The notes under the pieces were generated by a model. It worked only from the letters and a program-made list of their open reading frames with translations, searched no databases and was not told where the DNA came from. The translations under genes were made by a program, and so were the position numbers. Positions 1 to 64,000 of a stretch of DNA of 64,000 nucleotides are shown here, piece by piece (positions within the stretch are counted from its first letter, which is position 1; each line of letters begins with the position of its first letter). The stretch lies in IMG/VR virus record IMGVR_UViG_3300030110_002054, positions 12,802 through 76,801 of that record; one strand, given 5' to 3'. Source of the DNA: a virus.

Positions 1-1654
1 CGGAATCAGTGTGACCATACAAGGCGTTGTAACCCATCTGCTCACTTTCCGACATTAGGAACTTGATGCTCTCCCTACCTCTGTAGGTGATGGTCTTACC
101 AATATCTAAGTCAGACCACATACCCCCTATCTTTCGCATGGATACCATACCATAGAGAGCGTTGACTGCAACCTTAGTAGCAGTCTGTAACATATCATAT
201 CCCAGTCTCTCATCTGGGTCAGTCGCTTCGTACATCTTCTTCTTGTACTCCTTCCTTAGAGCCAGCATCTCGACAACGACGCTAGGTAGAAGGCCTTGTT
301 TGGTTTGCTCCCAGTGTGTACCATTACCCACTGTCTTTATTCCCTCTCCACCATGTCCCCTCTTGGTCTCCCATGATAGGTTATCACTGAGAATGATGTT
401 AGGATAAAGTGATGCATAGTCAAAGAGACCTACACCCTCGTGCCTACCATGTTTAGGGTCTGGTATGAAAGCAGCCTGTAGTTCCTCTCTTGAGTTGGCC
501 CTACCTGATGGTGCTTTCTTGTCTGTCCTTCGTGCAATCAATCCCCTGAAGTATCTGGTCACCTTGTTGGTGCTTGGGAAAGCCACGCCACACAACTGCT
601 GCATGGCTAGGTGAAAGTCGATTGCGTGTAGTTTCTCATCAACGTCTCTGAGTAGAGTGGTATCCACCAGACAGTAGTCAACGAACTCATCGAAGTACTC
701 TCTCCAACCATTATGCACGGTCATCCCCTCTATCCTGTTAGTGAGTTTCTCACCCAGTTCCAGTCTCTGTGCCACCCAGTCTAGTTTCCTACTAGACATC
801 TGTCCCCTTCCTGACTTCTGCCAGATAGACTCGAAACCACTACCAGTCATACCACGTGCCGCACTGTCGTATACCAGACGACCCCTCAGGGGTTGAGCAG
901 TGTCATCATAGAATCCTTGACCACCCTCTCTCAGGGGAGTCATGTAATGCAGAGGGCTTAGTCTGTTCATGTCCTCTAGCCTTCTAACCAAGTGTGGAAG
1001 GTCAGCCCAATTCCCAGCGTGTGCTACCAGTATGTCTGGGTTGCAGGTATCTAGGTACTGAAGGAAGCCCTCGTGCATCGCTGCCTCGCTCCCGTACAGA
1101 TGCAACACATAACCACCGTGTCTGTCTATCCAATCAGTCGAGAAGTAATCCACTCCTTCCTTCCATGCGAATACCACAGGATGGTCTTCAAAGGTATCAA
1201 CCACAGCCATGACCGTGGTGAAGTCCTCTTTGACATCCCACTCCAAGTCATAGTACCATATGCGTGGAATGAACTCAGGTATCCCGTCTGGATATCTGTT
1301 GATGATGTATTGGTCTCTGTAGTCTAGGTCAGCCTCATAGGTGTCTATTCTATCCTTGATGTTCCATAGGTTATCTGGTGAGGTGGTTGTCATCTTGATG
1401 AGTAGTACACCATCAATACCCTCAGCCTCTTCATCGAAGTGGAACTCAGTGCCTTGGAAGTCTGCACACACCCTTGACTGTAATCTTGGATTGATGTCCT
1501 TCCTGACCCAGCAGAACGGTTTGATGTAATCATCATCCTCGGCTGTGATTATCCTCTCCTTCAATACACCATCCGCACCTCTCGTGCGTTCGTATATGTG
1601 AGGCAACTCAGTCCTATCGAAGTCAGGGTGAAACCAATCCACTATCATGCTCAT
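1..1654 (-). CDS. polB: Family B DNA polymerase (3' end runs off the window)
   Basis: Not in the ORF track because it is open at the window edge. Manual translation begins MSMIVDWFHPDF and contains motif A (FDYASLYPNIIL, ~390-430), motif B (QTATKVAVNALYG, ~150-190) and motif C variant YGHTDS (~2-19). The start overlaps the upstream stop as ATGA. Confidence 0.95.
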   Translation of the reverse strand, partial: MSMIVDWFHPDFDRTELPHIYERTRGADGVLKERIITAEDDDYIKPFCWVRKDINPRLQSRVCADFQGTEFHFDEEAEGIDGVLLIKMTTTSPDNLWNIKDRIDTYEADLDYRDQYIINRYPDGIPEFIPRIWYYDLEWDVKEDFTTVMAVVDTFEDHPVVFAWKEGVDYFSTDWIDRHGGYVLHLYGSEAAMHEGFLQYLDTCNPDILVAHAGNWADLPHLVRRLEDMNRLSPLHYMTPLREGGQGFYDDTAQPLRGRLVYDSAARGMTGSGFESIWQKSGRGQMSSRKLDWVAQRLELGEKLTNRIEGMTVHNGWREYFDEFVDYCLVDTTLLRDVDEKLHAIDFHLAMQQLCGVAFPSTNKVTRYFRGLIARRTDKKAPSGRANSREELQAAFIPDPKHGRHEGVGLFDYASLYPNIILSDNLSWETKRGHGGEGIKTVGNGTHWEQTKQGLLPSVVVEMLALRKEYKKKMYEATDPDERLGYDMLQTATKVAVNALYGMVSMRKIGGMWSDLDIGKTITYRGRESIKFLMSESEQMGYNALYGHTDS

Positions 1655-2400
1655 GCCTCGTTCTTAATAACGAGGAAACTGTCATCTTGTTGAATGAACA
1701 AGAAGGTGCTTTCCCCCATATGCAAAACGGCACTCCCCTCTTCTAGAAGGGATGTACAGTCCATCAGCCACTTCCCGAACTTAGACTCAAATCTCTGGTT
1801 CGGGCCTTCTGCATCTGTCAATTCAATGTCGATTGTCAATTGCATAGTGCCTTGTTTGCCTGCCCTGAGGAAGAACTCATTCTCCTCTGGGTGTAATGAT
1901 ATCATGAAGTTAGGATATGCGAAGAAGTTCTTGAAACTAGATACCGACTTCAGGTTGGTTATGTCTATCGTTCCGTGAGCCTCTAACTGCTTGTCCTTGT
2001 ATGTGGTGAACATGCTCTTCTCCGTCTGCCTGAGAATCTTCTCAACGAACGGGACTTTGGAATAACTGTTGATGCTACTCATGGTGGGCACTTTCAGTGT
2101 CATTGAATCACACTTCACTGTCAGTTGCTTCCCCATGTCCTGTTGGGTGAACACCACCTTAGCACCCTTGGCCTTCTTACAGAACTGTATCACTTTCTTC
2201 AGGTCTGATATACCTAGGTTGCCCTCGCTCTTGACATCATCATGTGGTACTAACATGTGCCTGCGTAGGTAATGTGTGTCGTATGCGATAGTACCAGTTA
2301 ACCTAGCACCCGCTACCATCACCAACAGGTCTTCCACATTCTCACCGAACGATGAGAGGAAGGCTAACGCCTTCTTCCTATCAAGAGTCACGTGTGTCAT
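1651..2400 (-). CDS. Probable DNA sliding clamp (PCNA-like)
   Basis: 249 aa is typical PCNA length. It has an alternating beta/alpha pattern, is translationally coupled to PolB and lies in the same cluster as the clamp loader. There is no diagnostic motif. Confidence 0.6.
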   Translation of the reverse strand: MTHVTLDRKKALAFLSSFGENVEDLLVMVAGARLTGTIAYDTHYLRRHMLVPHDDVKSEGNLGISDLKKVIQFCKKAKGAKVVFTQQDMGKQLTVKCDSMTLKVPTMSSINSYSKVPFVEKILRQTEKSMFTTYKDKQLEAHGTIDITNLKSVSSFKNFFAYPNFMISLHPEENEFFLRAGKQGTMQLTIDIELTDAEGPNQRFESKFGKWLMDCTSLLEEGSAVLHMGESTFLFIQQDDSFLVIKNEA

Positions 2401-2401
2401 A

Positions 2402-3409
2402 TCACAGACTTCCGTCGTATAGTTCAGGTAATCCTAAGAAGACAGCAGGCTTTCCCACTTCAGTCACTAAGACTGTCCTCTTCTGTCCCTGTAGTTGTGC
2501 GTTAGTCTTACACTTATCGAACGTAGCAGTGTACTCGCTCTTGAGTAGTTTACCTGTCTCATCATCATAGGTGTCTTCTCTGTTCATGGTGATAATCTGG
2601 AACACGAAGTTGTTGCTAGCCTTCTCCCAGTCTGGTCTCCACTTGGCTGCTTCCTCGTTCTTACCGAAGGAGTAATTGGTCAGCCTGAGATGTGTCTCCC
2701 AGAAGATGCGTACACCTTGCTTGACCAGTCCCTTGCACACGGCAGTCAACTGGTGGAAACGAGTCTTACGAATAGCCCAGTCCCATTGGTGTCCTACCTT
2801 GACGTTCCAGTCAGCACTGTCAATACCATCCTTAGCCAGATTCAAATCAACGATACGCATGTTGTTTACACACACGCTGTCCCACAAATCCACACCAGTG
2901 ATGTGCACTCCCCATAGTCGAGGCCCATCATAGTCAGGTGCGTTCTGGTCCTTCGCTCTCTGCAAGGCGAACTGCATAATCTTCATGACACGGTTGTGAG
3001 TCTCTGGATAATCATAAGCAGTCCTATCATTGGTCTGCATGACCCAAGTATCCCAACACCTAATGCGGTCATTGTCTGGATAGAAGGCACTCGCTGATGC
3101 TGAACCTCCACCATCAAAGTCTAGAATCTCAAGGGTATCTCCCCTCTTGGTTGCTTCCTCGTCTTTGGTGAATGCGTCAAGCACGATGGCCGACTTACCA
3201 GTGTTCTCGTGTCCAGCAATACCCACGAACATGTGAGTCTTAGGCCTGTTCTGATGCAGGTTAGTCAACTCAGCCCTCAAGTCTGCGAAGGCATCAGCCT
3301 TCTGAGTCATGGGCTTCTTTGCCTGTTGCATCGGCTGCGGTGTGTTCTGTAGTTCTAGTGGTGTGTCTTTCGACGCTTCCATCTGCTTTGCTTTACCGAA
3401 ACCGGCCAT
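2402..3409 (-). CDS. RecA/RadA-superfamily (Sak4-like) P-loop ATPase
   Basis: Walker A GHENTGKS followed by the strand ILDFDGG, which is typical of AAA_24/Sak4-type ATPases. Lies in the replication cluster. Confidence 0.7.
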   Translation of the reverse strand: MAGFGKAKQMEASKDTPLELQNTPQPMQQAKKPMTQKADAFADLRAELTNLHQNRPKTHMFVGIAGHENTGKSAIVLDAFTKDEEATKRGDTLEILDFDGGGSASASAFYPDNDRIRCWDTWVMQTNDRTAYDYPETHNRVMKIMQFALQRAKDQNAPDYDGPRLWGVHITGVDLWDSVCVNNMRIVDLNLAKDGIDSADWNVKVGHQWDWAIRKTRFHQLTAVCKGLVKQGVRIFWETHLRLTNYSFGKNEEAAKWRPDWEKASNNFVFQIITMNREDTYDDETGKLLKSEYTATFDKCKTNAQLQGQKRTVLVTEVGKPAVFLGLPELYDGSL

Positions 3410-3666
3410 CAGTCCTCACTTTCCTCTTGCTGCTGTGGACCTTGTATCTCAAGCAAGTCTCTCTGTAGTTGTTGGAGACTTACATTGACACCGTTCACGA
3501 ATGTCTCTAGAAGCCTGATAATAATCAGTCTGTTAGCAGATTGTGCTTGTATCTGCTGTGCTGCTTCAGAGATTCTCTGTGCTTCGGCTGTCACCTGAGC
3601 CAACTGTTCTTTCAGTTCTGCGTTCATCGTTTCTACTTCTTTCTTACTCATTTTCTTTTCAGTCAT
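3409..3666 (-). CDS. Coiled-coil hypothetical protein
   Basis: 85-aa ORF with a heptad pattern, tightly packed in the operon. Confidence 0.7.
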   Translation of the reverse strand: MTEKKMSKKEVETMNAELKEQLAQVTAEAQRISEAAQQIQAQSANRLIIIRLLETFVNGVNVSLQQLQRDLLEIQGPQQQEESED

Positions 3667-3671
3667 TTATA

Positions 3672-5048
3672 TCACTCCTGTTTGTCTTCTTCGCCTTTCG
3701 ACTTGGACTCTTCTCCTATGAACTGGGACATGTTGGTGTTACCACCCTGTGTCCTCTTTCGTATTCTTCTTGGGTCTGCGTAGATACCAAAGACATTCAT
3801 CTTAGGACTCTCCACACCATCCCTCACACTCATACCTATTCTTCCAATCACGATGATTGAAGACTTCTCAGCCCAAGGTATTTCCTCATCACCCTTTCTA
3901 GCGACGAATGGATTCGAGTTGTCATAGCATGCTCCGCTAATCCAACACGACACCTCTGCCTGTGGCTTCTCACCATATTGACTCTGTAGGGATATGTTGG
4001 TTAGATTGAGGCTGAAGTTTCTACCAGTCTCATCATACGCACTCTCCCTACCTTCTGTGGATAGTCTGCTCACACTGCCCTTTGTGAACACAATCGGGCC
4101 TGCTCTTCCAGTCTCACCGTTTATCTCGAAGGTTCTACTACCTGTAGCATAGGCATTGCCCAATGATTCAAGTGGTACATACAGTTGATGGAACAAGTCG
4201 GATGCTAGGAACTTGTGTGGGTGAAGGAACTTTACTTCATCCTCATCCACGAAGTCCGTAGTGTACTCGATGTTCTCATGGAATCCTATACCAGTGCCGA
4301 GCACATCCCTGAAGGCCTCTGCTGCATCTGGGTTAGGAGGTCTTACCTGTATTCTACATGGGTCTCCCACTTTCACATGCATGTCAGACGAATCACCTAG
4401 TGCATCGACTCTCCATAGTTTGATGTCCTTATCGAACTCATTCTCATGGTTGCCCAAGAAGTAGTAGTTCCTACCTAGCAACGAGGGATACATGGGTCGC
4501 CCTGTTGTCCTACCCATGAGACAGATGTACTTCCCGTCTATCCTGATACCCATTGAGGGTTCTTCTTCGATAGGGTCGTTCGTATCCACCACACCATTGG
4601 CAGTTCGTATAGCCCAGAAGTTGCCTTGCTCAAAGTACTCGCCAACGACACCGTTGTCTATGGCTTCCTTGTTGTTCATGGCATACTCTCTCGATGCTCT
4701 GCTGACCATACCGCCCCTGCGGTCTGTCTTCTTAGCATCCACACCTACGAAGCAACCTACGAATGGGACTGTGTTAGCCCCACCACCTACTGTACTTCTC
4801 CTCAACTGGATGAAGCACTGCTCTGCCCAGTCGATGAGTAAGTCCTCATCCTCTTCCATCCAGTCTTCGCATGCGTGTTCGCTCTCAATGAAAGAGAGGA
4901 AGTGCTTGATTACATCAGGCAACTTGTCTCCTGTTCTCTCTGCGTGCTTCTGCATGCGTTCTAGGACTCCTTCTGGCATAGCCAGTGGTGTGTCGCTTGC
5001 GTTCTCTGTTGTTGCGTCGTATTCATATTCATTGTTTTCTTCATTCAT
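3672..5048 (-). CDS. Putative ssDNA-binding (RPA/OB-fold-like) replication protein
   Basis: 458 aa with a beta-rich C-terminal half (IIVIGRIG...MNVFGIY), acidic termini and a PIP-like NTNMSQF near the C-terminus. Lies in the replication cluster. Function is inferred. Confidence 0.4.
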   Translation of the reverse strand: MNEENNEYEYDATTENASDTPLAMPEGVLERMQKHAERTGDKLPDVIKHFLSFIESEHACEDWMEEDEDLLIDWAEQCFIQLRRSTVGGGANTVPFVGCFVGVDAKKTDRRGGMVSRASREYAMNNKEAIDNGVVGEYFEQGNFWAIRTANGVVDTNDPIEEEPSMGIRIDGKYICLMGRTTGRPMYPSLLGRNYYFLGNHENEFDKDIKLWRVDALGDSSDMHVKVGDPCRIQVRPPNPDAAEAFRDVLGTGIGFHENIEYTTDFVDEDEVKFLHPHKFLASDLFHQLYVPLESLGNAYATGSRTFEINGETGRAGPIVFTKGSVSRLSTEGRESAYDETGRNFSLNLTNISLQSQYGEKPQAEVSCWISGACYDNSNPFVARKGDEEIPWAEKSSIIVIGRIGMSVRDGVESPKMNVFGIYADPRRIRKRTQGGNTNMSQFIGEESKSKGEEDKQE

Positions 5049-5178
5049 GTTTCTTCATCTCCTTTATCTCATTAAGGACTGCCTTCATCGTTATGTTCAG
5101 GTTGTCTATGCTGACTTGTATGCCAAGTAGACCACCTTGTATCGTTCTATCTAGTTCTTCTATTACACCACTATTCAT
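5041..5178 (-). CDS. Small hypothetical protein (MNSGVIEELDRT...)
   Basis: 45-aa ORF found manually. It fills the gap and overlaps both neighbours. Confidence 0.55.
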   Translation of the reverse strand: MNSGVIEELDRTIQGGLLGIQVSIDNLNITMKAVLNEIKEMKKHE

Positions 5179-6128
5179 TGTTTCACTTCCTTTCTTAATC
5201 TCGCTACGAAGTAGTCGAGGAATGCTTGGTCGCTGTCAGGCCATTCGTATATGTGTGTCATCATATCACCGTATACAGATAGCACTGTCCAGACTTTATC
5301 ATCTTCATCCATGTTGAACAGGGATGATAGATTCTGATAGAAGGAACGCATCACGAAGAACCTGTCCCTTCCATTGGAAACTGCCTTGTGGAATTGAATA
5401 CGCATGTCCATCCACTCGTCTGTCAAAGCAGACAGGGCGGCTTGGCTCGGCCCACTGAAGTCACTCACCCTGTCCTTCAGGGCATGCATGTCATGCATGT
5501 GTAGTGATTCCAACACACCTACTGCTGACCTCAAGTCCCCACCCATGTAGGTGACGAGCCTTGGGAAGTAGTCCTTCCACACATCGAGAACACGCTCAGG
5601 CACTCCACACTTCTGACACACGTTGGTCAGATGCTTCGCACCCTCTTCACTGTCAACTGCCTTGAACTTGTACACCACGCACCTGCTCTTGATGGCAGGT
5701 CGTATCTTGCTCTCATCATTGGCTGTGAATATGAATAGGCAGTTCTCAGTGCTGTTCTCTATAATCTGTCTCAGTGCATCCTGTGCAGCAGGAGTCAAAC
5801 CATCAGCCTCATCGAGAAGGATGACCTTCCTGTCTGCCATGTATGGGCTAGTCTGTGCTGCCTGCTTCAGGAACACACGAATGAACTCGATGCCCCTCTC
5901 ATCACTGGCGTTGCACTCATAGTAATCACAGTCTATCGCTCTGTCTAGCATCTGTCTGGCAATCACACGAGCCGCTGTGGTCTTACCCACACCACTCTGA
6001 CCAACGAAGAGCAGGGAGTCTGGATAGGAGTCGTTCGCTTTCCAGTTCAAGGCATCCTTGGTGAATGCCTGCTGTCCCACTATGTCTTCAAACTCGGTGG
6101 GTCTACCAATCTCATTCCACGACTTCAT
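5175..6128 (-). CDS. rfcS: Replication factor C small subunit (clamp loader)
   Basis: RP..FEDIVGQ, Walker A GQSGVGKT, ECNASDERGI, LLDEADGLT..AQDALR, IKSRC and GDLRSA. Confidence 0.95.
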   Translation of the reverse strand: MKSWNEIGRPTEFEDIVGQQAFTKDALNWKANDSYPDSLLFVGQSGVGKTTAARVIARQMLDRAIDCDYYECNASDERGIEFIRVFLKQAAQTSPYMADRKVILLDEADGLTPAAQDALRQIIENSTENCLFIFTANDESKIRPAIKSRCVVYKFKAVDSEEGAKHLTNVCQKCGVPERVLDVWKDYFPRLVTYMGGDLRSAVGVLESLHMHDMHALKDRVSDFSGPSQAALSALTDEWMDMRIQFHKAVSNGRDRFFVMRSFYQNLSSLFNMDEDDKVWTVLSVYGDMMTHIYEWPDSDQAFLDYFVARLRKEVKQ

Positions 6129-6574
6129 ACACTATTCCTCTCTTGTTCCTTTATATCGGAAAGCCTCTCATCCGCTTTTTTGACCCATTCTACGAACGCT
6201 TCGTAGTCTCTTGGTGGTGGGTTGTCAATCACCCACTTCAGAGATAGGTAGCCTTCCTTGTCTACCAGTCTGTCCTCTAACTTGAAGTGACCTATCATAG
6301 TCATCCACTTGTTCAACTCTTCTGCCCTACTCATCTTCTCACGATAGGGTAAATCGAATCTCTCCAATACCTCGTTCAGAAAAAGAAAACTAATTTTGGT
6401 TTTACTTTGTTGTTGCTTTTTATATGAGCGAAATGAGATGGAACGCAGTACCCTGAATCCATGTATAGAAGATGCACTCTTCTGGATGCTAAAGTTGAAC
6501 TTCAAATCAGCACACAGAAAGCCTAAACCAAACCAGAAATTATCGGGATGTAATGTCATTGTATCAACTCGCAT
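6125..6574 (-). CDS. Hypothetical protein, possibly a degenerate LAGLIDADG-fold DNA-binding protein
   Basis: The N-terminal WFGLGFLCADLKFNFSI resembles a LAGLIDADG helix-strand but lacks the canonical DG. Confidence 0.35.
   Translation of the reverse strand: MRVDTMTLHPDNFWFGLGFLCADLKFNFSIQKSASSIHGFRVLRSISFRSYKKQQQSKTKISFLFLNEVLERFDLPYREKMSRAEELNKWMTMIGHFKLEDRLVDKEGYLSLKWVIDNPPPRDYEAFVEWVKKADERLSDIKEQERNSV
6143..6165 (-). promoter_or_regulatory. Conserved 23-bp element GGCTTTCCGATATAAAGGAACAA, copy 1
   Basis: Identical to the copies at 9629 and 13021. Contains TATAAA ~25 nt upstream of the rfcS ATG. Confidence 0.8.
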
Positions 6575-7973
6575 GTATGAAATCGACGTATTGAGTTACG
6601 TCACTCATACCCAAATCGACTCTTGCTGAGACGACAAGGGCATCTGGGATTGACAGTGGGTCTTTCAATATACTGGGAACAACCGCCTCTATCGGTATGA
6701 TAACCTCGTCTGGTATGTCTTCCCAATCCTTGCTGGGGATGATAGTGCATAACCTGTCTACTATACCTCGTATAGAGTTCTTCACATCACTGACGACATC
6801 GACTTCACCTACCACGATGAAGTCATCATAACCATCAACACACGAGAGTCTTACAGACAAGGTGTCCTGTATATTCCTAACAGAATGAAGTCTTAGAATC
6901 ATCTTGGATAGAGATGACATCATAACGTAACCGCCACTCTCCAGTGGTTTGTACTCACCTATTTCTGGGAATCTTATAGCCTCATCATCTTTGAGACTGC
7001 TAATTAGGTCAGCCATACTATCTATACGTGTTGGCTGGTGTACAACTACAGGTGTGTCTTTCGTATGCTCCTGTAATTTAACCAGTCTCTCTTCAAGAGT
7101 GAGAGTGTGGTATCTTGGGAAGATAGCATCGAACACGTGTATGTTGTTGCCATCAGTTACTGTCTCCAATATCATAGGGGTGTCTGGAAGCCACGACGAG
7201 TCAGGTGCTTGTCCGTTGGATACAATCTTACCACTCCTGTCTCTCCAGATGAAGCGAACTCCATCCTGTTCTCTAATCACATACAACATCTTAGTCGAAC
7301 CCTTGTTAGGTATTCTTTGGTATCGAGAGTTATTAAACTCAACAAGTTTGTCTATGGAATCATGTGGGTGAAAGGGTAGATACCTTCTAGGTGATAGAGC
7401 CAGATTAGGTTCTTCATACCACCTGTCTGGTATGTCTAGACCCTGAGGGTCTTGGAATATCAAATGAATAAGTTCTGTGGCATCCTTCAGAGACGCATGT
7501 CTCTTCATCACATCAGCATGGATGCCCCTGCTGATGCCTAAGTGTATCACGAACGCTCGTGATGTGATTGGTGGTTTGTTGGCTAAGACGTGACTCCAGA
7601 ACAGTCTGGCTTCAATCTCATCCATCTTGTGTGCTGTGTCTAGTACCTTGACTGCATTTATGGATAGACTCTCCATCATCCTGAACGCATCCTTGACTGA
7701 CCAGCCTTGTGACGTGCTGGCGTTGCTCTCCTGTGCGAGCGTGAGTGCTAGGTCATTCTCACCCAACACATCCATGACCACATCAATGAACACACCTACC
7801 TCTCCAGCAAAGAGTGATGCTAGACTATTCTTTGTTAGTAGTGCCTTCTGTGGATAAAGTAGTCTGTAAAAATCTTGGGCTGAGTTTTCATCATCTATCT
7901 TCGAGAGCACATCTCTCTTGTTGCTTCCTTGTCTCAGCGATTCGTATAGTCTAGAGGCCTTCTGGAAGTTCAT
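6564..7973 (-). CDS. ATP-dependent DNA ligase-like protein, apparently catalytically degenerate
   Basis: Ligase-like order of elements (helical N-domain, IWRDRSGK, MILET, HVFDAI, TLEERL..L, OB-like C-terminus with VVGEV), but no KxDG adenylation motif. Confidence 0.55.
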   Translation of the reverse strand: MNFQKASRLYESLRQGSNKRDVLSKIDDENSAQDFYRLLYPQKALLTKNSLASLFAGEVGVFIDVVMDVLGENDLALTLAQESNASTSQGWSVKDAFRMMESLSINAVKVLDTAHKMDEIEARLFWSHVLANKPPITSRAFVIHLGISRGIHADVMKRHASLKDATELIHLIFQDPQGLDIPDRWYEEPNLALSPRRYLPFHPHDSIDKLVEFNNSRYQRIPNKGSTKMLYVIREQDGVRFIWRDRSGKIVSNGQAPDSSWLPDTPMILETVTDGNNIHVFDAIFPRYHTLTLEERLVKLQEHTKDTPVVVHQPTRIDSMADLISSLKDDEAIRFPEIGEYKPLESGGYVMMSSLSKMILRLHSVRNIQDTLSVRLSCVDGYDDFIVVGEVDVVSDVKNSIRGIVDRLCTIIPSKDWEDIPDEVIIPIEAVVPSILKDPLSIPDALVVSARVDLGMSDVTQYVDFIHAS

Positions 7974-8347
7974 CCAAGCACCTTGTCTATCAATTCTTGA
8001 AACTGACCAGACCACTCTCTGGGTCTTGGTTGAGTCCCTATTCCCAACGCTTCCTTGGTCTTGGTGGCTATCCCTCTGGATGTCACCTTAACTCCAATCT
8101 TCTTGCATACGATGTATATGCAATCAACGAACAGTGCATGTGGTGTTCTCCTGCAATCCCAGTGGGGGTGTTTCTGCACCTCTCTCTGTAATACCTCAGC
8201 GAGGACAACCACCTTCAGTGGTAGTTCAAGCGAAGAGGCAATCTTCTTCTTCGCATCCTCAACATGTGTCTCGTATGTCTGCTTGACTATCTCAGATTTA
8301 CCGATTACCTGTTCTGGTTTTCCACCCTCGTTTGCCATCTCCATCAC
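7970..8347 (-). CDS. Single cyclin-repeat TFB/TFIIB-like protein
   Basis: IASSLELP...RRTPHALFVDCIYIVCKKIGVKVTSRGIA matches the TFB cyclin repeat pattern GRSPxxxAAAxIYIACRxxGxxxTxxEIA. Confidence 0.6.
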   Translation of the reverse strand: MMEMANEGGKPEQVIGKSEIVKQTYETHVEDAKKKIASSLELPLKVVVLAEVLQREVQKHPHWDCRRTPHALFVDCIYIVCKKIGVKVTSRGIATKTKEALGIGTQPRPREWSGQFQELIDKVLG

Positions 8348-8691
8348 TCCTGTTCATCATCCTCACTCCTCAGTAGGTCGCTCACCTTGTTGCCCATGGC
8401 GTAATACACATCTGACCCATCGCCATCCTTCATCACGACTCTCGCTCCGCAGTTGGTGCAATACAGTGGTATCTCAAACACATCGGATATGTTGCCTTGC
8501 ACCCCACCATTCGGTGACATGTCACTCACATTACCCATGCCTAGTTGCCAACTGTGACCGACATCCATGCATTGCTCCAACTTCTGGAGAGTGTCTTTCA
8601 GGTTAGCCAGTTTCTGACCTTCCTCTATCATCTTCCTTGCCTGTTCCTCAATCTGCTTTATCTTGTCCTCAATCATTCCTCTTCCCTCCAT
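8344..8691 (-). CDS. Putative zinc-binding hypothetical protein
   Basis: CMDVGH and CTNC pairs following an N-terminal coiled coil. Confidence 0.6.
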   Translation of the reverse strand: MEGRGMIEDKIKQIEEQARKMIEEGQKLANLKDTLQKLEQCMDVGHSWQLGMGNVSDMSPNGGVQGNISDVFEIPLYCTNCGARVVMKDGDGSDVYYAMGNKVSDLLRSEDDEQE

Positions 8692-8885
8692 ATTTGATTC
8701 TGAAAGAGAATAGCGTCTTCTGCTTTCATAGGCTTGGATGTGAATATCGTCCCATTAGACATGTGAATGTCCAGTATGGTATGCTTCTTCAGATACTTCG
8801 ACTCTACCGTGTGTGTCACTGCTGACACATCGGACAGTCTAATACTCGTATTACCCGATGTGGTTTCTAGAGTTATGTGATTCAT
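8673..8885 (-). CDS. Hypothetical protein
   Basis: 70-aa ORF coupled to its neighbours. Confidence 0.65.
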   Translation of the reverse strand: MNHITLETTSGNTSIRLSDVSAVTHTVESKYLKKHTILDIHMSNGTIFTSKPMKAEDAILFQNQIWREEE

Positions 8886-9019
8886 TCTTCATCCTCCAAC
8901 AACATCTCAGCCACAGAAAAGGCCGTCAGTATTTTCAGATGTGCTTCCAACAACTGTATGATTCGGTCGAGTCTTCTCTCGACTGCTGTCTCGTGTCTGT
9001 CGAACTTACCACCTCTCAT
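8882..9019 (-). CDS. Small hypothetical protein (MRGGKFDRHE...)
   Basis: 45-aa ORF found manually, with ATGA overlaps at both ends. Confidence 0.55.
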   Translation of the reverse strand: MRGGKFDRHETAVERRLDRIIQLLEAHLKILTAFSVAEMLLEDEE

Positions 9020-9300
9020 TCTTCAGCAACTCCTACCTTGTGTGGGTGATGGTTGGTGACTACGTAGGATAGTATGTCGATGATGGCCTTCATCTCTGCT
9101 ATGTCCACGTCATCATCATAACACTCTTCGGGATTGAGTCTGCTCGTTCCACCTTCGTCTATCCAATAGTGGTCAGCATCCTCGTCGGGGTACTGGGTGT
9201 ACTTCTCGATGTACTCCTCGTAGAACTCCTCATCATGCTCTGCTATCGCCCTGATTATGGTCTGACCTATTTTCAGTCTGCTTTGTTCTTCACTTAACAT
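9016..9300 (-). CDS. Acidic hypothetical protein
   Basis: 94-aa ORF in a coupled operon. Confidence 0.65.
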   Translation of the reverse strand: MLSEEQSRLKIGQTIIRAIAEHDEEFYEEYIEKYTQYPDEDADHYWIDEGGTSRLNPEECYDDDVDIAEMKAIIDILSYVVTNHHPHKVGVAEE

Positions 9301-9605
9301 TCAGACCACCCGTCCTCATCTATACCATCGTCGCTCCAGTCCACTCCTCTCAGGAGTTCTAGGATTCTGCTGTAGGGTACTTTCAGGTAGTTGGTTCTAC
9401 CACAGTCATCACACTCTACCTCGATGCATGCTATTGGCTCATCCAACTTCTTGCCGTTCTTCCAACTCTCGACATCCACGATGCCCTCGTCTGTAATAGT
9501 CCAATTCTCATGCTCGCAGTTCCAGTACCTCTCTTCCTGTCTAGCCTCCCATGCGGCATCTGCTAGGTATTCGTCTCTCTCGTCTTGTTCTCTTTCACTC
9601 ATCAT
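9294..9605 (-). CDS. Acidic zinc-ribbon protein
   Basis: CEH and CDDC motifs. It is the first gene downstream of element copy 2. Confidence 0.65.
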   Translation of the reverse strand: MMSEREQDERDEYLADAAWEARQEERYWNCEHENWTITDEGIVDVESWKNGKKLDEPIACIEVECDDCGRTNYLKVPYSRILELLRGVDWSDDGIDEDGWSEC

Positions 9606-9904
9606 ACTGATTTCACACCTCTCCTATGTTGTTCCTTTATATCGGAAAGCCTATAATCGGCTAAAAACAGACCATTTCCTCTAGTCGTTATTTCCTCTAT
9701 TTCATGCTCCTCTACAGGCTCTGCTTTCGGTTTGCTCTTGCTGGCCTTCCTGACATATGGAGTGAGTGTGTTTCGCCTGTATTGCTCTCTCCACATCACC
9801 TGTATGCAATCATCACACAACCTACCATCCTTCGCTACTTTCTTGCTAGGCTCTTTGTAGTCAGCACCACAAAGTGTCTCGTCTAATATACGGAAGTGAA
9901 TCAT
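9602..9904 (-). CDS. Zinc-finger hypothetical protein
   Basis: H...TLCG...LCDDC pattern. Confidence 0.6.
   Translation of the reverse strand: MIHFRILDETLCGADYKEPSKKVAKDGRLCDDCIQVMWREQYRRNTLTPYVRKASKSKPKAEPVEEHEIEEITTRGNGLFLADYRLSDIKEQHRRGVKSV
9629..9651 (-). promoter_or_regulatory. Conserved 23-bp element, copy 2
   Basis: Exact copy lying inside the 3' end of ORF 9602-9904. Confidence 0.8.
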
Positions 9905-10140
9905 TTCTCCTTCTCCTTGAAGTCAGGATGTTCTGGCTTCAACCTATGTCGTCTTCTATCCTTCATGTTCTCAAGCAACAGGAGCACGTTCTTCGCGGCC
10001 GAGTCCCAACGCTTGCCTGTCACCTTGTCATCTACCATCAAATCCCGTAGGGACTCAAGGTCTACACTCTCAATTAGTTCATTCAATATCTCAAACTCAA
10101 CATGAGATACACTCGTTGCTCTTCCTTCTTTCACTTTCAT
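9901..10140 (-). CDS. Hypothetical protein
   Basis: 79-aa ORF with an upstream AAGGAG SD. Confidence 0.7.
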   Translation of the reverse strand: MKVKEGRATSVSHVEFEILNELIESVDLESLRDLMVDDKVTGKRWDSAAKNVLLLLENMKDRRRHRLKPEHPDFKEKEK

Positions 10141-10231
10141 CTCTCCTTTTCATTTTGCTGTTGCCTTATAACTGTAGTTTGCGTAGTTCATATACCCTCA
10201 GTTTTTTTCACTTTCAGTTTAACAGGATAAC

Positions 10232-10516
10232 CTAAGCCACATTTTTTTCGGGCTGTCTTTCCTTCTGTTCCTGCTCATCATCATACTCGCTGATGAAGTC
10301 AACAAGTCTGGGTATGAGTTCCCTCACCTGCTCTGCTGTCAGTCTGACTCCGTGTCGTGTGTGTTGGTTCTTTCCATCTTGTACATTCATGATTCTGAAG
10401 TCCAACCAAACCTTGTCGTAATAGTCAACTCGCCTAACGGCAACGTCTCCCTTGCCATCCTTCCACTTGCCTTCCATGCTCACTGAACGCCAGACGTGCT
10501 CTTCGCCCATCTTCAC
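10232..10516 (-). CDS. PC4/Sub1-like ssDNA-binding or transcription coactivator protein
   Basis: VRRVDYYDKVWLDFRIM...TRHGVRLTAEQVREL matches the PC4 fold signature. Confidence 0.7.
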   Translation of the reverse strand: MKMGEEHVWRSVSMEGKWKDGKGDVAVRRVDYYDKVWLDFRIMNVQDGKNQHTRHGVRLTAEQVRELIPRLVDFISEYDDEQEQKERQPEKNVA

Positions 10517-11235
10517 TCCTCCTCGTCAGCGAGACCCCATCTCTCAACACTCATGCAATACGTACCCCACATCCATGAGGGAACACGCTCACCTGTGTCT
10601 GGGTCTTTGCTTCCAAGCACTACTCCTAACTCAGGGTTCTCGGCATCAGCCATCTCGACCATCTGCTTCCTCGTCATGCATTGTCTTAGAGTCCCTTCGG
10701 TGTTTACGAATCTCATGAACAGGTAATCACCAGCAAGAAGATGGAAATCATCTGGGTCTATCTTAGTGACATGCCCACACGAGCATGGTAGGTCATAAGC
10801 CCACACCTCAACCTCGTGTGTGTTGCCATCCTCAAGTAGAATCTCCTGCTCTCCCTCGAAACTAGGGCGAGCCGTCTCCAATTCCAGTTCGGCTAGTTTG
10901 TGTCCACATTCAACACACGCCCAAGACTTCGCTATCTCCATCCTGTGTGCTGTCTCCTGTGCGTAGGCCTCCTCGGATGACGCAGGTGGGTCGTATTCCA
11001 CCTCATCACCCATGACCATGTTTATTCCAACACTCATCATGATTGTTGCAAACCTCATGTGGTTCTCCTGAACTGTAGGATGATTCATCATACGAATCAC
11101 TTTCCAACTGTCGTCAGTTACCTTCTGGTATGTCAGCCCCGTTCCCTCTGGACTCCACACACCACCGATACCCATGTTATCGAAGTGTTCTTTCGCCCAC
11201 GTCTTCATTTCTTCATTTATCTCAAACTCGCTCAT
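10513..11235 (-). CDS. Zinc-binding hypothetical protein
   Basis: CVECG and CSCG pairs in 240 aa. Confidence 0.7.
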   Translation of the reverse strand: MSEFEINEEMKTWAKEHFDNMGIGGVWSPEGTGLTYQKVTDDSWKVIRMMNHPTVQENHMRFATIMMSVGINMVMGDEVEYDPPASSEEAYAQETAHRMEIAKSWACVECGHKLAELELETARPSFEGEQEILLEDGNTHEVEVWAYDLPCSCGHVTKIDPDDFHLLAGDYLFMRFVNTEGTLRQCMTRKQMVEMADAENPELGVVLGSKDPDTGERVPSWMWGTYCMSVERWGLADEEE

Positions 11236-11536
11236 CTATTGCATCTCCTGTGTTTTCCTGTTCCACCAACTGCTCGCATTCCCAACAAGGGAATAGACTG
11301 TGCGTGTCGGTAATCACAACCACACTCCCGTCTTGTATATCACTTTTACACAAAGGACAGCATGCTAAAACCTGTTTGGCAGGCATGGCCGCGAGTACTT
11401 CGCGTTCCTCACCTTTGTATGTGATATACATCACTTCTTCGCACAGTTCGGCTATTTCTCCCATGCTATTCACAAACTTCCCATAGGGAAGAAATGACTT
11501 CGTAGTCAGAGTGTATTCAACGTACTTCTCAGACAT
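11222..11536 (-). CDS. Zinc-finger hypothetical protein
   Basis: CPLC and CWEC pairs. Confidence 0.65.
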   Translation of the reverse strand: MSEKYVEYTLTTKSFLPYGKFVNSMGEIAELCEEVMYITYKGEEREVLAAMPAKQVLACCPLCKSDIQDGSVVVITDTHSLFPCWECEQLVEQENTGDAIDERV

Positions 11537-11658
11537 TGTGCATCACATCCATGTGTTTTGGTGGTGACGGTAGGGATGTATAAAACACAAACGAACTTCC
11601 GATGACTGCTTTTTGTAGCCCCCGCCACCACGAGACTACAGCAATCAAGGAATGTAAA

Positions 11659-12237
11659 TTAGAATAGGTAAACATCGTCACCACCCTGTGGTATGTCTGT
11701 GTCAATAAGGTCTTCCACAACATGCCCGCCCATCATATCTGAGAGTGTCTTTACCCACTCATCTTTATCGAAGTACGGTATGTCTGGGCATTTCTTGTCT
11801 GCGAAAACCTTCGCATCATCCAACTCCCAGAATCCCTTCTTGACACCATCGAATGCTATACCAATCAGAATCCTCTGATTGTTTTCTATGCTCTCTTTAT
11901 CCACCTTACAATACAACTTCTTGACCATAGGGTCAGAGTTCAGATTGTAGGCAAGGCCACGTGCAAATGACAGGGGTATATTCTCCCTCTCACTCACGTT
12001 GCTGTAGAGAATCTCCCAACCTATGTCATCCATAGTATCGACTTGACTCAACATGGCTGAGTCCATGACATACATGGAATGCATGTGAGCAGTGTCATGT
12101 GCCTCATTGTGTATACGTTCCTTGGCTTTGTTCCTCATCTTAGTGTAGGACATAGCCTCTTCGGGTATTGGTGTGTCGTTCACCTTTTCTGCAACACCAT
12201 AGAGTATGTCGTATATGTTCTGTGTTGTAATACTCAT
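11659..12237 (-). CDS. Hypothetical protein
   Basis: 192-aa ORF. Confidence 0.7.
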   Translation of the reverse strand: MSITTQNIYDILYGVAEKVNDTPIPEEAMSYTKMRNKAKERIHNEAHDTAHMHSMYVMDSAMLSQVDTMDDIGWEILYSNVSERENIPLSFARGLAYNLNSDPMVKKLYCKVDKESIENNQRILIGIAFDGVKKGFWELDDAKVFADKKCPDIPYFDKDEWVKTLSDMMGGHVVEDLIDTDIPQGGDDVYLF

Positions 12238-12377
12238 TCTTCTCGCTCCTCCTGTGCTTTCATCAGACTCAAAACGTACTCAAGTGCCTCAATCCAACCC
12301 CCTCTATTACCAACATCGCCGTAATACTCTTGGAATCCCTTGAGTATGTTCAGTTTTGCTTGTATCTCGTTTCTCAT
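12234..12377 (-). CDS. Small hypothetical protein (MRNEIQAKL...GWIEALEYVL)
   Basis: 47-aa ORF found manually, with ATGA overlaps on both sides. Confidence 0.55.
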   Translation of the reverse strand: MRNEIQAKLNILKGFQEYYGDVGNRGGWIEALEYVLSLMKAQEEREE

Positions 12378-13006
12378 TCGATGTATGCCCCCATCACTTC
12401 TACCTCTTGTGTTGCAATACTCTCCCCTATGAGTTCAGGGTTAAGAATTGCATTGGTCACAGGCACGGCTTCAACACGTATCTGTTGCCTACCGGACATC
12501 TTGGTCATGGTCATGTCATTGATTTGTGCTGACACCTCATCTACGAGTTTGGCATGCTTCGCATACTTGTCCTTCCAGTGCTTGGCCAAGTCCTTGTCAG
12601 TGCTGATGGACATCTCAAGTCCTTCCTTGAGTGCCTCGGCAATACGTGTGTAGGCCGCTTTGCCCAACACACCTACCTCATCCGAACCCTCAGGCACTAG
12701 CATACCCACAATCATGTCCAACAGGATGTTCCTCTGTAGGGTGAGAGGCACTTTCATCGGTATCCTCTGCTCCCATCCGGCTTCCTTCCTGTATCCGTGC
12801 CCATGTGTCCTGCCTCCTGTGTGTGGCTCTGTCTGTATCATGACGGTCGAACCCGTCATCATATCCATGACCATTATCTCAGGGTCACTGAAGTACTCCT
12901 CACTATCATCATGGCGAGCCTTCTCCGCTTTCGTTATTATCGCTCCCAGTGATGCGAGTGCTTTACCCACACCATCTGTCCATTTCATCTGTTCTGCTTG
13001 TTTCAT
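12374..13006 (-). CDS. Hypothetical protein
   Basis: Start reassigned to MKQAEQ (13006), downstream of element copy 3 and a GGAG SD. Confidence 0.7.
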   Translation of the reverse strand: MKQAEQMKWTDGVGKALASLGAIITKAEKARHDDSEEYFSDPEIMVMDMMTGSTVMIQTEPHTGGRTHGHGYRKEAGWEQRIPMKVPLTLQRNILLDMIVGMLVPEGSDEVGVLGKAAYTRIAEALKEGLEMSISTDKDLAKHWKDKYAKHAKLVDEVSAQINDMTMTKMSGRQQIRVEAVPVTNAILNPELIGESIATQEVEVMGAYIE

Positions 13007-13020
13007 ACATCTCTCCTCTC

Positions 13021-13043
13021 TTGTTCCTTTATATCGGAAAGCC
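13021..13043 (-). promoter_or_regulatory. Conserved 23-bp element, copy 3
   Basis: Exact copy in an intergenic position, with TATAAA ~25 nt upstream of ATG 13006. Confidence 0.8.
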
Positions 13044-13114
13044 CACAACTATCGCACTTTCCCCTTCGGTCGTGCCCCCAATGCACCTTAGCCCCACACC
13101 ATCTGCATGCAAGC

Positions 13115-13492
13115 CTATTCCTCACCTTGCATCATCTCCTTCATCTTCTCGTTGTAGAAGGGGTTGTCTACAACCTTGATATCATCAAACACAATCTGCC
13201 TGAAGTTCACGGTCTGACCATAGACATACGACGCACCCTCGTCGGGAACGCCTAGCATCTCGGTCATCTTAGGCGAGTGGTCTACACCCAGACTCATGTC
13301 ATCAGGGTTAGCCGTGAATGGAATCAGGACAACCTTTTCTGCATCTCGTCTGGTAAAGCAAATCCACCTCGCACTTGCCTCTAGGTTAGTCGAGCAGTAC
13401 ACCTCACCGAAGCGTGGCTGTATGCCGTTGCCTAGTATGCTTGTCAGGTTCTCATACGGACTGGCGTGCCAGTACACCTGTGTCTTACTCAC
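13115..13492 (-). CDS. ADP-ribosyltransferase-fold protein (DarT/KptA-like)
   Basis: YWHASPYENLTSILGNGIQP...VYCST matches the H-x-S/T...I...G-I/L-x-P...VY-x-S ART signature. Confidence 0.6.
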   Translation of the reverse strand: MSKTQVYWHASPYENLTSILGNGIQPRFGEVYCSTNLEASARWICFTRRDAEKVVLIPFTANPDDMSLGVDHSPKMTEMLGVPDEGASYVYGQTVNFRQIVFDDIKVVDNPFYNEKMKEMMQGEE

Positions 13493-13995
13493 GCTGTCAC
13501 CTCCACGCCTCGCCACCAGTCAGGAGCAGGTGTTCCCTTCTCCCACTTGGCGAATGTCTTGGAATGGTAGTAGGTACGGTAGGCCTTGACTGCATCCTCG
13601 TGTTTGAACTCGTCAGGCATGGCCTGAGCGAATGGGGTAAGTTCCCCTTCAGGTAAGTCTAGTTCCATATTGTACATGTGGATGATGGGTATGGTGCATG
13701 CGTGTTCCTTACCGAACCTCTTCCAATACTCACTGAGCAACCTGTACGCATGGTCTGCTAACCAGTCGAAGTTATCCTGAGTCTCTCCCGCCCAGACTGT
13801 GCATGGATGATGCTGATAACCACCCTTGTATGGTGTGCCACTCTTGGTCAGTGGCATGTCCTCGTCTGTTGCACCATGTCTACGCAAGGCTGATGCCATC
13901 ATCTGTGCTGACTCCACCACCATCTTCGGGATGTGCTTGTCGCACATCATACGGGCTGAGGCATAAGGGTCTTTATCCAACACGAATATGTTCAT
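13489..13995 (-). CDS. Pyrimidine-dimer DNA glycosylase/DenV-like family protein
   Basis: MNIFVLD..P..SA...CDKHIPKMVVESAQM, HHPCTVW, EYxxRFGKEH, FAQAMPD and AYRTYY motifs. Confidence 0.75.
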   Translation of the reverse strand: MNIFVLDKDPYASARMMCDKHIPKMVVESAQMMASALRRHGATDEDMPLTKSGTPYKGGYQHHPCTVWAGETQDNFDWLADHAYRLLSEYWKRFGKEHACTIPIIHMYNMELDLPEGELTPFAQAMPDEFKHEDAVKAYRTYYHSKTFAKWEKGTPAPDWWRGVEVTA

Positions 13996-14165
13996 GCTGT
14001 CACCTCGTCTATGGCCTCAGAGATGTCCATGTCTTCACGCATGTATGTTTGGATAGTCGCTTTCAGGTTTAGGTTTTCTAGAACCCTCCACATGTTGTCC
14101 AGTTCCTCTTCGAGTTCCTTGACTCGCCTCTTGGATATGGCTAAGGCTATGTGTGTTCCACTCAT
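13992..14165 (-). CDS. Small hypothetical protein (MSGTHIALA...)
   Basis: 57-aa ORF found manually, with ATGA overlaps. Confidence 0.55.
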   Translation of the reverse strand: MSGTHIALAISKRRVKELEEELDNMWRVLENLNLKATIQTYMREDMDISEAIDEVTA

Positions 14166-14425
14166 TCTTTCTTGCCTCCATTAACAAGAGCATCGTAATC
14201 AATATAGTGCATTCTTACAGCAAGTTCACCCTTCCAATTCTCAACTTCGTATTCTAAGTCCTTGACTTGCTCACGCAACCGCTCGACTTCTGCTAGGAGA
14301 AGTGGTGCGTCTGCTATGAGTTGTTCGTCTGCATCTCTAAGGTATCTCGCAGTAGCCCAATTCGCATACTTACTCCAAGTTTCTTTATCTTCTGTGTGTC
14401 CTTCGTATTTGTCTGTATCAATCAT
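14162..14425 (-). CDS. Hypothetical phage protein
   Basis: Contains ADEQLIADAPLLLAEVERLR, a motif common in small phage accessory proteins. Confidence 0.65.
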   Translation of the reverse strand: MIDTDKYEGHTEDKETWSKYANWATARYLRDADEQLIADAPLLLAEVERLREQVKDLEYEVENWKGELAVRMHYIDYDALVNGGKKE

Positions 14426-14799
14426 TCTTCCTCACCTTCCATGTCGTCAGCGAACTTCCAAACCCTACACATGATATCCAAGTCACGCATCTCGGCTTGC
14501 CTAAACTGCTCTCTGGTGATGTAGTTGTGGTAGTCACTTCCAGACCATTCGCCTCTTGAGTCCTCTTCCAGTTGCCGTAGAACGTCGATGGCACATACCT
14601 CAACCTCTTCACCATTCTCGTCAGTCTCTTCGTACCATGTGTCGTGTTCCAACGAGTGTATCTCTTGGTCAAGCGTATCTCTCCACCCTTCTATCATCTG
14701 CTCGTGGTATTGGATACATGCCTCAGCGATTACCACATCTCTGAACTCCTGCCATCTCTCTATGAGAGCCTTGGTCTGTACACTCACTCTACCACCCAC
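14422..14799 (-). CDS. Acidic hypothetical protein
   Basis: 125-aa ORF in a coupled operon. Confidence 0.65.
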   Translation of the reverse strand: MGGRVSVQTKALIERWQEFRDVVIAEACIQYHEQMIEGWRDTLDQEIHSLEHDTWYEETDENGEEVEVCAIDVLRQLEEDSRGEWSGSDYHNYITREQFRQAEMRDLDIMCRVWKFADDMEGEEE

Positions 14800-14969
14800 T
14801 TGTCGGCTTCAATCACGTGCCAGACTTCTGTCTCTATCTCCTCGGCACTGTCGGTATCGCAGTAGTATGTCGCATCGCACGTTGCTTCCTCGAACGCCTT
14901 CTCCTCATCCTCGGCCTCTATGTGGAACACGTGGTACTCAATCACTCTCTTCGTCACCCTGTACTTCAT
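14784..14969 (-). CDS. Small hypothetical protein
   Basis: 61 aa with the MKYRV...IEAEDEEKA pattern common in small phage proteins. Confidence 0.6.
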   Translation of the reverse strand: MKYRVTKRVIEYHVFHIEAEDEEKAFEEATCDATYYCDTDSAEEIETEVWHVIEADKWVVE

Positions 14970-15409
14970 TCGTCATCACTCCCGAACAGTTGCACATCGT
15001 ATGTTCCATCGGCATCGACTGTGGTCAATGATGCGAAGGGAGCATCGAACATGCTCATCTGCATGACCCTCTCACGGATGTGTGTTGGGCAGTCTGTATT
15101 AGCACCCTCATCATCATGGCCTAGCAACAGGAAGTCTCCGTGCATTGACAACACGTTCCCAAGGGGCATGTTGCACACCTCCGCGATGAACTCACGAGCG
15201 ATGGGGTTGAGGGGTAGGCCTAGTAGCCTACCTTCCTCGTTCCCTATCAAGTCCCATGTCTGCTTGACACCGTTGAGGGTGATGTCATCACCCCCAGTCA
15301 ATGCGTATTCGATGAGTCCACCTACGGCTGACTGCATGTCGCTTAGGCCGTCTATGGAAATCGGTTCGACTTTCCCGTTGGTGCGAATCAACACTCCTAC
15401 GTTACTCAT
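14966..15409 (-). CDS. DUF3846-like protein
   Basis: LSDMQSAVGGLIE...NEEGRLLGLPLNPIA...GDFLLLG. Confidence 0.75.
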   Translation of the reverse strand: MSNVGVLIRTNGKVEPISIDGLSDMQSAVGGLIEYALTGGDDITLNGVKQTWDLIGNEEGRLLGLPLNPIAREFIAEVCNMPLGNVLSMHGDFLLLGHDDEGANTDCPTHIRERVMQMSMFDAPFASLTTVDADGTYDVQLFGSDDE

Positions 15410-15600
15410 TCAACCACCACCTCGTTACCTACTTCTTGTCCACAAGCGGAACAGAAGGGCATACCCTCTGTTGCACCTATGTGTCCATGAGTTCCAAAGC
15501 CTGCATTGCACCACTCCTTACCCTTGTGTGTATCAAACACAGGAGAGCACCGCATGCCGTCAGGCTTGTACTGGTATCTCGCTACCTTGAACGTGTTCAG
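15406..15600 (-). CDS. Small zinc-finger protein, possible CTG start
   Basis: Manual ORF (L)NTFKVARYQYKPDGMRCS...WC...H..H...FCSACG. The first ATG is at 15555. A CTG at 15600 overlaps the upstream TGA and follows a GGGGTGA SD. Confidence 0.5.
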   Translation of the reverse strand: MNTFKVARYQYKPDGMRCSPVFDTHKGKEWCNAGFGTHGHIGATEGMPFCSACGQEVGNEVVVE

Positions 15601-16814
15601 AGTGTCACCCCCATTGCTTCCATAGGGGTGACGTACTCCTCCAAGTCCACCACGCCGGATACAACATCCGACATGAGTTTGTGGACTGCGTGTAGTCGTG
15701 TGTCAAGAGCACCGATTGCTAGGGCACTTCCTGTAAGGACAGCGTTGCCCTTACCGCTCAGTGTGTTAGCACCGCTCCATGTAGGCTTGTGTGTCAGAAC
15801 ACCAGTGAGTACGTTGTAGGCATGGTATGCCGTACCGATTGCATCACCTTCGACCTTCACGAAGTCAGCCTCAGGTCTGTTCCAACCCATGAGTGCCGCA
15901 CGGAATCCGTAGCCTCTGGAGATGGAGTAGTCCACAACTGTATCAGTCTGCTTGTTTATCATGGGTGTTGCTTGAGGCAGGGAGAGAATCTTTCTCTCTC
16001 GTGCCGCAACTAGAAGTTTACCGAACAGGTCGTTGTCCATCCCGAAGGAAGTCATCGACTCAACCAGTTCGAGTTGCTCCACCACGTCATCAATCATACC
16101 TGCAATGGCGTTGCTGAACTTGGCGAAGTCAATCTTACCGACACCGTTCTTCGTGTGTCTCAAACTCGCTAGGTTCTTGGTCGATGTAGCAACCATACCG
16201 TTGGTACAGGCAAGCCTCTCTGCAACTCCGTTGATTTTCAGAGAACCGCTACCGTCAAGGCTGTTGTGAATAGACACACCATACTTGTACAAGTCCCCAA
16301 CATGTGTAAGGTCTGACTTCTCGTTAGCAACTACGTTGATATCCATTCGGGCTTTCTTGCCGTGGTCGTAGGCTGTTATCTTGAAGTCCCAGTTCTTCTC
16401 GTTGCAGTGCATTGCCAATGGAGCAAACACTTCTGGGTAAGACACACATGCATATCTCTTAGAGACTGCACCTAGTATAGCACCAACAGGTTGCTTCTCT
16501 GTCCTGACCTTGGGGTTCATGATGATGAACAGGTTGTTCTCACCGTTGTACGCATCTGTTACTGTGTACAGTCCGTCATCCACACCTGAATCCTCAGGAT
16601 GTTGGTCAACGTTCACCACAGCAGGCAACACGTAGGGTTTGAAGTCCCAGTCACAGACTGTCTTAGTCCTACCACCTTGGGTCAAGAAGGCAAAGCCTTC
16701 TCCTTCGTGAACTTGCATAGCACCACTAGCAATAGTGTGCGTATCCCAGTTCGGGCTTTCGTCATCGTTCGTCATATCGTTTGTATCAATGTTCATATTC
16801 ATATCAATCACCAC
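15597..16814 (-). CDS. DUF932-family protein
   Basis: HNSLDGSGSL...ERLACTNGM...LRHT signature and GTAYHAYNVLT. Confidence 0.8.
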   Translation of the reverse strand: MVIDMNMNIDTNDMTNDDESPNWDTHTIASGAMQVHEGEGFAFLTQGGRTKTVCDWDFKPYVLPAVVNVDQHPEDSGVDDGLYTVTDAYNGENNLFIIMNPKVRTEKQPVGAILGAVSKRYACVSYPEVFAPLAMHCNEKNWDFKITAYDHGKKARMDINVVANEKSDLTHVGDLYKYGVSIHNSLDGSGSLKINGVAERLACTNGMVATSTKNLASLRHTKNGVGKIDFAKFSNAIAGMIDDVVEQLELVESMTSFGMDNDLFGKLLVAARERKILSLPQATPMINKQTDTVVDYSISRGYGFRAALMGWNRPEADFVKVEGDAIGTAYHAYNVLTGVLTHKPTWSGANTLSGKGNAVLTGSALAIGALDTRLHAVHKLMSDVVSGVVDLEEYVTPMEAMGVTL

Positions 16815-18877
16815 TCCTCTGTTGTTCCTTTATATCGGGAAGCCCCCTTTCCACCGATGAAATCGGTTAGCATGCTCGCAGGAATCTCACCTGCATCCAC
16901 CATGCTCGTTAGCAACTCCGTTGCCAAGGCCTTCCTCTGTTCCTTCTCTCCACCATCCAGTATCCCTTTGACCACATCTCTCTTCTGAGAGACGATGCGA
17001 GAGAACCTCTCGTCAATCGTGTTGGAGACGCATAGGTAGACTGCGTGAACAACACTCGCATCCTGACCTATCCTATTCACTCTGTCCTCCGCCTGTTCCT
17101 CTACGGCAGGAGTCCACTCACGTTCCACGAACACAACCGTGTCTGCTTTGGTGAGTGTTATTCCCATGTTGGCCGACAGTATGTTAGCAACCAACACGTC
17201 TACGTTCCCTGCTTGGAAGTCCTCGATTATGGCCTGCCTCTTCTGTGCATTGACACCACCTTCGATGACTGCAACACGCAGGAACTCAGGGTTGAGTGTG
17301 TCCACTACTCGCTTCAACACATCTCTGTGATGTGTGTATACGATGACAGGCTTGCCTGTCTGTTCGTGGTACTGAGCCACCCATTCACAAGCCGAATGCA
17401 CCTTGAGCATCCCACAGTGATGTCTCAGACTCGTGAGCATGTTCAACACGAATCCCGCAGGGAGTGTGTTGTTCTGCTTGTGTTGCCTGTACTCATCCAA
17501 CCAACCAGACTGCAAGGTCTGGTATGACTTGACCCCAGATGCCGAAGGCTCGACTGCGAAGTCCTGCCTTATCTTGTCAGGTAGTTCCTCCATGACCTCC
17601 TTCTTCAGTCTGCGAAGCACGAAGTCCCTACTCACAGTGTGTAGTTCCTTCTCGTTGGAAGAACCGCGTGTGTCCCAACCGAACCCGTTGTGATATGCAT
17701 CGCAGTACCTCTGAACATACTTGAGCCATGACGGGAAGTCAACTGGTCTGAGCAGGTTCAGCGTGGTGAAGTACTCCTCAGGCCGACTGGTTATGGCAGT
17801 GCCACTGAGACAGAGCACGCTCTGTGTCTGCTTACCTATGTTGAGACAAGCCTGTGTCCTCTTGGCTGTCTTGTTCTTCAGGAAGTGAGACTCGTCGAAC
17901 ACACACAGGTTGAATCCCCTGTCCATGAGTTGCTCCTCTCTCTTGCCCATCAAGTCATAGTTCACTATGGTGAAGTCAGCATCTGCTATCTCACCCTTGA
18001 AACCGTTGACCACCTCGACACTCACGTCTTTGAGCCATGTGTCAATCTCCTTAGCCCAGTTGTACTTGACACTGGAGGGACAGACCACAAGCACAGGCCA
18101 TAGTTCCCTGTGAAGGGATGCGTATGCTATCGCTTGGATGGTCTTGCCTATCCCCATGTCGTCCCCGATGAGGCATCTCCCACCCGCAAGTTCAGCGAAG
18201 CGAACACCCACGTATTGGAAGGGGTACAACTCGCAACCATCGTTGAAGGTTTCAGACAACCTCTTCTGCATCTCGTCAACCGTGTGTGCGTTTGTCAACT
18301 CGACTGCACTGCTGATTGCTACACGCTCCGCATGTTTGGTGATGTACATCTGAACATCCTCAAGTTCGCTCACGACTGTGGCCAGTGGCTCGTAGACATC
18401 CTCTAATCTCTTGACTAGGAATCCTGCTTGCTTTATCGGTATCATCCAACGCTTGTTGTCGTTGTCCCACTTCCTGTTAGGAATGCCTTTGACAATCTCC
18501 TTGACCTCATCCCTCAGGGATGCATCCCTGATGAAAGGCCACTCCAAAGCCAACGCACCATCCACTATGTATGCTGAACACTTGCTCGCAGTACTCGTGT
18601 TTGAAGGGGCGGATGCTATGTACTCGTCAAGAGGAGCACTGTCGTACCCGAACCTCTCGATGATGGAAGCAGTAGTCTGCAACACATCCCTGTCGAAACG
18701 CACGTTCCACCTGCCGTCACTCCACTTGATGTTGTAGAATCCCTCAAGGGATTTCAACTCGGTCTTGAGTGCGTTGTTCAACTCAGGGTTGTAGGGATAG
18801 ACTATTGCAATACGCTTCGCCTGTCTTGGATACCTACGTTGTGTGTCCTGCCTCGTGTAGTACGTCTCTGTGTACAT
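16808..18877 (-). CDS. SNF2-family helicase (SMARCAL1/HARP-like)
   Basis: DDMGIGKT, DESH, LSGTA, MGITLT and EQAEDRVNRIGQ. Two N-terminal HARP-like repeats (YPYN.ELNNALK...W and WPF...VKGIPNRKWD..NKRW). Confidence 0.9.
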   Translation of the reverse strand: MYTETYYTRQDTQRRYPRQAKRIAIVYPYNPELNNALKTELKSLEGFYNIKWSDGRWNVRFDRDVLQTTASIIERFGYDSAPLDEYIASAPSNTSTASKCSAYIVDGALALEWPFIRDASLRDEVKEIVKGIPNRKWDNDNKRWMIPIKQAGFLVKRLEDVYEPLATVVSELEDVQMYITKHAERVAISSAVELTNAHTVDEMQKRLSETFNDGCELYPFQYVGVRFAELAGGRCLIGDDMGIGKTIQAIAYASLHRELWPVLVVCPSSVKYNWAKEIDTWLKDVSVEVVNGFKGEIADADFTIVNYDLMGKREEQLMDRGFNLCVFDESHFLKNKTAKRTQACLNIGKQTQSVLCLSGTAITSRPEEYFTTLNLLRPVDFPSWLKYVQRYCDAYHNGFGWDTRGSSNEKELHTVSRDFVLRRLKKEVMEELPDKIRQDFAVEPSASGVKSYQTLQSGWLDEYRQHKQNNTLPAGFVLNMLTSLRHHCGMLKVHSACEWVAQYHEQTGKPVIVYTHHRDVLKRVVDTLNPEFLRVAVIEGGVNAQKRQAIIEDFQAGNVDVLVANILSANMGITLTKADTVVFVEREWTPAVEEQAEDRVNRIGQDASVVHAVYLCVSNTIDERFSRIVSQKRDVVKGILDGGEKEQRKALATELLTSMVDAGEIPASMLTDFIGGKGASRYKGTTEEW
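16822..16844 (-). promoter_or_regulatory. Conserved 23-bp element, copy 4 (one mismatch)
   Basis: GGCTTCCCGATATAAAGGAACAA inside the 3' end of the SNF2 gene, upstream of the DUF932 gene. Confidence 0.75.
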
Positions 18878-18884
18878 GTCTGCT

Positions 18885-19409
18885 TCAAGAGTCAAGTTCC
18901 CACCTCTCATGTACGTTCTCCCCATCCTCAACACGCATGATTAACTCGTCATCCTCACGCATGCCTGTTGGAATACGCTTAGGGTCAAGCATGCGTTCGA
19001 TGGCATCTCTAACGAAGCCTGTCCTGTCCTTACCAAACATACAGTGGAAGAACACTGGTGCGTCTTGTGCTAGTGTCAGTATCAACTGAGCAGTATCACG
19101 AATGTAGGCTTCGTCCTTGACGTAGTTCTTCTTCCCGTAGGGATTGGGTATGTGTCTGACAATCCTGTTGACGTGGTGGTCACCTGTGTGTTTCAACACG
19201 TCGTGGCTGATGTCCGTCACCCACTCACCTGCGTTCCTGTCCAGAGACACGACGTACTTCCACGTGTGTAGATGGAAGGCATCCTCAATCTGATTCACGA
19301 AGTCGTTCTTGTCATGTATGTCATACTGGTGTCCTTTGGGTGGGTCAATCCTAGACCCATCTGAACAGAACACGTTGTCTGCAATCTGCATGTATCTGAA
19401 CTCGCTCAT
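18885..19409 (-). CDS. Cys-based protein tyrosine/dual-specificity phosphatase
   Basis: PVFFHCMFGKDRTG matches the HCxxGxDRTG active-site loop. Confidence 0.8.
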   Translation of the reverse strand: MSEFRYMQIADNVFCSDGSRIDPPKGHQYDIHDKNDFVNQIEDAFHLHTWKYVVSLDRNAGEWVTDISHDVLKHTGDHHVNRIVRHIPNPYGKKNYVKDEAYIRDTAQLILTLAQDAPVFFHCMFGKDRTGFVRDAIERMLDPKRIPTGMREDDELIMRVEDGENVHERWELDS

Positions 19410-19588
19410 TCTTCCTCACCTGTCCATTTCCTATCACCCATCAGGTTGTTCCAATGTTCCCAATGGACATCTTCAGGATACCATGATTCCATCGTGTTGC
19501 CCCAATAGTCCACTCGCACTATGCGACCATCATCTTCAGGATAGAGTACCGTTCCACCATCAGACAGTTCAATTCCTTCGTCACTCAT
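19406..19588 (-). CDS. Small hypothetical protein
   Basis: 60-aa ORF with ATGA overlaps. Confidence 0.6.
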   Translation of the reverse strand: MSDEGIELSDGGTVLYPEDDGRIVRVDYWGNTMESWYPEDVHWEHWNNLMGDRKWTGEEE

Positions 19589-19980
19589 TCTTCTTCACCC
19601 CACCTTAAGTTCCATCCTTGTTCTGTTAGTTCTCTCTTAGAAACATCATAGGTCATTAACTCCTTGAGTTTCGCCATGATGCTCCTTTGCTTCTTCTTCC
19701 CAATCAGAAGTCTTTCCTCGTTACCATTAGGATGAGATACTCGCATGAGTATTCCCTTCTCCATAGGTTGCCAATTGAACAACTCACATCGTTGTAAGTA
19801 GTTCTGCCAAATCTTGGATTCCTTCCAACATATGCTGAATGTTATCGTTGATATGTTATTCAGATTGAAGAACATGAACTGTGACTTGTCCAATGATTGA
19901 ACTGCCATATACATTCTAATGCCTTCATTTGCATTGTAGAAGTGACTTCTCTTTCCTTCTCCGTGTTCCTCAATGCTCAT
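19585..19980 (-). CDS. Hypothetical protein
   Basis: Start reassigned to MSIEEHG, which overlaps the UvrD stop as ATGA. Confidence 0.65.
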   Translation of the reverse strand: MSIEEHGEGKRSHFYNANEGIRMYMAVQSLDKSQFMFFNLNNISTITFSICWKESKIWQNYLQRCELFNWQPMEKGILMRVSHPNGNEERLLIGKKKQRSIMAKLKELMTYDVSKRELTEQGWNLRWGEEE

Positions 19981-21419
19981 CCTACTCGCCTCCCGCAGTA
20001 ATTCAGAACCTTCTTCGCTCTTGTAATTGCAACATAGCATAGGTTCATCTCTTGTTCTCTATCAGCCTTTGACTTAGCCATCGGATGTGGCATTAGGTCA
20101 GGCTTTAGAATCCAAACGGTATTTGACTCAAGACCCTTAGCCTTGTGAATAGTAGAGAAGACAACACCTGCCCTCTTACCATCATCAAAGATAGTCTTGA
20201 TGTTATCCATCAATCCCTTCACAGTCTGAGTATTAGCCATCAATGCGAATAGACAGTCTCTCCTATCCTGTAGGTTATGTGCGAACTTCTCCTTCTCCTG
20301 CTCCATCAACATGCGAACTTGAACATCCACATACTTGACCAATGCTTCCTTGAAAGAAGCAATGTCCATTGAAACATCTTGTGTCACCTTCTTGACCAAT
20401 GCATTGAGCGATTGCCCAATATCTCTTCCGAGAACATATGCTGGTATTCCAGCAGTAATCAAAGAGAAACAATGACTCACTAGTGGTGCATTGACTCTAC
20501 AAAGAACCATGTCTCCTACCTTTGGAACAAAGTCCACATTAGTATTTACTTCACCTTCTTCAGCATTATCTGCCGCTTCAAAGTCGGGTACGAATCTGTT
20601 AGCCTCTTGGACTACTGCCGTTGGACATCTCCAAGATACTGTCAAAGGAAACTCCTTGATTTCCCTTGAAGAGAACTTTAGTGAATCCTTGAAGATAGAC
20701 ATACTCCTAGAATCTGCTCCTCTAAATCCATAGATTGCTTGCTTTGGGTCACCGACAATTATCATCCTTCCACCATTACAGGCTTTGAGAATCAATCTCC
20801 TTTGTGACTCATTGAAGTCCTGTGCCTCATCAACGAATACCACATCATAGTGCTTGACTGGCAATTCCAATACAACTGGTAGCCATATCATGTCATCGAA
20901 GTTGAAGATGCTCACATCTAGACTCAGGTTCTTAATCTGAGGTAGTTTGAGTATTGCATTGTTCTTCTCGCGTATGCCATCAAACTCTATGCTATACTCA
21001 TCAATCAGGTTCTCGATACCAGCCTTATCATCCCACTCAATCATTGATGACTTGAGTAGAGAGATTAGTTTCTTCAATCCCTGCTTGGACTTGAAGTTCT
21101 TACCCATTACTGCCTTGACTATGTTATCGTCCTTCTTGAAATCCATCTTGGCTTTACTGTTGTGTCTTTTCAAAGCACCCATACCTAGAGAGTGAAAGGT
21201 CTTGGCCTCACAATCCATTGGCAACTTCGTGCCTATCTCCGTAGCAATCGACTTGTTGAATGCTAAGAATAACTTAGACACATTGGGTATTCGATTAGCC
21301 CCTTCTACGATGGTGAATGTCTTGCCCGTTCCGGCTTTAGCATCAACCACCAAATGGTCTGTGCTTTCGACCATCTCTTTCCATATTCGTTCTTGTTGTT
21401 CTGTTCCTACTATTTTCAT
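19977..21419 (-). CDS. UvrD/Rep-like superfamily 1 helicase
   Basis: AKAGTGKT, LAFN, VDEAQD, VGDPKQAIYGFRGA, SWRCP, STIHKAKGLE and YVAITRAK. Start set at MKIVGT after an AAGGAG SD. Confidence 0.93.
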   Translation of the reverse strand: MKIVGTEQQERIWKEMVESTDHLVVDAKAGTGKTFTIVEGANRIPNVSKLFLAFNKSIATEIGTKLPMDCEAKTFHSLGMGALKRHNSKAKMDFKKDDNIVKAVMGKNFKSKQGLKKLISLLKSSMIEWDDKAGIENLIDEYSIEFDGIREKNNAILKLPQIKNLSLDVSIFNFDDMIWLPVVLELPVKHYDVVFVDEAQDFNESQRRLILKACNGGRMIIVGDPKQAIYGFRGADSRSMSIFKDSLKFSSREIKEFPLTVSWRCPTAVVQEANRFVPDFEAADNAEEGEVNTNVDFVPKVGDMVLCRVNAPLVSHCFSLITAGIPAYVLGRDIGQSLNALVKKVTQDVSMDIASFKEALVKYVDVQVRMLMEQEKEKFAHNLQDRRDCLFALMANTQTVKGLMDNIKTIFDDGKRAGVVFSTIHKAKGLESNTVWILKPDLMPHPMAKSKADREQEMNLCYVAITRAKKVLNYCGRRVG

Positions 21420-21601
21420 TTTTCTTTCTCCTTTAATTTTCAAAAAAGAAAACCACAAACACAAGTTACGAAACGCCTGAAGTGCGTTACGAAACGTCAT
21501 GTCTGTTTTTTGTCTTCTTCTTGACTAGTTATTTGTGAAGTTACATATTTACTTTTATTAGTGTCCTATATGACTTTCCAAATAAAAGTAAAAAAATAAG
21601 A

Positions 21602-21646
21602 GGAAGTTACACAGACTCGATTTACACCGAATTTGTGTAACTTTCC
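21602..21646 (-). terminator. Stem-loop after ORF 21650-22372
   Basis: Inverted repeat GGAAGTTACACA ... TGTGTAACTTTCC, followed on the minus strand by T-tracts. Confidence 0.55.
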
Positions 21647-21649
21647 AAC

Positions 21650-22372
21650 TTACTCTTCTTCGTTTTCTTTTCCTCCCTTCGGGACATATGTGGTTCTCCT
21701 GTATGCCCGCTTCTTGAGTTTCCTCTTCTCATGCTTGAGCATGGCAGATAACTCCATCTGTTCGGTTTCGATGGTTTCCATCATCCTCGCCATTCTGTCT
21801 AATCTCTGATTAAGCGCAGTTATACGAGGACTGACATCCGCTTGGATAGACTCCATCTTCTGAATGTTGGTATTCATACGACCATTCAAAGTAGCGATGC
21901 TACCTAGCACCTTATCCTTGAATGGAGTATCATCATCATTCATTGCCAATTCTATAGCCTTCGCTACCTGCTCATTGACTGCCTTCTTGAAGTGTTGAGT
22001 AGTTAGGAACCTGTCCCTAATTATCTCCTCTTCAGTAAAGGGATTAATCTCACTAGGAGAAGCATCATTACTTTCATGGTGGAAAGCCTGTCCTGCTACT
22101 GTTGAGAGTCTTATCTCAATCTCCTCTATTCTAGCAAGAGTCTTTGGTAATTCTGACATCTGAGTTGATACCCAAGTTTCCATCGCTTTGGCATTAGCCA
22201 CTTTGACATACTGGTTATTCATACCATCTCTGTCTCTAACTAGGCCGGACTTGTTTACTCTCACCCTGTGTTCTTCACAGAATTTAGGTTGCACCATTCC
22301 TGTTCTTACTACGAATGGCCGTTGGCACTTATGTCCGTCTTCCATTACAAATTCACATCTTTTTCTTATCAT
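21650..22372 (-). CDS. Zinc-finger plus coiled-coil protein
   Basis: C..C..C..H N-terminus (RCEF...KCQR...FCEEH), long coiled coil and basic tail. First gene of the left arm. Confidence 0.75.
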   Translation of the reverse strand: MIRKRCEFVMEDGHKCQRPFVVRTGMVQPKFCEEHRVRVNKSGLVRDRDGMNNQYVKVANAKAMETWVSTQMSELPKTLARIEEIEIRLSTVAGQAFHHESNDASPSEINPFTEEEIIRDRFLTTQHFKKAVNEQVAKAIELAMNDDDTPFKDKVLGSIATLNGRMNTNIQKMESIQADVSPRITALNQRLDRMARMMETIETEQMELSAMLKHEKRKLKKRAYRRTTYVPKGGKENEEE

Positions 22373-22429
22373 TCTTATTCCTCTAATATTGTTATGTTGA
22401 TGAGACTATATGAAGTGTCATCAATTTGA

Positions 22430-22960
22430 GTGTTTGGCAGGGGCGAACTACGCGCCGCATTACTCTTAGAACTCTCGATAGTATTCTAAGAAACCTACCT
22501 CAAGGGTTGGTATTAGCAACCTTACAGTTACGGAGAAGATATATGGGGGCTTCTCCGATTTGGTTGAGTGGTTATTGGGGGAGATGAACCGTGCTATGCC
22601 GTTAAGCGCAGGGATGCATACGATGCCGTGACTAGACATCATGGTTTTATTTATTGAAATGCTGACTACTGCTGAACCTTATGGTTCTTCTTATACCGGA
22701 CAGTAAGTTAAACATGCTCGATTAACTTAAGCAACTCCTCTCTCCAAGGATATCTCTCCCGACAACCGAAGTTGTGGGAAAAGAAGTATCCGAGTCGATG
22801 GTCAACCCTTGTATCTTCATTCATCTTTACTACTCAAACCCCAATTCCCGACTGTGCAAATCCTCCGCTAAGATTCATTGGTCACCACATTTGTGTCGAG
22901 TTGTTATTCTCATGTTTCTAACATGAGGATGATAAAACCGAAATGCCGTTTGAGTGGGGC
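22430..22960 (-). ncRNA. Candidate large structured non-coding RNA
   Basis: ORF-free stretch with many nested hairpins. One has a cUUCGg tetraloop on the minus strand (22747-22791). Boundaries are approximate. Confidence 0.4.
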
Positions 22961-22974
22961 TAACCTCGGTTTTC

Positions 22975-23300
22975 TTTGATTTTCTCATTATTCTCATTAT
23001 TCTCACTAGTTTTCTAGAGAGAGAGAGTATAGGTGTGTGTGGGGGGTATGTTGTTGTGTATAATGTATGTTAATAATGATAATATTGAGAATATTACTCT
23101 AAATCGTTCATACTACCCATTCACGCCTTTCGGTTCTCTCATATCCGTGAGAATATTGTGAGAGAACCAAACATAAGATGCTATCTTATGAATACCATAT
23201 ATATGATATTAGTATATATGATAGATATCTATACCTATATGGTATGATATGTGAGTCTTGATTTGACTGTGATACCAAGCCACATATATTGGTGGTTACG
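22975..23300. other. Putative replication origin / control region
   Basis: Lies at the strand-switch point. Has TGAGAATA-type iterons in opposite orientations (three tandem units at ~22982-23005; copies at ~23086 and ~23148), a (GA)n/(GT)n/G-run centre and an AT-rich tract at ~23190-23250. Confidence 0.45.
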
Positions 23301-23563
23301 AATAACTCCAATCACTTGTGTTCATTGATATGCTAGTTTGATTTCACATGCAGTCAAAGGAGGACTTTTTTCCTCAGTAAGTGCCTGTGACTACCCTATA
23401 TTAGGGTGGGGCGACACTTACCCCTACCCTGAATCATTTATCTCTTGATTGATTTAGCAACCATATGGTAGGACACTTTGTCGTAAAGACCCCATAGAGG
23501 GTTAATCAGGCCCATAGATGCTTTAGGAGGGTTGGTGAGACAACCTTACAGGAGGAAAACAAT

Positions 23564-24034
23564 ATGGAATGGCAAGAATTTACGGGAATGGTTACGACCT
23601 ACGCAAATGACAAGAAATCGGAGATAGACTCAGAGGATAAGACCTCTGTTCTCCGCCTCATAGAAAGAGGGAACGCAAATGAAAAGAAGCAAGCACGTTG
23701 CACTACTGCAATTAGGCTAATTATCGGAGACTACTCTGATAGCCCAACTAACAGTAGGGGCTTCTCGCTTCCAGATGATGCACAGGCAGTCGTTCAGTCT
23801 GCATATGATGCAATCGCTGGACTAGCATCCGTCTATAACGAGAACCCAGTTATAGCGGCTCTTCTTCTGCCTCACGGCAGGAGTACCGCTACTCACCTAG
23901 ATGGTGAGACATGGGCAAACCGAATGGTAAGCCACATGGAAGACACGGCTCGCTCGCTATACGAGAGCAAAACATGGGACGGTTCTGAGAAGAGCCTCGT
24001 TGCTACGGTGTCCTTCACCACGGAGGATAACTGA
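23564..24034 (+). CDS. Cassette 1 protein (paralog of cassette 4 protein)
   Basis: 156 aa with a GGAGG SD. Shares SVxxLIERGxxN...IR...SDxP...SLP with ORF 25315. Confidence 0.8.
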   Translation: MEWQEFTGMVTTYANDKKSEIDSEDKTSVLRLIERGNANEKKQARCTTAIRLIIGDYSDSPTNSRGFSLPDDAQAVVQSAYDAIAGLASVYNENPVIAALLLPHGRSTATHLDGETWANRMVSHMEDTARSLYESKTWDGSEKSLVATVSFTTEDN

Positions 24035-24248
24035 TTAGGCAATTTGCCTTCCCTCCTTTAGCACAGACTACTCAAGTCTTACATAGATAACAATCCGTAA
24101 GTCCTAGATGTGGTGGTAGTAATATCACTACCTAAATTCTCTAGGCTGGGTTGGGGCTATGGGGTTTGAAGCGACAAAGTGCCGAACCATATGGTAATGC
24201 ACACTTTGTCGTGACAGACCCCATATAGGTTGTAGGACAAACTAAGAC

Positions 24249-24437
24249 ATGGTTAACCTACAGAGAAGGCACTTCAGATGGCTTGCAGAGTTTGCAGTCA
24301 CGGCCCAACTAGATGAAGAACAACGAGAGCAATTGATTAATGCTTGTAGATATACAAACAGTAATTTTGATGCTGGCAGGATGAGAGAATACATGAAATC
24401 ACATCATAGGTTGATTTACATGTACGAAATGGAGTGA
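24249..24437 (+). CDS. Cassette 2 protein A
   Basis: 62 aa with the L.RRHF..LA...NSNFDAGR pattern seen in small phage proteins. Confidence 0.7.
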   Translation: MVNLQRRHFRWLAEFAVTAQLDEEQREQLINACRYTNSNFDAGRMREYMKSHHRLIYMYEME

Positions 24438-24446
24438 GGTGAGAAA

Positions 24447-24650
24447 GTGGAAAGTGAAAGAATAGTGAATGAAGCAATGAAAGTATATCAGTATGAGATT
24501 GATGTTGGTCACTCTAAGAGTGGTTCAAATCATGTCATCATTATCAAGAGCCTAAAGGTTCGGAGTGATGACCTTGCAAATGCAATACAGGAAATACAAG
24601 CAGCACTAAGGGCATTTAATGACCTTGGGGGCTGCCCTGATTGCAAATGA
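24447..24650 (+). CDS. Cassette 2 protein B
   Basis: 67 aa with a GAGGTGA SD and GTG start. Confidence 0.65.
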   Translation: MESERIVNEAMKVYQYEIDVGHSKSGSNHVIIIKSLKVRSDDLANAIQEIQAALRAFNDLGGCPDCK

Positions 24651-24764
24651 TGTTGTGGGGGCTATGCCCCTACTTCATCAGGGTGTTAGCGACAAAGTGC
24701 ATTACCATATGGTAAGTTACTTTGTGTTCACGCACCCCATATAGGGGGGTAACAGAGTATTACC

Positions 24765-25121
24765 ATGCAAGATGAGTTAAAACAAGCATATGTTGAAAGA
24801 AAGATGGAAGCAGACCCGAATATTCGGTTCTTCAAGGAGAATGAAGTTGGGGACATACATTTGGAGAGTATGATAGCAAGGCAGAAGGAAACCTATGAAA
24901 GGGAGTATGATTCTTCAATGGCCGCAGTCATGAATATCATGGAGGAGAACGGCATTGAGGAAGATGTCTTCTTCGGATTCGATGTAATCGTCAAAGACCT
25001 TCTGATGTCACTCGCTGAGGCAAATAGCGAGATGGAAGAGCGACTTGGAGATTGGGAATACTACGCTGACGAGTTGTATGACAACATCTCATCCGCAATC
25101 AGCGATGGTCGTCCTTGGTAA
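24765..25121 (+). CDS. Cassette 3 acidic protein
   Basis: 118 aa. The ATG is ~25 nt after CCCCATATAG, consistent with a leaderless transcript. Confidence 0.75.
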   Translation: MQDELKQAYVERKMEADPNIRFFKENEVGDIHLESMIARQKETYEREYDSSMAAVMNIMEENGIEEDVFFGFDVIVKDLLMSLAEANSEMEERLGDWEYYADELYDNISSAISDGRPW

Positions 25122-25314
25122 TCATCCAGCGGTAATAGCGGCTAGGGGGGAGAGAAAATGGCCTATTCTCTCCCTCCAACATCTTCGGGGTAACGTTGAC
25201 ACAAAGTAACTACTACCATATGGTATGATACTTTGTCATGGTCACCCCATATAGCCATCACACATACATTAACTGTCCGTGGAGGGCATTCCTAACAGGA
25301 AAGGAGATAATACA

Positions 25315-25920
25315 ATGGCAGAAAGAAATAAACAAGAACCAATGACAGATAGTAAGTGGAAAGAAAGCATAGTGCAGAAGTGGAAGAACTGGGTAAAGGA
25401 TAACCCGGATTGGGAGGACTACTATGACGGACTAATGAGTGTCCCTTCTCTAATTGAGAGAGGAACTAAGAACGCTGAGAAGAGGCGCAGAATAGCAACT
25501 GGTATCAGAACTTGCTTCATAGCGATGGAAGTAAGTGACAACCCATTTGCGGCAGGTGCTACTTCATCACTACCTGAGAAGGTCGAGAGAACCAAGACCA
25601 CCGAATTAGGTGAACTCAAAAAGGCATACATCAACTTCTGGAAAACATGTGCGCAAGCACGAAGGTATCTAGTAAAATCGAAGCGTGGCGGAGGGGGAGT
25701 TTTCTCCTCTGCTGAGGAATTCGCTCAGTATCAGATTGACCTATTGACCAACAAGTTGTCAGCCTACTACAACGACTTCGCAGATGGCAAGACCACCAAG
25801 GACTATCATTGGAAGGGAACCCAAACCGCACTCATCAACAATATACCCCTATTGAAGAAGGCGAAAGAAGCAGACGCAAAGAAGACCGAACAAGAAGAGG
25901 CCTCCAAGGAGGCTGAATAG
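25315..25920 (+). CDS. Cassette 4 protein (paralog of cassette 1 protein)
   Basis: Start reassigned to MAERNK after an AAGGAG SD. Similar to ORF 23564. Confidence 0.8.
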   Translation: MAERNKQEPMTDSKWKESIVQKWKNWVKDNPDWEDYYDGLMSVPSLIERGTKNAEKRRRIATGIRTCFIAMEVSDNPFAAGATSSLPEKVERTKTTELGELKKAYINFWKTCAQARRYLVKSKRGGGGVFSSAEEFAQYQIDLLTNKLSAYYNDFADGKTTKDYHWKGTQTALINNIPLLKKAKEADAKKTEQEEASKEAE

Positions 25921-25940
25921 GATTGTCTCCTCCACGGACA

Positions 25941-25952
25941 ACCCTTCGGGGT
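25941..25952 (+). terminator. cUUCGg hairpin at the 3' end of cassette 4
   Basis: ACCCTTCGGGGT. A similar GCCCCTTCGGGGC ends cassette 5 (~26852) and CTTCGG ends cassette 3 (~25183). Confidence 0.5.
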
Positions 25953-26035
25953 CTTTAATGGCAAAGCATACCAACCATATGGTAGGCTACTTTGTGCCTG
26001 ACTACCCCATATACCCCTAATTCCAGACTAAGCAT

Positions 26036-26842
26036 ATGGCAGACACAAGCGTGACATATGAAAGAACAATGAAAGTGACCTACCCTAGAGAAGGCGGTAG
26101 GTTATCATCTAAACTGATAAGGAGACTTCAGCAGATGTTGACAACCTTTGGGATATACATGGTGTATAGATGTGGTTGGGGAGAACCCGACTACAGTTCC
26201 TATGAGGAAGTCGAGAAGACGGAAACCAAGAGGTCTTACAAACTGACCTCGGATGAATCTGACTACGAGATAGTAGATTTCGGAGTAGTCGATTCGACCT
26301 ACGAGCGAAGTGGTATGAAGAAAATCGTCAATGCCCTAAATGACTATGCTAGGTCGATGCCCGGTCTATCTCTGGATGAAACGGTAGTCACCACATCTAC
26401 TATGGAACTCCCAAGATGGAAAGGAGATGCGATTTGGATTAACGGTCTAGAAGAACCTCAAGTCATGATGAACCGTGACTATGGCGGAAGCCGAATGACT
26501 TGGGCAGATGAAACCGATGAAACGGATATGACCAAGATGGAAGTATTGCTAGACCCCAGCACTAGCAATGATTCAGCAATCTTGACCTTCAAGATTTGGA
26601 AGGAGGCAACCAAGACGCAGAACAAGAAAGACATCGAGACATGGTTGGTAGATACCCCATTAGATTTGATGGGAGAGATACAGGCTCACATAGAAACGTG
26701 TCTGTCTGATGTGGGCTTCGACATCACCGAGCCAGTCATTGACTGTCACTTCGATGCGAAGACAGAAAGCCGAAGCGAGTGCGCCCCTGATATCATCGGG
26801 CGACTTCGTGACGCCAAACAACGGACGATTGACAACCAATAG
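26036..26842 (+). CDS. Cassette 5 protein
   Basis: 268 aa. The ATG is ~25 nt after CCCCATATA. Confidence 0.8.
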   Translation: MADTSVTYERTMKVTYPREGGRLSSKLIRRLQQMLTTFGIYMVYRCGWGEPDYSSYEEVEKTETKRSYKLTSDESDYEIVDFGVVDSTYERSGMKKIVNALNDYARSMPGLSLDETVVTTSTMELPRWKGDAIWINGLEEPQVMMNRDYGGSRMTWADETDETDMTKMEVLLDPSTSNDSAILTFKIWKEATKTQNKKDIETWLVDTPLDLMGEIQAHIETCLSDVGFDITEPVIDCHFDAKTESRSECAPDIIGRLRDAKQRTIDNQ

Positions 26843-26979
26843 TCCCCTTTGCGCCCTTCGGGGCCATCGGGGTTCATTTGCACAAAGTAACATACAACCA
26901 TATGGCTTTGCTTCCAAATTTTTTTTCTTTCTATATGCCCACAAACAAGTTAATGGTCTAATGCTCACCCGCCACGCAT

Positions 26980-27198
26980 GTGGCTAATGAGGATTCGCAA
27001 CTTGAAATATACAAAGAAGCCACAAGAATAGTTAAGGACATACAGGAAGAGGTATCTAACATCCAAACTATGGGGAGGTTAGATTCTAAGTTAAACAAGA
27101 TGCTTAACAGAATTAAAGCAGATACAAAACAACTACTCAAGGAGATAAGAAGTAAGGTGTTTCACCAAACTAGCATAGATGATTGGGGTGGAGATTAA
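26980..27198 (+). CDS. Small helical protein with a C-terminal PIP-box-like motif
   Basis: Ends FHQTSIDDWGGD. Confidence 0.6.
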   Translation: MANEDSQLEIYKEATRIVKDIQEEVSNIQTMGRLDSKLNKMLNRIKADTKQLLKEIRSKVFHQTSIDDWGGD

Positions 27199-27307
27199 AT
27201 GGTAAATGGGGCTTATTCTGGTTATAGGCTAATGATGGGCAAAAATTTTTCGCTAGTCCCAAACAAATCGCGGCCCATTTTTTGAAAAATAAAAGGTGTG
27301 ACATTTA

Positions 27308-27451
27308 ATGACAGTAAAAAGACCCGATTGGCAAGAACAACTAAAGATGGGAGGCGCAGTTACAACAGCAACGGGGGGAACTGCGGCCCTGTTTAACAAT
27401 AAAGCGATAAGGGGGAGGAAACGTGCCAAAAAGAAAGAAAGAAAATATTGA
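27308..27451 (+). CDS. Small basic leader-tagged peptide (MTVKRPDWQEQLKMGG...RGRKRAKKKERKY)
   Basis: 47-aa ORF found manually, after an AAGGTG SD. Carries the WxxxLK motif and a strongly basic tail. Confidence 0.6.
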   Translation: MTVKRPDWQEQLKMGGAVTTATGGTAALFNNKAIRGRKRAKKKERKY

Positions 27452-28586
27452 CAAGGATGAAGATGATGTCGATATAGAGGCAGGTGGCCAAACTTTCTCC
27501 GGTGCGCTAGATACTAAGTCCATGCGCGAGATGTTTAATGCGTGGGAGAAGGAAGCAAGCGGATTAGAGGGAGAATCCATTGGTTCCGTAACTGGACTTA
27601 ATCTCCTTCAGGCAATTAAGAGTCAAGGAATGACTGGAAGGCTAAGAGGTGCTGGCCCGAACCTGCCAAACAAAGGTGGGGTTGAGATTTTCAAGGAACT
27701 AGTAAAGATATTCAATGCCAAGGAGTTCTCACCTGAGCAATTTGATTTCTTGAGAGAATTAGATTCCATGATGAATACCTATTCGGCAGATGACCATCCC
27801 TTGAACCCAGCAAACATCAGATTCGACAACCCGATTGACATAGATGAGAAGGGAAGGACGCTAAAACCCAAAGAGGTGTATGGCCATTATCGAACAGATG
27901 AGTATGAGAGCGCACAGAAACTCAAAGGGAAGGATAGACCCGCAGTTCCAGATAGTTGGTATAGCGATGGACGAGGTGCAGAACCTCCGATGTGGCAAGC
28001 ATTGTATGGAGATGGCAATGGAGATGTCTTTGATGGCATCAGTTTGCACCAAGTTGTAAAGAAGGCAATTGAAAACTTCGATAAGATAGAATTGGAGATA
28101 ACACAAGACGACCCATTGGACTTGACTACTAGGAAACTAGGAACTCCACAGGTTGCTAAGATTCTTCTCACCATTCCTAGCATAAAGGCAATAGTCAATA
28201 CCTTCATTCAAAGGCTGAAGCAAAATCCAACGAAGACATTTCCCGCTAAGTCTTGTAAATCTGCAATGGAGGCCAACCCAATCAAACTAGGAGCAAGGGG
28301 AAGTCAAGGGGTTAAGACCATCTTGGGCATTAGGGGAATGAAACAAGACATCAAGGAGATGTATGTGAAAATCAGTTGGAGGCAATGCAACAACATGGCC
28401 AAGATACTACTCGGTGACAATTCTCATTGGACAAGTGCTGGCAAGAACTCACTTCGCCTCGGTAAGAAGCCAACAGAGAAAAAGACGACTCCAAAACCCA
28501 AAGCGTCAGCAAAGCCAAAGAATGACGATACCGAGAAAAAATCACTAGATGCCGTTACTGATTGGAGGATGATTGTGAAATGTTGA
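27423..28586 (+). CDS. Hypothetical late protein
   Basis: 387 aa. The C-terminus DWRMIVKC resembles the leader motif. Confidence 0.75.
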   Translation: MPKRKKENIDKDEDDVDIEAGGQTFSGALDTKSMREMFNAWEKEASGLEGESIGSVTGLNLLQAIKSQGMTGRLRGAGPNLPNKGGVEIFKELVKIFNAKEFSPEQFDFLRELDSMMNTYSADDHPLNPANIRFDNPIDIDEKGRTLKPKEVYGHYRTDEYESAQKLKGKDRPAVPDSWYSDGRGAEPPMWQALYGDGNGDVFDGISLHQVVKKAIENFDKIELEITQDDPLDLTTRKLGTPQVAKILLTIPSIKAIVNTFIQRLKQNPTKTFPAKSCKSAMEANPIKLGARGSQGVKTILGIRGMKQDIKEMYVKISWRQCNNMAKILLGDNSHWTSAGKNSLRLGKKPTEKKTTPKPKASAKPKNDDTEKKSLDAVTDWRMIVKC

Positions 28587-28661
28587 AGTGTTGTGACATG
28601 AAGATATCCATAATGAACTACTCTGTCAGTTTTTGTCCATACTGCTTTGGGGGTGAAAAAG

Positions 28662-29618
28662 ATGAGTGATGTTCTTTGGGAGGATATGATAAAACAACCT
28701 CCACCACCACCGCCACCTGCTCCTCCAATGCCCCCACCACCAATGGGAGGAATGCCCCCTCCACCGGGAATGGGAATGAACACTCCCGACCCTCCCGGTA
28801 AAATCGTTCAAGACGCACCGGGAACCCAACAAGAGACTGTTGCGGTTGACCCCGATAAGGAGGAAGAAGATGATGAGCAAGTTGAGAAGGGTGCAATTCA
28901 AGATTGGCAAAGCCAATTGCAAGGAGGAGGAACCTACGCTCAAACTCCGACTGGCATCTATATGCCAAGTTATACAAATCCGCAAAATCCACAACAGGCA
29001 CAACAGGCACAACAGGGACAACAAGAAGAAGTACCTGACTCATCAGTTCAACCATCTACCTCAACATACCAACAAAATCTAAATTGGAATGCGCGGGGTG
29101 CTACAGGAGAAAATGCACCAAACCTATCTGATATGAATGATAAGAACATAGAAGAATACTGGGATGCTATGATAGCACAAGGTAACATAAAGCAAATTGA
29201 GAAACCCACAAGGGGTTCCTTGGCTTGGGTTAACCCATTGGTGTTTGATGATGCAGAAGGAAAACAAGTCGATAATAGACGACTTGCTCAACCTGAAACC
29301 AAAGAAAGTAAACCCCAAGGAAATCAGGCTCAAGGAAATCAGAAATCTAACTGGTTCAGCAATGTAGTCAGCGCACCATCTAAGGCAATCAATAGAGCGG
29401 CAGACGCGGTATTCGGGACGGATGAAGAAATCCAAAATGAAACTTGGATGGAAACAATGACCCAAGGTCGGCCTGAAAGAAAAGCCAAAAAAAATAGGGC
29501 AAGAGAATTAGTGGCGAATAAAAGGCGCACAGGAAAAAATACTCAATCAACTGCCACTAGAAATGAGCGGGGAGAAAGACTGGTTGATTCAGAAGATTCC
29601 ACTTGGAGAGATGAATGA
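28662..29618 (+). CDS. Pro/Gln-rich low-complexity leader-tagged protein
   Basis: MSDVLWEDMIK followed by poly-Pro. GGGGTGA SD. Confidence 0.7.
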   Translation: MSDVLWEDMIKQPPPPPPPAPPMPPPPMGGMPPPPGMGMNTPDPPGKIVQDAPGTQQETVAVDPDKEEEDDEQVEKGAIQDWQSQLQGGGTYAQTPTGIYMPSYTNPQNPQQAQQAQQGQQEEVPDSSVQPSTSTYQQNLNWNARGATGENAPNLSDMNDKNIEEYWDAMIAQGNIKQIEKPTRGSLAWVNPLVFDDAEGKQVDNRRLAQPETKESKPQGNQAQGNQKSNWFSNVVSAPSKAINRAADAVFGTDEEIQNETWMETMTQGRPERKAKKNRARELVANKRRTGKNTQSTATRNERGERLVDSEDSTWRDE

Positions 29619-30277
29619 TGATTATCAGAAAGAGATGTGCATTTTGCAATCACCCTGATAGAGAAGATATGGAGGGTGATTTGGAAGGACTCAAAATGAC
29701 TGCTGACCAACTCGACAAGAAGATGGATTGGATGAGTGGAACTGCATCTAAGCATCAGCGAAATCACATGGGTCACTATGAAGACTCATCTAATCCACGT
29801 TGCAACATATGCACATCTGAGATGCGTGGGGATATTGAGATGAATATATACAACGGAGATATGACTCCTGAGATGGCGGCGAAGATGGAGAACTGTTCTG
29901 TCGAGCAGGTTGTTCGTCATATGCGAAACCACGTTCAACCACTAGTGCAGAAGTCTGCCGCGCAGATGATAGCCGCTAGGGAATTGGATGAGGTCGAGAC
30001 TCTAACTAGGAACATCAGGAGGCTTGAGGGAAAGATAGACGAGTTGTTCGACATGGAGGAAGTTGGCAATCCCAAGTATATCGACTCGCTAACTAAGATG
30101 GCCAAGGAGATTAGGGAGAGTCTGAAGTATGTCATGGAGTTCAAGGGCAAGTTAGTCCACAAGAGACAGGATACGATTATAGTTCATCAGATGCAAATCG
30201 TCAAGGAGGTTCTAGCACAGAATCATCCTGATGTATGGTTGGATGTTAGGAAGAAGATGGAGGAAAAGATGCAATGA
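29615..30277 (+). CDS. Probable terminase small subunit
   Basis: Two CxxC...H..NH units (CAFCNHPDRE; CNIC...RHMRNH) with HTH-like segments and a C-terminal coiled coil, as in archaeal tailed-virus TerS. Confidence 0.55.
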   Translation: MMIIRKRCAFCNHPDREDMEGDLEGLKMTADQLDKKMDWMSGTASKHQRNHMGHYEDSSNPRCNICTSEMRGDIEMNIYNGDMTPEMAAKMENCSVEQVVRHMRNHVQPLVQKSAAQMIAARELDEVETLTRNIRRLEGKIDELFDMEEVGNPKYIDSLTKMAKEIRESLKYVMEFKGKLVHKRQDTIIVHQMQIVKEVLAQNHPDVWLDVRKKMEEKMQ

Positions 30278-30546
30278 GTTGGGAAAGTGTATTGAAAGCC
30301 GAGAAAGTTTTCATTTTATCTGAGGAAATGAGCATGGGTTACAATGAAGTAATTGCCGTTTTCAAAAGTAAAGAAGCACTCAACAAATATCTCTTGGAAA
30401 AACATTCTGGACATATAAAAGAGGGATTTGAGAATGAGCAGGGAGAAATACAATTCAGGAGTGATAAGGAGGCGCGGACTCTAGCACTACAGGACATAAT
30501 GAGGACATATGATTACATTATCAATGAGGCGGAGATGAAAGAATGA
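30274..30546 (+). CDS. Leader-tagged protein (MSWESVLKA)
   Basis: ORF with the shared N-terminal motif. Confidence 0.75.
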   Translation: MSWESVLKAEKVFILSEEMSMGYNEVIAVFKSKEALNKYLLEKHSGHIKEGFENEQGEIQFRSDKEARTLALQDIMRTYDYIINEAEMKE

Positions 30547-30755
30547 GTTGGAAAGAGATATTGAAAGGAAAAGGAGAAAGACACTTCTTTGAAGATGGGA
30601 AACAATGGACAGGTGAAACTCACAAGCATCCTGATGGTACTCTAATGTCAGGCAAGGAACATGAAGAAGGAGTCAGTAAGAAATTGTTTCATCTATACGA
30701 ATTAAGCGAAAAAGTGCTTCGCCATCTAAGTAAAGAGACAACGGAGATTAAGTAA
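30543..30755 (+). CDS. Leader-tagged His-rich protein (MSWKEILKG)
   Basis: Shared motif followed by a HFFEDG...THKHPDGTLMSGKEH...KKLFH body. Confidence 0.75.
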   Translation: MSWKEILKGKGERHFFEDGKQWTGETHKHPDGTLMSGKEHEEGVSKKLFHLYELSEKVLRHLSKETTEIK

Positions 30756-30756
30756 G

Positions 30757-31152
30757 ATGGATTGGCAAGAAGTTCTGAAGGTTCGGTATGCTGAAATTAA
30801 AGACTGGACGGAACGTGAGGAAGGTAGGGATAATTGTTGCGAGGTGGCCAAGAAGATGTATTGTGAATACGAACCTAAATTCATGAATCGAGATGGACTT
30901 GCACCTCTTTCTGAAGTCAAGGCAATGGACTGTGAACAGTTTCACAGTTATCTAGTAGACCTACTTCAAGAATCAAATAGAGATAAGGCTTGGTTCCATA
31001 TTGTTCTAAGCATCAGGAACTACAAGAAGCGATGCGACCAAAACAGACAATTCTTCACACCGGAAGGAGGAAGGCCAATGCGCTCAGATGATTTCGGCAG
31101 ACGCGACCCATATGAAGAAGGACAAAGAAGATTCAGGAGGAAGTATAGATGA
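30757..31152 (+). CDS. Leader-tagged protein (MDWQEVLKV)
   Basis: Shared motif followed by a Cys-containing body. Confidence 0.75.
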   Translation: MDWQEVLKVRYAEIKDWTEREEGRDNCCEVAKKMYCEYEPKFMNRDGLAPLSEVKAMDCEQFHSYLVDLLQESNRDKAWFHIVLSIRNYKKRCDQNRQFFTPEGGRPMRSDDFGRRDPYEEGQRRFRRKYR

Positions 31153-31466
31153 GTTGGAAAGATACACTAAAGGGGCTTATCAAGTGGACTCCCGGCAGAT
31201 ATAACAAGGAAGGACAACAACTGTGTGTGAATAATTGTATTCGACCAGCATCGGAGGATACCATCTTCGCAAGGATGCCGGGTAAATCTACTAAGCCATC
31301 TGATTTATGTCAATGGTGTTCAGATAGTTTGGGGAAGAGAGAAAAACCTCCTGTTGGGTATCAATTCTATGACAGGAATGGGAACCCAACGAGAAGTAGG
31401 GGCCAGCAGTCATTCATAGATAGAGCAACTAGAAACTTAAATGAAGAAAAGGAGAACAGAAGATGA
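31149..31466 (+). CDS. Leader-tagged zinc-finger protein (MSWKDTLKG)
   Basis: Shared motif plus CVNNC and CQWC. Confidence 0.7.
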   Translation: MSWKDTLKGLIKWTPGRYNKEGQQLCVNNCIRPASEDTIFARMPGKSTKPSDLCQWCSDSLGKREKPPVGYQFYDRNGNPTRSRGQQSFIDRATRNLNEEKENRR

Positions 31467-31792
31467 ATTGGGAAGAAATTGTAAAGGTAAAACAAGACTT
31501 GAAGGAACCGCTAGATTTGAAGGGTCTTTATGACGCAATAAAGGCATTAGATGCTGCGGGAGAAAGTTTGGAAATGCTACATGAAAAGAATGCTGAAAAC
31601 GTCAAAAGATTCCTTTCTGAAAGTCAGTATGAAAAATGGTGGGATAGGATGGAACAGGATAAAAGACAATTTATTTCTGACTTAGGTGAGATGAGAAAAC
31701 AAATTTACACTATGCTAAGAACCCTAAATGGGAAGACTAACATGGCTAGGAAACAAACTAGAGATGAACAAAGAACGGCGGCACAAGCATGA
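31463..31792 (+). CDS. Leader-tagged helical protein (MNWEEIVKV)
   Basis: Shared N-terminal motif. Confidence 0.75.
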   Translation: MNWEEIVKVKQDLKEPLDLKGLYDAIKALDAAGESLEMLHEKNAENVKRFLSESQYEKWWDRMEQDKRQFISDLGEMRKQIYTMLRTLNGKTNMARKQTRDEQRTAAQA

Positions 31793-32331
31793 ACTGGCAA
31801 GATATTTTGAAGATGCCATATATTGACTGGCGAGAATTGCAAGAACCATACGCTGATTCAGTAAGAGCAAGAGGAACTAGAGAAAATCCATTAGTATTCA
31901 TTGATGACCCTTCTCCATTGCCCGGTGAAGAATTCGACAATCAATATCTGAAATACTACGCAGGTAAAGGATATGGACAAAAAGACCACAAGACCTATGA
32001 TTATGATGAGAATGATGAGATGAGTTCTTTGGGGAGAGTGAAGCAGGATGGTAGGATAATCAAGCCGGAACTAACCAAGTATGGATTAGGAGTATTTCTA
32101 ACAGGAACGTTGACACACTACAAAGAGAATAGATACAAGTCAAAGTATGGTGGCAAAACCCAAACCTATGCAAAACCAAGGGGTTCAATGATACCTTGGA
32201 AGATATCTGTCAAGTATTGTTTAGATAACAACATCAACATTCCAGATAATGCCCCTATCTTCCTAAGTGGAAGTGAATCAGGAACTTACGGAGAATGGAA
32301 AAGTAAGCAACAAAAGGGGACTAAAGAGTAA
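31789..32331 (+). CDS. Leader-tagged protein (MNWQDILKM)
   Basis: Shared N-terminal motif. Confidence 0.75.
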   Translation: MNWQDILKMPYIDWRELQEPYADSVRARGTRENPLVFIDDPSPLPGEEFDNQYLKYYAGKGYGQKDHKTYDYDENDEMSSLGRVKQDGRIIKPELTKYGLGVFLTGTLTHYKENRYKSKYGGKTQTYAKPRGSMIPWKISVKYCLDNNINIPDNAPIFLSGSESGTYGEWKSKQQKGTKE

Positions 32332-34397
32332 TGTCATGGCAAACTTCACTTCTCAAGGCATCCTTTGATACTCAAAAAATCAAAGCCGGAAGTGTTAGTC
32401 ATAAGATAATCGTGGCTCTAGATGCCAGCAATCTAGATGGCATCATTAAGAAAATTAAATCTCAAGAAATGAATCTAGGTGGGGTAAGAAGTTCCCTCAA
32501 TAAAATTATCAGACTCTTCAATCAAGTGAATGAGCAATCTAAATCTATGAAAGGGCCACAATGGGAAAAGGCAAAAGAAAGATATGAGGATGTTACCTTT
32601 GCGGCACAAGCCATAGATGTCCCAATTGAATCACACCTGATGGAGAACGCTGAGAAACTCAAGGAGATGTTGGATGACCTTGCTCCGGCAAAAATGTCAG
32701 GTGGAAAAAGAAATCCGAATTACAAAGATAAGGTTCCCAAGAAAGTTCTGAATTTATACACTAAATTCTTGAATCAGGATTTTCAGCCTCTTGTGGATTA
32801 TCTGAACGAAGGTAGTCAAGATGCAAAGAAAGCCAAGATAAAGCAACTACGACTTTGGGAGAAGAACAACAACAAATTCGTGAAGGTCTTGAAATCACAG
32901 AAGGCTAACAAGGCTAAGTTGATGGGATACGATACACTCGATGTTGAACTCCTACTTCCTGATGATTTCAATTATAATATTCTTCCCAAGGCTTGGAAGC
33001 AAGAGGAACAAGCAAACGGTGTTTTGGTTACCCTGCCAAGTTGGATTACAATCCTACAGGGTAAGAAAATGTCAGGTGGACAGCCAAGTAAGCCAATTAC
33101 TAGGAATTTCTTCGCTAAGGTTTTCAATCAGCCTAAGTATTCTTCAACTAGAATTGCCGCCTCTACTAAAGTTGAAGTCGAAGGTATAACTGATGACATA
33201 GCATTAGGATACATGCAACATGTATTGACAAAGGTATCAGGTGCAGATAGGCAACCCTTCATGCCTAATCTTGGGAAGGCGGGAGACATGTCAACTGGTT
33301 CTGCCAAGAAAGTAAACACAATGCTATTCGGAATTGGAAGCGGGCATCAAATGGGAACCGCGAAGACTCTTCCTTTACTTGAGTATCTATTCAGAAAGAA
33401 AAAGATAGACATTGATTCAGGATTCGCTACAGACACTACCAAAGAGGCTCTGACCAAAGATGCAGTTTATCGTAAGATGAATCGTGGTGGAGTTGATGAG
33501 AAGTATAAGGAAATAGTTGAGTTGTTTGAGAATCGAACCAAGAATAAGGGGGACACATCAGGCTTCGCTAAGTTTGAGTTAGATGTGAGAGCCGCAGGTA
33601 AAGAAATGGTGGAATTGTATGAGGAGTTGAAGAAGGATACTCCTCTCATCCCAAGTGGATTATCTGTTGATATGAGAGATTTCTTGCTAAAGCCGGGAGT
33701 AAGGGGATGGAAATCCAAGCCTGACCTAAAGGCAGAATATGCAGCAATACATCAAATTCTTCCAAATGGACAAGCAATAAAACAAATGAGATTTGGCGAA
33801 ACTGTTTATGGAGATAGGAAACAGGCTGATGAGACAAAGAGAGTTGAGCAAATTCATACTGCATTAAATCGCATGAGGCCATCAAAACAAGATAGTCAAA
33901 TTTTAGTTCCTAGTAGTGAAGCAGATGTTGACCTCCTAAAGTTCCTTTTCACTAGTGTTGACTACAATCCTATTGCAACATTGAAAGAAGCCTTTGCTGA
34001 AAAGATAAAAACAGACGATGATTATGTTCGGTTTGCCATCAAAGACCAACTACAATTATCATTCGTTTATTTGATAGGGGCTTTGAAACATTTAGAATCA
34101 ACTTTGTTGGGTTCCAATACTATCCATAAGGCGTTGTTAAAAACTGTCAAGGTCAAGCGAGTTTTCGATAAGAAGTCTAAACAGTTTGTAGAGGGTAAAC
34201 CACCAACCGCAGAAGAAATGGAAAAGTTGGAAACTCAATTAGAAACAGAAATCAATACGGTTTATCCACAGATAAGAGACAAATTGATTGAAGCAACGAA
34301 AGAAAAAATTAGCGAAGTTTTGAACGAGCCAATAGTTATTGACAAGGATGGTGTCGCACAACCATTGGATTGGCTCAAAGAAAGACCGGGAATGTGA
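32331..34397 (+). CDS. Large Lys-rich leader-tagged protein (MSWQTSLLKA), putative internal virion protein
   Basis: 688 aa with a variant of the motif. No recognisable domain. Confidence 0.75.
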   Translation: MSWQTSLLKASFDTQKIKAGSVSHKIIVALDASNLDGIIKKIKSQEMNLGGVRSSLNKIIRLFNQVNEQSKSMKGPQWEKAKERYEDVTFAAQAIDVPIESHLMENAEKLKEMLDDLAPAKMSGGKRNPNYKDKVPKKVLNLYTKFLNQDFQPLVDYLNEGSQDAKKAKIKQLRLWEKNNNKFVKVLKSQKANKAKLMGYDTLDVELLLPDDFNYNILPKAWKQEEQANGVLVTLPSWITILQGKKMSGGQPSKPITRNFFAKVFNQPKYSSTRIAASTKVEVEGITDDIALGYMQHVLTKVSGADRQPFMPNLGKAGDMSTGSAKKVNTMLFGIGSGHQMGTAKTLPLLEYLFRKKKIDIDSGFATDTTKEALTKDAVYRKMNRGGVDEKYKEIVELFENRTKNKGDTSGFAKFELDVRAAGKEMVELYEELKKDTPLIPSGLSVDMRDFLLKPGVRGWKSKPDLKAEYAAIHQILPNGQAIKQMRFGETVYGDRKQADETKRVEQIHTALNRMRPSKQDSQILVPSSEADVDLLKFLFTSVDYNPIATLKEAFAEKIKTDDDYVRFAIKDQLQLSFVYLIGALKHLESTLLGSNTIHKALLKTVKVKRVFDKKSKQFVEGKPPTAEEMEKLETQLETEINTVYPQIRDKLIEATKEKISEVLNEPIVIDKDGVAQPLDWLKERPGM

Positions 34398-34401
34398 TGA
34401 T

Positions 34402-37395
34402 ATGGTCAGAGAAGATGTGGATATCGAAATAAATCGAGATGAGGTCTTACCTACTATCTTAACTGAGGGTCTAGATGAAATCGCAGAAATGGTATTTGAA
34501 TCTCTTCTACAACAATACGAAAGAGATAATCAAGGCGACCCAAATAATGAGGATAAAGCCGAGCAACAAACAGAAAATAGACTAAAGAACGTATTGAATA
34601 GTATTCCTGAAGATGCTCTTTATGAATTCCTAGTAGAAAACATGACAGTAGTTATGGAGAAGGGAGAAGGTGAGGAATCACTACGAGAAAAAGGTAAGGA
34701 ATCTGTCTTCTATAAACACCCGAATGGTAAGATTCTAGTTTTGCCACAATTCCTAGACATAACTGAGGAACAAGAAGCCGTCCAAAAGAAAATTGTTAAT
34801 CGAATTCAGAAAAAATATCGAAATTTAGCGAGTTTACCAAGAGGAGTGCTTGTTCAACAGATGAGATACATCTTCACGAACGCGGTTTCGACACATGTAT
34901 CAGGAAAAGGCAGAACCGTTAAGGAAACTAGAGAACATTTAGGCACAATAGGGCAAAAAGGCCAAAGAAGCAGAGTAGAATTAATGGATAAGTCTCTAAT
35001 GACCAATATTTTGAATAAATTTTGGCTTCCATCTAGTGGAAAGAATCTAACTTTCAAAAGTGTCTTCGATGATGATTGGAATCCAAAAGAAATTGACCTT
35101 AGTGGTGTCAATTTGAAGAAAAATATGACAGAAGACAAAATTCGACAACTAACAGGGCAAATTCAACGATATGATTTGCAAATACAAAACCATTTGGAGC
35201 CACTAGTCAATGTTTTGGAAGTAACACTACGAAATGATGGCGTTAAAGTTGAATTTGAGGCTGATGCGTTCATTGGTAGTTATGATTTGAAGAAACTGAA
35301 CAGAAGACAAGCCATTTACAGTTATTGGGGTGACATAAACGATGAATATGATGTTTTCAAAGATAAATTTGAATCATTTTACGATGCATTAGGTGATGTT
35401 GAGTTAGATGAAGAAGAATTTCAAGATAACAAGAAAATAAAGGCCATTGTCGAAATATTAGATAAGTTAGAGGACGATGACCAACTGAAGAAGAAAATAA
35501 TGAATGGTGATTTAAATTATATTGTTAAATTCAAGCCTCTAACACTACAAACTAACTTTTCAGAAGATAAAGGCTGGTTATTGTTTGAAAAGATGGCAAA
35601 GGAGATTGGAATCTTCGATGATTTTGATGCAAAGGAACTCGCAGACGAAATAAGTAACGTAGATGCTCGCCGTGAGAAACAAACCTCACTAAGTTTCGGT
35701 GGAAATGACTCATTACAATCTGATGAAGGAAAAACCAGCGATTACATGGCTGACACTATGGATACGGGCATTGATAGTAAAGGCGAAGAGAAAGTCCGAG
35801 GAGGAAGTCTTGAACATGAGATTAAGCAAGTATCTGAGATGGGAATTTTGCTTCAGGAACTAGTAAATGTCGAAGTTGACCCACTATACTATCATGCCTT
35901 CATGAAAGAAGGTGCAATCTTCAAGGACATGGTAGTTTTCGCAAATGAACTTGAAGAAATCAAATCTGCAATGCTTAGTGCCGGAGCCGCAAGAGAATTA
36001 GTTGACGGCGTGGAAGTCGATGATGATATCATAGACTATCTTGAAGAATTGACAAAATATGCTGCAATAGAAGGCAAAGGAGGATATTATTTGCCACTTC
36101 AACAAACCACTAACACATTTATCGCTGATTTGGATAAAGACTTCTCAATGGAGGACGTAATAGATGCAAAGGGCGATACTGTTAGAAATCTAGGAAGTGA
36201 GAACGAAATTAATACTAGGTTGAAAGATATTGGAAAGTTCCTCAGTCTCATTGCAGGAATTCTAGATGCTGGTAAGGATTTAACGCAATCAGCAAGTCCT
36301 TCTATTGCAGATACAGAAGATACCTCAGTAGGCCCAAAGAAAAACTCACCCAAGACAGATAAACCTGAATTGGGTCGAAGTCCTTTCACAAGTGCTACTT
36401 TCTTAGGAAGAGATAACAAGGAAAATCTTCTAGAAGAGTTAGAAGATGTTAAGGAAGAATTTGATGAACTATTGGAGGCAATAATTGATTTCTTCATCGT
36501 TCCCATGTTAGGCAGTAAAGTTCCTTTCGATGACCCCATCCCATTTGAATTCACAAACAGTAATGCACTCAGATACTTCAAGATATTAGGAGGTGGCAAG
36601 AAACCTGATAGCGCATTCTTCCGTGCTATGGTGATGGAAGGAAGAAGAGGCCCATTGTTCATCAAGAAGAATCAACTTGAGACTTTGGTGAAGGATTTGG
36701 AATATGTTACTTCTCCGGGGGAACAGAAAGACCTCCCCACTCTTTTGAATAAATTTAGAAGTCTAGGAGATACTGTAAATTACATTCTGAAACTAAAGAA
36801 GCGCAGTAGATTAGGTCAACAGGTATATGCAGAATTGGGTCATTCTCTAAGTGAGATACTTGATGATAACAATATGACTTGGCCTGAAGACCAAGTATTT
36901 CCAGCGAAGGCATCTTGGGGTAAGACCCCACAACAATGGGAAGAGGAATACAACAAGAATCCAAATTATGTTTGGCCATTGGGATATATCGTTAGTCACA
37001 TAAAGAGGAATAGAGAAGGCTACAGTCAAAACCCTAGAACACAAGCGAAGGGTAGAGATAGAAAGCAGACAGGGGCAAACACACTTATCCAAAGATTCTT
37101 CTCTGCAATTGATGATATGAAATTAACAAGAAGCCTTGCTGAATTGCAGATACTAGAAACACACGACAACATCAGGAAGATGCTTGGTAAACCAGTATTC
37201 TACAATACTGCCAAGGTAGACAATTATGAACATGTGATGACCGCAATTCGCAAACTTGACGAGAAATACAATGTGGAAGTATCTGCTTTTGAGATTGAAA
37301 GCATCGTCAATGAAATCGGTTCTATGGCTGAGATAGGAAAGAAGCATGGAATTCCAACGGAGGGTGTGTATTTCGTCAAGGCTAACTTCAGGTGA
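34402..37395 (+). CDS. Large acidic hypothetical protein, putative virion-associated
   Basis: ~997 aa from MVREDV. The C-terminus is HTH-like (SMAEIGKKHGIP). Confidence 0.75.
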   Translation: MVREDVDIEINRDEVLPTILTEGLDEIAEMVFESLLQQYERDNQGDPNNEDKAEQQTENRLKNVLNSIPEDALYEFLVENMTVVMEKGEGEESLREKGKESVFYKHPNGKILVLPQFLDITEEQEAVQKKIVNRIQKKYRNLASLPRGVLVQQMRYIFTNAVSTHVSGKGRTVKETREHLGTIGQKGQRSRVELMDKSLMTNILNKFWLPSSGKNLTFKSVFDDDWNPKEIDLSGVNLKKNMTEDKIRQLTGQIQRYDLQIQNHLEPLVNVLEVTLRNDGVKVEFEADAFIGSYDLKKLNRRQAIYSYWGDINDEYDVFKDKFESFYDALGDVELDEEEFQDNKKIKAIVEILDKLEDDDQLKKKIMNGDLNYIVKFKPLTLQTNFSEDKGWLLFEKMAKEIGIFDDFDAKELADEISNVDARREKQTSLSFGGNDSLQSDEGKTSDYMADTMDTGIDSKGEEKVRGGSLEHEIKQVSEMGILLQELVNVEVDPLYYHAFMKEGAIFKDMVVFANELEEIKSAMLSAGAARELVDGVEVDDDIIDYLEELTKYAAIEGKGGYYLPLQQTTNTFIADLDKDFSMEDVIDAKGDTVRNLGSENEINTRLKDIGKFLSLIAGILDAGKDLTQSASPSIADTEDTSVGPKKNSPKTDKPELGRSPFTSATFLGRDNKENLLEELEDVKEEFDELLEAIIDFFIVPMLGSKVPFDDPIPFEFTNSNALRYFKILGGGKKPDSAFFRAMVMEGRRGPLFIKKNQLETLVKDLEYVTSPGEQKDLPTLLNKFRSLGDTVNYILKLKKRSRLGQQVYAELGHSLSEILDDNNMTWPEDQVFPAKASWGKTPQQWEEEYNKNPNYVWPLGYIVSHIKRNREGYSQNPRTQAKGRDRKQTGANTLIQRFFSAIDDMKLTRSLAELQILETHDNIRKMLGKPVFYNTAKVDNYEHVMTAIRKLDEKYNVEVSAFEIESIVNEIGSMAEIGKKHGIPTEGVYFVKANFR

Positions 37396-37399
37396 TTAG

Positions 37400-37909
37400 A
37401 TGACGGAAGACTTCAAGACATTCACAAGTGAGGAAGAAGTAAAATTTCTTTGGGATAGAGATAATCCCGAAGACCCCTACACTAGAGATAAGAAGGACAT
37501 TCCCGATTTCTACAGGTTAGATAATTGGGTAGTCAGATACAAAGATGGTTATGTCGTTGGTGTTGCAGGTTGGAAAGACCACGGAGATTTTGCAGTCTTT
37601 GGTGGAATGAAAGCAATGGCAAAGAACCATCCTTCAGGAAGGGGTGGCGATAATGCAATAGCACTCCTAAACAAGAGAAAGGAACTTATTGGAAACAAAC
37701 CAAAGATTGCAGGTTTCAGACCGGAGAAGATGGATGCTGAAAGATGGACTAATTGGAATGTAGGCCAAGGATATGTTCGTGCGCCGGATTCTTTTGAGAA
37801 TGTTCCCGAAGAATGGCTTGAGATGTTTAGAGAAAGATATGGTGACCATTGGGGTGTAATGAAGTTCGCATCTTGGAGAAACACCATAACGATGGGAAGT
37901 TGGTTGTGA
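37400..37909 (+). CDS. Possible GNAT-fold protein
   Basis: WVVRYKDGYVVGVAGW...AVFGGM...GRGG...ALL resembles GNAT strands and motif A. Confidence 0.4.
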   Translation: MTEDFKTFTSEEEVKFLWDRDNPEDPYTRDKKDIPDFYRLDNWVVRYKDGYVVGVAGWKDHGDFAVFGGMKAMAKNHPSGRGGDNAIALLNKRKELIGNKPKIAGFRPEKMDAERWTNWNVGQGYVRAPDSFENVPEEWLEMFRERYGDHWGVMKFASWRNTITMGSWL

Positions 37910-39342
37910 TGGAATTAGACAACATGGACTTCATGTCCTCTATGGATATGGAATTATCAAAGGCATCATTCCCTTATTTCTTTCAGAACGTACTCGGTAT
38001 GATGTATCCTGACTACATGAAAGAATGGTTAGAAACCATGCAAGGCACAGATAGAACAGTTATCGTCTGTGCGCGTGACCACGGTAAATCTGTCTTCATG
38101 CACAGTTGGGTTGTTTGGAACCTAATCTTCCAAGAGCCTCCATTTCAGATGCTATACATCTCATCGAACCAAAAGCAGACTCTAGTTCACATGAGGGAGA
38201 TTGACAGATACTTCAATCATCCAGCATTGAAGAAATACAAACCTAGTAGGGGTTGGGCAATCGGTAACATTCAACTCACTAATGGCAACGCTATCCTAGA
38301 GAGGTCAGTTGGTTCTCAGATTAGGGGGCTTCATCCACAGGAGATTATCATTGATGACCCTTTGAAGGAGTTCAGTCTATCTGCTATCCAAAGAGTAACT
38401 GATTGGTTCTTCGGTGATATGATACCTACGCTTCACCATTCATCGAATCTTAGAATGATTGGAACTCCATTCACCTATACGGATATCTTCGCGCAACTAG
38501 AAGAGAACCAAGCCTACACCGTGAAGAAGTATCCTTGTTTGGATTCCATGAATGACCCGTTGTGGCCTGAGCGATGGGACTATGATGCTCTCATGCAAAG
38601 AAAAGCAGAGATAGGTTCACTCAAATTCACGCGAGAGTATCTTTGTGTTCCAATCTCAACCGGAACCGCATTGTTCAATCCTGAATATATTGACAAATGT
38701 AAGAGCAAAGAACACGTTCTCAAATTAGGAAATAGAAAAGATAAGGGATACAAATACTATGTTGGTGTTGACCCTGCTATCTCCACAGATGGTGATTACA
38801 ATGTCATTACTGTATTGGAAGTAGATGAGGAGATGAACAAAACAATAGTTCATGTTGACAGGGCGAAGAATGTGGAGTTTAGAGAGAACATAGAGAAGAT
38901 TAGACTGATTGGTAAAATATACCAACCGGAGGAGATTCTCTATGAGACAAATACATTCGCTAAGGCATTTACACAGGAGTTGCGAAGTATCTCCGATTTG
39001 AATGTGAGAGACTTCCATACGACTAGGAAGAATAAACAAGAGATAATTTTGAATCTACAAATGAATATAGAGAATCAGAAACTTAGATTTCCCTATGGGG
39101 ATAATGCTAGTCGCAAGTTGACTGGAATGCTAATCGAAGAATTGTCTATGTTTGCCATTACCAGTAGCGGAAAGTTTGAGGGCGTGGGCGCACACGATGA
39201 CCTTGTTATGAGCCTCGCTCTTGCTAATGCTGCTACTCAAAATCCCAACGAAGTCTTCCTACTATTGGATGATATGGGGATATTTTCAGACCCTAAACCC
39301 ACGAATACGTCTATAGGCGGGATGCTAGGATTAAACTTTTGA
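37909..39342 (+). CDS. terL: Terminase large subunit
   Basis: Walker A ARDHGKS, IRGLH..IIIDDP, IGTP, nuclease GVDPA and HDDLVMSLAL. Confidence 0.95.
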   Translation: MELDNMDFMSSMDMELSKASFPYFFQNVLGMMYPDYMKEWLETMQGTDRTVIVCARDHGKSVFMHSWVVWNLIFQEPPFQMLYISSNQKQTLVHMREIDRYFNHPALKKYKPSRGWAIGNIQLTNGNAILERSVGSQIRGLHPQEIIIDDPLKEFSLSAIQRVTDWFFGDMIPTLHHSSNLRMIGTPFTYTDIFAQLEENQAYTVKKYPCLDSMNDPLWPERWDYDALMQRKAEIGSLKFTREYLCVPISTGTALFNPEYIDKCKSKEHVLKLGNRKDKGYKYYVGVDPAISTDGDYNVITVLEVDEEMNKTIVHVDRAKNVEFRENIEKIRLIGKIYQPEEILYETNTFAKAFTQELRSISDLNVRDFHTTRKNKQEIILNLQMNIENQKLRFPYGDNASRKLTGMLIEELSMFAITSSGKFEGVGAHDDLVMSLALANAATQNPNEVFLLLDDMGIFSDPKPTNTSIGGMLGLNF

Positions 39343-39351
39343 GGGCTTGCT

Positions 39352-40692
39352 ATGATGGGAGGAAGTGACAAAAAAGAAAGTGAGAAATTCGATGAACTTG
39401 CAGATGTTGCAAGAAGGAAGGAAGCCATCGAAGAAGAACAGAGAAGAATCACTCAGGAGATGAAAAACGCATGGTTAGACAGTTCCCCACTTGAAGACCA
39501 GTTTAGCATAGAGAAGAATTTTGCTGAGGATTTCAAAATTAGCCTAAGTGAGGCTAAGAAAATGCTTCACATTGATATGAAGAAATACCAAGTCGAGGGA
39601 ACAGATATTCCTAAACTCGTAAAATCCCTGAAGGAATATAGAAGGACGCTCAAGGGTGAAGAGAAGATAAATGTCACAAAGGCAATAGATAATCTGATTG
39701 TATCTTATGGTGACCATTTACATGACAGTATTAACAAAATATATTGGCTAAAAAAATACTCTTCTGTTCTGAAAGAAATGAACTGTTCTGAGGAAGACAT
39801 ACTCAAACTCTCCTTCGTTAATGATTTATCTACCCGTAGAGATATGATAGACACGCTTTGCAAATATTGGGAGGCTAGTCTAGAAAGAAGGGATATGCCA
39901 TACAACGAAGAGTATTCATCTCTATCGAAACAGATGACAAATGGTAAGAGGGAATTTAAGAAATTAATCAAGAGTCACATGGTGAATGTGAAGCCCAAGG
40001 AAATAATCAATCAACACATACTAAAGGCAATTTGTGAAGAACCGGGAATTTCTTCTAGACAAATACATGAGAAACTACCTAAGCCTCTCTTCAAGAGAAC
40101 CACACCAAGCATAATTTCTAAGATGGCCATCAAGAATAATGTTACTACTGTCAATGGTGCTTTTTACAAATTTTCAGATGACATCAAGAAAGATATCTAT
40201 GCATATACTGCGGCCTTCATTGATTCAGATGGCTACATAACTATGGATAGAAATTTTAATCCTAGAGTTGGGTTAGTTGCTACTGGCGACAGAGGCAAGG
40301 CATTCATGATGGAGATGCATAAATCCCTTGGATGTGGTAGACTACACCTTGACCAAAAATCACCACAAAATACGAGAGCAGTAAATAGATTAAATTTCTA
40401 TTCTGCGGCAGATGTTACTGAACTACTAACAAAGTGCTTACCCCATTTCAAGATGAAGAAAGGAAATGCAGAGATTCTCCTAGAGTTAGTCAGAATGAAG
40501 AAGTCCCACAAGAAGGCCGAGTGGTACAAGACAAGAAGAGAGGAACTTTTCAAACTAATGAAGTACGAGAATCACAAAGACCATGTTGGCTATGATTTCA
40601 TACAGGACGGGATAGATGTTGATAACATATCAAAACTGTATGGAAATTCTAAGATGTTGGAAATGGATAAGTTAGAGGGTTTGATTGCATGA
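39352..40692 (+). CDS. LAGLIDADG-domain protein with helical and wHTH N-terminal region
   Basis: YAYTAAFIDSDGYI...MHKSLGCGRL...LPHFKMKK. The segment ILKAICEEPGISSRQIHE is wHTH-like. Confidence 0.8.
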   Translation: MMGGSDKKESEKFDELADVARRKEAIEEEQRRITQEMKNAWLDSSPLEDQFSIEKNFAEDFKISLSEAKKMLHIDMKKYQVEGTDIPKLVKSLKEYRRTLKGEEKINVTKAIDNLIVSYGDHLHDSINKIYWLKKYSSVLKEMNCSEEDILKLSFVNDLSTRRDMIDTLCKYWEASLERRDMPYNEEYSSLSKQMTNGKREFKKLIKSHMVNVKPKEIINQHILKAICEEPGISSRQIHEKLPKPLFKRTTPSIISKMAIKNNVTTVNGAFYKFSDDIKKDIYAYTAAFIDSDGYITMDRNFNPRVGLVATGDRGKAFMMEMHKSLGCGRLHLDQKSPQNTRAVNRLNFYSAADVTELLTKCLPHFKMKKGNAEILLELVRMKKSHKKAEWYKTRREELFKLMKYENHKDHVGYDFIQDGIDVDNISKLYGNSKMLEMDKLEGLIA

Positions 40693-40844
40693 AGTGGCAA
40701 GAGGTTTTGAAGAAGAAGCCTGTCGATGAGGCAATAGATGACTTAGAGGACATTGCAGAAGACCATGATTTATCCCAAGATGAATGGAGTTCTGTCGATG
40801 ATGCCTCTGATTATTTGTTTGAGCATAAGGTGAAGGAGGATTAG
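40689..40844 (+). CDS. Small acidic leader-tagged protein (MKWQEVLKK)
   Basis: 51-aa ORF found manually, with an ATGA overlap and the shared motif. Confidence 0.65.
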   Translation: MKWQEVLKKKPVDEAIDDLEDIAEDHDLSQDEWSSVDDASDYLFEHKVKED

Positions 40845-40846
40845 TT

Positions 40847-42517
40847 ATGGTAGAAGATAAGCGTAGATTTAGTGTTAGAAATTTGTTCAGAAGAACTACG
40901 CCAAAACCTACTGATAGGACGATATTCAATCCCGGTATTCAAGAGAAGAATACCTCCTACATGCTTACTTCTCCAATCATTTACCACATGGTTCAACAAT
41001 CCACCATTGTTAGAACCTGTATAACTCAACTCAAACAGGAGATATTCAGGAGAGGCTACACTTGGGAAGAGAAGTTCGTTGCTAAGTGTAAAGCATGTGG
41101 AGAAGAACATGGGTCACCTGCAAAGAAATGCAAATCCTGTGGCTCAGTAGACTTGGTGAAGCCTGACCCCAAACAATTAGATTATGCACATGATTTCTTA
41201 GAAGGCTATGTCAACAAGTCCGAACAACTTTTTATTGACGTTCTCAAAGAACTTGAGGATGATTTGAATATCATGGATGACGCATATCTTGTCATCGTCA
41301 AAGAATATTACATGGATAGTAATGCAGAAATCAAGATGCATAGAATCAAGGAAATATACAGGGGTGACCCTGTAACTATGCATATCTATTCTAATGAGAT
41401 TGGAGAAAGAGGAAGTAAAGGATATACTTGTTTGAAGCACAGGAATAAGGTCTACACTAATTCAACTGATTTATGTGAAGAGTGTAATTCAGAATTACAT
41501 CCTATCCATTACGTCAATAGAGTAAATGGAGAAGAACAGAATTTCATCAAGGGAGAAGTATTGCATTTCAGTAAGTATTCCCCAAGTAGGTTGTATGGTC
41601 TTTCACCTATCATCACCCTTTGGAATAATGTAACCACATTGATTGCAATGGAGAATTATGTTAACTCATCATATACAAAGGCAAGAATGCCAAGAGGACT
41701 ACTAGCGGTTCAAACTAGAAACATGGATTCAATGAAGTCATTTTGGCGTGGTGTCAAAGAAAAGATGGAACAAGACCCACACTTCATTCCTGTAATGGGT
41801 ATAGAATCCGATAATGGCAAAGGCTCCGTTGAATGGGTGAAGTTCATGGATAGCCTGAAGGAGATGGACTACATCTCAGTCAAGGATGATTTGCGAGATA
41901 GAATCTCTGCATTCTATGGTGTGAGTAAAATCTTCATGGCAGATAACTCCGCTAGTGGTGGACTCAACAATGAGGGAATGCAGGTTCTTGTAACCAATAG
42001 AGCAGTTGAGATGGCACAGACAATTTGGAATAACTATGTCTTCCCATTCATGACGAAGGAGTTCGGCATAACTGATTGGGAATTGAAACTCCCACCGTCC
42101 GAGGAAGAGGATGAGATAGCAAAACTCAGAAAGAGAGAGATAGAAGTAAACGTAGCGGCGGCAATCAAGAATCTAGGATTCGATGTTGATATGGATGATG
42201 ATGGTCGATTCTCGTACAAGAAACCTGACCCTCCTCCGGGTGGTGCTGAACAAGGAGATAAAGAAGGCGAGTTAGAATTAGACCCCTACGCTGGAACAAA
42301 TATCGACCAATCACAATTAGGGCAAATGATGGAACAGGGAACTAGACCTAGTAAGGAAGAAGCAGGTCAACCAGCAGAAGTGAAAGGAAAACCCCCAAGT
42401 GGAAAGAAGAGAAATAAACCCGGTATGAATGTTGGACCGGATAAGAGATTCGCTGGAATGCCTAAAGGAGTAGGCAATGAGAATGTAGATAAGAGAACGG
42501 AAAGGAGAGTTCCATGA
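40847..42517 (+). CDS. Portal protein with zinc-ribbon insertions
   Basis: HK97-like portal features (EVLHF...LYGLSPI, PRGLL, EMDY...RISAFYGV), position after TerL, and CKAC/CKSC and CLKH/CEEC pairs. Confidence 0.88.
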   Translation: MVEDKRRFSVRNLFRRTTPKPTDRTIFNPGIQEKNTSYMLTSPIIYHMVQQSTIVRTCITQLKQEIFRRGYTWEEKFVAKCKACGEEHGSPAKKCKSCGSVDLVKPDPKQLDYAHDFLEGYVNKSEQLFIDVLKELEDDLNIMDDAYLVIVKEYYMDSNAEIKMHRIKEIYRGDPVTMHIYSNEIGERGSKGYTCLKHRNKVYTNSTDLCEECNSELHPIHYVNRVNGEEQNFIKGEVLHFSKYSPSRLYGLSPIITLWNNVTTLIAMENYVNSSYTKARMPRGLLAVQTRNMDSMKSFWRGVKEKMEQDPHFIPVMGIESDNGKGSVEWVKFMDSLKEMDYISVKDDLRDRISAFYGVSKIFMADNSASGGLNNEGMQVLVTNRAVEMAQTIWNNYVFPFMTKEFGITDWELKLPPSEEEDEIAKLRKREIEVNVAAAIKNLGFDVDMDDDGRFSYKKPDPPPGGAEQGDKEGELELDPYAGTNIDQSQLGQMMEQGTRPSKEEAGQPAEVKGKPPSGKKRNKPGMNVGPDKRFAGMPKGVGNENVDKRTERRVP

Positions 42518-42624
42518 GTGAACTGCTTGAAGCGGCAAGAAAATGGAAAGAAGAGATTGACAAATTGAATGCAGAAACAGATGAAAGAATTAGAAAAAAT
42601 TTGGAGGAGTTAAAAAATGAGTGA
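42514..42624 (+). CDS. Small coiled-coil peptide (MSELLEAARKW...)
   Basis: 36-aa ORF found manually, overlapping both neighbours. Confidence 0.45.
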   Translation: MSELLEAARKWKEEIDKLNAETDERIRKNLEELKNE

Positions 42625-42844
42625 AGAAAAAAGCGTAAGACAATTGGAAAGAGAACTGAAGGCCGCAAGAATCCGTGAGGGAACAGAAGCAAAGAAGATG
42701 GCTACCAAGAGTAGAGACTACTCGGTTGGTGGAATCGACAAGGCAACTACTGTAGAGAAGAAAACCCCCGGTGCTAGTGATATCCCTGATGTTATCTTGA
42801 TGCCAAAGAAACGCAAGAAGCAATCTGAAAATATACCATTCTGA
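42617..42844 (+). CDS. Hypothetical protein
   Basis: 75 aa with a GGAG SD. Confidence 0.65.
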   Translation: MSEEKSVRQLERELKAARIREGTEAKKMATKSRDYSVGGIDKATTVEKKTPGASDIPDVILMPKKRKKQSENIPF

Positions 42845-42853
42845 GATGATTAG

Positions 42854-44866
42854 ATGACGTTCATGGATGTTCTTCGTAAAGAAGAAGAAAAAGAAACTGT
42901 AGAAAAACCTACTAGTTCCATCCATGCTGACGTTTGGGATTTATTCGATAGGTATTCCAAGAAATCTAAGGCTATATCTCGACAAGCACTTGAAGATGCA
43001 GATGAAGCATTGCAGACGTTCTTAGATTCTTCACCTGCGGGTGAGCATCCCGAAGAAGGTATGAGATACGACACCTTTGGTGAAATATTAGATGTGACCA
43101 ATCTATTCCGAGAATCATTTAGAACTGGTAAAGTAAATTTGAATGCTATAGATGCATCAGAAGAAGCAAGAGAAAAATTTGTCAAAGACATGGAAAAATT
43201 CTCAAGACGAGCAGAGGACTTAGAAGCAGATTTGTTTGACCAAGCCAGCCAAGAGGATGATGAGGTTGCAGATAAGTATTGGAGACAAAACAAAACTTTC
43301 AAAGATATGATGGCAAAACTTTTCGGAAAGGAACTAGTTCTACAATCTAGAGTTAGGAGAACAGGTAGTGGAGAAGAGGAATACACTACAGTAACGAGTA
43401 AAAACGTAGGAGGAAAGAGTAGTGGAATTCTTGAAAAATTGGTTGCTACTCTTAGAGAACCTGCGTCACCCATACAAGAATCATCTAAGACCCTACAGAC
43501 CCTAATGACTAACGTTGCAAAAAATGGAACGAATGATAGTAGGTCTAAACAACTGATGAAGAAACTTCACAAGAATAATTTCTTTGATAGAAAAACTACA
43601 TCCAAGATACAGGAGTTCCTATACAATGGTAAATCTCTACCAAAGCATGTTAGAAAACTTCTCATTGAAAGAGAAGCAGAGTGGGAAGGCGATGATTGGT
43701 CTAGTTATCGAATGTATGGAGGTAAGCCTTCTAAAGAATTAATCATAGACATTTTTACCTCACAAGGAATAGGGCGCACGAATGTAGAAGGTGGTAAAGG
43801 ACTACGTTCTAAATTAACAAGATATGCTTCCATGAATGTAGATAGCATGATGGAAAGAGTAGAAGGCATCATGTATGATGGAAAGGGAGAAGACTTCCAC
43901 TATCTATTTGACAAGGATTATTCTGACGATATTATTTTTGCAATCTATAGGGTGACTGCAAAACTAGAGTCTCTACTAAGTCGTGCAAAAAAGGGTAGAG
44001 CAGATGTTGGACGAAAAAGCAAAAGAGTTCAAGAAAAAAAAGTACCGGAAGGACTTGAGGTTAACGTTCCCGATGAAGCCTATATCAAACCAGTCTATAG
44101 TGAGATAAACCGACTCCTACGTTTCCTACATTTCCTTCTAGCAGTAAATAAGATAACTGGACAATCACACAGACTCAAGGAACAACGCCTAGAAATAGTT
44201 GACAAGATACAAAAATTTGGAACTAGAAGCAGGGGCCAGTATAAGTTAGAATTTGAAAAACTAGATATCAACGCCATAGATGTAACAGAATCAACTTCCC
44301 CATTCAGAAGCATGATTGCTGCGTATGACAAATACAAACCGAAAAAGAAGGACCGTAAGATTAGTGTTGCTGGGGCTGGAAAAGAATTCCAGTTTGAAGA
44401 AGGGACTTCTAGAGAAGACATCGCAGATAAACTACAAGATGAACTGGCACAAGATTTGAAGCAATTACAAAGCAGACTCAATAGAAGCAAGAAAGAAAAA
44501 ACCATTGCGGCGCGTGAACAGGAAATTCAAGCAATCAATAGTTTAATTGCACAATGGAAGCCAAAGACGAAAACTCTAGAGAGAACCAAGTATGAAGAAC
44601 CCGAAGGTCAGCAAAGAATCGCACAACTATTATCTGAAGATAAACAAATGCGAGACAAATTCACAAGAGAAATAGGTTCTGCTCTAAAATTCTTAAAAGA
44701 ATCTATAGCAAACAACGAAGAGAAGTTAGAAAGAATCAAAGATAAGAAAGGGCTTGTTGACATAGAAACAGAAAAGAAGATTCGTGCATTGAAGCATACG
44801 TTGAAATTAACCGAACAAAGTGTCAAGGACTTTAAACTGCCATTCAAGTTGGAGGAATCAGAATGA
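42854..44866 (+). CDS. Large leader-tagged protein (MTFMDVLRKE)
   Basis: 670 aa, charged and helical, with a variant of the motif. Confidence 0.75.
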   Translation: MTFMDVLRKEEEKETVEKPTSSIHADVWDLFDRYSKKSKAISRQALEDADEALQTFLDSSPAGEHPEEGMRYDTFGEILDVTNLFRESFRTGKVNLNAIDASEEAREKFVKDMEKFSRRAEDLEADLFDQASQEDDEVADKYWRQNKTFKDMMAKLFGKELVLQSRVRRTGSGEEEYTTVTSKNVGGKSSGILEKLVATLREPASPIQESSKTLQTLMTNVAKNGTNDSRSKQLMKKLHKNNFFDRKTTSKIQEFLYNGKSLPKHVRKLLIEREAEWEGDDWSSYRMYGGKPSKELIIDIFTSQGIGRTNVEGGKGLRSKLTRYASMNVDSMMERVEGIMYDGKGEDFHYLFDKDYSDDIIFAIYRVTAKLESLLSRAKKGRADVGRKSKRVQEKKVPEGLEVNVPDEAYIKPVYSEINRLLRFLHFLLAVNKITGQSHRLKEQRLEIVDKIQKFGTRSRGQYKLEFEKLDINAIDVTESTSPFRSMIAAYDKYKPKKKDRKISVAGAGKEFQFEEGTSREDIADKLQDELAQDLKQLQSRLNRSKKEKTIAAREQEIQAINSLIAQWKPKTKTLERTKYEEPEGQQRIAQLLSEDKQMRDKFTREIGSALKFLKESIANNEEKLERIKDKKGLVDIETEKKIRALKHTLKLTEQSVKDFKLPFKLEESE

Positions 44867-45207
44867 GTTGGCAGGACATTCTCAAAGAATCAGAATTACT
44901 CTCCAAGATAAAGCCAAAGCAAAAGAAGAAGATTAAGAAACTTCTACAGTCATCTCAGCCTACAGAATATATGGGACAAGATATGACTAAACTAAGTTCA
45001 TTACTATCTGAAATGAAGAAACTTGATTTGGTTAAATCTGATAAGAATCTTCAGAAGAAGTTTGAGGGATTTGACGAAAAGAACTTGGAGATTGTTTCTT
45101 CTGCCGCAGAACTAAGAAAGGACTATGAGACTCTATACAGACAACTAAGGCAAATGGTATATCCAAAGAAGAAAGGAGATTTACAAAACGGAGTTGATGA
45201 TGAATGA
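44863..45207 (+). CDS. Leader-tagged protein (MSWQDILKE)
   Basis: Shared motif plus internal LVKS. Confidence 0.75.
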   Translation: MSWQDILKESELLSKIKPKQKKKIKKLLQSSQPTEYMGQDMTKLSSLLSEMKKLDLVKSDKNLQKKFEGFDEKNLEIVSSAAELRKDYETLYRQLRQMVYPKKKGDLQNGVDDE

Positions 45208-45305
45208 CATTGAATTGGAAACTAAGTCTAAAGGAAGCACTTGAGGGTGATTTCAAAATGATGATAAAGCAAGACGCAGACGGAGAAGGCGAGGAAGACG
45301 CATGA
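45204..45305 (+). CDS. Tiny peptide made mostly of two leader-like motifs (NWKLSLKE, DFKMMIKQ)
   Basis: 33-aa ORF found manually, with ATGA overlaps on both sides. Confidence 0.45.
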   Translation: MTLNWKLSLKEALEGDFKMMIKQDADGEGEEDA

Positions 45306-45532
45306 CTGATGAAAATGATGAGATAGTCATGCTTCTAAAGGCACTTGTCGATAAGGTAAAGGCTCTTGAAGAAGCCGTTTATCATAAGGACAATCTTCTC
45401 ATGAAGTCCGGTTATGTCGTAGTAGATTCTCCCACCCCACAACTAGCCAACAAGACTACTGCTGGCATCACTTCAGCAGTTGGTGATATGAAGTGGGATG
45501 ACATTCACAAGATGGTAGGTGAGATGCAATGA
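45302..45532 (+). CDS. Hypothetical head-module protein
   Basis: 76 aa with LLKA and LMKS. Its C-terminal WDDIH matches the scaffold C-terminus (SWDDIH). Confidence 0.7.
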   Translation: MTDENDEIVMLLKALVDKVKALEEAVYHKDNLLMKSGYVVVDSPTPQLANKTTAGITSAVGDMKWDDIHKMVGEMQ

Positions 45533-45831
45533 ATTGGGAAGGTGTCTTGAAAGAACCACCTATGCCGAACATCTCACCAAAAAGGATATTTGGTGACGAC
45601 AACCCATATACGATGAATGACGGTATGCATGATGCAAGAGCCGATTTAAAAGCAGAAGTGGCCTTAATGAAATCCTATGTTGAAAAACTAGAAGCGGCGA
45701 TGTCAGAAACATCATTAATGGATTTAACTAAGGACAGAATGAATAACATGAGTGATGCGTTAAGCGAAGCAAGTGGAAGAATAAAAATGGCTTTCAAACC
45801 TACTAGTGTAGGGGCCGCCGGAGAAGCGTAA
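45529..45831 (+). CDS. Leader-tagged protein (MNWEGVLKE)
   Basis: Shared N-terminal motif. Confidence 0.72.
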   Translation: MNWEGVLKEPPMPNISPKRIFGDDNPYTMNDGMHDARADLKAEVALMKSYVEKLEAAMSETSLMDLTKDRMNNMSDALSEASGRIKMAFKPTSVGAAGEA

Positions 45832-45841
45832 GGTGAATAAA

Positions 45842-46051
45842 ATGAGTTGGCAAGATACAATAAAAGCATACGGAATACATGGTCGAAGTGGTGACTATGG
45901 AATGGAACAAGCAGTAAGGGATATGGTCATGCAACTAAATGAAATGGAACATGACATAGAAGATGTTCCTGAAGATAGAAGAAGCGCAGTTCAACAAGCA
46001 TTCGATTCTGCATCAAAGGCACTAGATAATTTGCGAATGGTAATGGGATGA
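45842..46051 (+). CDS. Leader-tagged protein (MSWQDTIKA)
   Basis: Shared motif. Start reassigned after an AGGTGA SD. Confidence 0.72.
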   Translation: MSWQDTIKAYGIHGRSGDYGMEQAVRDMVMQLNEMEHDIEDVPEDRRSAVQQAFDSASKALDNLRMVMG

Positions 46052-46055
46052 TATT

Positions 46056-46382
46056 ATGACATGGGAAAACGTATTGATGAATGGTAGCGTATTGAAGAAT
46101 CAAGCGGTACAACAAGGAAGGCAGAAGTTGTTGGATGCGATAGTGCAACGTTATGGTTTAGATGCATTAGAACAACAGTTTGTTCAAGGGCAAGGACTAG
46201 CCCCTGAGAATCTGTATCAAGGACTTGTTGATTTCATAAGTAGTGGTTCAACATTGGAACAAGCAATTGCAGAAGAGCAACAGGCAATGCAAATGAGCAT
46301 GGAATCTGGGAGAAAACCGGGTGGACTTACACTTGAACAGTATCAAAAAGATATGCAACAACCACAACAACCACAACAATAG
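46056..46382 (+). CDS. Leader-tagged Gln-rich protein (MTWENVLMNGSVLKN)
   Basis: Variant of the shared motif. Confidence 0.7.
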   Translation: MTWENVLMNGSVLKNQAVQQGRQKLLDAIVQRYGLDALEQQFVQGQGLAPENLYQGLVDFISSGSTLEQAIAEEQQAMQMSMESGRKPGGLTLEQYQKDMQQPQQPQQ

Positions 46383-46390
46383 GTGATATT

Positions 46391-46981
46391 ATGCCGGAAA
46401 AAGTAACAAGAGAAGAAAAGCAAGTTGAGTTGGCCATACTAAAGGCTAAGGAGATAATCCAAGAGGCCAAGCATCTAGGAATCCTTGAGTTGGATGAGCC
46501 AGCATTAGGAGAGGACTTCAAGGTAAAGCGACCAAAGAAGAATCCTGCTGAGGTTCCAATTCCAAAGACTAGCAATGTAGAGGGCAAGGAAAAGAAGGAA
46601 TATGGTGGCAAGACGATGAAGAAGGCCATGACCATACTAAAAGCAGTTAAAATTCTAAATGATGCTATTGCCAAGAAATATGGAACCAATACCAAAGATA
46701 CTGACCCAACAGAAGTTAATCCAGTTTGGGAAGGAGAAGGCGGTGCGCCTGACCAAACAGAAAATGATATTTCTCCTAGAGAGATGCAATCTGTAATAGA
46801 TGAGATTGAGAATGCAATAAATAGTCTAGAACATAACATCCAAGAATTGCAAAGTAGTGGAAAAATGAGTGGTGATATAGCCTCAGAGGTAAATCAGCAC
46901 CATCAAACTCTGAGTAGTTACATTCAAGATTTGAAGGAGTCAACAATGGGGGCGGCGGCTTCACCCCCTCAGCAACCATGA
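46391..46981 (+). CDS. Hypothetical head-module protein
   Basis: 196 aa with repeated ILKA and MKKA sites. Confidence 0.7.
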   Translation: MPEKVTREEKQVELAILKAKEIIQEAKHLGILELDEPALGEDFKVKRPKKNPAEVPIPKTSNVEGKEKKEYGGKTMKKAMTILKAVKILNDAIAKKYGTNTKDTDPTEVNPVWEGEGGAPDQTENDISPREMQSVIDEIENAINSLEHNIQELQSSGKMSGDIASEVNQHHQTLSSYIQDLKESTMGAAASPPQQP

Positions 46982-46982
46982 G

Positions 46983-49598
46983 GTGAATATGCCTCAGTCC
47001 GGTATAGAGTTTGAAAAGAAAGAAAACGCAATGACAAAGCGTGTTCTTGATTTTTTTGAGAGAGTGCGTTATGCATATCTATCTGCTAAGGATGACCCCG
47101 AAGAATACAGAAAGAAATGGGTTAAGGCAATTGAAGACATCAAAGGGGAATTCGATGACATTTCTGATTTCTCTAGAGAATTAAAAGAATACCTAAAGGA
47201 AAAAACACTTTTTTCCGAAGAAGCCAAAGACCCCACTACTAGGCAAGCCAAGGAAGTATATGACTCAATTAAAGAAATGCGATTTGAGTCTAAGGGAGTT
47301 AGTGACCCATTCTCTAAACAGTTAGGTGATGAAGTCATACCCACGCTTTTAGAAAATAAACACACGTTTGCCGCATTCATTCACTATGCAATGCGCTCAC
47401 ATTCCAATGCAATACCTGAGAAGGCTTGGCAAAAATACAAATTACCAGCCGATGAACTAACACAGGGATTCATGGGATTAGATTTAGAGGAGCGTGATAT
47501 TCCTCTCTACATTACAGAACACTATGGTAATGATGAAACTGATAGTAGAAGAATCAAAACCAAGTTTAAGGAAGCCTTCAAGATTCTAGAAAAAGTATTC
47601 AATGGTCAATATGAGGAAGAAGATTGGGAGAATCTCGTTGAATTGGATTTACAGAAATCAGAAAAGAGCGCAGATGAAAAAGCAGAAATTGATTTTATCG
47701 TTCCCAACAAGCCAATGTATCGTATCTTTGAGATTGCGGATTTGAAGAAACTCAAGGGGTTCACAGGCGAATGGGTAGTTCAAGAGAAATACGATGGCAT
47801 GAGAATACAAATACACAAGACAGATGGTAATGTGAAAGTTTACTCCTACAATGAAAAGGACATTACTGACAAGTGTAAGAAACAAGTTGCTCAAATGGAA
47901 AAAAAGCAGTTTGGTGATTGTATTCTAGATGCTGAACTATTATTGTTTGATGGTGATGAGGCACTACATCGTGCTGCAACTGTTACCCACATCTTCAAGA
48001 AAGAAACGAAGCATAGTCTAAGAGCGCACGTTTTTGACATAATGAATCACGAAGGAAAGTCTATTGCAGACGAACCACTCAAAGAAAGAATAAACATTCT
48101 CTTCTATCAATATGGTCAACACTCTTCTGAGGATTTGGCATTCCCATCAAAGAAAGATACGCGACTTGCTGATTCTCTTGATGAGGTCGAGGAGTATTCA
48201 AAGAAAATTATGGAAATGCCAACTTCAGAAGGAGTGGTAATCAAGGACATGGAATCAACCTATTACATCGGAAATAGAAAGAACCCGAAGTGGGTTAAGT
48301 GGAAGAAGTTCGTAGACTTAGATGTAATAGTCTTAGATGTCAAGAAAACCAAAAGTAACCTTCATTCCTACTCATTGGGCATAGGGCCACTATCAGGAGA
48401 AGAGACTAGAGAATACAAGACTCAAGAAATTGATGGGAAAGCATACATGCCCGTAGGTAAGGCAATGAATACTAAAACCAAAGTCAAGGTTGGAGACATC
48501 GTTAGAGTAAAGGTAGATGAGGTCAAGAAAGGAAAGAATGATTTCAAACTAATTTCTGCTCAAGTGATAGAACTACCTGAAGTAGAAACTACTGATAAAA
48601 TTGAGACACTTGAAGAATTAGCCACGAAGACAAAGAAATCCTTAGATTCGGGAATGCACTATGTTTTCGGAGATAAGATAGGCGACTTGTTCAAACCTGA
48701 TACTGGCCTCGATAAAAGTCTCCATATCACCGACCACGTTCATGGCATAGCAGAAGTCATTCTAAAGGGTGAATTGGATGGTTTCACCATTTATGGTTTC
48801 AAGGGTGATTCGCTGATGGCGAAGAATGCTCTTTACGATATTGAAAAATGGAAGGATGACCTTACTGGAATTTTGAAGACAAAGCGTTCTGAATTAAGAA
48901 TAGGCATCCGTAATGAAATCATAGAAAGAGGAAAGCCATTGAACATTGACAAGATAGAAGAATTCGTTGTAACGAACTATCCCAAGACATATGATGAATT
49001 GTATAATTCTGATGATGGCCGCTTAATGTCATGGCTGAAACAACAGGAAGACCTAATCTATGAGCATCCAAATAAGTTCGATGCCAAGAAGGATGTGCTT
49101 GAGAAGGATGTTGAGATAAAGAAAAGACAAGAGACTAACAAGTTCGATGACAAATCTAGCAACCTCGGTGAATTTTCTGTTGTTCTAACAGATGATAATA
49201 ACCTTAACTTAATTATCAATTACAGAGATAAGAAGATGGCTTGGCTATTGGATATAGAAGATAGTGAAGACATATACAACTTATTTGGTAAGTCAGGTAA
49301 ATTCCCTGCTATGGTATTAGACAAAGTGGGAACTGCGAAAAAAACCATAGATAAGGGGGAACTTGAGATAGGGGTACAAAGAAATGGTTATCATGAATAT
49401 AGACTAGATGGCAATAAGTTCCAAACTAGATTGCATATACGAATAGTCCCACTTAATGAGCAAAAAAGATGGTTGGCATGGACTGGAAAGAAACAGGAAA
49501 TGCTAGACCGCAAGGCAGATGATGGTGTTTGGGACATTACTGAAGATAAGTATGCAGATGTAGAGTTACCTCCATCTGAAAACGAAGACGCTAAATAG
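46983..49598 (+). CDS. Multidomain ATP-dependent DNA ligase located in the head module
   Basis: Motif I QEKYDGMR, ILDAEL, HVFDI, SEGVVIKD, WVKWK..DLDVIV and an OB domain. Additional N-terminal domain and a C-terminal LigD phosphoesterase-like domain. Confidence 0.9.
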   Translation: MNMPQSGIEFEKKENAMTKRVLDFFERVRYAYLSAKDDPEEYRKKWVKAIEDIKGEFDDISDFSRELKEYLKEKTLFSEEAKDPTTRQAKEVYDSIKEMRFESKGVSDPFSKQLGDEVIPTLLENKHTFAAFIHYAMRSHSNAIPEKAWQKYKLPADELTQGFMGLDLEERDIPLYITEHYGNDETDSRRIKTKFKEAFKILEKVFNGQYEEEDWENLVELDLQKSEKSADEKAEIDFIVPNKPMYRIFEIADLKKLKGFTGEWVVQEKYDGMRIQIHKTDGNVKVYSYNEKDITDKCKKQVAQMEKKQFGDCILDAELLLFDGDEALHRAATVTHIFKKETKHSLRAHVFDIMNHEGKSIADEPLKERINILFYQYGQHSSEDLAFPSKKDTRLADSLDEVEEYSKKIMEMPTSEGVVIKDMESTYYIGNRKNPKWVKWKKFVDLDVIVLDVKKTKSNLHSYSLGIGPLSGEETREYKTQEIDGKAYMPVGKAMNTKTKVKVGDIVRVKVDEVKKGKNDFKLISAQVIELPEVETTDKIETLEELATKTKKSLDSGMHYVFGDKIGDLFKPDTGLDKSLHITDHVHGIAEVILKGELDGFTIYGFKGDSLMAKNALYDIEKWKDDLTGILKTKRSELRIGIRNEIIERGKPLNIDKIEEFVVTNYPKTYDELYNSDDGRLMSWLKQQEDLIYEHPNKFDAKKDVLEKDVEIKKRQETNKFDDKSSNLGEFSVVLTDDNNLNLIINYRDKKMAWLLDIEDSEDIYNLFGKSGKFPAMVLDKVGTAKKTIDKGELEIGVQRNGYHEYRLDGNKFQTRLHIRIVPLNEQKRWLAWTGKKQEMLDRKADDGVWDITEDKYADVELPPSENEDAK

Positions 49599-49610
49599 TA
49601 AGAAAAAAAG

Positions 49611-50855
49611 GTGGGAGAAGTGTTACTGCAAAAGAAACAACATATAACGGAGGAAAGAAGTGGGAATTTTCAGATTTTAAAGTCTGATAATCTAGTCATT
49701 GGTGGTTATGCATCCATAGAAATAGTAGACAAACAAAATGACCTAATTACATTAGAAGCACTCTCAGAAGCAGTAACAAAATACATGGAAGACCAAAAAT
49801 TCAGAAATGTAATGTCAAATCATTCAAATGTCCAAGTCGGGGAGGTAATAGAAAAATACCGAGATAAAAACGGAAATCTACACAAAACAGAAGTGGATGA
49901 CGTTGGATTCTATGTAGTAATCAAGATGCGCGATGACATCGAGAAGGCTAAAGAAATCTCAAGAGGTATCAGAAAAGGAACGCTTCGGTCTTTCAGTATA
50001 GGTGGACAGGCAATCTCAAAGAAGCAAAAGAACAATTCTGAATTTGGACAGTATAATGAAATAGATAAGTTGGAATTACATGAAGTTACTATCTGTGAAA
50101 AGGGGATTAATCCCGAAGCGAAATTCGACATTTTGAAAATGGAGGACAAAAAAATGAGTGATAAACTGGAAAAAGCACTTGGCGAGTTGAATGATTTGGT
50201 AGCCCAAATCGGCGGCATCGACAAGGAAGACGACATAAGAAAGGAAGCGGAGTATATGGACACCGATGAGGAAATGGACGATATGGACATGGACGATGAG
50301 GTAGAAAGCATGGATTCTGAGATGAAGGCTGATGAAGATGCAGAAGCACCCGATGACGAGGAAAAGGCTCTTGACGAGGATGAGACAAGAGAATTTGAGG
50401 CTGGCGAGGAAGTAGTTAGTGGCGGAAAGCCAACTGCTGCACCTGCTGCACTCGGAAACGTCAACAAGGGATTAGAGGCATCTGATTTCCCAACTCTCAA
50501 CTTGACTGCTGAGAATGTCGAGAAGGCATATGAGCAATACAAGGCAGAGCAGTTGGAGAAGAGGGCTTTTGATTCTCTATCCAAGCAGTTTGAGAACAGA
50601 CTGTCCGAAGAACTAGCCGTTAAGAAGGCTAACGCAGAAAGAGCAGAGTACGATGCTCGGACTGATGTTGCTGGTCTAAAGGCAGAGTTCGCAGAACTAA
50701 GGAAGTCCCTCTCCGAGAAGGATACTGAGATTCGCAAGGCAAGGGAAGTAGCATTTAGCCTTCCTGAAGGAGTACCCACCGATACTGAGGCTGCGGCTGA
50801 AGTTTCATGGGATGATATCCACACCTTTGCAAGAAACATGAACAGGAGTGATTGA
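49611..50855 (+). CDS. Prohead protease (HK97/U35-like) fused to an acidic coiled-coil scaffold
   Basis: IGGYAS..IVDKQND, MSNH...VG, RSFSIGG, LHEVTIC..GINPEA. Acidic coiled-coil C-terminal half. Directly precedes the MCP. Confidence 0.9.
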   Translation: MGEVLLQKKQHITEERSGNFQILKSDNLVIGGYASIEIVDKQNDLITLEALSEAVTKYMEDQKFRNVMSNHSNVQVGEVIEKYRDKNGNLHKTEVDDVGFYVVIKMRDDIEKAKEISRGIRKGTLRSFSIGGQAISKKQKNNSEFGQYNEIDKLELHEVTICEKGINPEAKFDILKMEDKKMSDKLEKALGELNDLVAQIGGIDKEDDIRKEAEYMDTDEEMDDMDMDDEVESMDSEMKADEDAEAPDDEEKALDEDETREFEAGEEVVSGGKPTAAPAALGNVNKGLEASDFPTLNLTAENVEKAYEQYKAEQLEKRAFDSLSKQFENRLSEELAVKKANAERAEYDARTDVAGLKAEFAELRKSLSEKDTEIRKAREVAFSLPEGVPTDTEAAAEVSWDDIHTFARNMNRSD

Positions 50856-50857
50856 AA

Positions 50858-52252
50858 ATGACAGGATATATACGAACGATGAAAGATTTGGAAGCCGCAA
50901 CATACGGCGTCCGTGGCGAGAATGGTAATGCCCTGCTAAAGGCTGGTGGCGTTGTTGGGGGTTTCGGAACTCCTCACGATGCTGGTTCCAACCCTTTTAC
51001 AGCGGCTACTGGTCTAGGTGACCTATACAACCTGCTTTATGGGCAGAAAGTTTGGTCGATGCTAAACCAAGAGGTAAACCCTCTCTCAATGATTGCAAAG
51101 AGGCCATACACCTCATCAGGTTGGAGAGTTCTAAAGGCTCGACCAATGGGTGGTAGCGGTTCTGCTTTCACAGTAGGGTCTAACGATGTAACGAAGACCA
51201 TGAACTCTACTCAAGCCGCCACACCAAAGCCTGACCAAATTGGTGGTATGCCGGAGAATGCGGCTCTAGGGACTGCTCCCTTTACTGCAATGGCTCCTGA
51301 ATACACCAAGTTGTATGTCAGCCCAAAGACGATTGCTCATCTATTTGAGTTCTCGGAACTTGGTATGGAGATGGCTGCTATTGATGACGGTGTTGGAGAT
51401 ATACGCTCAATCGTCCGTGAGGACATGGGTAAACTCCACGCTGAGGTTCAGAGCAAGATGCTACTAATGCCTCTTGAGCAGTATGACCAAACCGGAATTA
51501 CCAACATGGATAGGAACTACACTTCTCTAATGAAGATAGTTTCGTCTGCACAGGAAATCGGGAAGATGATGGAAGCAGACCTTCTAGTAACTGCTGGACA
51601 GGACAACGATGCAACCGCACCTGCTGATGACGTAGCAAAAATCTTCGGAGATGCTAGGGCAGTAACCAAGACTGGAAGTAGCGGTTCATTCGTCTACACC
51701 GGAACTGCATCTTTCCTAGATGCTGAGGTTGATTTTGGTGGCTCATACGAGAGTGCATCAGATGCTAGGATTCTAACCCTAAGCATACTAAACGACATGA
51801 TTCGCAGACTAAGGCAGAATGGCGGTAACCCAAAGGTTATCCTAACTGGATACGATACCATCCAGCATCTATCTGACCTTCTACAGTCGCAAGAGCGATT
51901 CATGGACAGGAAGGAGATTGTACCAACCCACAACGGAGTTCGTGGTGTGAAGGGTGCAGAAGTTGGTTTCAGAGTAGCGACCTACTACGACATACCCATC
52001 ATCCCTGCGAAGGATATGCCGACCACATCCAGCAACACGACCAATACCCTAAGCGACATACTGATGCTAGATACGGACCATCTGTGGCTATCAGTCATGA
52101 AGCCAACTCAATACTTTGAGGATGGAATTACTTCAGGTAACCCATTCGGTGTTGGAACTCTTGGGAACCAAGGCATGTACCGAACAATGGGCGAGACATG
52201 CTGCTCCTTCTTCAAGGGCCAAGGAAAGATTACGAACCTAAAGAGTGCTTGA
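50858..52252 (+). CDS. Major capsid protein (HK97 fold)
   Basis: Follows the protease/scaffold, ~464 aa. NQEVN..S..KRPY...GWRV, PKTIAH.FE.SE, YYDIPIIP and C-terminal GKITNL. Confidence 0.85.
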   Translation: MTGYIRTMKDLEAATYGVRGENGNALLKAGGVVGGFGTPHDAGSNPFTAATGLGDLYNLLYGQKVWSMLNQEVNPLSMIAKRPYTSSGWRVLKARPMGGSGSAFTVGSNDVTKTMNSTQAATPKPDQIGGMPENAALGTAPFTAMAPEYTKLYVSPKTIAHLFEFSELGMEMAAIDDGVGDIRSIVREDMGKLHAEVQSKMLLMPLEQYDQTGITNMDRNYTSLMKIVSSAQEIGKMMEADLLVTAGQDNDATAPADDVAKIFGDARAVTKTGSSGSFVYTGTASFLDAEVDFGGSYESASDARILTLSILNDMIRRLRQNGGNPKVILTGYDTIQHLSDLLQSQERFMDRKEIVPTHNGVRGVKGAEVGFRVATYYDIPIIPAKDMPTTSSNTTNTLSDILMLDTDHLWLSVMKPTQYFEDGITSGNPFGVGTLGNQGMYRTMGETCCSFFKGQGKITNLKSA

Positions 52253-52266
52253 TTGGGGTTGATTAA

Positions 52267-52626
52267 ATGACACACACAACTGTCATCCACACCAATCATC
52301 TAGGTCTTGCTGCCTCTAAGGTACAAGGCTCAGAGTATGTGGTCGATGCTACTATTGACATCAGCGCATACACCGCACAAGGAGAAGTAGTGACTGCATC
52401 GGAACTAGGTCTTAGTTTCATCAATTGCGTCCTGATTACCGGACGAGAAGTTGATGGCGCACATAAGATTCTGAACGATGTCGGCGTGAAGATTGCCGCC
52501 GAAACCGGAGTATATGAGAGCAATACGTCTTTCAAACTGGTCAGCACTATTTCCGCTAGTGGAAACGTTGGAGCAACTGACGGAACCACAGGCGCAGTAA
52601 GAATACGCGCATACGGAAACCTTTGA
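52267..52626 (+). CDS. Putative capsid decoration/cement protein
   Basis: 119 aa, beta-rich, immediately after the MCP, and followed by a strong hairpin. Confidence 0.55.
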   Translation: MTHTTVIHTNHLGLAASKVQGSEYVVDATIDISAYTAQGEVVTASELGLSFINCVLITGREVDGAHKILNDVGVKIAAETGVYESNTSFKLVSTISASGNVGATDGTTGAVRIRAYGNL

Positions 52627-52637
52627 GCAAACGTAAA

Positions 52638-52680
52638 GTAGTGCCTTCTTGCCCTAGTAATTTAGGGCAAGGGGCATTAC
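52638..52680 (+). terminator. Stem-loop after the capsid genes
   Basis: GTAGTGCCTTCTTGCCCTAG-TAAT-TTAGGGCAAGGGGCATTAC, an ~19-bp stem with G-U pairs on the plus strand. Confidence 0.7.
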
Positions 52681-52701
52681 CCCCTGTCTGTAGGTGAAAA
52701 C

Positions 52702-53172
52702 ATGGCGAAAGTTAGGTTGAAAAGAAGCAGGGCGAATACCCCGTTGATACTGCAAGGAAGATACGAGATAACGACTAGATTTACGGAGATACCCTTTAGG
52801 GCTGCTCGTAGATTGATTGGAGATTCGGGAGTAGTAATTGAGTGGACGGAGAAAGACCGCCGCGAAATAAAGAACCTTCCAGATTCTAAGCAAAATAAAT
52901 TTGCTAGGGCATTAGGTATGCCTGAAGGACTTCTTATGGAAGAGGCTGCTTTTAGAAGAAAGGATAGGAAAGCAAAGAAAGCGGCCAAGGAGCAAGAGAA
53001 GCAGAAAGAGGCTCCACCTGCAATTGTAGAAGAAAAACCTGCTTTGGAACCTCTTCCCCCTAAACTAAAGGATTTGACGGTCAAAGAACTAAAGAAACTT
53101 CTAGATGAGAGAAAACTATCTACGGAAGGTAAAAAAGCAGATTTGATTAAGAGACTATCGGAGGAAGGCTGA
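52702..53172 (+). CDS. SAP/HeH-domain protein
   Basis: C-terminal LKDLTVKELKKLLDERKLSTEGKKADLIKRL. Confidence 0.8.
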   Translation: MAKVRLKRSRANTPLILQGRYEITTRFTEIPFRAARRLIGDSGVVIEWTEKDRREIKNLPDSKQNKFARALGMPEGLLMEEAAFRRKDRKAKKAAKEQEKQKEAPPAIVEEKPALEPLPPKLKDLTVKELKKLLDERKLSTEGKKADLIKRLSEEG

Positions 53173-53453
53173 TGGGAGGATGTGCTGGTAGTGGGGTAAA
53201 GACTGCTGATGCAGTCGTTCAAGTAGGTAGATGTTCACTACAGGGAATTAAGGCCACAAATGTATCAGGCTCTACATTTACAGTTCAAGTATATGATTCT
53301 GCAACCGCAACTACTTCTGGTAAAGTGGAAATTGCTAGAATGGTTCTAGCCGCAAATGGCTCTCTAGAGTATGATATGCATGGTCGCATGTGTGCTGAGG
53401 GACTATATGTTGATATTACCGGAAGCGGAACCTATTCTTTGGAGTGGGTGTAA
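53172..53453 (+). CDS. Small beta-rich virion protein
   Basis: 93 aa, Gly/Ser/Thr-rich (VYDSATA...GLYVDITG). Confidence 0.6.
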   Translation: MGGCAGSGVKTADAVVQVGRCSLQGIKATNVSGSTFTVQVYDSATATTSGKVEIARMVLAANGSLEYDMHGRMCAEGLYVDITGSGTYSLEWV

Positions 53454-53884
53454 TGCCAAGCATTGACACAGATACAAGGCTAGTAATGACTATCCTTTTC
53501 GTTGGAGCAGTAAGTGGCTCTAACATATTTTGGTATTCACAATATGGAATTACTTTCCCATATGGAGCATTTGAACATGCCATACTGTTTGGCATTCTAA
53601 CTGTTGGAGGCATCATGTGCCTCAAAGCATTCTTTGACTTGTTCATGAATGACTACATCGAGGAATGGCTACTACAGAGGAGAATAGATTCCTATTGGGG
53701 TAGAAAGGCTAGAGAAGAGGAGAACCGAAAGAGGGTAAGAGATTCAATGAGACAGTTCAATCAGAACTTCAATATCGCAACCCCTCCTGCTTATGGTGAT
53801 ACTAACTTCCCTAATCTCCCATTGATAAAACCGGAAGAGAACACGGTTACACCTACATTCTTGACACCTATACAGAATGAGTAG
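53453..53884 (+). CDS. Two-TM membrane protein
   Basis: Hydrophobic segments LVMTILFVGAVSGSNIFW and AILFGILTVGGIMCLKAFF, then a charged coiled coil. Confidence 0.75.
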   Translation: MPSIDTDTRLVMTILFVGAVSGSNIFWYSQYGITFPYGAFEHAILFGILTVGGIMCLKAFFDLFMNDYIEEWLLQRRIDSYWGRKAREEENRKRVRDSMRQFNQNFNIATPPAYGDTNFPNLPLIKPEENTVTPTFLTPIQNE

Positions 53885-53892
53885 GTGTAAGT

Positions 53893-54117
53893 GTGGTAAG
53901 TGAAATCCTATTCGGGATGGATGAATCCACTCTCGCATATGATTTGCAACGAGCGCATTCTGCTGACATTTGGTTTCTCAGGGCTAGATTTTGGTTTTGG
54001 GGAATCGTTGGTTCTCTCACTAGTTTTGTCATAGGACAAGCATTTGCCGTAGCAGGTGTGAATACGCTTTCTATTGCATGGGGCGGCTTAACGGATTTTT
54101 GGAATCATTTGTGGTGA
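53893..54117 (+). CDS. Small membrane protein
   Basis: FWFWGIVGSLTSFVIGQAFAVAG TM segment. Confidence 0.7.
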   Translation: MVSEILFGMDESTLAYDLQRAHSADIWFLRARFWFWGIVGSLTSFVIGQAFAVAGVNTLSIAWGGLTDFWNHLW

Positions 54118-54121
54118 TTGA

Positions 54122-54793
54122 ATGTCAGTTATGGCGGGATTCGCCATACTGCTTGTAGAGGGAATCAATAAGATTTACCAACGTCTTCATGCAATTAATT
54201 TTGGAGTTTATGGTGCAAGCAAAGTAGGTAAGACCACATTGCATCATCAATTGAGAACAAGAGGAGAAGTTCCTACAATTCTAAATAGAACAGAAGGAAG
54301 ACACAGGGCCAGCAGAAAGTATGTAAAATTAGATGGGGATGCTCATACTGTCAAAACTGCTGACATTGGTGGAGAAACTGTTTATTGGAATGAATGGATT
54401 CAAGACATGAAAACTAGAAGGCCAAAATACATTATTTTCATGATTGATGACAGACACATGGATAAGCACTATGATATCGAACAACAATTGTGTTGGACTT
54501 TCTTAGTTGATTCTATATGCTCTTCTCATTGGCATATAGGAAACAAGAAGAAGAAAAAGCGTGACCACGACTTCCCTATTGCAATTGGATTGTGGGCGAA
54601 TAAGTATGATTTATGGAAAGACAAGTATGAGTTTGATGGGCCAATAGAAAAACATCCTATCTTTGAATCATTCAGAAATGGAATGCAGAAATTAAACGAT
54701 AAGGGAATTCCTTGTTTTAAATACATTGTAAGTGCTAAATCTGACTCTGAGATGGTGTATAGAGGAATCCTAACAATGATAAAGGATTACTGA
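54122..54793 (+). CDS. Small Ras-superfamily (Arf/Sar-like) GTPase
   Basis: G1 GASKVGKT, G2 T (NRTEG), G3 DIGG, G4 NKYD, G5 SAK. Hydrophobic N-terminal helix. Confidence 0.85.
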   Translation: MSVMAGFAILLVEGINKIYQRLHAINFGVYGASKVGKTTLHHQLRTRGEVPTILNRTEGRHRASRKYVKLDGDAHTVKTADIGGETVYWNEWIQDMKTRRPKYIIFMIDDRHMDKHYDIEQQLCWTFLVDSICSSHWHIGNKKKKKRDHDFPIAIGLWANKYDLWKDKYEFDGPIEKHPIFESFRNGMQKLNDKGIPCFKYIVSAKSDSEMVYRGILTMIKDY

Positions 54794-54806
54794 GCGAGTG
54801 GGTTAG

Positions 54807-55496
54807 ATGTCAATACAATACCAGCCATCCAACCTGCTTGAATTGCATAGTGACGGAACTAATCCGTTTCTTAATAGATTAGACTCTGCTAGGGCCGCAG
54901 GTGCAATAACCGCATACGAATACAAGAGTACGAAACCAAAGAAGCAATTGAAAGAGATTATCAAAGTTCTAATGCCTGAAAATAAGACATTCATGAAAGT
55001 GCCTTACAGGTTCAAGTATAACATCAAAGATAGGTGTGTCATTTGTGGAACTCATAAAGTATGGGATGGTTCTGATTCAATGCGACCACCTTTACCACTT
55101 CACAAAGTAAGAAAGGGATATCCAATGCGAGGAACTTACTGTGACAAACATGCCGCCATACACAGACAATATGAGATGTTAGAGCAACAGATACTAGCCG
55201 AGGAACATGGTCTTTCCTTTAGCGCATACATTCCTTCTGCTAAGAGTTTAAACCCTGTTAATCTAGTAACTTCGGGACCATTAACCACATTAAAGGAAGC
55301 CGATATTCATTCTTTGTCTTCATTGGGATGGGTTATCAAACCTCCTCAAATGGGTAGTTCTTCTAAGGAAGAGGAACTATACAAACTACTAATCGAGAAT
55401 GAAGGAGTTAGTTCACGAATGAAAGCATTATTGACTGAAGGCGTAGTCGTGACAGATGTAGAAGCAGACGCGACTACTGAACAGGAGGAAGCATAA
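54807..55496 (+). CDS. Zinc-finger protein of the GTPase module
   Basis: CVICG and YCDKH. Confidence 0.7.
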   Translation: MSIQYQPSNLLELHSDGTNPFLNRLDSARAAGAITAYEYKSTKPKKQLKEIIKVLMPENKTFMKVPYRFKYNIKDRCVICGTHKVWDGSDSMRPPLPLHKVRKGYPMRGTYCDKHAAIHRQYEMLEQQILAEEHGLSFSAYIPSAKSLNPVNLVTSGPLTTLKEADIHSLSSLGWVIKPPQMGSSSKEEELYKLLIENEGVSSRMKALLTEGVVVTDVEADATTEQEEA

Positions 55497-56182
55497 TGGG
55501 ACTTTTCGGAACTAGTAATAGTAATCTGATGACACAGATGAATCAAAATAACCAAGGCCAATTCAAAGCAATAAACAATCTATTGACGCTACAAGAAAAT
55601 CATGTGGAAGACTTTTTTCAATATCATGGTGAAACTTTTCTAGCGGCTTTAGCACAATTGATGGAAGATACGGTGCAGAAAGTATTGGGCCAAATGCTAC
55701 CTGAGTTGAAATTTGTAACTAACACGAATGGAGACATGGAAGTATCTAGTGATGCATTAACAACATATGCAACCATAACTGCGGAGAACATACAACTTGA
55801 CTTGCAGAACCTATTAGCGTCTGCAATCAATAGTGAAGTAATAATGCAAAGAAGAATGGCCAAGCAACAGTATCTTGAAGCACAGGGCTTCCAAGCACCT
55901 GCGGCACAGAATCCACAGGTTACTAATGCTGGTGGACTGGACCCAAGCATGATACAAGGTGGAAATGCTTCGGTGGGAATGAACAATACCATGATGCAAC
56001 AACAACAGGCATTCAACAACCAATCAGGATATCCTATTCCACCATCAGGCTATGACAATATGAATAATCCCTATTGGATTGACCCAATGACAGGCCAACC
56101 AACATACACCCCTCCGTCTAGCGGATTAGGTCTAGGTCAAGCATTATCCAAGGGTGTTGCTTGGGCTAAGTGGCTTGCTTAG
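55496..56182 (+). CDS. Gln/Asn-rich protein with a C-terminal amphipathic helix
   Basis: 228 aa with a low-complexity Q/N/P/G region, ending LGQALSKGVAWAKWLA. Confidence 0.72.
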   Translation: MGLFGTSNSNLMTQMNQNNQGQFKAINNLLTLQENHVEDFFQYHGETFLAALAQLMEDTVQKVLGQMLPELKFVTNTNGDMEVSSDALTTYATITAENIQLDLQNLLASAINSEVIMQRRMAKQQYLEAQGFQAPAAQNPQVTNAGGLDPSMIQGGNASVGMNNTMMQQQQAFNNQSGYPIPPSGYDNMNNPYWIDPMTGQPTYTPPSSGLGLGQALSKGVAWAKWLA

Positions 56183-56198
56183 GAGGGAGGCGTAGTGG

Positions 56199-58964
56199 AT
56201 GGATATTCTTATTGATAGAAATATCAAGGGGCTAGAACACTTAGAATATTCACCCACTCTCCGACCTGCTGATAAGAATAAGGATTTTGAAAAATTATTC
56301 AAGAACCAACCAATCTTCAGATATTTTTGTGCTTACCCATTTCAAGGGGTAATACAGAACCCAACCAGCAAGATGAGAATGGCCGATAGAACGGTTAGAG
56401 TCTTACTACAATTGGATAAGGAAGACGTAACTGGAAACTTTGATGAAGATGAATTTGACTCACATCTAGAAAAATATCTACAACTAATACAGAAAGAGCC
56501 AATTATGTCTATTATTGCTTTATTGGAACAAGAAGGATTCATCAAGAAAAAGGGAGGCAAGGGAGCATTCCTTTCTGCTCCCATTAAGAGAAAAATGCGA
56601 AAGCAAGACACTACATTCAGAAAATTAGAATCACAAGTTGTCAGAGATGAATTAGTCGGTTATAGATACGAGAAAGGAGCGTTGATTCCTACTCCAAAGA
56701 CAGGAGAATCTAGTAAAAAGAAAGTTACGCAAGAGCAGAAGGATAAGACATATTCCAAAAGAACTTCAGATTTCATGGATGCCTTTGATAAGGATACTGC
56801 GGTAATTATAGAAGACAAATTAAAGGAACAAATTGATGTAGCGGATACCAGTAAAACAAGGAAAGATGGTTCAATCAGCACTAAAAACATTCTAGTTTCA
56901 ATAGACACTAGAGAGTATTTTAGGAAGTTATTCATTAAGAATGGGTTTGGGGATTTCAATGACCCTGATGAGTTCTATTTTGGTGTAAGAGGAAAAACAA
57001 CAGAAGATGAAGAGATGGACTCTAAACGCTCCACACAACAGGATAGGGACAAAGCATTCCAAGCAGAACTTAGGTCCGGTGAGAAGCAAAAGAAAGAAGC
57101 AGATGCTAAAGCATGGTTCTATGAGCAAGAAGACATTGATGAAGACGATGAAAGAAACGCTATAGCAAGTAAAAGAAAAAACATCAAACCCGATGATGTG
57201 ACATATACAATGCTTGCAGATAATCTAGACCCCAATTGGTTTGACGAAGATGTAGAAAAAATGCTTGTTCTCAAAGCAGCCCCGAAAGACTCGGATACTG
57301 CATTAGCAACAATGGGACAACAAAAAGAACCCGATACCAAAGATAAGGATGGTAAAACAACAGAAGGTTCTAGAAGTTTCTACATCAAAGACTTTGATGG
57401 CAAGAAAACGAAGTATAATACTATAGAAGAATTTCATGAAGCCTTGGTAGATTTCCAAGAGAATGAATTTACTCCAAGTAAGATAGAAGACATGGCAAAG
57501 AAAGAATTAGAGTCACGAAAAGAAAATAGATTGAAGACTCAAGTAAAGGCATATTTAACTCCCAAAAACAATCTAATAGAAGTAGGGCAAGCAAAAATTA
57601 ATTTTAGTATGGATGTTACTAACTTAGAAAGTCCTGAAGCCTTAACACGCTACATTATGTCTGATAAAAATTGGGGAGAACAACCTTTTGAAGATGGGCC
57701 GGATACTAAGTCTACACCATACGAAAAAGAAAAGAGAAGTCTAGCAAAAATTGCTGACAGAGTTTTCAGCGAAATTGATAACTTAGAAAAAACGATTAAT
57801 GCAAAGGGTGACAAACCATATGTTCCTAATTTATTGAGTATGTTATTTGGTAGTCAGGTTGGGTTATTTGAAAGGGTAGTTAATTCTGACAGTCTAGAAT
57901 CCGCTACTAAATATCCTGAAGAAAGGAATAGTAGAGTTAAGGTAAAGGATGTCCTTGAAAGGATTGAATTGATGAAAGACAAACTACTAGACGATTTAGA
58001 AAATGCAAAGAAAGGGCGTTACATACAAGAAGAGGCGAATGTGACAGACCCTTCAGGAAATGAAATTTGGTTTGAGTATGACCCTGAAACTCAACAATAT
58101 GGCAAGTCTGTAGGTGTCATGCAAATGCATCCGAAAGATGCAAATTATTCTTATGGGAGACATGATGATGAAAGTAGAAAGAAAATGGAGAAGAATCCTA
58201 ATTTTAATTGGGTTCTGACAAAACCTGAACTTGATTTTGGCCCCGTAAAAGAGAAGGACGTAGAGATAAGGGAGGCATATGAGGCTACAAAAAATATGTC
58301 TAGATATCTAGACCTAGAAGAATCCGAAGAGGGAGAGATGGCAGAACCCAGTAATCCCGCAGAAGTCAAGCAATACTTGAGGCAATTAGAGAATGTCGTG
58401 AAGGGAATAGTGACTGCATTAGATAGACTGTCAGATGCAATGCGAAAGAAGACTACTAAAACCGATACAAGAGGAAACCCAGTCAAAGGAGAACCTGCTG
58501 GAAAAGGTAGTCTAAATTGGTATCTTGCTTATTTAGAAACTGATAATAACGTAAATGATTTTTATGATGATTGGTTAGATGATTGGTTTGCAACCACTCC
58601 TACATCAAAAGGAGGATGGAGGCAGATACGTTCTCAAGTTAAAGCCTTAGATATTCCTTTAGTTTGGATAGCATCAAGTGAATTAGAGGAGACTGATGCT
58701 ATAGACACTAGAGCGCAAAGACCTGAATCATGGAGAAGAAGTGCATCAGGTAAGAATCCATTTAGAGCCGGAACACGTTTTGGTGATGAAAGAATCTCAA
58801 CACAAAGAAAGAAAACAGTCGAATCTCCTAAAGGTGATAAATCAGTTACAGACCAATATGGTGGAGAAGGAAGTAGCGATGAAATTAAATCGGCTATTCT
58901 AGACATGCATTCAATTTATGTTGAGTATATAGAATTAAAAGAAGTAGTGGAGAGTGCGACTTAA
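56199..58964 (+). CDS. Large hypothetical protein
   Basis: 921 aa, charged, with internal VEKM and VLKA sites. Confidence 0.75.
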   Translation: MDILIDRNIKGLEHLEYSPTLRPADKNKDFEKLFKNQPIFRYFCAYPFQGVIQNPTSKMRMADRTVRVLLQLDKEDVTGNFDEDEFDSHLEKYLQLIQKEPIMSIIALLEQEGFIKKKGGKGAFLSAPIKRKMRKQDTTFRKLESQVVRDELVGYRYEKGALIPTPKTGESSKKKVTQEQKDKTYSKRTSDFMDAFDKDTAVIIEDKLKEQIDVADTSKTRKDGSISTKNILVSIDTREYFRKLFIKNGFGDFNDPDEFYFGVRGKTTEDEEMDSKRSTQQDRDKAFQAELRSGEKQKKEADAKAWFYEQEDIDEDDERNAIASKRKNIKPDDVTYTMLADNLDPNWFDEDVEKMLVLKAAPKDSDTALATMGQQKEPDTKDKDGKTTEGSRSFYIKDFDGKKTKYNTIEEFHEALVDFQENEFTPSKIEDMAKKELESRKENRLKTQVKAYLTPKNNLIEVGQAKINFSMDVTNLESPEALTRYIMSDKNWGEQPFEDGPDTKSTPYEKEKRSLAKIADRVFSEIDNLEKTINAKGDKPYVPNLLSMLFGSQVGLFERVVNSDSLESATKYPEERNSRVKVKDVLERIELMKDKLLDDLENAKKGRYIQEEANVTDPSGNEIWFEYDPETQQYGKSVGVMQMHPKDANYSYGRHDDESRKKMEKNPNFNWVLTKPELDFGPVKEKDVEIREAYEATKNMSRYLDLEESEEGEMAEPSNPAEVKQYLRQLENVVKGIVTALDRLSDAMRKKTTKTDTRGNPVKGEPAGKGSLNWYLAYLETDNNVNDFYDDWLDDWFATTPTSKGGWRQIRSQVKALDIPLVWIASSELEETDAIDTRAQRPESWRRSASGKNPFRAGTRFGDERISTQRKKTVESPKGDKSVTDQYGGEGSSDEIKSAILDMHSIYVEYIELKEVVESAT

Positions 58965-60070
58965 TGGGCAAAGTTTCCTCACCGAGCGACTTTACAACAA
59001 TAAATGTTGATTACAATAGTGGCAATGGGCATTATACTCGCGCTATTGACATATCTAACCTACTACAAATCGGAGCGTTTTCAACAACAACAACTCCTGA
59101 TTTGGCTGAAGTGGGGAAGATAATAAAAAGAGTAGAAGAGAAGATTGATGATTCTATCAAACAATCCTATCGGCCTATTATTCACAAACATGAGTTTCAT
59201 TCATTTGATGCAATGACAAAGGCCACATATCCTGTTAGGACATATAGGGACTATGTTGGGTTTATACAATTAGCACAACCCAAAATACAGAAAGTTGTCA
59301 GATTAGAAGTTTGGCAGGGAGACTCATATACAGATTTAGCCTCTGCTACTGCTTCTATTACTATGCCAACTTCCCCTACAGGGGGTAGTGTTAGTTGGAG
59401 GATTAGATTAACCGCAGGTACATACACCTTTGATTTGGTAGAAGGAACACACTTCTATGATACATATGGCCCAAAGACAACTGCGAGTCAATTAGTGGAT
59501 GCTATCAATGAGGTGTTCCCAGCAAAGACTGCTAAGTTCACAGGAGAAACTGCGGCAAAGTCTGTAACTGCTAATGGTGCGTCTTCAGTTCACATCTCAG
59601 ATTTCTTCTATGCCACGAAGGATAGCGAAAAGGGAGATAGAGTTGTAATATCTTCCTTACTCATGGGTAGTGATGGAGCATCATGTACCATTACCTCTGT
59701 TGACACGGATGATAGTAACTCCCTTGTTGGTACTGTTAGTGGCTTTACTTCACACGAAGACCAAGGGAGGTTAGATGACTATTGGATGATAAGTGATGAA
59801 GGTAAGATTTTCTTTCATCAAGAGTATCCATATCTACAGAATAACTCGATACGAGTCACATATGTAGCGGGTGATGGTAGAGTCCCTGCACCAATACATG
59901 AAGCGGCAACTAAACTAGTTGCGGCTGAGATAATCAGACACGATGATAACTCTATTCTTATTGCTGAGACTGAATCTAATATTAGCCTGAAGGATAAGCA
60001 TGATATCCTAATAGAAGAGGCCAATAAGATAATTGATGGAAAAAAGAACATAGTGCATTTCATAACGTGA
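58964..60070 (+). CDS. Head-tail adaptor/connector
   Basis: IRVTYVAG...VPAPIHEAATKLVAAEI adaptor pattern, positioned before the tail genes. Confidence 0.7.
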   Translation: MGKVSSPSDFTTINVDYNSGNGHYTRAIDISNLLQIGAFSTTTTPDLAEVGKIIKRVEEKIDDSIKQSYRPIIHKHEFHSFDAMTKATYPVRTYRDYVGFIQLAQPKIQKVVRLEVWQGDSYTDLASATASITMPTSPTGGSVSWRIRLTAGTYTFDLVEGTHFYDTYGPKTTASQLVDAINEVFPAKTAKFTGETAAKSVTANGASSVHISDFFYATKDSEKGDRVVISSLLMGSDGASCTITSVDTDDSNSLVGTVSGFTSHEDQGRLDDYWMISDEGKIFFHQEYPYLQNNSIRVTYVAGDGRVPAPIHEAATKLVAAEIIRHDDNSILIAETESNISLKDKHDILIEEANKIIDGKKNIVHFIT

Positions 60071-60074
60071 TAAT

Positions 60075-60263
60075 ATGGAAAATCTAAATCAACTTTTTGA
60101 TAGACTCCTAGCAAGGGAAATAGAAAGAAATCAAATGTTGGCTGATTCCGGCTATGGAGATTTTGCCTTATCAGATGAAGGTGTAATGGTTCATGCCTTA
60201 GAAATTTTCCAAAAGAAAATGGTTAAACAAATGGGAGAGAATATGCGTGGCAATATTGGATGA
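60075..60263 (+). CDS. Small neck-region protein
   Basis: 62-aa ORF in the operon. Confidence 0.55.
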   Translation: MENLNQLFDRLLAREIERNQMLADSGYGDFALSDEGVMVHALEIFQKKMVKQMGENMRGNIG

Positions 60264-60813
60264 AGTTACACTAGTCATGAGACTGTTGACTGATAATTGG
60301 GCATCTGCCGCTTCAACCCTGAATAGTGCAGGTAAGATTCATTCTAGCATTAGTTTACCAAAAATAATTGATGTTCGTTCTATTGAACCGAATGAAGGAA
60401 GAAGAGTAGACGCTGATTCGGAAACTGCGGTAGTAATCATTTACGAAGATAGTGGGTCTACAAACTATCCGACAATAGATTATGCCGTTCGTAATGAAGA
60501 ATTTACATTCACAATACACATTAGGGTTCTTGCTAGAAGAGACATTTCCAAGCCTACAACTAGTGGTCAGTCAGAAGTCCCAAACACTACTCCTAGAGAT
60601 AGGTTGCAATCTTTGTATAGAATAACACGATATATATTGGAAAATAATTCACTCAGACCAACGGTCTATGTAGGTGGTGGCTCTTCGGGAACTGTAGAAG
60701 GAGATGCGGATATCATCAAATTGACCAGCAGGAGTGAAGCCAATGACCGAAAGAAACGCTTATTGGGTTACAAGTTGTCGGTGGAGATGAAGAGGTTCGC
60801 TCGTAGCGTATAG
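60247..60813 (+). CDS. Putative tail terminator/completion protein
   Basis: 188 aa immediately upstream of the tail tube gene. Alpha/beta pattern. Confidence 0.55.
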   Translation: MAILDEVTLVMRLLTDNWASAASTLNSAGKIHSSISLPKIIDVRSIEPNEGRRVDADSETAVVIIYEDSGSTNYPTIDYAVRNEEFTFTIHIRVLARRDISKPTTSGQSEVPNTTPRDRLQSLYRITRYILENNSLRPTVYVGGGSSGTVEGDADIIKLTSRSEANDRKKRLLGYKLSVEMKRFARSV

Positions 60814-60821
60814 GTGAGAAA

Positions 60822-62402
60822 ATGACAAACACTAATATTCTATCAAATGAAACATTCGTAGGTGCATTAGCAACTGCAACTATGATACCTGAGAGCGATA
60901 TATATCTAGAGAATTGCACTATCGCCGCTTCTGATTTGACTACAGTAACCGTAGCAGACTCAACTGTAAGTCATCTAGTTCCTAATCTCTATGTGGGGTG
61001 CATGGCAAAGATACATGGTAACTCAACTAAGAAAGGAAACTATCTAATCAAGAGTAATACCACTACAACAATAACATTCGCAGAAGATGTAGCGGGGGCT
61101 AATAGCGAGGACTCAATAGACGTTACAATTTATGGCTTCGGCGCACCATGTCCAGCACCTCCGGTAATTACGGGCAAGCCTACTCTATTGGCAGATAATT
61201 GGCTGGGCTTGGTAAATACACTAACTCCTCCATCTGTGGAAGTAGAAATAGGCCAAATCAATCTAGCAGGAGCCGCTACTAGAAATATAGAATACCAATT
61301 CAAAAAGAATGAAACAGTTAGTGGTGGGTCATTAGATTTCTCTGTAAACAATGGGTCTTGGTTATATTACGCATTGGGTGACTTTACTGTAGCGAATAGC
61401 AACCACACTCTAGCAAGTGCTGGTAATGCTCTATCGGGAACAGGTTATGCCGTGGATTTAACCCATGATAAGTTTCTAAGAGTTATTGGTGGAGCAGAAT
61501 ATCCTCCACAGGACAAAACAGATGTCCATACTGAAAGCGTATGGGATGATAATAGACAAATGGTAACAGAAGGAGGTTCGGGTTATTGGACATATAATTT
61601 CACAGAAAGCAATGGGGATTCTCTTCCTTCGTTTGCTCTAGAAGTTACATATGAGAAGGGTGACCTTGCTGATGCGAACTACTATGTTGGTAGCGAAGGT
61701 GGTTCGACAGATGCAACTGCAAAACCATTCAAGGATATCTACAGTAGAGTTTTTACTGGTTGTCAAGTAAATACTCTTACGCTTAACTTTGAAGAGGGTC
61801 AAGAACTTAGAGGCAATGTTGACTTAGTGACAAGAAGGGCTTTTGATGCTCCTGACGACTACTCACCAAAAAGAAGAGTTAGGACCGCTACTGGCCTATT
61901 CAACTACGCTTCTTCTGATGCTGATGTTAGACCTTACATGTTCAGCCAAGGAACGGTACAGTTGTACGGTCAAACTTTGGCTAGAGTTAAAACTGGTTCA
62001 GTTACTATTTCAAATAACATAGCCCAAGCAAGATATATTGGACAATATGATAGAGGAATAATGTCAAACCACATTCCTGCCCAAAGAACCTATGAGATTT
62101 CTTTGACTATGGAAATAGTAGATACAAAACTGTGGGACAATCTAAGAGCAGATGGCGAACATCAGAATGCCGCAGGAGATACTACTCTTCCCTATGATGG
62201 TAAGATTATGATTAAGTTTGAGAAAGATAGCACAGACTACATTGAGTTGGCATTTACAGATTACATAACACAATCACTAGATATTCCGTTCCCTGAAGAT
62301 AAGGGACCAATAGATGTTGCAGCAACATTTTCGGCTAGAACCCTACAAACCGCAAAGTATGTTGGAAACTGGAAGATACTACACTCCAATACAGGTCTTT
62401 AG
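60822..62402 (+). CDS. Major tail tube protein
   Basis: 526 aa, Thr/Ser/Gly-rich. LPSFALE...RVFTGCQVNTLTLNF pattern. Followed by chaperone genes and the tape measure gene. Confidence 0.72.
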   Translation: MTNTNILSNETFVGALATATMIPESDIYLENCTIAASDLTTVTVADSTVSHLVPNLYVGCMAKIHGNSTKKGNYLIKSNTTTTITFAEDVAGANSEDSIDVTIYGFGAPCPAPPVITGKPTLLADNWLGLVNTLTPPSVEVEIGQINLAGAATRNIEYQFKKNETVSGGSLDFSVNNGSWLYYALGDFTVANSNHTLASAGNALSGTGYAVDLTHDKFLRVIGGAEYPPQDKTDVHTESVWDDNRQMVTEGGSGYWTYNFTESNGDSLPSFALEVTYEKGDLADANYYVGSEGGSTDATAKPFKDIYSRVFTGCQVNTLTLNFEEGQELRGNVDLVTRRAFDAPDDYSPKRRVRTATGLFNYASSDADVRPYMFSQGTVQLYGQTLARVKTGSVTISNNIAQARYIGQYDRGIMSNHIPAQRTYEISLTMEIVDTKLWDNLRADGEHQNAAGDTTLPYDGKIMIKFEKDSTDYIELAFTDYITQSLDIPFPEDKGPIDVAATFSARTLQTAKYVGNWKILHSNTGL

Positions 62403-62477
62403 GGAGGTTCTATTGCAGTAGAATCTAGTTTAGAAATTCCACCAACATCCGTTTGTTTGTTTGTTGGTATTATGTAG

Positions 62478-62846
62478 GTGGAAAAAATGACAGAAAAAGT
62501 AGTAAATGATAAAGCAATGCTGTTTGCAAAAACAGAAACCGAATGCCATCAAATCAAGGTAATGCCTGATTCTGATGAGATACTGAAAGTATGGATAAAG
62601 GAACCCACTTGGTTACAAGTGGAACAGTCTCTATCCAAGTTAATGAAACTCGATACTTCCGGTAATATGGATATTGACTTGAATGAGTTGTATAGATATC
62701 TAGTAGAGGAATTCATAGAGAAGACAGAACCTTCTCTCACTCCTCTAGAGATAATGAGATTGAATCCATATATCGGAATGCAATTAAAAGATGTTCTCCC
62801 TAATCCCTTTGAGGAATTAAGCGGAGATGATACGGGAAAAGCGTGA
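62478..62846 (+). CDS. Tail assembly chaperone (G-like)
   Basis: Lies between the tail tube and tape measure genes and ends at the slippery site G GGA AAA. Confidence 0.75.
   Translation: MEKMTEKVVNDKAMLFAKTETECHQIKVMPDSDEILKVWIKEPTWLQVEQSLSKLMKLDTSGNMDIDLNELYRYLVEEFIEKTEPSLTPLEIMRLNPYIGMQLKDVLPNPFEELSGDDTGKA
62834..62840 (+). other. -1 programmed ribosomal frameshift heptamer GGGAAAA
   Basis: X XXY YYZ in frame just before the stop. The -1 frame continues into ORF 62843-63052. Confidence 0.75.
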
Positions 62847-63052
62847 ATATCAGAAAGGCATTGAGAGGAGGACAAGTTGATGTCAATGTGGCACTACAAC
62901 TCATGCTATTCTCTTATGCCAAGATTTTCAGCATTAGCCCACACGATGCTAGAAATACCCCAATAAAAACTATAGTGGATATGATACTAATAAATGGAGA
63001 AGTAGAAAAACTCAAAGCAGAAGAAATAGACAAAGCAAAACAAAGAAGTTGA
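62843..63052 (+). CDS. Tail chaperone frameshift extension (T-like)
   Basis: In the -1 frame relative to the upstream ORF. Confidence 0.7.
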   Translation: MNIRKALRGGQVDVNVALQLMLFSYAKIFSISPHDARNTPIKTIVDMILINGEVEKLKAEEIDKAKQRS

Positions 63053-63057
63053 TGTAG

Positions 63058-64000
63058 ATGGCAGATGCACAGAAAGAAGTAGAATCAATGATTGGGTATT
63101 CCCAAGAATTGTCTGAGGCATTAGGCTCGATGACCAAAGCCATGCTAAAAAATGCAGATACAAGTAAAACTTGGACAGTAATGAGTAGATTCACTTCTGG
63201 TAGCGGTTTCTGGAAGATACAAAATAAGGCTCGCGGTGTCTTAAGCAGTTTTCTAATTCTCAATGAAACAATGGAGGCAGGGGCCAAAGCAATGGCCGAA
63301 TACAATCAACTTCTCGGAACGTACAACAAGATAAGAAAGAAGGTTCCTAGAAGTGCTTCCCCTGCTGCTTTGATGAAAACTGGTGAGTTCAAAGATAAAC
63401 AGGCTATCTATCAAAAAGCATATGGAGATGATGGGGATAGTGAACTTATCAAAGACCTAACAAAACAGAATGAAAATGCTAATGCTCTTCTGGAAAAAAT
63501 GGAAAATAAATTGGTTATACAATTAAGATATAGCAAGATGAATTTTAGAGAACGAATGATAGACAGAAAAAAACGTCTAATAGCATTCGCTAAACAATCA
63601 TCATTCTACAAAAAATTTGGTGGGCAAGGATTTGTCAAAGGAACAAGGATGTTCATCAAAGCAGGTGTTAAATTGTTTGCAAAGTTCTTGCTATACATAG
63701 TAGGCATTGCAGTAGTAACCACAATACTCATGATATTCCTAAGAAAGGGATTAAAGTGGTTCACTAGAACTGCAAGGCAAGTTAAACTGTTTGAGAATAT
63801 GCGTAAGATACTATCAGCAGTTTTTACAATTATGAGTGGCATATTTGATGTGCTTGTAGGGATTTGGAGAGGAGATTTGATGATGGTCTTGGGGGCATTT
63901 TGGAATAAAATTATTCCCGGTCTTATAAGCGTAGCATTGAGAGGTGCTTTGTTTGCGGCACAGTTGTTAGCATCAATACTAGTGGGATTAGCAGGTATGA
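63058..64000 (+). CDS. Tape measure protein (partial, runs off the window)
   Basis: Open frame MADAQKEVES... found manually, reaching the window end. Helical with hydrophobic segments. Canonical position. Confidence 0.75.
   Translation, partial: MADAQKEVESMIGYSQELSEALGSMTKAMLKNADTSKTWTVMSRFTSGSGFWKIQNKARGVLSSFLILNETMEAGAKAMAEYNQLLGTYNKIRKKVPRSASPAALMKTGEFKDKQAIYQKAYGDDGDSELIKDLTKQNENANALLEKMENKLVIQLRYSKMNFRERMIDRKKRLIAFAKQSSFYKKFGGQGFVKGTRMFIKAGVKLFAKFLLYIVGIAVVTTILMIFLRKGLKWFTRTARQVKLFENMRKILSAVFTIMSGIFDVLVGIWRGDLMMVLGAFWNKIIPGLISVALRGALFAAQLLASILVGLAGM

Follow-up and report, generated by a model that had tools for sequence, protein, structure and literature searches.

What are the short gene units that lie end to end between copies of a small palindrome in this viral DNA, and by what route do they change places? 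The window, by which we mean the whole 64,000-nucleotide stretch that was analysed, had been read from its letters alone as holding an integron-like array of gene cassettes. In the surface ocean, magroviruses rank among the most abundant viruses of archaea; to our knowledge, neither they nor their Marine Group II hosts have been cultured. By its gene content the window most likely comes from a magrovirus, a tailed virus of Marine Group II archaea, the presumed host. The complete relatives are tailed-virus genomes of ∼96–103 kb; the minus strand carries PolB, an RFC-like ATPase (the clamp-loader block) and helicases, and PolB has its best matches in haloarchaeal tailed viruses. An ATP-dependent ligase (46983–49598) lies in the late, plus-strand gene block, and a ligase embedded in the structural module is a magrovirus peculiarity (Philosof 2017, PMC5434244). 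Two contigs with core arrays were binned in a flavobacterial MAG, which counts against an archaeal host.

Array layout and transcription units

The region 23460–26906 is split into five units by five exact ACCATATGGT cores and one variant, ACCATATGGC, which is also present in the nearest relative. The cassettes, c1 to c5, measure 726, 518, 511, 759, and 923 bp, and each follows one plan of promoter arm, one or two ORFs, 3′ hairpin, and terminator arm. The promoter arm reads core, N5–7, ACTTTGT, N9, CCCCATAKA, and the terminator arm repeats the promoter arm of the same cassette in inverted, degenerate form. The six cores, cassette sizes, ORFs, and 3′ hairpins of the sequence-only reading are all found where it had placed them.

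23388..23403, + strand: promoter-like box TGACTACCCTATATTA, ∼60 nt upstream of J1
23460..23469, no strand: J1 core, ACCATATGGT; opening of the array, left flank without a CAAAG arm
23470..23498, + strand: c1 promoter arm, AGGAC-ACTTTGT-N9-CCCCATAGA (BRE/TATA); predicted start 23520, where an RNA contig also begins
23564..24034, + strand: c1 ORF, 156 aa, with an AGGAGG ribosome-binding site; member of the c1/c4 multigene family
24153..24185, − strand: c1 terminator arm, the promoter arm inverted, ACCCCATAG included
24186..24195, no strand: J2 core (c1|c2), ACCATATGGT
24196..24227, + strand: c2 promoter arm; TATA + 26 nt is the ATG at 24249
24249..24650, + strand: c2 ORFs of 62 aa (24249–24437) and 67 aa (24447–24650)
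24672..24703, − strand: c2 terminator arm, AATGCAC-TTTGTCG.., with the hairpin GGGGC-TAT-GCCCC ahead of it
24704..24713, no strand: J3 core (c2|c3), ACCATATGGT
24714..24743, + strand: c3 promoter arm; TATA + 26 nt is the ATG at 24765
24765..25121, + strand: c3 ORF, 118 aa; RNA contigs 24774–25044 and 24783–25047
25186..25214, − strand: c3 terminator arm, AGTAGTTACTTTGTGT..ACCCCGAAG
25215..25224, no strand: J4 core (c3|c4), ACCATATGGT
25225..25253, + strand: c4 promoter arm; predicted start 25275, also the start of an RNA contig
25315..25920, + strand: c4 ORF, 201 aa, paralogue of c1
25944..25973, − strand: c4 terminator arm; on the mRNA strand the hairpin ACCC-TTCG-GGGT, TCTTT, and GGCAAAGC
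25974..25983, no strand: J5 core (c4|c5), ACCATATGGT
25984..26013, + strand: c5 promoter arm; TATA + 27 nt is the ATG at 26036
26036..26842, + strand: c5 ORF, 268 aa; a family alike at the C-terminus (by eye) in 17 relatives
26865..26896, − strand: c5 terminator arm, with the hairpin GCCC-TTCG-GGGC ahead of it
26897..26906, no strand: J6 core, variant ACCATATGGC; end of the array, its final C being the first letter of CTTTG

In four of the six junctions the core stands between a hairpin-type arm and a promoter arm; J2 has a TATA-like arm on both sides, and J1 and J6 lack an outer arm. These types of arm are seen again throughout the family. A scan of the whole 76.8 kb record returned no exact ACCATATGGT beyond the array, and ACTTTGT-N9-CCCCATA and CCCCATAKA occur in the array only. 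With up to one mismatch there are 11 matches to the core against 1.9 expected, a number reached in 0 of 100 shuffles. Related viral contigs (1.16 Mb) contain 561 exact copies against ∼1 expected, with CTTTG present in 85% of the promoter and 87% of the terminator arms and a core-to-TATA distance whose mode is 30 nt.

CCCCATATA is an archaeal BRE/TATA box, with an ATG or the end of an RNA contig 26 nt downstream. Every cassette in the window has its own box, ∼26 nt before one or the other: the distance to the ATG is 26 nt in c2, 26 nt in c3, and 27 nt in c5, and the RNA contigs of c1 and c4 start at exactly TATA + 26 nt (23520 and 25275). Since this position coincides with the ATG at 24249, the c2 mRNA is leaderless. 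Across the family, the first ATG most often follows TATA by 24–27 nt (45 of 137 cassettes), and a second class lies at 60–76 nt, where a GGAGG-like site often precedes the ATG. ORF starts carry promoter-type arms and ORF ends hairpin-type arms, and no RNA contig spans or covers any core or arm, J1 included. What had been described as a TATA-like box, CCCCATA(T/G)A, is confirmed as a TATA box with starts ∼26 nt downstream, and the cassettes are self-contained in the sense proposed, each transcribed from its own promoter and provided with its own terminator.

The genes themselves speak against the proposed capture of foreign genes, as the cassette gene set recurs across the virus family and one multigene family dominates it; the early cassette genes include a multigene family of 107 members. 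A predicted model of the c4 protein is helical (pLDDT 83), and structure and family comparisons matched it to no known fold or family. A protein family of 67 aa in 11 relatives resembles the 67-aa ORF of c2 by eye, the ORF itself being outside the clustering.

Shuffling among relatives and matching of cassette ends

Order, orientation, and content of the cassettes vary between relatives, as had been proposed. In the nearest relative (L022) the order is c1, c4, c2, c3-like, c5, and the 32-nt c2/c3 junction (J3) recurs there identically between other genes. Two further relatives, L020 and L061, are 90% identical and have cassettes both re-ordered and individually inverted. Order changes and in-place inversions are seen at 75–90% nucleotide identity and end at cores. 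At ≥80% amino-acid identity, only 58% of cassette orthologues keep their neighbor; at 60–80% the figure is 14%. The flanks of the array are constant in relatives, with a Dda-like helicase at 20 loci and a 387-aa late-module gene at 24, and both together at at least 5 related loci. In DNA contigs from two other studies the cassette order is unchanged.

Homology between relatives often stops at the core. Its ends peak 0–10 nt past the core centre, with minor humps at the module edges and none 0–25 nt before the centre, and ∼40% of the near-core end points lie exactly at the core; we note that BLAST alignments must traverse the conserved core before ending, which inflates this peak. Crossovers are also found at the edges of the TATA box and of the terminator. 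The expectation that breakpoints lie at the cores is therefore borne out in part: many homology ends are there, but some are at module edges, and J3 has moved whole.

The ends of a cassette match each other. For the five cassettes of the window, the true pairing of ends has the lowest summed hairpin energy among all 120 permutations. Mean energies for same-cassette ends, real junctions, and other pairings are −17.0, −12.2, and −11.8 kcal/mol, respectively; when plain similarity is the measure, 3 of the 120 permutations equal the true pairing. Matching is strong in c2 and c3, good in c1, and weak in c4 and c5, and the complementary ends leave bulges of 1–3 nt. J2 is the strongest palindrome among the real junctions (−18.9 kcal/mol, z −4.7). 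In 359 cassettes of the family, the mean is −9.07 kcal/mol when the ends come from one cassette and −7.84 when they are paired otherwise (p ∼1e−8), and similarity tests agree (p ∼1e−17). Real junctions average −6.97 kcal/mol and are significantly weaker palindromes than random pairings. Counted over the 10 variable positions flanking CTTTG, the share of pairs with ≥70% identity is 11.6% within cassettes, 3.5% in controls, and 2.0% across junctions, and a cassette's own end ranks as its best partner in 29.5% of cases where 21.3% would be expected. Same-cassette end matching is genuine and moderate in size.

Individual arms resemble hairpins whose stems co-vary and whose loop is conserved as CTTTG or, in a second type of arm, GCTTA; stems of ≥5 bp occur in 22.5% of arms, the null giving 4.0%. 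On the CTTTG strand, G-T mismatches are in weak excess over A-C mismatches (13 to 0), and the spacing from core to CTTTG varies from 3 to 9 nt. The co-variation of arms within a cassette claimed by the sequence-only reading is thus upheld by the window energies and by the 359 family cassettes, and a comparison of within-cassette with across-junction arms favors the former, the junctions falling below random pairings. Fixed order in relatives together with no better pairing within cassettes had been set beforehand as counting against the proposal, and neither is what we find.

How the cassettes may be exchanged

The explanation that we favor, and to which we give slightly better than an even chance, is that these are mobile promoter/terminator cassettes like the promoter-early stem-loops (PeSLs) of phages, in a hyperplastic region of a magrovirus-like virus. 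The array would be a hyperplastic block of early or accessory genes, flanked on one side by the replication module and on the other by the late structural module. Each cassette acts as an autonomous archaeal transcription unit, with BRE/TATA (ACC-YY-ATATA) ∼26 nt before the start, an ORF that may be leaderless or Shine-Dalgarno-led, and an end made of a GC hairpin, whose loop is often TTCG, and then a T-rich stretch. Terminator arm, 10-bp palindrome ACCATATGGT, and promoter arm form a composite junction module in which each arm bears a small hairpin element with a CTTTG loop that reads away from the core. The core, ∼30 nt upstream of TATA and at about −56 from the start, is probably the site of a dimeric DNA-binding regulator. 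Because it is repeated many times in both orientations, the junction module is, as the comparison of relatives shows, the preferred crossover point; the perfectly conserved core takes most crossovers and the module edges some, and cassettes are therefore reordered, singly inverted, duplicated into a multigene family, or replaced. A cassette's own inverted arms may be kept alike by recombination with each other or by gene conversion, and selection may act against long perfect palindromes at real junctions. No dedicated recombinase would be needed, as with PeSL cassettes.

Four points sit poorly with PeSL-like cassettes. A 10-bp core is short for ordinary homologous recombination, yet ∼40% of near-core ends are there; a plain PeSL model gives no same-cassette arm matching; the hairpin arms suggest structure-specific recognition of a kind typical of single-strand recombinases; and the spacing of 3–9 nt from core to CTTTG is itself awkward for a single rigid protein complex. 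The leading rival is a dedicated site-specific system, integron- or shufflon-like, in which a putative recombinase of the virus or its host would bind the junction and exchange strands inside the core, perhaps after recognising the CTTTG hairpins in DNA that is single-stranded or extruded. A symmetric core would permit excision and integration as well as inversion, and in a cassette circle the two ends would together form a good hairpin. The strict conservation of the palindrome in hundreds of copies, the homology ends just past but never just before its centre, the in-place inversion of single cassettes between genomes of 90% identity, the same-cassette hairpins that rank first of 120 in the window and hold at p ∼1e−8 in the family, the co-varying arm hairpins with their conserved loops, and the weak G-T excess are all consistent with such a system.

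We nevertheless regard it as unlikely. The sequence-only reading had proposed searching the rest of the genome and the host for a tyrosine recombinase, HUH nuclease, or telomere resolvase; in five genomes, namely the record and four 100%-complete relatives, none was found: tyrosine recombinase (PF00589) gave 0 matches, with 14 of 14 control genomes matched; ResT/TelK-type protelomerase (PF16684) gave 0; Y1 HUH transposase (PF01797) gave one sub-threshold 15-bit match in one relative; and no serine recombinase was found. Crossovers at the TATA-box and terminator edges, the junction that moved intact, the operator-like set distance of the core from each promoter, the constant order in DNA contigs of two other studies, and the moderate size of the same-cassette effect (29.5% against 21.3%) also argue against it. 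The 34-mers expected at c2 and c3 circle junctions have 0 matches in the assembled contigs, which are uninformative on excised circles. Its most specific form, a new magrovirus system of cassette exchange and inversion in which a recombinase reads CTTTG-loop hairpins and cuts in the middle of ACCATATGGT, is a shade more doubtful still.

Less probable again are purely regulatory repeats, where core and arms are operator, promoter, and terminator only, the rearrangements are the ordinary divergence of a fast-evolving region, and the apparent stop of homology is an artefact of a conserved island. Core and CTTTG do lie at typical activator or repressor positions upstream of BRE/TATA, the cassettes are individually transcribed, and the run of BLAST through the core inflates the peak. 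However, order changes and in-place inversions at 75–90% identity end at cores, synteny is lost very quickly relative to protein divergence, CTTTG is as frequent in terminator as in promoter arms, and same-cassette end matching has no regulatory rationale.

Two further readings are very improbable. Flanking inverted repeats of archaeal rRNAs form processing stems, and by that analogy read-through transcripts might pair the bulged, complementary cassette ends, the cassettes being cut out, perhaps circularised, as RNAs; the promoter-like box upstream of J1 would suit this, but cores and arms are without any RNA contig, contig ends fit TATA + 26 nt, G-U-compatible differences on the sense strand are not in excess (175 vs 202), and the promoter arm lies upstream of its own TATA box. 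Tandem non-autonomous transposons, each new element inserting beside an existing end, would account for inverted CTTTG ends on nearly all coding cassettes, for movement as units, and for a core readable as ACCA-TA-TGGT (terminal inverted repeats TGGT...ACCA with the central TA as target-site duplication), but no Y1 HUH transposase was found (DDE-type enzymes being outside the search), the array is fixed at one genomic site with no copies elsewhere in the genome of the record, and the ends serve also as promoter and terminator parts.

PeSL-like cassettes of an archaeal kind are not yet described for magroviruses. From the array comes a first explicit promoter model of magroviruses, one that by implication applies to transcription in Marine Group II as well: BRE/TATA as ACC-YY-ATATA, starts 26 nt downstream, and many leaderless mRNAs. 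The junction module provides a concrete, sequence-defined mechanism for the quick turnover of magrovirus early genes, which are probably host-takeover or anti-defence genes, and so sharply defined a 10-bp site allows a direct search for its binding protein. If the core were a true recombination site, it would represent a new class of gene-cassette system; if a recombinase cut it at the centre, the array would be an archaeal-virus counterpart of integrons, the cassette ends forming the attC-like hairpin of a circle.

Comparison with known systems

Integrons share with this array the succession of small gene units, ends that pair as an imperfect hairpin with bulged bases, and relatives that differ in cassette order and content. 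Here, however, no integrase was found in the five genomes, each cassette has a promoter, the viral genes are a recurring family set, and the palindrome, which in attC is contiguous at the 3′ end of the cassette, is split at its centre between neighbors. The integron-like label keeps its variable order and end pairing and loses the integrase, the promoterless cassettes, and the attC layout; we reject membership, as no intI was found and only the variability of order and content at cores agrees. In shufflons and in Hin/Gin systems, too, segments between inverted sites occur in both orientations, but no serine or tyrosine invertase gene was found in the five genomes, and the examined contigs give no sign of population-level switching. 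IS200/IS605-type elements were rejected because no Y1 transposase exceeds threshold and the hairpins are inverted, not direct, and a protelomerase system with centre-cut palindromes because the five genomes gave no match to a telomere resolvase.

Closer is HGTV-1, a haloarchaeal tailed virus whose conserved motif of TATA plus inverted repeat (Sencilo et al. 2013, cited in PMC3950731) was likened to PeSLs by its own authors, as relayed by that source. It too is an archaeal tailed virus with the motif copies in one genome arm; ∼19 copies, each a central palindrome flanked by TATA boxes, lie before small ORFs at 128.7–141.8 kb. The motif sequence differs, CTCCTCGTG(C)CACGAGGAG, with good conservation in the promoter-side half of the palindrome only, and the HGTV-1 genome is not enriched in ACCATATGGT. 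Shuffling comparisons, hairpin arms, and end matching are not among the features reported for HGTV-1 in that citing account.

The PeSLs are mobile regulatory cassettes of T4-type phages (Arbiol et al. 2010, PMC2839356; Comeau et al. 2014, PMC4122927). As in those phages, a composite promoter/terminator motif recurs between small genes without known function, the region is hyperplastic between conserved modules (here with constant flanks and fast decay of synteny), insertions, deletions, and swaps between close relatives are delimited by the motif, and PeSLs work without a dedicated recombinase. The sequence-only reading had set its array apart from PeSLs; the end matching does differ, but PeSLs and the HGTV-1 motif are closer analogues than it allowed. 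The PeSL is a sigma-70 early promoter in a T4-like phage, whereas the virus array has archaeal BRE/TATA boxes and magrovirus-like gene content, a strictly conserved 10-bp palindrome as its centre with symmetric CTTTG hairpin arms, inversion of single cassettes as well, matching own ends, and real junctions that avoid strong palindromes. The array is an analogue of the T4-type PeSLs, not a member of them.

Cores and transcription units

Five exact copies of the 10-bp palindrome ACCATATGGT lie in the window, at 23460, 24186, 24704, 25215, and 25974, and a sixth core at 26897 reads ACCATATGGC; the 76.8 kb virus record contains no further exact copy of ACCATATGGT. The number of cores is far above chance, being reached in 0 of 100 shuffles. 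Every core is followed on its 3′ side by N5-7, ACTTTGT, N9, and CCCCATA(T/G)A; on its 5′ side, these ∼30 nt recur as a degenerate inverted copy. Within each of the five cassettes delimited by the cores (c1 to c5) lie one or two ORFs on the plus strand, with a GC-rich hairpin at the 3′ end; in three cassettes this hairpin has a TTCG loop. On these points, the sequence-only reading had described the cores, boxes, ORFs, and hairpins correctly. An Rfam search of 22300-27100 returned no family, and a nucleotide search of the region against cultured phage records gave no match.

The module is widespread, in that ACCATATGGT-N4-8-ACTTTGT matches at least 119 stretches of IMG/VR contigs; among the matches listed, there are 561 exact cores in 1.16 Mb against an expectation of ∼1, and arrays reach 13 cores. 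At both ends of coding cassettes stands a CTTTG that reads away from the core, in 85% of promoter arms (the core's 3′ side at the cassette start) and 87% of terminator arms (the inverted cassette end), at an offset of 3-9 nt from the core. The downstream TATA box lies 27-32 nt (mode 30) from the core center. The arms tend to be small hairpins whose loop contains CTTTG: 22.5% of arms have a perfect stem of ≥5 bp vs 4.0% of chimeric arms, and the pair flanking the loop co-varies (A..T or G..C). Relatives also contain noncoding mini-cassettes with 94-150 nt between cores (related loci L101 1180-3150, L020 4734-7010, and L061 9130-10800), the arms of which are a second hairpin type, nnCAC-GCTTA-GTGnn (ACGCTTAGT); tRNA scans of these mini-cassettes found none inside.

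In 137 related cassettes, the TATA-ATG distance, counted from the A that opens ATA in CC-YY-ATA up to the first ATG, peaks sharply at 24-27 nt (45/137), and a second class at 60-76 nt often has a GGAGG-like site before the ATG. The distance in the window is 26 nt for c2 and c3 and 27 nt for c5, and c1 and c4 have leaders of ∼45 nt with AGGAGG-type sites. In a metatranscriptome, c1, c3, c4, and c5 are each covered by separate RNA contigs, and none spans a core. The RNA contigs of c1 and c4 start at 23520 and 25275, exactly TATA + 26 nt, which fits an archaeal promoter and is taken as a hint because assembled contigs cannot prove a start. Given the TATA-ATG spacing and these contig starts, CCCCATA(T/G)A is an archaeal promoter element. 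A Bacteroidota-type promoter (TTTG at -33, TAnnTTTG at -7) was rejected, as the -7 box is missing, the spacing is wrong, and many genes have a Shine-Dalgarno site. In related arrays, ORF starts carry promoter-type arms and ORF ends carry ACCCCGAAGGGT-type arms, which form a CCC-TTCG-GGG hairpin on the mRNA strand.

The virus, its cassette genes, and the array's surroundings

The minus strand at 1-21500 encodes a family-B DNA polymerase, an RFC-like clamp-loader ATPase, and two helicases, and on the plus strand are large late genes, one of them for a ligase:

46983-49598, plus strand, ATP-dependent DNA ligase domain in an 871-aa protein, in the late gene block

A ligase inside the structural module was reported in 2017 as a peculiarity of magroviruses, tailed viruses with genomes of ∼100 kb that infect Marine Group II archaea (PMC5434244), and the position of the window ligase agrees with it. 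Among the cultured viruses searched, the top matches of the window polymerase are haloarchaeal tailed viruses; the complete relatives measure 96-103 kb, and the window sequence is present in marine metagenomes from 11 studies. From gene content, polymerase matches, the size of the relatives, and marine occurrence, we therefore read the virus as magrovirus-like. Promoters or repeats go unmentioned in the magrovirus paper, and searching the literature for the core sequence yielded primers only. Scanning 596 Gb of cellular genomes with the composite motif gave single matches at chance level, save for contigs binned in one flavobacterial MAG, Altibacter (Flavobacteriaceae). Its two contigs with core arrays, L204 (NZ_NZTP01000027.1) and G008:C18:27801-30936, have 6 and 5 cores; they are the sole cellular-genome signal for the motif and are probably mis-binned viral contigs. 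Three archaeal MAGs, reached via chance single matches to the composite motif, have no core enrichment.

The cassette genes fall into recurring families led by that of c1 and c4. This multigene family has 107 members, drawn from 78 related loci, and an array often has several of them. Its members in the window are

23564-24034, c1, member of the c1/c4 multigene family
25315-25920, c4, member of the c1/c4 multigene family

The AlphaFold model of this family is helical (pLDDT 83). None of the cassette proteins matched Pfam or PHROG; for c4, a PDB profile search found nothing significant and a fold search (Foldseek, VIA) returned generic helical matches only (Z ≤6.1), leaving the family without a Pfam, PHROG, PDB-sequence, or clear fold match. 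We consider it a good candidate for an arms-race gene family.

Three features lie upstream of the array. ORF-poor 22645-22886 is covered by metatranscriptome contigs of 204-245 nt with the region's top depth (63 and 21 vs 3-26 for cassette genes) and is likely an abundant small noncoding RNA, with no Rfam match. An AT-rich block of short repeats at 22975-23260 separates the divergent replication genes from the array, with ATTCTCATTATTCTCA in inverted copies at 22979-23094 and, at 23189-23250, repeats of the ATATGATA type in tandem that include a core-like CCTATATGGTATGATA; the block may be an origin or packaging region. The minus strand at 21650-22372 encodes a 240-aa protein with an N-terminal Cys/His cluster, a coiled coil, and a basic tail. 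Its gene adjoins the noncoding region preceding the array, seven relatives have weak homologues next to their arrays, and the protein is a possible DNA-binding regulator.

Cassette shuffling and matched ends

The nearest relative (∼75% identity) has the cassette order c1, c4, c2, c3-like, c5, and between two contigs of 90% identity cassettes are re-ordered and individually inverted, with ends at cores, one of them degenerate. A homologous neighbor is kept by 58% of orthologous cassettes at ≥80% protein identity and by 14% at 60-80%, and 43 of 99 arrays contain both orientations. The same genes flank the array in relatives (a Dda-like helicase at 20 loci, the first late genes at 24). In close relatives, 61 of the 189 near-core internal homology ends fall 0-10 nt past the core center and none in the 25 nt before it. 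Homology ends also form humps 30-70 nt to either side of the core; crossovers thus extend beyond it. The nearest relative has promoter arms re-assorted relative to genes, and the complete c2/c3 junction, 32 nt identical, is flanked there by a c1-type gene and the c4 gene. The proposed mobility of cassettes at cores therefore holds insofar as order and orientation vary with ends at cores, but crossovers are not restricted to these sites.

It had also been proposed that the two ends of a cassette co-vary with each other. By hairpin energy, the true pairing in the window ranks best of 120 permutations: ends of the same cassette have a mean of -17.0 kcal/mol, real junctions one of -12.2, and other pairings one of -11.8. 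Ranked by similarity score instead, the true pairing is equaled by 3 of 120 permutations. Across 359 cassettes, the mean is -9.07 kcal/mol for ends of the same cassette vs -7.84 for other pairings (p ∼1e-8). The co-variation is thus real, with a moderate effect family-wide and the window as an unusually clear case. The excess identity is located 2-3 nt before and 2-4 nt after CTTTG. Real junctions in this set average -6.97 kcal/mol, significantly weaker than random pairings, and so strong palindromes seem to be avoided there. We infer that the matching comes from recombination or gene conversion that joins the two inverted arms of one cassette, and that selection against long palindromes keeps the real junctions weak. 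Pairing as an RNA panhandle was rejected, because sense-strand G-U pairs are not favored among the differences between the two ends (175 vs 202) and RNA contigs cross no core.

Recombination and known systems

Searches of the virus record and four complete relatives detected no recombinase of the tyrosine or serine type, no Y1 HUH transposase, and no protelomerase. A Pfam search for Rad51/RadA gave no match either, which is no evidence of absence, since the RadA-like protein of magroviruses is reportedly detectable only by profile-profile methods (PMC5434244). DNA contigs of two other studies bridge all six window junctions in the same order, and no inversion or excision is seen in the assembled contigs over the array, which cannot show rare variants. 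One weak joint (26793 → 26894) comes from just one contig, the shorter side of which is 30 nt, and the loose contig ends at the sixth core come from other viruses. Circle-junction 34-mers for c2 and c3 had 0 matches in metagenome and viral contigs, a blank that carries no weight because the real c2/c3 junction itself is found in just one other contig.

The simplest account is that the array is a hyperplastic region of autonomous archaeal transcription units, whose shared promoter/terminator junction module doubles as a recombination hot spot. A site-specific recombinase that reads structure and acts on the cassettes would leave a palindrome, looped hairpin arms, matched ends, and inversion of single cassettes as its traces, so we keep this explanation in view, unlikely as we judge it. 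The hot-spot account has a precedent in the PeSL (promoter-early stem-loop) cassettes of T4-type phages, where a shared promoter/terminator module is likewise a recombination hot spot (PMC2839356, PMC4122927). The sequence-only reading is therefore supported in part: the nearest kind is that of PeSL-like mobile regulatory cassettes, which here take an archaeal form undescribed for magroviruses. A PeSL-like motif was earlier proposed for the haloarchaeal virus HGTV-1 (PMC3950731). We located it at 128.7-141.8 kb of NC_021328 (128703-141768) as ∼19 copies of TTTATATACC..CTCCTCGTG(C)CACGAGGAGTA..CTATAAAAAGG, spaced 300-1700 nt apart, two of them in opposite orientation. It has a central palindrome, of which the right half alone is well conserved, with TATA boxes on both sides, and its sequence is unrelated to the window core. 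Beyond these precedents, the window family has a strictly conserved 10-bp palindrome, hairpin arms with conserved loops, cassettes whose two ends match, and single cassettes that are inverted.

Follow-up and report, generated by a model that had tools for sequence, protein, structure and literature searches.

What function could a short N-terminal peptide serve on proteins that are otherwise unrelated? The question is raised by the head-gene block of the window (the whole 64,000-nt stretch of viral DNA analyzed here), where about a dozen proteins with mutually unrelated bodies have a tagged start in common. In the 76.8-kb source genome, the strict motif M-x-W-x-x-[ILVT]-[LIV]-K opened 10 genes, compared to a mean of 0.085 and a maximum of 1 expected from 200 shuffles, and four or five further genes carried looser forms (Table 1). 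All 16 N-termini listed in the initial annotation were recovered from the sequence where it had placed them. Every tagged gene lies on the + strand in a single tightly packed head-gene block (28.6–46.4 kb), whose genes are packed with 4-nt overlaps, and no strict tag was found at the start of minus-strand or tail genes of the source genome. The earlier claim that the tag stays in this block was borne out by its presence in 10 of 26 head-block genes and in 0 of 55 other genes of the window (Fisher p = 3e-6). The looser forms proved to be genuine variants, because W..ILK, F.D[IV]L[KR] and W...L.K replace one another among orthologues of the 670-aa and 114-aa proteins; orthologues of the 670-aa protein start with MTWTSILK, and the alignment of the 114-aa protein has W in all orthologue rows shown, with the Lys slipping by one residue.

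Table 1 Tagged genes and untagged head-block neighbors, in window coordinates.
Feature	Coordinates	Strand	N-terminal tag	Remarks
47-aa ORF	27308		DWQEQLK (doubtful)	overlaps next gene
318-aa protein	28662..29618	+	MSDVLWEDMIK (weak, offset)	poly-Pro run after tag; no match in Pfam or PHROG
220-aa zinc-finger-like protein	29615..30277	+	untagged	in relatives, kept directly upstream of tagged arrays
90-aa protein	30274..30546	+	MSWESVLK	strict motif
70-aa protein	30543..30755	+	MSWKEILK	strict motif
131-aa protein	30757..31152	+	MDWQEVLK	strict motif
105-aa protein	31149..31466	+	MSWKDTLK	strict motif
109-aa protein	31463..31792	+	MNWEEIVK	strict motif
180-aa protein	31789..32331	+	MNWQDILK	strict motif
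688-aa protein	32331..34397	+	MSWQTSLLK (looser)	conserved slot ahead of 1015-aa protein
51-aa acidic protein	40689..40844	+	MKWQEVLK	strict motif
Portal protein	40847..42517	+	untagged	
670-aa protein	42854..44866	+	MTFMDVLRK (variant)	past portal
114-aa protein	44863..45207	+	MSWQDILK	strict motif; kept in most relatives
33-aa ORF	45204..45305	+	MTLNWKLSLK (weak, offset)	
76-aa coiled-coil-like head-module protein	45302..45532	+	untagged	conserved; conserved M-L-L-K at residues 10-13
100-aa protein	45529..45831	+	MNWEGVLK	strict motif
69-aa protein	45842..46051	+	MSWQDTIK	strict motif
108-aa protein	46056..46382	+	MTWENVL..VLK (degenerate; MTWENVLMNGSVLK)	
196-aa protein	46391..46981	+	untagged	conserved; scaffold candidate; conserved LAILK at residues 14-18
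Prohead protease	49611..50855	+	untagged	Pfam S78 domain aa 29-178, acidic linker, C-terminal helical region
Major capsid protein	50858..52252	+	untagged	HK97-like

The same pattern extended to the relatives of this virus. In 80 related marine virus contigs, all 341 strict copies fell on the strand that carries the head genes, and 636 distinct tagged proteins grouped into 289 families, 200 of them singletons. A complete 95.6-kb relative with a capsid protein ~50% identical contained 24 tagged genes; there and in the window, tags occurred only in the packed block holding the TerL, portal, protease and capsid genes, with none in replication and tail genes. Many tagged genes flank TerL and portal, gene content varies within fixed slots between conserved head genes, and eight adjacent genes in one relative share the longer leader W..ILKNIQISSQRTSSKDYV. 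Tag copies were N-terminal in 331 cases compared to 116 scored as internal, many of the latter representing alternative start codons or one conserved protein.

Outside the lineage, the tag was not found in halovirus HVTV-1 or in a Methanomassiliicoccales virus, and 596 Gb of prokaryote genomes yielded no more than 99 matches, all single and scattered across taxa, close to the count estimated for chance. Multi-copy contigs were present among the matches listed in an IMG/VR search. The tag is a trait of this virus lineage, and the near-chance frequency in prokaryote genomes suggests that whatever reads it is virus-specific. No description of an M-x-W-x-x-I-L-K tag was found in the literature searched, and the stretch was not found in any sequencing run on record as RNA.

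Codon usage separated protein-level from DNA-level constraint. All six codons were in use for Leu7, and the codons of Ile6, Val6 and Lys8 matched the usage of the genome, with ATGAGTTGG being the longest near-invariant DNA stretch. In ~50% diverged orthologues, drift affected positions 2, 4 and 5 as well as codon choice, but the W, the hydrophobic pair and the Lys were kept, indicating purifying selection on the peptide. Only codon 2 was shaped at the DNA level, via the stop/start overlap: 87% of tagged genes open with an ATGA overlapping the preceding stop, Ser2 is nearly always AGT, and a G-rich Shine-Dalgarno-like run is found at −12 to −8. The ATGA overlap and AGY at Ser2 are features of the operon rather than parts of the tag, since untagged genes have both. 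Conservation at the DNA level, which the initial annotation had named as grounds for rejecting its proposal, was thus confined to codon 2 and did not apply to W3–K8, where synonymous sites are free. The constraint on W3–K8 acts on the protein, and the free codons and 289 families uphold the proposal of an amino-acid-level portable N-terminal module on unrelated proteins.

Conservation ended sharply at K8, followed by polar and Pro-rich residues, and the tagged bodies from the 289 families had nothing in common past this position. Pfam was nearly blank on 104 representative tagged proteins, and a fold comparison of two AlphaFold2 models of tagged proteins gave no match. In the models, the tag formed a helix of residues 3–12, with pLDDT below 50 and detached from the body in the 688-aa protein, and followed by a low-confidence linker in the 670-aa protein; in neither model did it pack against the body. 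The tag is thus predicted to be a short amphipathic helix, with W3, I/V6 and L7 on one face and then Lys8, joined to a hydrophilic linker. The tagged set includes very small, highly charged proteins and others reaching 800 aa; a membrane segment was detected in 2 of the 289 tagged families compared to 9 of 113 untagged families, and one tagged protein has a PAP2 membrane-phosphatase domain. Signal peptides of the Sec, Tat and archaeal class III types, for which a hydrophobic core of ~7–15 or more residues or a twin-arginine motif would be expected, were considered and rejected on the grounds that only three of the eight residues are hydrophobic, that polar residues follow, and that membrane segments occur in so few tagged families.

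Several known systems resemble this arrangement. The T4 capsid-targeting sequence (CTS) MKTYQEFIAE heads otherwise diverse internal proteins, its residues 4 and 7 serving in targeting and residues 8 and 10 directing processing (PMC9026906; PMC3012670). Like the CTS of IPI, IPII and IPIII, the present tag is a short N-terminal peptide common to otherwise unrelated, fast-evolving proteins of one virus and encoded among late genes, and the two are similar in layout, with two variable residues separating an aromatic residue from a hydrophobic pair, after which comes a residue preferred by the protease. The two peptides have no sequence homology, however, and T4 belongs to a bacterial system, whereas the host here is archaeal. 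T4 has a handful of CTS proteins; the present tag, with its putative function, heads 13–24 genes per genome, and its carriers in the sample make up 289 families. The T4 protease gp21 cuts after Glu at [LI]-x-E sites; gp21-type processing was rejected for the present tag, whose last residue is Lys and which lacks [LI]-x-E, the protease being Pfam S78.

Encapsulin targeting peptides dock on the lumenal face of an HK97-fold shell via two hydrophobic residues and a Lys or Arg (PMC7925596). The encapsulin consensus DGSLGIGSLKG and the present tag are both ~10 residues long and combine hydrophobic anchors with a basic residue, here W3, I/V6, L7 and K8, and the capsid protein of the present virus is HK97-like. 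In contrast, the encapsulin peptides of that study are C-terminal, Gly/Ser-rich, extended and uncleaved, whereas the present tag is N-terminal, contains Trp and occurs in a DNA-packaging virus; a flexible C-terminal G-S-L core was rejected for it, as it is predicted to be helical and has no GSL. An N-terminal segment of phage P1 DarB is sufficient to send the protein or a reporter into the head (PMC9024508), although this signal of >9 and at most 30 residues is described for one protein and the present tag is common to many families. The giant-phage starts MNWYKxAQ, MKYFKN and MNRYDIALGKKP likewise open many unrelated late proteins, but with other motifs, in bacterial hosts and in jumbo genomes.

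Our best explanation for the eight-residue tag is a portable, T4-CTS-like capsid-targeting address peptide of magrovirus-type archaeal tailed viruses, held tentatively and with a probability somewhat below even. The tag helix would bind its protein to some virus-encoded component of the procapsid during assembly; possible partners are the HK97-fold capsid protein at its inner face, scaffold-like proteins and the C-terminal region of the protease. In this way, the head would come to enclose soluble accessory proteins, a large set that changes fast. In a less certain second step, the S78 prohead protease would remove the tag after Lys8, and the cargo would then enter the host together with the DNA. 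The docking partner, encapsidation, cleavage and injection are the parts of this model that we infer. Its most specific form, in which the inner capsid face or scaffold binds the code directly in an encapsulin-like manner, S78 clips after Lys, and hundreds of fast-evolving effector families are co-injected into Marine Group II archaea, is speculative and rather doubtful. Several observations run against capsid targeting, namely the one-residue slip of the Lys in orthologues, the PAP2 domain, and the number of tagged genes per genome, which at up to 24 far exceeds the few CTS proteins of T4.

The cleavage step rests on the S78 protease encoded in the same module as the tagged genes (PF04586, E = 1e-9, aa 29–178), which identified the prohead protease of the initial annotation as HK97-type. 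The archetype of this family cuts after Lys, and by analogy the S78 protease is a candidate enzyme for a cut after the Lys of the tag. HK97 gp4, a member of the same Pfam S78 family, cuts the capsid protein at K103/S104 (PMC10275583), in the sequence TFNK/SLGS. This site (TFNK/S) is not hydrophobic-hydrophobic-K as in the present tag, and HK97 maturation removes a 103-residue scaffold domain. To our knowledge, HK97 accessory proteins have no shared tag. The initial annotation had also drawn on two protease sites, FQILKS and FDILKM, and on ALLKA of the capsid protein as matching sites; all three are present and conserved, but they are weaker as evidence than proposed. Close to their N-termini, the capsid protein, the protease, the 76-aa protein and the 196-aa protein all have a conserved x-[LI]-[LI]-K, and the N-terminal peptide of the capsid protein, ~28 aa long, terminates in N-x-[LI]-[LI]-K, a feature retained even in ~50% identical lineages. 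The portal, TerL and ligase, which are not processed, also have conserved hydrophobic-hydrophobic-Lys sites, weakening the argument for a shared cleavage site. By-eye comparison matched the ILK sites bracketing the protease domain with EIKF and AAMKS of HK97 gp4, suggesting that they may be structural parts of the fold. That the HK97-type (S78) protease cuts off the tag after its Lys is possible but questionable.

A difficulty for cargo loading is the 51-aa tagged protein, which in some relatives is fused, as a C-terminal tail, to the 446-aa HNH protein whose gene lies upstream of it, between TerL and portal, with L-E-x-[VI]-L-K at the joint. This protein appears to be a split tail of a terminase-associated protein rather than an obvious cargo, and such an origin would suit docking on the packaging/portal complex at least as well. 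In a rival explanation, the tag would dock proteins, without enclosing them, on a virus-encoded hub other than the capsid interior. An intracellular assembly site could fill this role, as could the portal/connector, the terminase-HNH packaging complex or the outside of the capsid, where the tag would anchor decoration proteins. All that marks the tag as virus-specific, constrained at the protein level and tied to the head module applies equally to such docking, and the position of many tagged genes beside TerL and portal fits it. Nevertheless, we know of no precedent for 289 unrelated families gathering at a single hub outside the capsid, the decoration or portal-bound proteins known from any one virus are few, and the very small, highly charged tagged proteins look more like internal proteins, making a hub of any of these kinds unlikely.

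The tag could also act without any targeting, as an N-terminal module that secures expression or stability of newly acquired genes through dependable translational coupling, through N-terminal processing or by shielding their products from host proteases. The ATGA overlaps, the AGT at Ser2, the Shine-Dalgarno-like run and the 4-nt gene packing are what such a module would predict, but untagged genes share the ATGA overlap and AGY Ser2, W3–K8 is held at the amino-acid level with synonymous sites free, and the tail, replication and core head genes of the same genome manage without the tag, so that we give this function a small chance in any of its forms. A functionless peptide, left as a relic of one duplicated 5′ end or serving as microhomology for cassette swapping, would account for paralogue arrays such as the eight neighbors with the W..ILKNIQISSQRTSSKDYV leader and for the near-invariant ATGAGTTGG. 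It appears highly improbable, given that 289 families of bodies share nothing past K8, that ~50% diverged orthologues show purifying selection on the tag peptide, and that a stretch of 9 nt would not suffice for homologous recombination. Even more remote is a leader recognized by a chaperone or a modifying enzyme, whether RiPP-like or with a dedicated maturase, for which the conserved neighbors of the arrays that have no assigned function, the 220-aa zinc-finger-like, 1015-aa, 74-aa and 76-aa proteins, would offer candidates. The block has no recognizable radical-SAM, transferase or non-S78 peptidase gene, the tagged proteins are extremely diverse and up to 800 aa long, and the tag shows none of the Cys, Ser or Thr patterning usual in modification cores.

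If the capsid-targeting explanation is true in its most specific form, with co-injection, sequence could reveal which proteins are injected by an uncultured and globally abundant group of archaeal viruses, and if the tag loads the head, the packaged cargo of such uncultured viruses might be predicted by sequence alone.

Every N-terminus that the initial annotation had listed as sharing a leader was present in the sequence. The strict form of this eight-residue tag, M-x-W-x-x-[ILVT]-[LIV]-K, started 10 genes, where whole-genome shuffles gave an expectation of 0.085, and looser forms started five further genes; the ORF at 27308 was doubtful. Orthologues of the 670-aa protein started with MTFMDVL[KR], MSFMDILTK or MTWTSILK, those of the 114-aa protein with MSWQDILK, MKWFDIVK, MWESQLIK or MSWQYTLQK, and those of the 688-aa protein showed the same kind of variation; the looser forms are genuine variants and not noise. 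The tagged genes lay between 28.6 and 52.6 kb, in a single block of co-directional genes spaced −4 to +14 nt apart, which also contained the TerL, portal, protease and capsid genes. Within the head block 10 of the 26 genes were strictly tagged compared to 0 of the 55 outside (p = 3e-6), bearing out the proposed clustering of the tag in the head module and its absence from the left arm. The tight gene spacing in one block suggested that the tagged genes are probably expressed together with the head genes. Over 23 kb of this block nearly all junctions were 4-nt ATGA overlaps or gaps of ≤14 nt, two larger gaps contained small ORFs that the gene caller had dropped, and the spacing left no space for internal promoters or terminators. 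In the 318-aa protein, the Lys-Gln that trails the tag led straight into a run of at least seven prolines (MSDVLWEDMIKQPPPPPPP).

Of the 76.8-kb virus record, the window covers 64 kb. On the minus strand, its left arm encodes a clamp-loader-like ATPase and the helicases SNF2 and UvrD; on the plus strand, its right arm encodes TerL, portal, S78 prohead protease, HK97-like capsid protein and tail tube protein. Haloarchaeal siphoviruses were the closest portal matches in the phage collection (27–30% identity), and near-identical DNA occurred in marine and aquatic viral metagenomes. The virus agrees with the published description of magroviruses (PMC5434244) in the size of its genome, in having head genes with halovirus affinity and in its marine source, for which reason we call it magrovirus-like. 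By published accounts, magroviruses rank with the most abundant viral groups in the surface ocean, and both these viruses and their Marine Group II hosts are still uncultured (PMC5434244, PMC10160649). One 184.7-kb IMG/VR record (G005, the record of locus L112) contained the capsid gene in two versions, with 62% and 65% identity to that of the window, and may represent two magrovirus genomes joined in assembly.

The relatives shared a common backbone order in the head module: a zinc-finger-like 220-aa protein, a variable run of tagged genes, a tagged protein of about 600–690 aa, an untagged protein of about 1,000 aa (~1,015 aa in the window), TerL, an HNH protein, a variable tagged run, the portal, another variable tagged run, a 74-aa protein, a tagged protein of about 580–700 aa, the tagged 114-aa protein, a further variable run of tagged genes, a 76-aa protein, a 196-aa protein, DNA ligase, protease and capsid protein. 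The core genes were without the tag, and the accessory genes filling the slots carried it. The ~1,015-aa protein, which had no Pfam or PHROG match, was conserved and always located between the tagged 600–690-aa protein and TerL. The ligase kept its place within the head module in all relatives examined.

Features of the head block and of related contigs, with coordinates in the window unless a contig or record is named
Feature	Location	Strand	Remarks
23-kb head block	29615-52626		
318-aa protein	28662-29618	+	offset tag
688-aa protein	32331-34397	+	tagged
~1,015-aa protein	34348-37395		untagged
HNH and 51-aa pair	39352-40844		446-aa HNH-like protein between TerL and portal, ends ...KLEGLIA; 51-aa tagged acidic protein at 40689
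670-aa protein	42854-44866	+	tagged
114-aa protein	44863-45207	+	tagged
869-aa protein	46989-49598		ATP-dependent DNA ligase domain (Pfam, E = 2e-28), directly upstream of protease
S78 protease	49611-50855	+	
Capsid protein	50858-52252	+	aa 1-28 at 50858-50941
Basic-domain and tag fusions	L060:12801-13223, L066:2418-2873, L067:2789-3334		loci of related contigs
Neighbouring tagged paralogues	L127:2201-7969 (G001 83.8-89.6 kb), also L127:13914		locus of a related contig; same span in record G001
Two capsid genes in G005	70457-71803 and 161908-163248		

Searching IMG/VR with the portal gave 80 loci at 70–90% identity, which contained 341 strict tags, all 341 on the head-gene strand; 273 of the 1,600 plus-strand genes called in these loci were tagged, or 445 with a relaxed pattern. 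Among the matches listed in a DNA pattern scan of IMG/VR, the multi-copy contigs were kin of the window or had window-like composition. All of five further records encoded the capsid protein at 52–65% identity, and one of them, a complete 95.6-kb relative with terminal repeats, had 24 tagged genes, all in one block that started at 82.7 kb, continued past the genome end and reached into the head module; about 25 consecutive genes in this block open with the tag, and the tag was not found in the replication and tail modules of this genome. The 636 distinct tagged proteins pooled from these sources fell into 289 families, 200 of them singletons, and M1, W3 and K8 were the sole positions shared in an alignment of 104 representatives. 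No common start was found among the head-module genes examined in halovirus HVTV-1 and in Methanomassiliicoccales virus vir335. In 596 Gb of prokaryote genomes, the DNA pattern occurred 99 times, always as a single match and in scattered taxa, which is approximately the estimated chance level; there was no multi-copy contig, and a cellular origin was rejected. This absence from the two other viruses and the chance level in prokaryotes argue, on sequence grounds, that the tag is an invention of this virus lineage and that its reader is most likely virus-encoded.

Conservation ended sharply at K8, and residues 9–18 were polar, charged or Pro. W3, I/V6 and L7 lie on the same helix face, and AlphaFold2 models of the 670-aa and 688-aa proteins showed residues 3–12 as a helix unpacked against the body and flanked or trailed by segments with pLDDT below 50. 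Membrane segments were found in 2 of the 289 tagged families compared to 9 of 113 untagged families, and the tagged proteins appear to be soluble. The core motif was N-terminal in 331 of 447 occurrences, and many of the others came from alternative start codons or from a single conserved site inside a protein. In rare natural fusions the tag was internal: a basic domain of ~40 aa (MPIxKxKxGYxWGxKG...AAAYASGY) stood in frame upstream of the tag, which sometimes lacked its Met, and the 51-aa tagged acidic protein formed the C-terminal tail of the HNH protein in other genomes (a single protein in loci L003, L035, L059, L068 and L070), with the joint L-E-x-[VI]-L-K. The split version of this pair appears to have gained a fresh tag. 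These fusions suggested that the motif marks module boundaries and that a free N-terminus is not strictly required. At least eight neighbouring paralogues of 167–806 aa on L127 had an extended common leader, W..ILK-NIQISSQRTSSKDYV, whose second conserved segment right past the Lys defines a sub-family. Genome-specific tag subtypes, as expected from receptor co-evolution, were rejected, as single genomes contained a mixture of variants (chi-square p about 0.05 with no correction for phylogeny); this mixing fits one tolerant reader recognizing W, the hydrophobic pair and Lys.

Pfam searches with the 104 representatives gave single matches only, to PAP2, pentapeptide repeat, tRNA-ligase-type phosphodiesterase (CPD), a metallopeptidase and PBDC1, and the tagged genes of the window had no matches in Pfam and PHROGs. 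The ESM Atlas gave no usable match for tagged proteins, a homologue search with the 688-aa protein returned nine relatives, none named, and nothing was found in a PDB profile search. Foldseek found no significant match for the models of the 670-aa and 688-aa proteins, and alignment of the 688-aa model with PDB representatives by the structural aligner VIA-align gave Z below 8, with generic helical bundles. None of the sequencing runs recorded as RNA contained the stretch. The magrovirus papers searched made no mention of an N-terminal motif, and a keyword search of the literature returned no such tag in archaeal viruses. The observation itself is solid; its function we infer.

Among 304 distinct tags from the 80 portal-anchored relatives, all six codons were in use at Leu7, Ile and Val at position 6 had their usual codons, and AAA and AAG encoded Lys8 at roughly the genomic ratio. 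These free synonymous sites indicated that W3–K8 is constrained as protein and ruled out a DNA-level explanation there, which was retained for codon 2 alone because of the ATGA overlap. The ATGA start overlapped the upstream TGA stop in 87% of tagged genes, and their Ser2 codon was nearly always AGT; untagged genes of the same operons also favored A at +4 and AGY for Ser2, less strongly, suggesting that stop/start coupling and not tag function shapes position 2. Conservation at the DNA level, which the initial annotation had named as grounds for refutation, thus failed to hold at W3–K8 and applied to codon 2. The G-rich Shine-Dalgarno-like run at −12 to −8 before tagged genes indicated that the tagged starts are real. 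An expression or stability module would account for codon 2 and the tight coupling, but it fails on the protein-level selection at W3–K8 and on the confinement of the tag to a single module. The orthologues show a pattern of purifying selection, which contradicts a duplication relic or a recombination linker.

The strongest rival has the tag docking at a hub other than the capsid lumen, for which the HNH-tail case favors the complex of packaging or portal proteins. The reading as a leader for a modifying enzyme lacks a candidate enzyme but keeps a small probability, since several conserved neighbours have no assigned function. Best supported is a capsid-targeting peptide, since the tag marks soluble, hypervariable proteins whose genes share one tight block with the head genes, the reader is probably virus-specific, and short-peptide precedents have been tested. 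In T4, diverse internal proteins begin with the capsid targeting sequence (CTS), in which residues 4 and 7 serve targeting and residues 8 and 10 cleavage; the P1 DarB N-terminus is a second tested precedent for head loading by a short peptide, and encapsulin targeting peptides dock on an HK97-fold shell via two hydrophobic residues and Lys or Arg. The tag would take hypervariable soluble accessory proteins into the virus head, and we tentatively favor such encapsidation as a reading that could well prove right. It would be CTS-like in its working and not a member of the T4 system, because it has no sequence homology to the CTS, the protease family, cleavage chemistry and host (here an archaeon) differ, and the scale is ten-fold larger.

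The S78 family of the protease and the cut made by HK97 gp4 at K103/S104 make cleavage after K8 plausible, but on balance we doubt it, as we do injection of the cargo into the host. At its N-terminus the capsid protein had a conserved peptide of ~28 aa with N-x-[LI]-[LI]-K at the end; lineages with about 50% identity still kept it, while the segment behind it varied. In the window this peptide, M-x-G-Y-I-x-T-[IM]-x-D-L-E-A-A-T-Y-G ... N-x-L-L-K, precedes a variable Gly-rich segment and may be a propeptide; its first residues (Y-I-[RK]-T-M-K) are loosely tag-like in this lineage. The protease, 196-aa and 76-aa proteins also had such a Lys site within their first 30 residues. The hydrophobic-Lys sites noted earlier at the protease and capsid N-terminus were present, but equally conserved sites occurred in the portal, TerL, ligase and HNH protein, so that "ILK" was rejected as a signature of processed proteins. 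In a comparison by eye, the two sites flanking the protease matched similar residues in HK97 gp4, and these sites may be part of the fold. Both results weaken the argument for cleavage.

If the tag is a head-loading signal, the proteins carried into the cell would be readable from sequence alone, and the tagged proteins would be the likeliest anti-defence and take-over factors. Archaeal viruses whose heads are of the HK97/S78 type would then have CTS-like cargo loading that far exceeds that of T4 in scale, and the tag would offer an eight-residue handle for protein-packaging tests in HK97-type shells. Should the reader prove to be of another kind, the tag would still delimit a large co-regulated class of uncharacterized proteins, with 289 families in the sample and one common partner.

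Follow-up and report, generated by a model that had tools for sequence, protein, structure and literature searches.

The window analysed here is a 64,000-nucleotide stretch (positions 12,802 to 76,801 of the IMG/VR record IMGVR_UViG_3300030110_002054) from the contig of a tailed virus, a magrovirus, whose assigned hosts are marine group II archaea. The list of open reading frames (ORFs) in the window confirmed that five tightly packed genes occupy positions 53453-56182 on the + strand (Table 1), as the original prediction had proposed. These genes encode two small membrane proteins (TM-A and TM-B), a small GTPase, a protein with conserved Cys and His residues (the Cys/His protein) and a Q/N-rich protein. 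The head-side and tail-side flanks that had been assigned to this block were also borne out, by the genes for the capsid protein (50852-52252) and the tail tube (60822-62402). The cassette has the capsid protein gene on one side and the neck/tail genes on the other, within one uninterrupted + strand operon, and it adjoins a large, fast-evolving protein (56199-58964), which shows 21-45% identity among relatives in which the neighbouring genes are 60-80% identical. No match to the cassette was obtained in the GenBank phage records (INPHARED), and no description of the five-gene block was found in the literature searched.

Table 1. Positions and properties of the five cassette genes in the window
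Feature	Coordinates	Strand	Properties and basis
TM-A	53453..53884	+	143-aa membrane protein, two predicted spans; ORF, alignment and hydropathy
TM-B	53893..54117	+	74-aa protein, one predicted span (residues 38-56); ORF, alignment and hydropathy
Small GTPase, putative Arf/Sar/SR-beta type	54122..54793	+	223 aa; G1-G5 motifs and predicted fold
Cys/His protein	54807..55496	+	229 aa, orphan family; ORF and alignment
Q/N-rich protein	55496..56182	+	228 aa, start overlaps the stop of the Cys/His gene; ORF, alignment and composition

The original prediction had named conservation of the block across related viruses as a check, and the five genes are indeed kept together across three groups of viruses. 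In group 1, to which the window belongs, the cassette is colinear in all 80 close relatives (80/80), and the GTPase is present in every one of 17 relatives that were picked by the capsid gene alone. Of the genes in this neighbourhood, that of the GTPase is the most strongly conserved: it has the lowest dN and a median identity of 81%, compared with 74% for the capsid protein. Purifying selection acts on all five genes, with dN values of 0.11-0.40 against six relatives, comparisons in which dS was saturated (1.0 or more, or not computable). The gene order (two membrane proteins, GTPase, Cys/His homologue and Q/N homologue) is common to groups 1, 2 and 3, although the GTPases of groups 2 and 3 are only about 30% identical to that of the window. 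The cassettes of groups 2 and 3 also carry an additional small two-span protein. In group 2, a second magrovirus group, the cassette shares its strand with the terminase and capsid genes; it is located about 8 kb upstream of the former and about 23 kb from the latter. Since it is found there, and not behind the capsid gene, the block moves as a whole inside the late region. Group 3 cassettes adjoin glycosyltransferase genes, neighbours that point to the cell surface.

The two membrane proteins predicted originally were supported by hydropathy analysis. In TM-A, two spans are predicted from Kyte-Doolittle peaks (residues 10-28 and 43-61); they are followed by a tail rich in Arg, Lys and Glu with a conserved FLT close to the C-terminus. 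Its relatives begin at a conserved MPSIDTDTR, corresponding to the ATG at 53453; a GTG at 53444 is listed as an alternative start. The TM-A family alignment contains 36 invariant columns. In TM-B, the N-terminal 33 residues are highly conserved and include an invariant AYDLQRAHSAD, and the end of the protein is Trp-rich (WNHLW). By simple hydropathy, no large, non-overlapping ORF of the genome other than those of TM-A and TM-B has a convincingly membrane-spanning product, and the remaining positives were judged to be tiny or antisense ORFs. Neither protein matched a PHROG or Pfam family, holin families included. A positional counterpart of TM-A is present in groups 2 and 3, its similarity to the group 2 counterpart being weak and not significant (hhalign E 0.0026, probability 11%). 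Likewise, groups 2 and 3 have a TM-B-like protein of equal size, position and topology, and the TM-B profiles of groups 1 and 2 gave no significant match (probability 2%). The equivalence of TM-A and TM-B between groups 1 and 2 is therefore drawn from position, size and topology, not from sequence.

All five G motifs ascribed to the third gene product are present: G1 (GASKVGKT, residues 31-38), Thr57 as the G2 candidate, G3 (DIGGE, residues 81-84 followed by Glu85), G4 (NKYD, residues 160-163) and G5 (SAK, residues 204-206). Across 21 diverse homologues, G31, G36 and K37 of the P-loop are invariant and T38 is nearly so, and T57, D81-x-x-G84, N160-K161-x-D163 and S204-A205-K206 are invariant. 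The P-loop motif GxxxxGK[ST] was found in all of the GTPases checked in group 1 (79) and group 2 (77). The AlphaFold2 model has a small-GTPase core (pLDDT 72, pTM 0.73), and the N-terminal hydrophobic helix that had been read from the sequence appears in it at residues 2-22. Residues 1-19 have a mean hydropathy of 1.36 and a hydrophobic moment of 0.38, and distant relatives likewise start with a hydrophobic segment, which in some is, from its sequence, long enough for a full span. By its motifs and predicted fold, this protein is a small GTPase of the Ras superfamily (TRAFAC class). The Glu that follows DxGG in place of Gln was correctly described for the window's GTPase, but it is no family trait, because Glu occurs in 49 of 79 close relatives and Gln in the other 30 (30/79), and in group 2 the residue is mostly Gln.

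The placement of this GTPase within the superfamily is less sharp. The Arf/Sar-like assignment made originally is reasonable by the nearest sequence and fold matches, but none of the curated family cut-offs is reached, and G-alpha and Rag-like structures tie with the best fold matches. Among solved structures, the best sequence match was the Asgard ArfR, with a weak E-value of 0.007, followed by KRas (0.014). The Pfam family SRPRB (PF09439) scored 17.3 bits, below its cut-off of 25, no match to Pfam Arf (PF00025) was obtained at E 0.1 or better, and NCBIfam gave only a sub-threshold match to the small_GTP domain. When 28 members of the family were searched against Pfam, the best E-value was to Arf (5e-10, in distant relatives). 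A Foldseek search of the PDB with the model returned at least 500 matches with E-values up to 1e-3, among which Rab and Ras ranked first (E about 2e-7). The top VIA-align matches were Arf6 (Z 12.0), SR-beta (11.7) and Sar1 (11.2), with Arl2 also among the top matches and G-alpha and Rag-like structures, within 1 Z unit of them, counting as ties. It is reasonable to regard the protein as a very divergent Arf-type GTPase, nearest to Arf, Sar1 and SR-beta by sequence and predicted fold.

The viral GTPase resembles the Arf family (Arf, Arl, Sar1, SR-beta and the Asgard ArfR, PDB 8OUN; bioRxiv 10.1101/2024.02.28.582541) in its fold and five G motifs, in the GKTT P-loop and DxGG switch II, and in the helix that precedes strand 1. 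It differs in having Glu at the position of the catalytic Gln in the window's protein, in lacking a Gly2 for myristoylation, and in carrying a Lys-rich insert of about 25 residues before G4. The N-terminal hydrophobic anchor matches that of SR-beta, which is itself among the best Pfam and fold matches. Across the wider family, a Trp 11 residues past the G3 Asp is nearly invariant; Arf1, Sar1 and G-alpha have a Trp at the same position.

A profile of the GTPase family found only 87 representatives among 1.84 billion proteins, and those that were examined are N-terminally anchored relatives, not canonical Arf or Ras proteins. The family is virus-encoded and essentially absent from cellular genomes. 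P0153 and P0178, two of the most distant relatives of the GTPase, and P0129 were not found in IMG/VR, and a look-up of clusters yielded no name other than a single label, 'SRP receptor subunit beta'.

The Cys/His protein contains the pattern C77-x2-C80 ... C112-x2-H115-x3-H119 within a conserved core of approximately residues 40-135. The next gene after the GTPase encodes a homologue of it in both other groups, as shown by hhalign for group 2 (probability 96%, E 1.9e-9) and by HMM for group 3 (E 1e-37 to 1e-40). In this protein, described originally as a zinc finger, C77, C80, C112 and H119 are invariant within group 1, but of these putative ligands C77 alone is kept throughout groups 1 to 3. 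No family match was found in Pfam, including PF09845 (ArvC), or in PHROG or NCBIfam. The structure model (pLDDT 63) matched nothing in the PDB at E 1e-3 or better with Foldseek, and the best score in a wide VIA-align search (Z 5.7) was within noise. An ArfGAP-like zinc finger was considered and rejected as a general claim, as the ligands are not conserved in group 3 and no fold match was found; with the ligands lost there, a zinc-dependent GAP-like role is not general. A complex prediction in which the GTPase was combined with GTP, Mg and the core of the Cys/His protein (residues 36-140) scored 0.02, which weighs neither for nor against binding.

The Q/N-rich protein (21.5% Q+N) is composed of a conserved helical N-terminal half, a middle part rich in Q, N, G and P, an invariant Pro/Tyr-rich segment and a C-terminal tail. 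Its Q/N richness and the invariant AWAKWLA at the C-terminus agree with the original prediction, but the amphipathicity proposed for the end helix is weak (hydrophobic moment about 0.26). The protein is homologous to its group 2 counterpart (hhalign probability 93.5%, E 2.4e-7), and the group 3 counterparts match the group 2 HMM (E 3e-13 to 1e-4). No known family was found for it in Pfam, PHROG, the ESM Atlas or NCBIfam; in the ESM Atlas, both this and the Cys/His protein hit unnamed viral clusters only, with scores of 0.84 or less. By sequence comparison, TM-A, TM-B, the Cys/His protein and the Q/N-rich protein are without known relatives outside viral cassettes in the databases searched.

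We consider it probable that the cassette encodes a membrane-associated GTPase switch complex. The five genes would form one late-expressed cassette, and their products, which may be physically associated, would make up a complex that is controlled by GTP and sits on the cytoplasmic side of the host membrane. The GTPase is presumably located at the membrane, to which it would be anchored through its N-terminal hydrophobic helix, beside TM-A and TM-B, with the charged tail of TM-A and the conserved N-terminal domain of TM-B facing the cytoplasm. The Cys/His and Q/N-rich proteins would then serve as regulator and/or effector of the GTPase. The cassette is presumably expressed late. One marine metatranscriptome contained RNA contigs identical to the capsid gene and the gene next to it (51057-52776); no RNA contigs covered the cassette in that metatranscriptome, and two other RNA runs yielded nothing, although contigs of this kind cannot show absence.

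The nearest functional analogy in archaea, and it is by analogy only, would be ArvABC (OapABC) of Haloferax volcanii. In Haloferax, vesicle formation is driven by an Arf-like GTPase that has an amphipathic helix at its N-terminus and whose gene lies beside that for a Zn-ribbon protein, and ArvABC controls budding of the cytoplasmic membrane (PMC10927574). Common to both systems are an Arf-like GTPase with a known or presumed membrane-binding helix at its N-terminus and, encoded beside it, a Cys-rich protein of zinc type. Unlike ArvABC, the viral cassette encodes a Q/N-rich protein together with integral membrane proteins, which number two or three. When the complete viral record was searched in six frames, ArvB (OapB, PF09846) gave nothing at E 0.01 or better, with positive results in the Haloferax and Methanosarcina controls, and ArvC (OapC, PF09845 Zn-ribbon) was likewise without a match in the record but was found in three control genomes, Haloferax included. 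No detectable partner family is common to the cassette and ArvABC, which counts against an egress role.

A second comparison is with the holin cassettes of phages, which the viral block resembles in having small membrane proteins encoded in a late operon. TM-A, having two spans and a highly charged C-terminal tail, is arranged like a class II holin, and TM-B has a single span. Such holin-like features are not specific, a further point against egress. The likeness also ends at the level of families, as no holin family was matched and no endolysin or spanin was found among 50 ORFs scanned, and at the setting of phage lysis, since the presumed archaeal host lacks peptidoglycan. To our knowledge, known holin systems have no GTPase. 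That no recognisable holin-endolysin pair is present, as originally stated, agrees with a scan against PHROGs in which none of the 50 ORFs matched a lysis family; because these amount to about half of the ORFs of a genome that is 76% complete, a different lysis system could exist.

From its context and these analogies, we suggest tentatively that the purpose of the cassette may be egress from the host. According to a review (PMC10791045), the machinery with which tailed viruses of archaea leave their hosts is wholly uncharacterised. Under an egress role, the complex would act late and in a timed manner to open or remodel the membrane, through which completed particles would leave a host without peptidoglycan; the GTPase would serve as timer or switch, and the parts acting in the bilayer would be the two membrane proteins, which are of holin size. 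The fuller proposal, which we regard as rather doubtful, is that tailed archaeal viruses have in this cassette their missing machine for release, in which an anchored Arf-like GTPase both times and drives the assembly of the membrane proteins with a Q/N-rich effector and thereby opens or buds the membrane.

Other purposes for the same genes have to be weighed. The products might be factors of virion assembly or maturation, providing a membrane platform or a chaperone for building and joining heads, necks and tails, with GTP hydrolysis as a checkpoint and no part in release. We hold this to be unlikely, although the group 1 block, situated between the capsid protein and neck/tail genes in an uninterrupted + strand operon, is what such a role would lead one to expect, and the group 2 block, a short way upstream of the terminase region, likewise shares the strand of the structural genes. 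The lying of the group 1 block inside the virion operon fits an assembly role equally well, and to that extent speaks against egress. Stronger conservation of the GTPase than of the capsid protein would also be expected of a core morphogenesis factor. However, the position of the cassette relative to the head and tail genes is not fixed, and none of the five proteins (0/5) matches a head, neck or tail family. We know of no tailed-virus assembly elsewhere that requires membrane proteins or a small GTPase.

Equally, the cassette might take over the host at the level of its membrane in ways unrelated to release, such as superinfection exclusion, a block of secretion or SRP targeting, anchoring of replication or assembly, or a change of the cell surface. 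The SR-beta-like character of the GTPase (its N-terminal anchor, the sub-cut-off Pfam SRPRB match and the matches to the SR-beta fold) points this way, as do the glycosyltransferases beside the group 3 cassettes, and restriction of the GTPase family to viruses would fit a dedicated virus-host interface. Accessory genes for takeover or exclusion are usually variable and patchy, whereas this cassette is core (17/17, 80/80) and its GTPase is the slowest-evolving gene nearby. The cassette is, moreover, co-oriented with the late structural genes in both layouts. Host takeover seems to us an improbable purpose.

Very improbable, in our judgement, is a set of virion-borne entry or ejection proteins, packaged and then inserted into the membrane of the next host to form or control a DNA conduit as in some phages: small hydrophobic proteins are typical of ejection sets, and the genes lie in the structural operon beside the large fast-evolving protein, as the group 2 cassette adjoins a protein of about 2000 aa, but free GTP would be lacking within a capsid, no packaged small GTPase is known to us, and the large neighbours in the two groups are not detectably related. 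No relationship to the group 2 protein was detectable for the 921-aa protein that adjoins the cassette in group 1, nor was one detected for the 688-aa or the 1018-aa protein of the window.

In the surface ocean, the archaeal virome is reportedly dominated by magroviruses (PMC5434244). Their core, virus-restricted cassette offers five concrete genes that can be cloned and tested for exit from a host without peptidoglycan. Even if the role should prove to be in assembly or host takeover, it is unusual for a tailed virus to have a small GTPase whose evolution is slower than that of its capsid protein. If the cassette does serve in release, it would be the counterpart, in viruses of prokaryotes, of the GTPase-nucleated membrane remodelling of eukaryotes. 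Arf-type membrane switches would also extend to viruses of prokaryotes, a result that would bear on how widespread membrane remodelling by GTPases was before eukaryotes.

The window covers bases 12802-76801 of an IMG/VR virus record of 76.8 kb with an estimated completeness of 76%. Family searches located a tailed-virus structural module on its + strand, and the five-gene cassette lies between the capsid and tail genes of this module (see table). As in magrovirus groups A and B, in which a ligase lies within the structural module (Philosof et al., PMC5434244), the ligase-like gene is embedded among the structural genes. Homologues are present in marine metagenomes and viromes from at least 11 studies. 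One marine metatranscriptome run contains contigs 100% identical to 51057-52776 (the capsid gene and the following gene), for which DNA carry-over is possible.

Positions of the structural genes, the cassette and its neighbours in the window
Feature	Position	Strand	Length (aa)
Large terminase	37849-39342	+	
Portal	40847-42517	+	
ATP-dependent ligase-like gene	46983-49598	+	
Prohead protease	49611-50855	+	
HK97-type capsid protein	50852-52252	+	
119-aa protein	52267-52626	+	119
SAP-motif protein	52702-53172	+	156
93-aa protein	53172-53453	+	93
TM-A (cassette)	53453-53884	+	
TM-B (cassette)	53893-54117	+	
GTPase (cassette)	54122-54793	+	223
Cys/His protein (cassette)	54807-55496	+	
Q/N-rich protein (cassette)	55496-56182	+	
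921-aa charged protein	56199-58964	+	921
Tail tube	60822-62402	+	
Tail assembly chaperone-like gene	62478-62846	+	

The original prediction placed a five-gene membrane module at 53453-56182, and this region is indeed filled by five ORFs that overlap or are separated by 14 bases or fewer. TM-A shows two hydropathy peaks followed by a charged tail, and TM-B a single predicted span with a Trp-rich end. The GTPase motifs (GASKVGKT, Thr57, DIGGE, NKYD and SAK) do not vary across 21 homologues with 63-83% identity to the window protein. Alignment of group 1 (the window virus and its close relatives) shows C77, C80, C112 and H119 of the Cys/His protein to be invariant, and the Q/N-rich protein (21.5% Gln+Asn) has an invariant AWAKWLA at its C-terminus. 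In comparisons with six relatives, in which dS is saturated, the GTPase has the lowest dN (0.11-0.16), followed by the capsid protein (0.15-0.22); the other four cassette genes have values of 0.17-0.40. All five are thus real genes under purifying selection, which confirms the observation of the block. The four non-GTPase proteins have no family match in Pfam, PHROG or NCBIfam, and structure searches with the predicted model of the Cys/His protein found no fold match.

An IMG/VR scan with the window GTPase yielded 124 relatives, from which 80 loci were retained; all five genes are present in unchanged order wherever the contig extends far enough. The GTPase is the best conserved of these proteins, with a median identity of 81% over relatives, against 74% for the capsid protein and 63-67% for the remaining cassette proteins. 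The GTPase is also carried by all 17 further records that were picked solely by their capsid gene (identity of at least 59%). A GTPase profile matched just 87 of 1.84 billion representatives; apart from fragments and the main cluster, the matches are 220-280 aa long, and the ones examined begin with a hydrophobic segment. Among GTDB genomes, one per species for 185,579 prokaryote species, matches occurred in two contigs (NZMJ01000101.1 and NZMJ01000024.1; 29 and 12 kb), both in a single MAG labelled Maricaulis sp., and these are probably mis-binned (magro)virus sequences. The GTPase family is virus-restricted.

Two distant virus groups, each found via a distant GTPase relative, have the same cassette layout, so that co-conservation holds both at the 80 close loci and beyond them. 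Group 2 (80 loci) has GTPases about 30% identical to that of the window and capsid proteins 40-53% identical to the window capsid protein, and is thus another magrovirus group; group 3 was located in metagenomes. Both share one order of six positions: a protein of 135-200 aa with one or two spans, a protein of 70-99 aa with one span and a Trp-rich end, the GTPase, a protein of 245-340 aa, a Q/N-rich protein of 190-230 aa, and an additional protein of 77-107 aa with two spans. In group 3, the GTPase is preceded by an additional protein of about 255 aa, which is unassigned and follows the second membrane protein. Profile comparison of groups 1 and 2 shows homology of the fourth gene (probability 96%, E 1.9e-9) and of the fifth (probability 93.5%, E 2.4e-7), and the equivalence of the two membrane proteins is one of position and topology alone. 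Group 2 models match every group 3 cassette member. Of the Cys/His ligands, C77 alone is kept across all three groups, and any metal site is therefore inessential to this family.

In a complete group 2 genome of 118 kb, where the following genes share a single strand, the cassette is found at about 15.8 kb, the terminase at 24.2, the portal at 27.1, the capsid gene at 39.1 and the tail tube at 45.5 kb. This placement differs from that in the window, indicating that the block has moved whole within the late region. The group 2 cassette directly follows a gene for a protein of roughly 2000 aa (L117:132-6080, with equivalents in loci L125, L147, L152 and L154), which contains several CxxC/His clusters and has no detectable relation to the window's large proteins. 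Just upstream of the group 3 cassette are an 808-aa double GT4/GT1 glycosyltransferase and a GT2 glycosyltransferase (contig L170:1813-5102; L175 and L179 alike). In the window, the gene directly downstream encodes a highly charged protein with no family match, which is 21-45% identical or undetectable where neighbouring genes are 60-80% identical, and is fast-evolving. Between the capsid gene and the cassette, the 156-aa protein has a C-terminal SAP DNA-binding motif (Pfam SAP, E 1.5e-9) and is poorly conserved (27-82% identity among relatives); the 119- and 93-aa proteins belong to no family, share just 33-50% identity with their counterparts in most relatives, and are possible decoration or head-completion proteins.

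In the AlphaFold2 model of the GTPase (pLDDT 72, pTM 0.73), residues 2-22 form a helix, switch I is disordered and the core is canonical; Foldseek matched this model to Rab and Ras structures at E of about 2e-7. A fold search independent of Foldseek ranked Arf6 (Z 12.0), SR-beta (11.7), an Asgard Rag-like protein (11.6), Gi-alpha (11.6), Arl2 (11.4) and Sar1 (11.2), a spread of less than one Z unit from Arf6 to Sar1. By sequence, the top match among solved structures is 8OUN (E 0.007), an entry of a preprint on Asgard Arf-family GTPases (bioRxiv 10.1101/2024.02.28.582541). Pfam matches of the window GTPase (MMR_HSR1, SRPRB and Roc) are all sub-threshold, and the lowest Pfam E-value over 28 members of the wider family is to Arf (5e-10). 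A Trp 11 residues past the G3 Asp is nearly invariant in this wider family; together with the GKTT P-loop and DxGG, we take this to be consistent with Arf, Sar1 and G-alpha. DxGG is followed by Glu in the window GTPase; among 79 close relatives, 49 have Glu and 30 have Gln at this position, and in group 2 Gln predominates. From the model, fold ranks, sequence matches and motifs, we read the protein as a GTPase that is Arf/SR-beta-like but very divergent, rather than a certified Arf-family member. Automatic JGI annotation labels some homologues 'GTPase SAR1 family protein', and three magrovirus papers (PMC5434244 among them) do not mention a GTPase.

The closest functional analogy is ArvABC (OapABC) of Haloferax volcanii, in which vesicle budding is controlled by an Arf-like GTPase that has an amphipathic helix at its N-terminus, the SepF-like ArvB and the Zn-ribbon ArvC (PMC10927574). 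Pfam models of OapB and OapC found their targets in control genomes and had no match in the viral record; the cassette is not a member of that system, but may work like it. It resembles holin cassettes in general features only, and no holin, endolysin or other lysis family was found among the 50 ORFs scanned.

The best-supported reading is that the cassette proteins would be expressed together with the late genes and form a GTP-controlled complex on the cytoplasmic face of the host membrane. Such a complex may serve virion assembly at the membrane, its members may be virion-borne entry proteins, or it may act in host takeover. Egress is the most attractive purpose of the cassette, because the egress machinery of archaeal tailed viruses is described as uncharacterised (PMC10791045), because by simple hydropathy no other large, non-overlapping ORF of the record encodes a convincing membrane protein, and because the cassette is core and strongly conserved.
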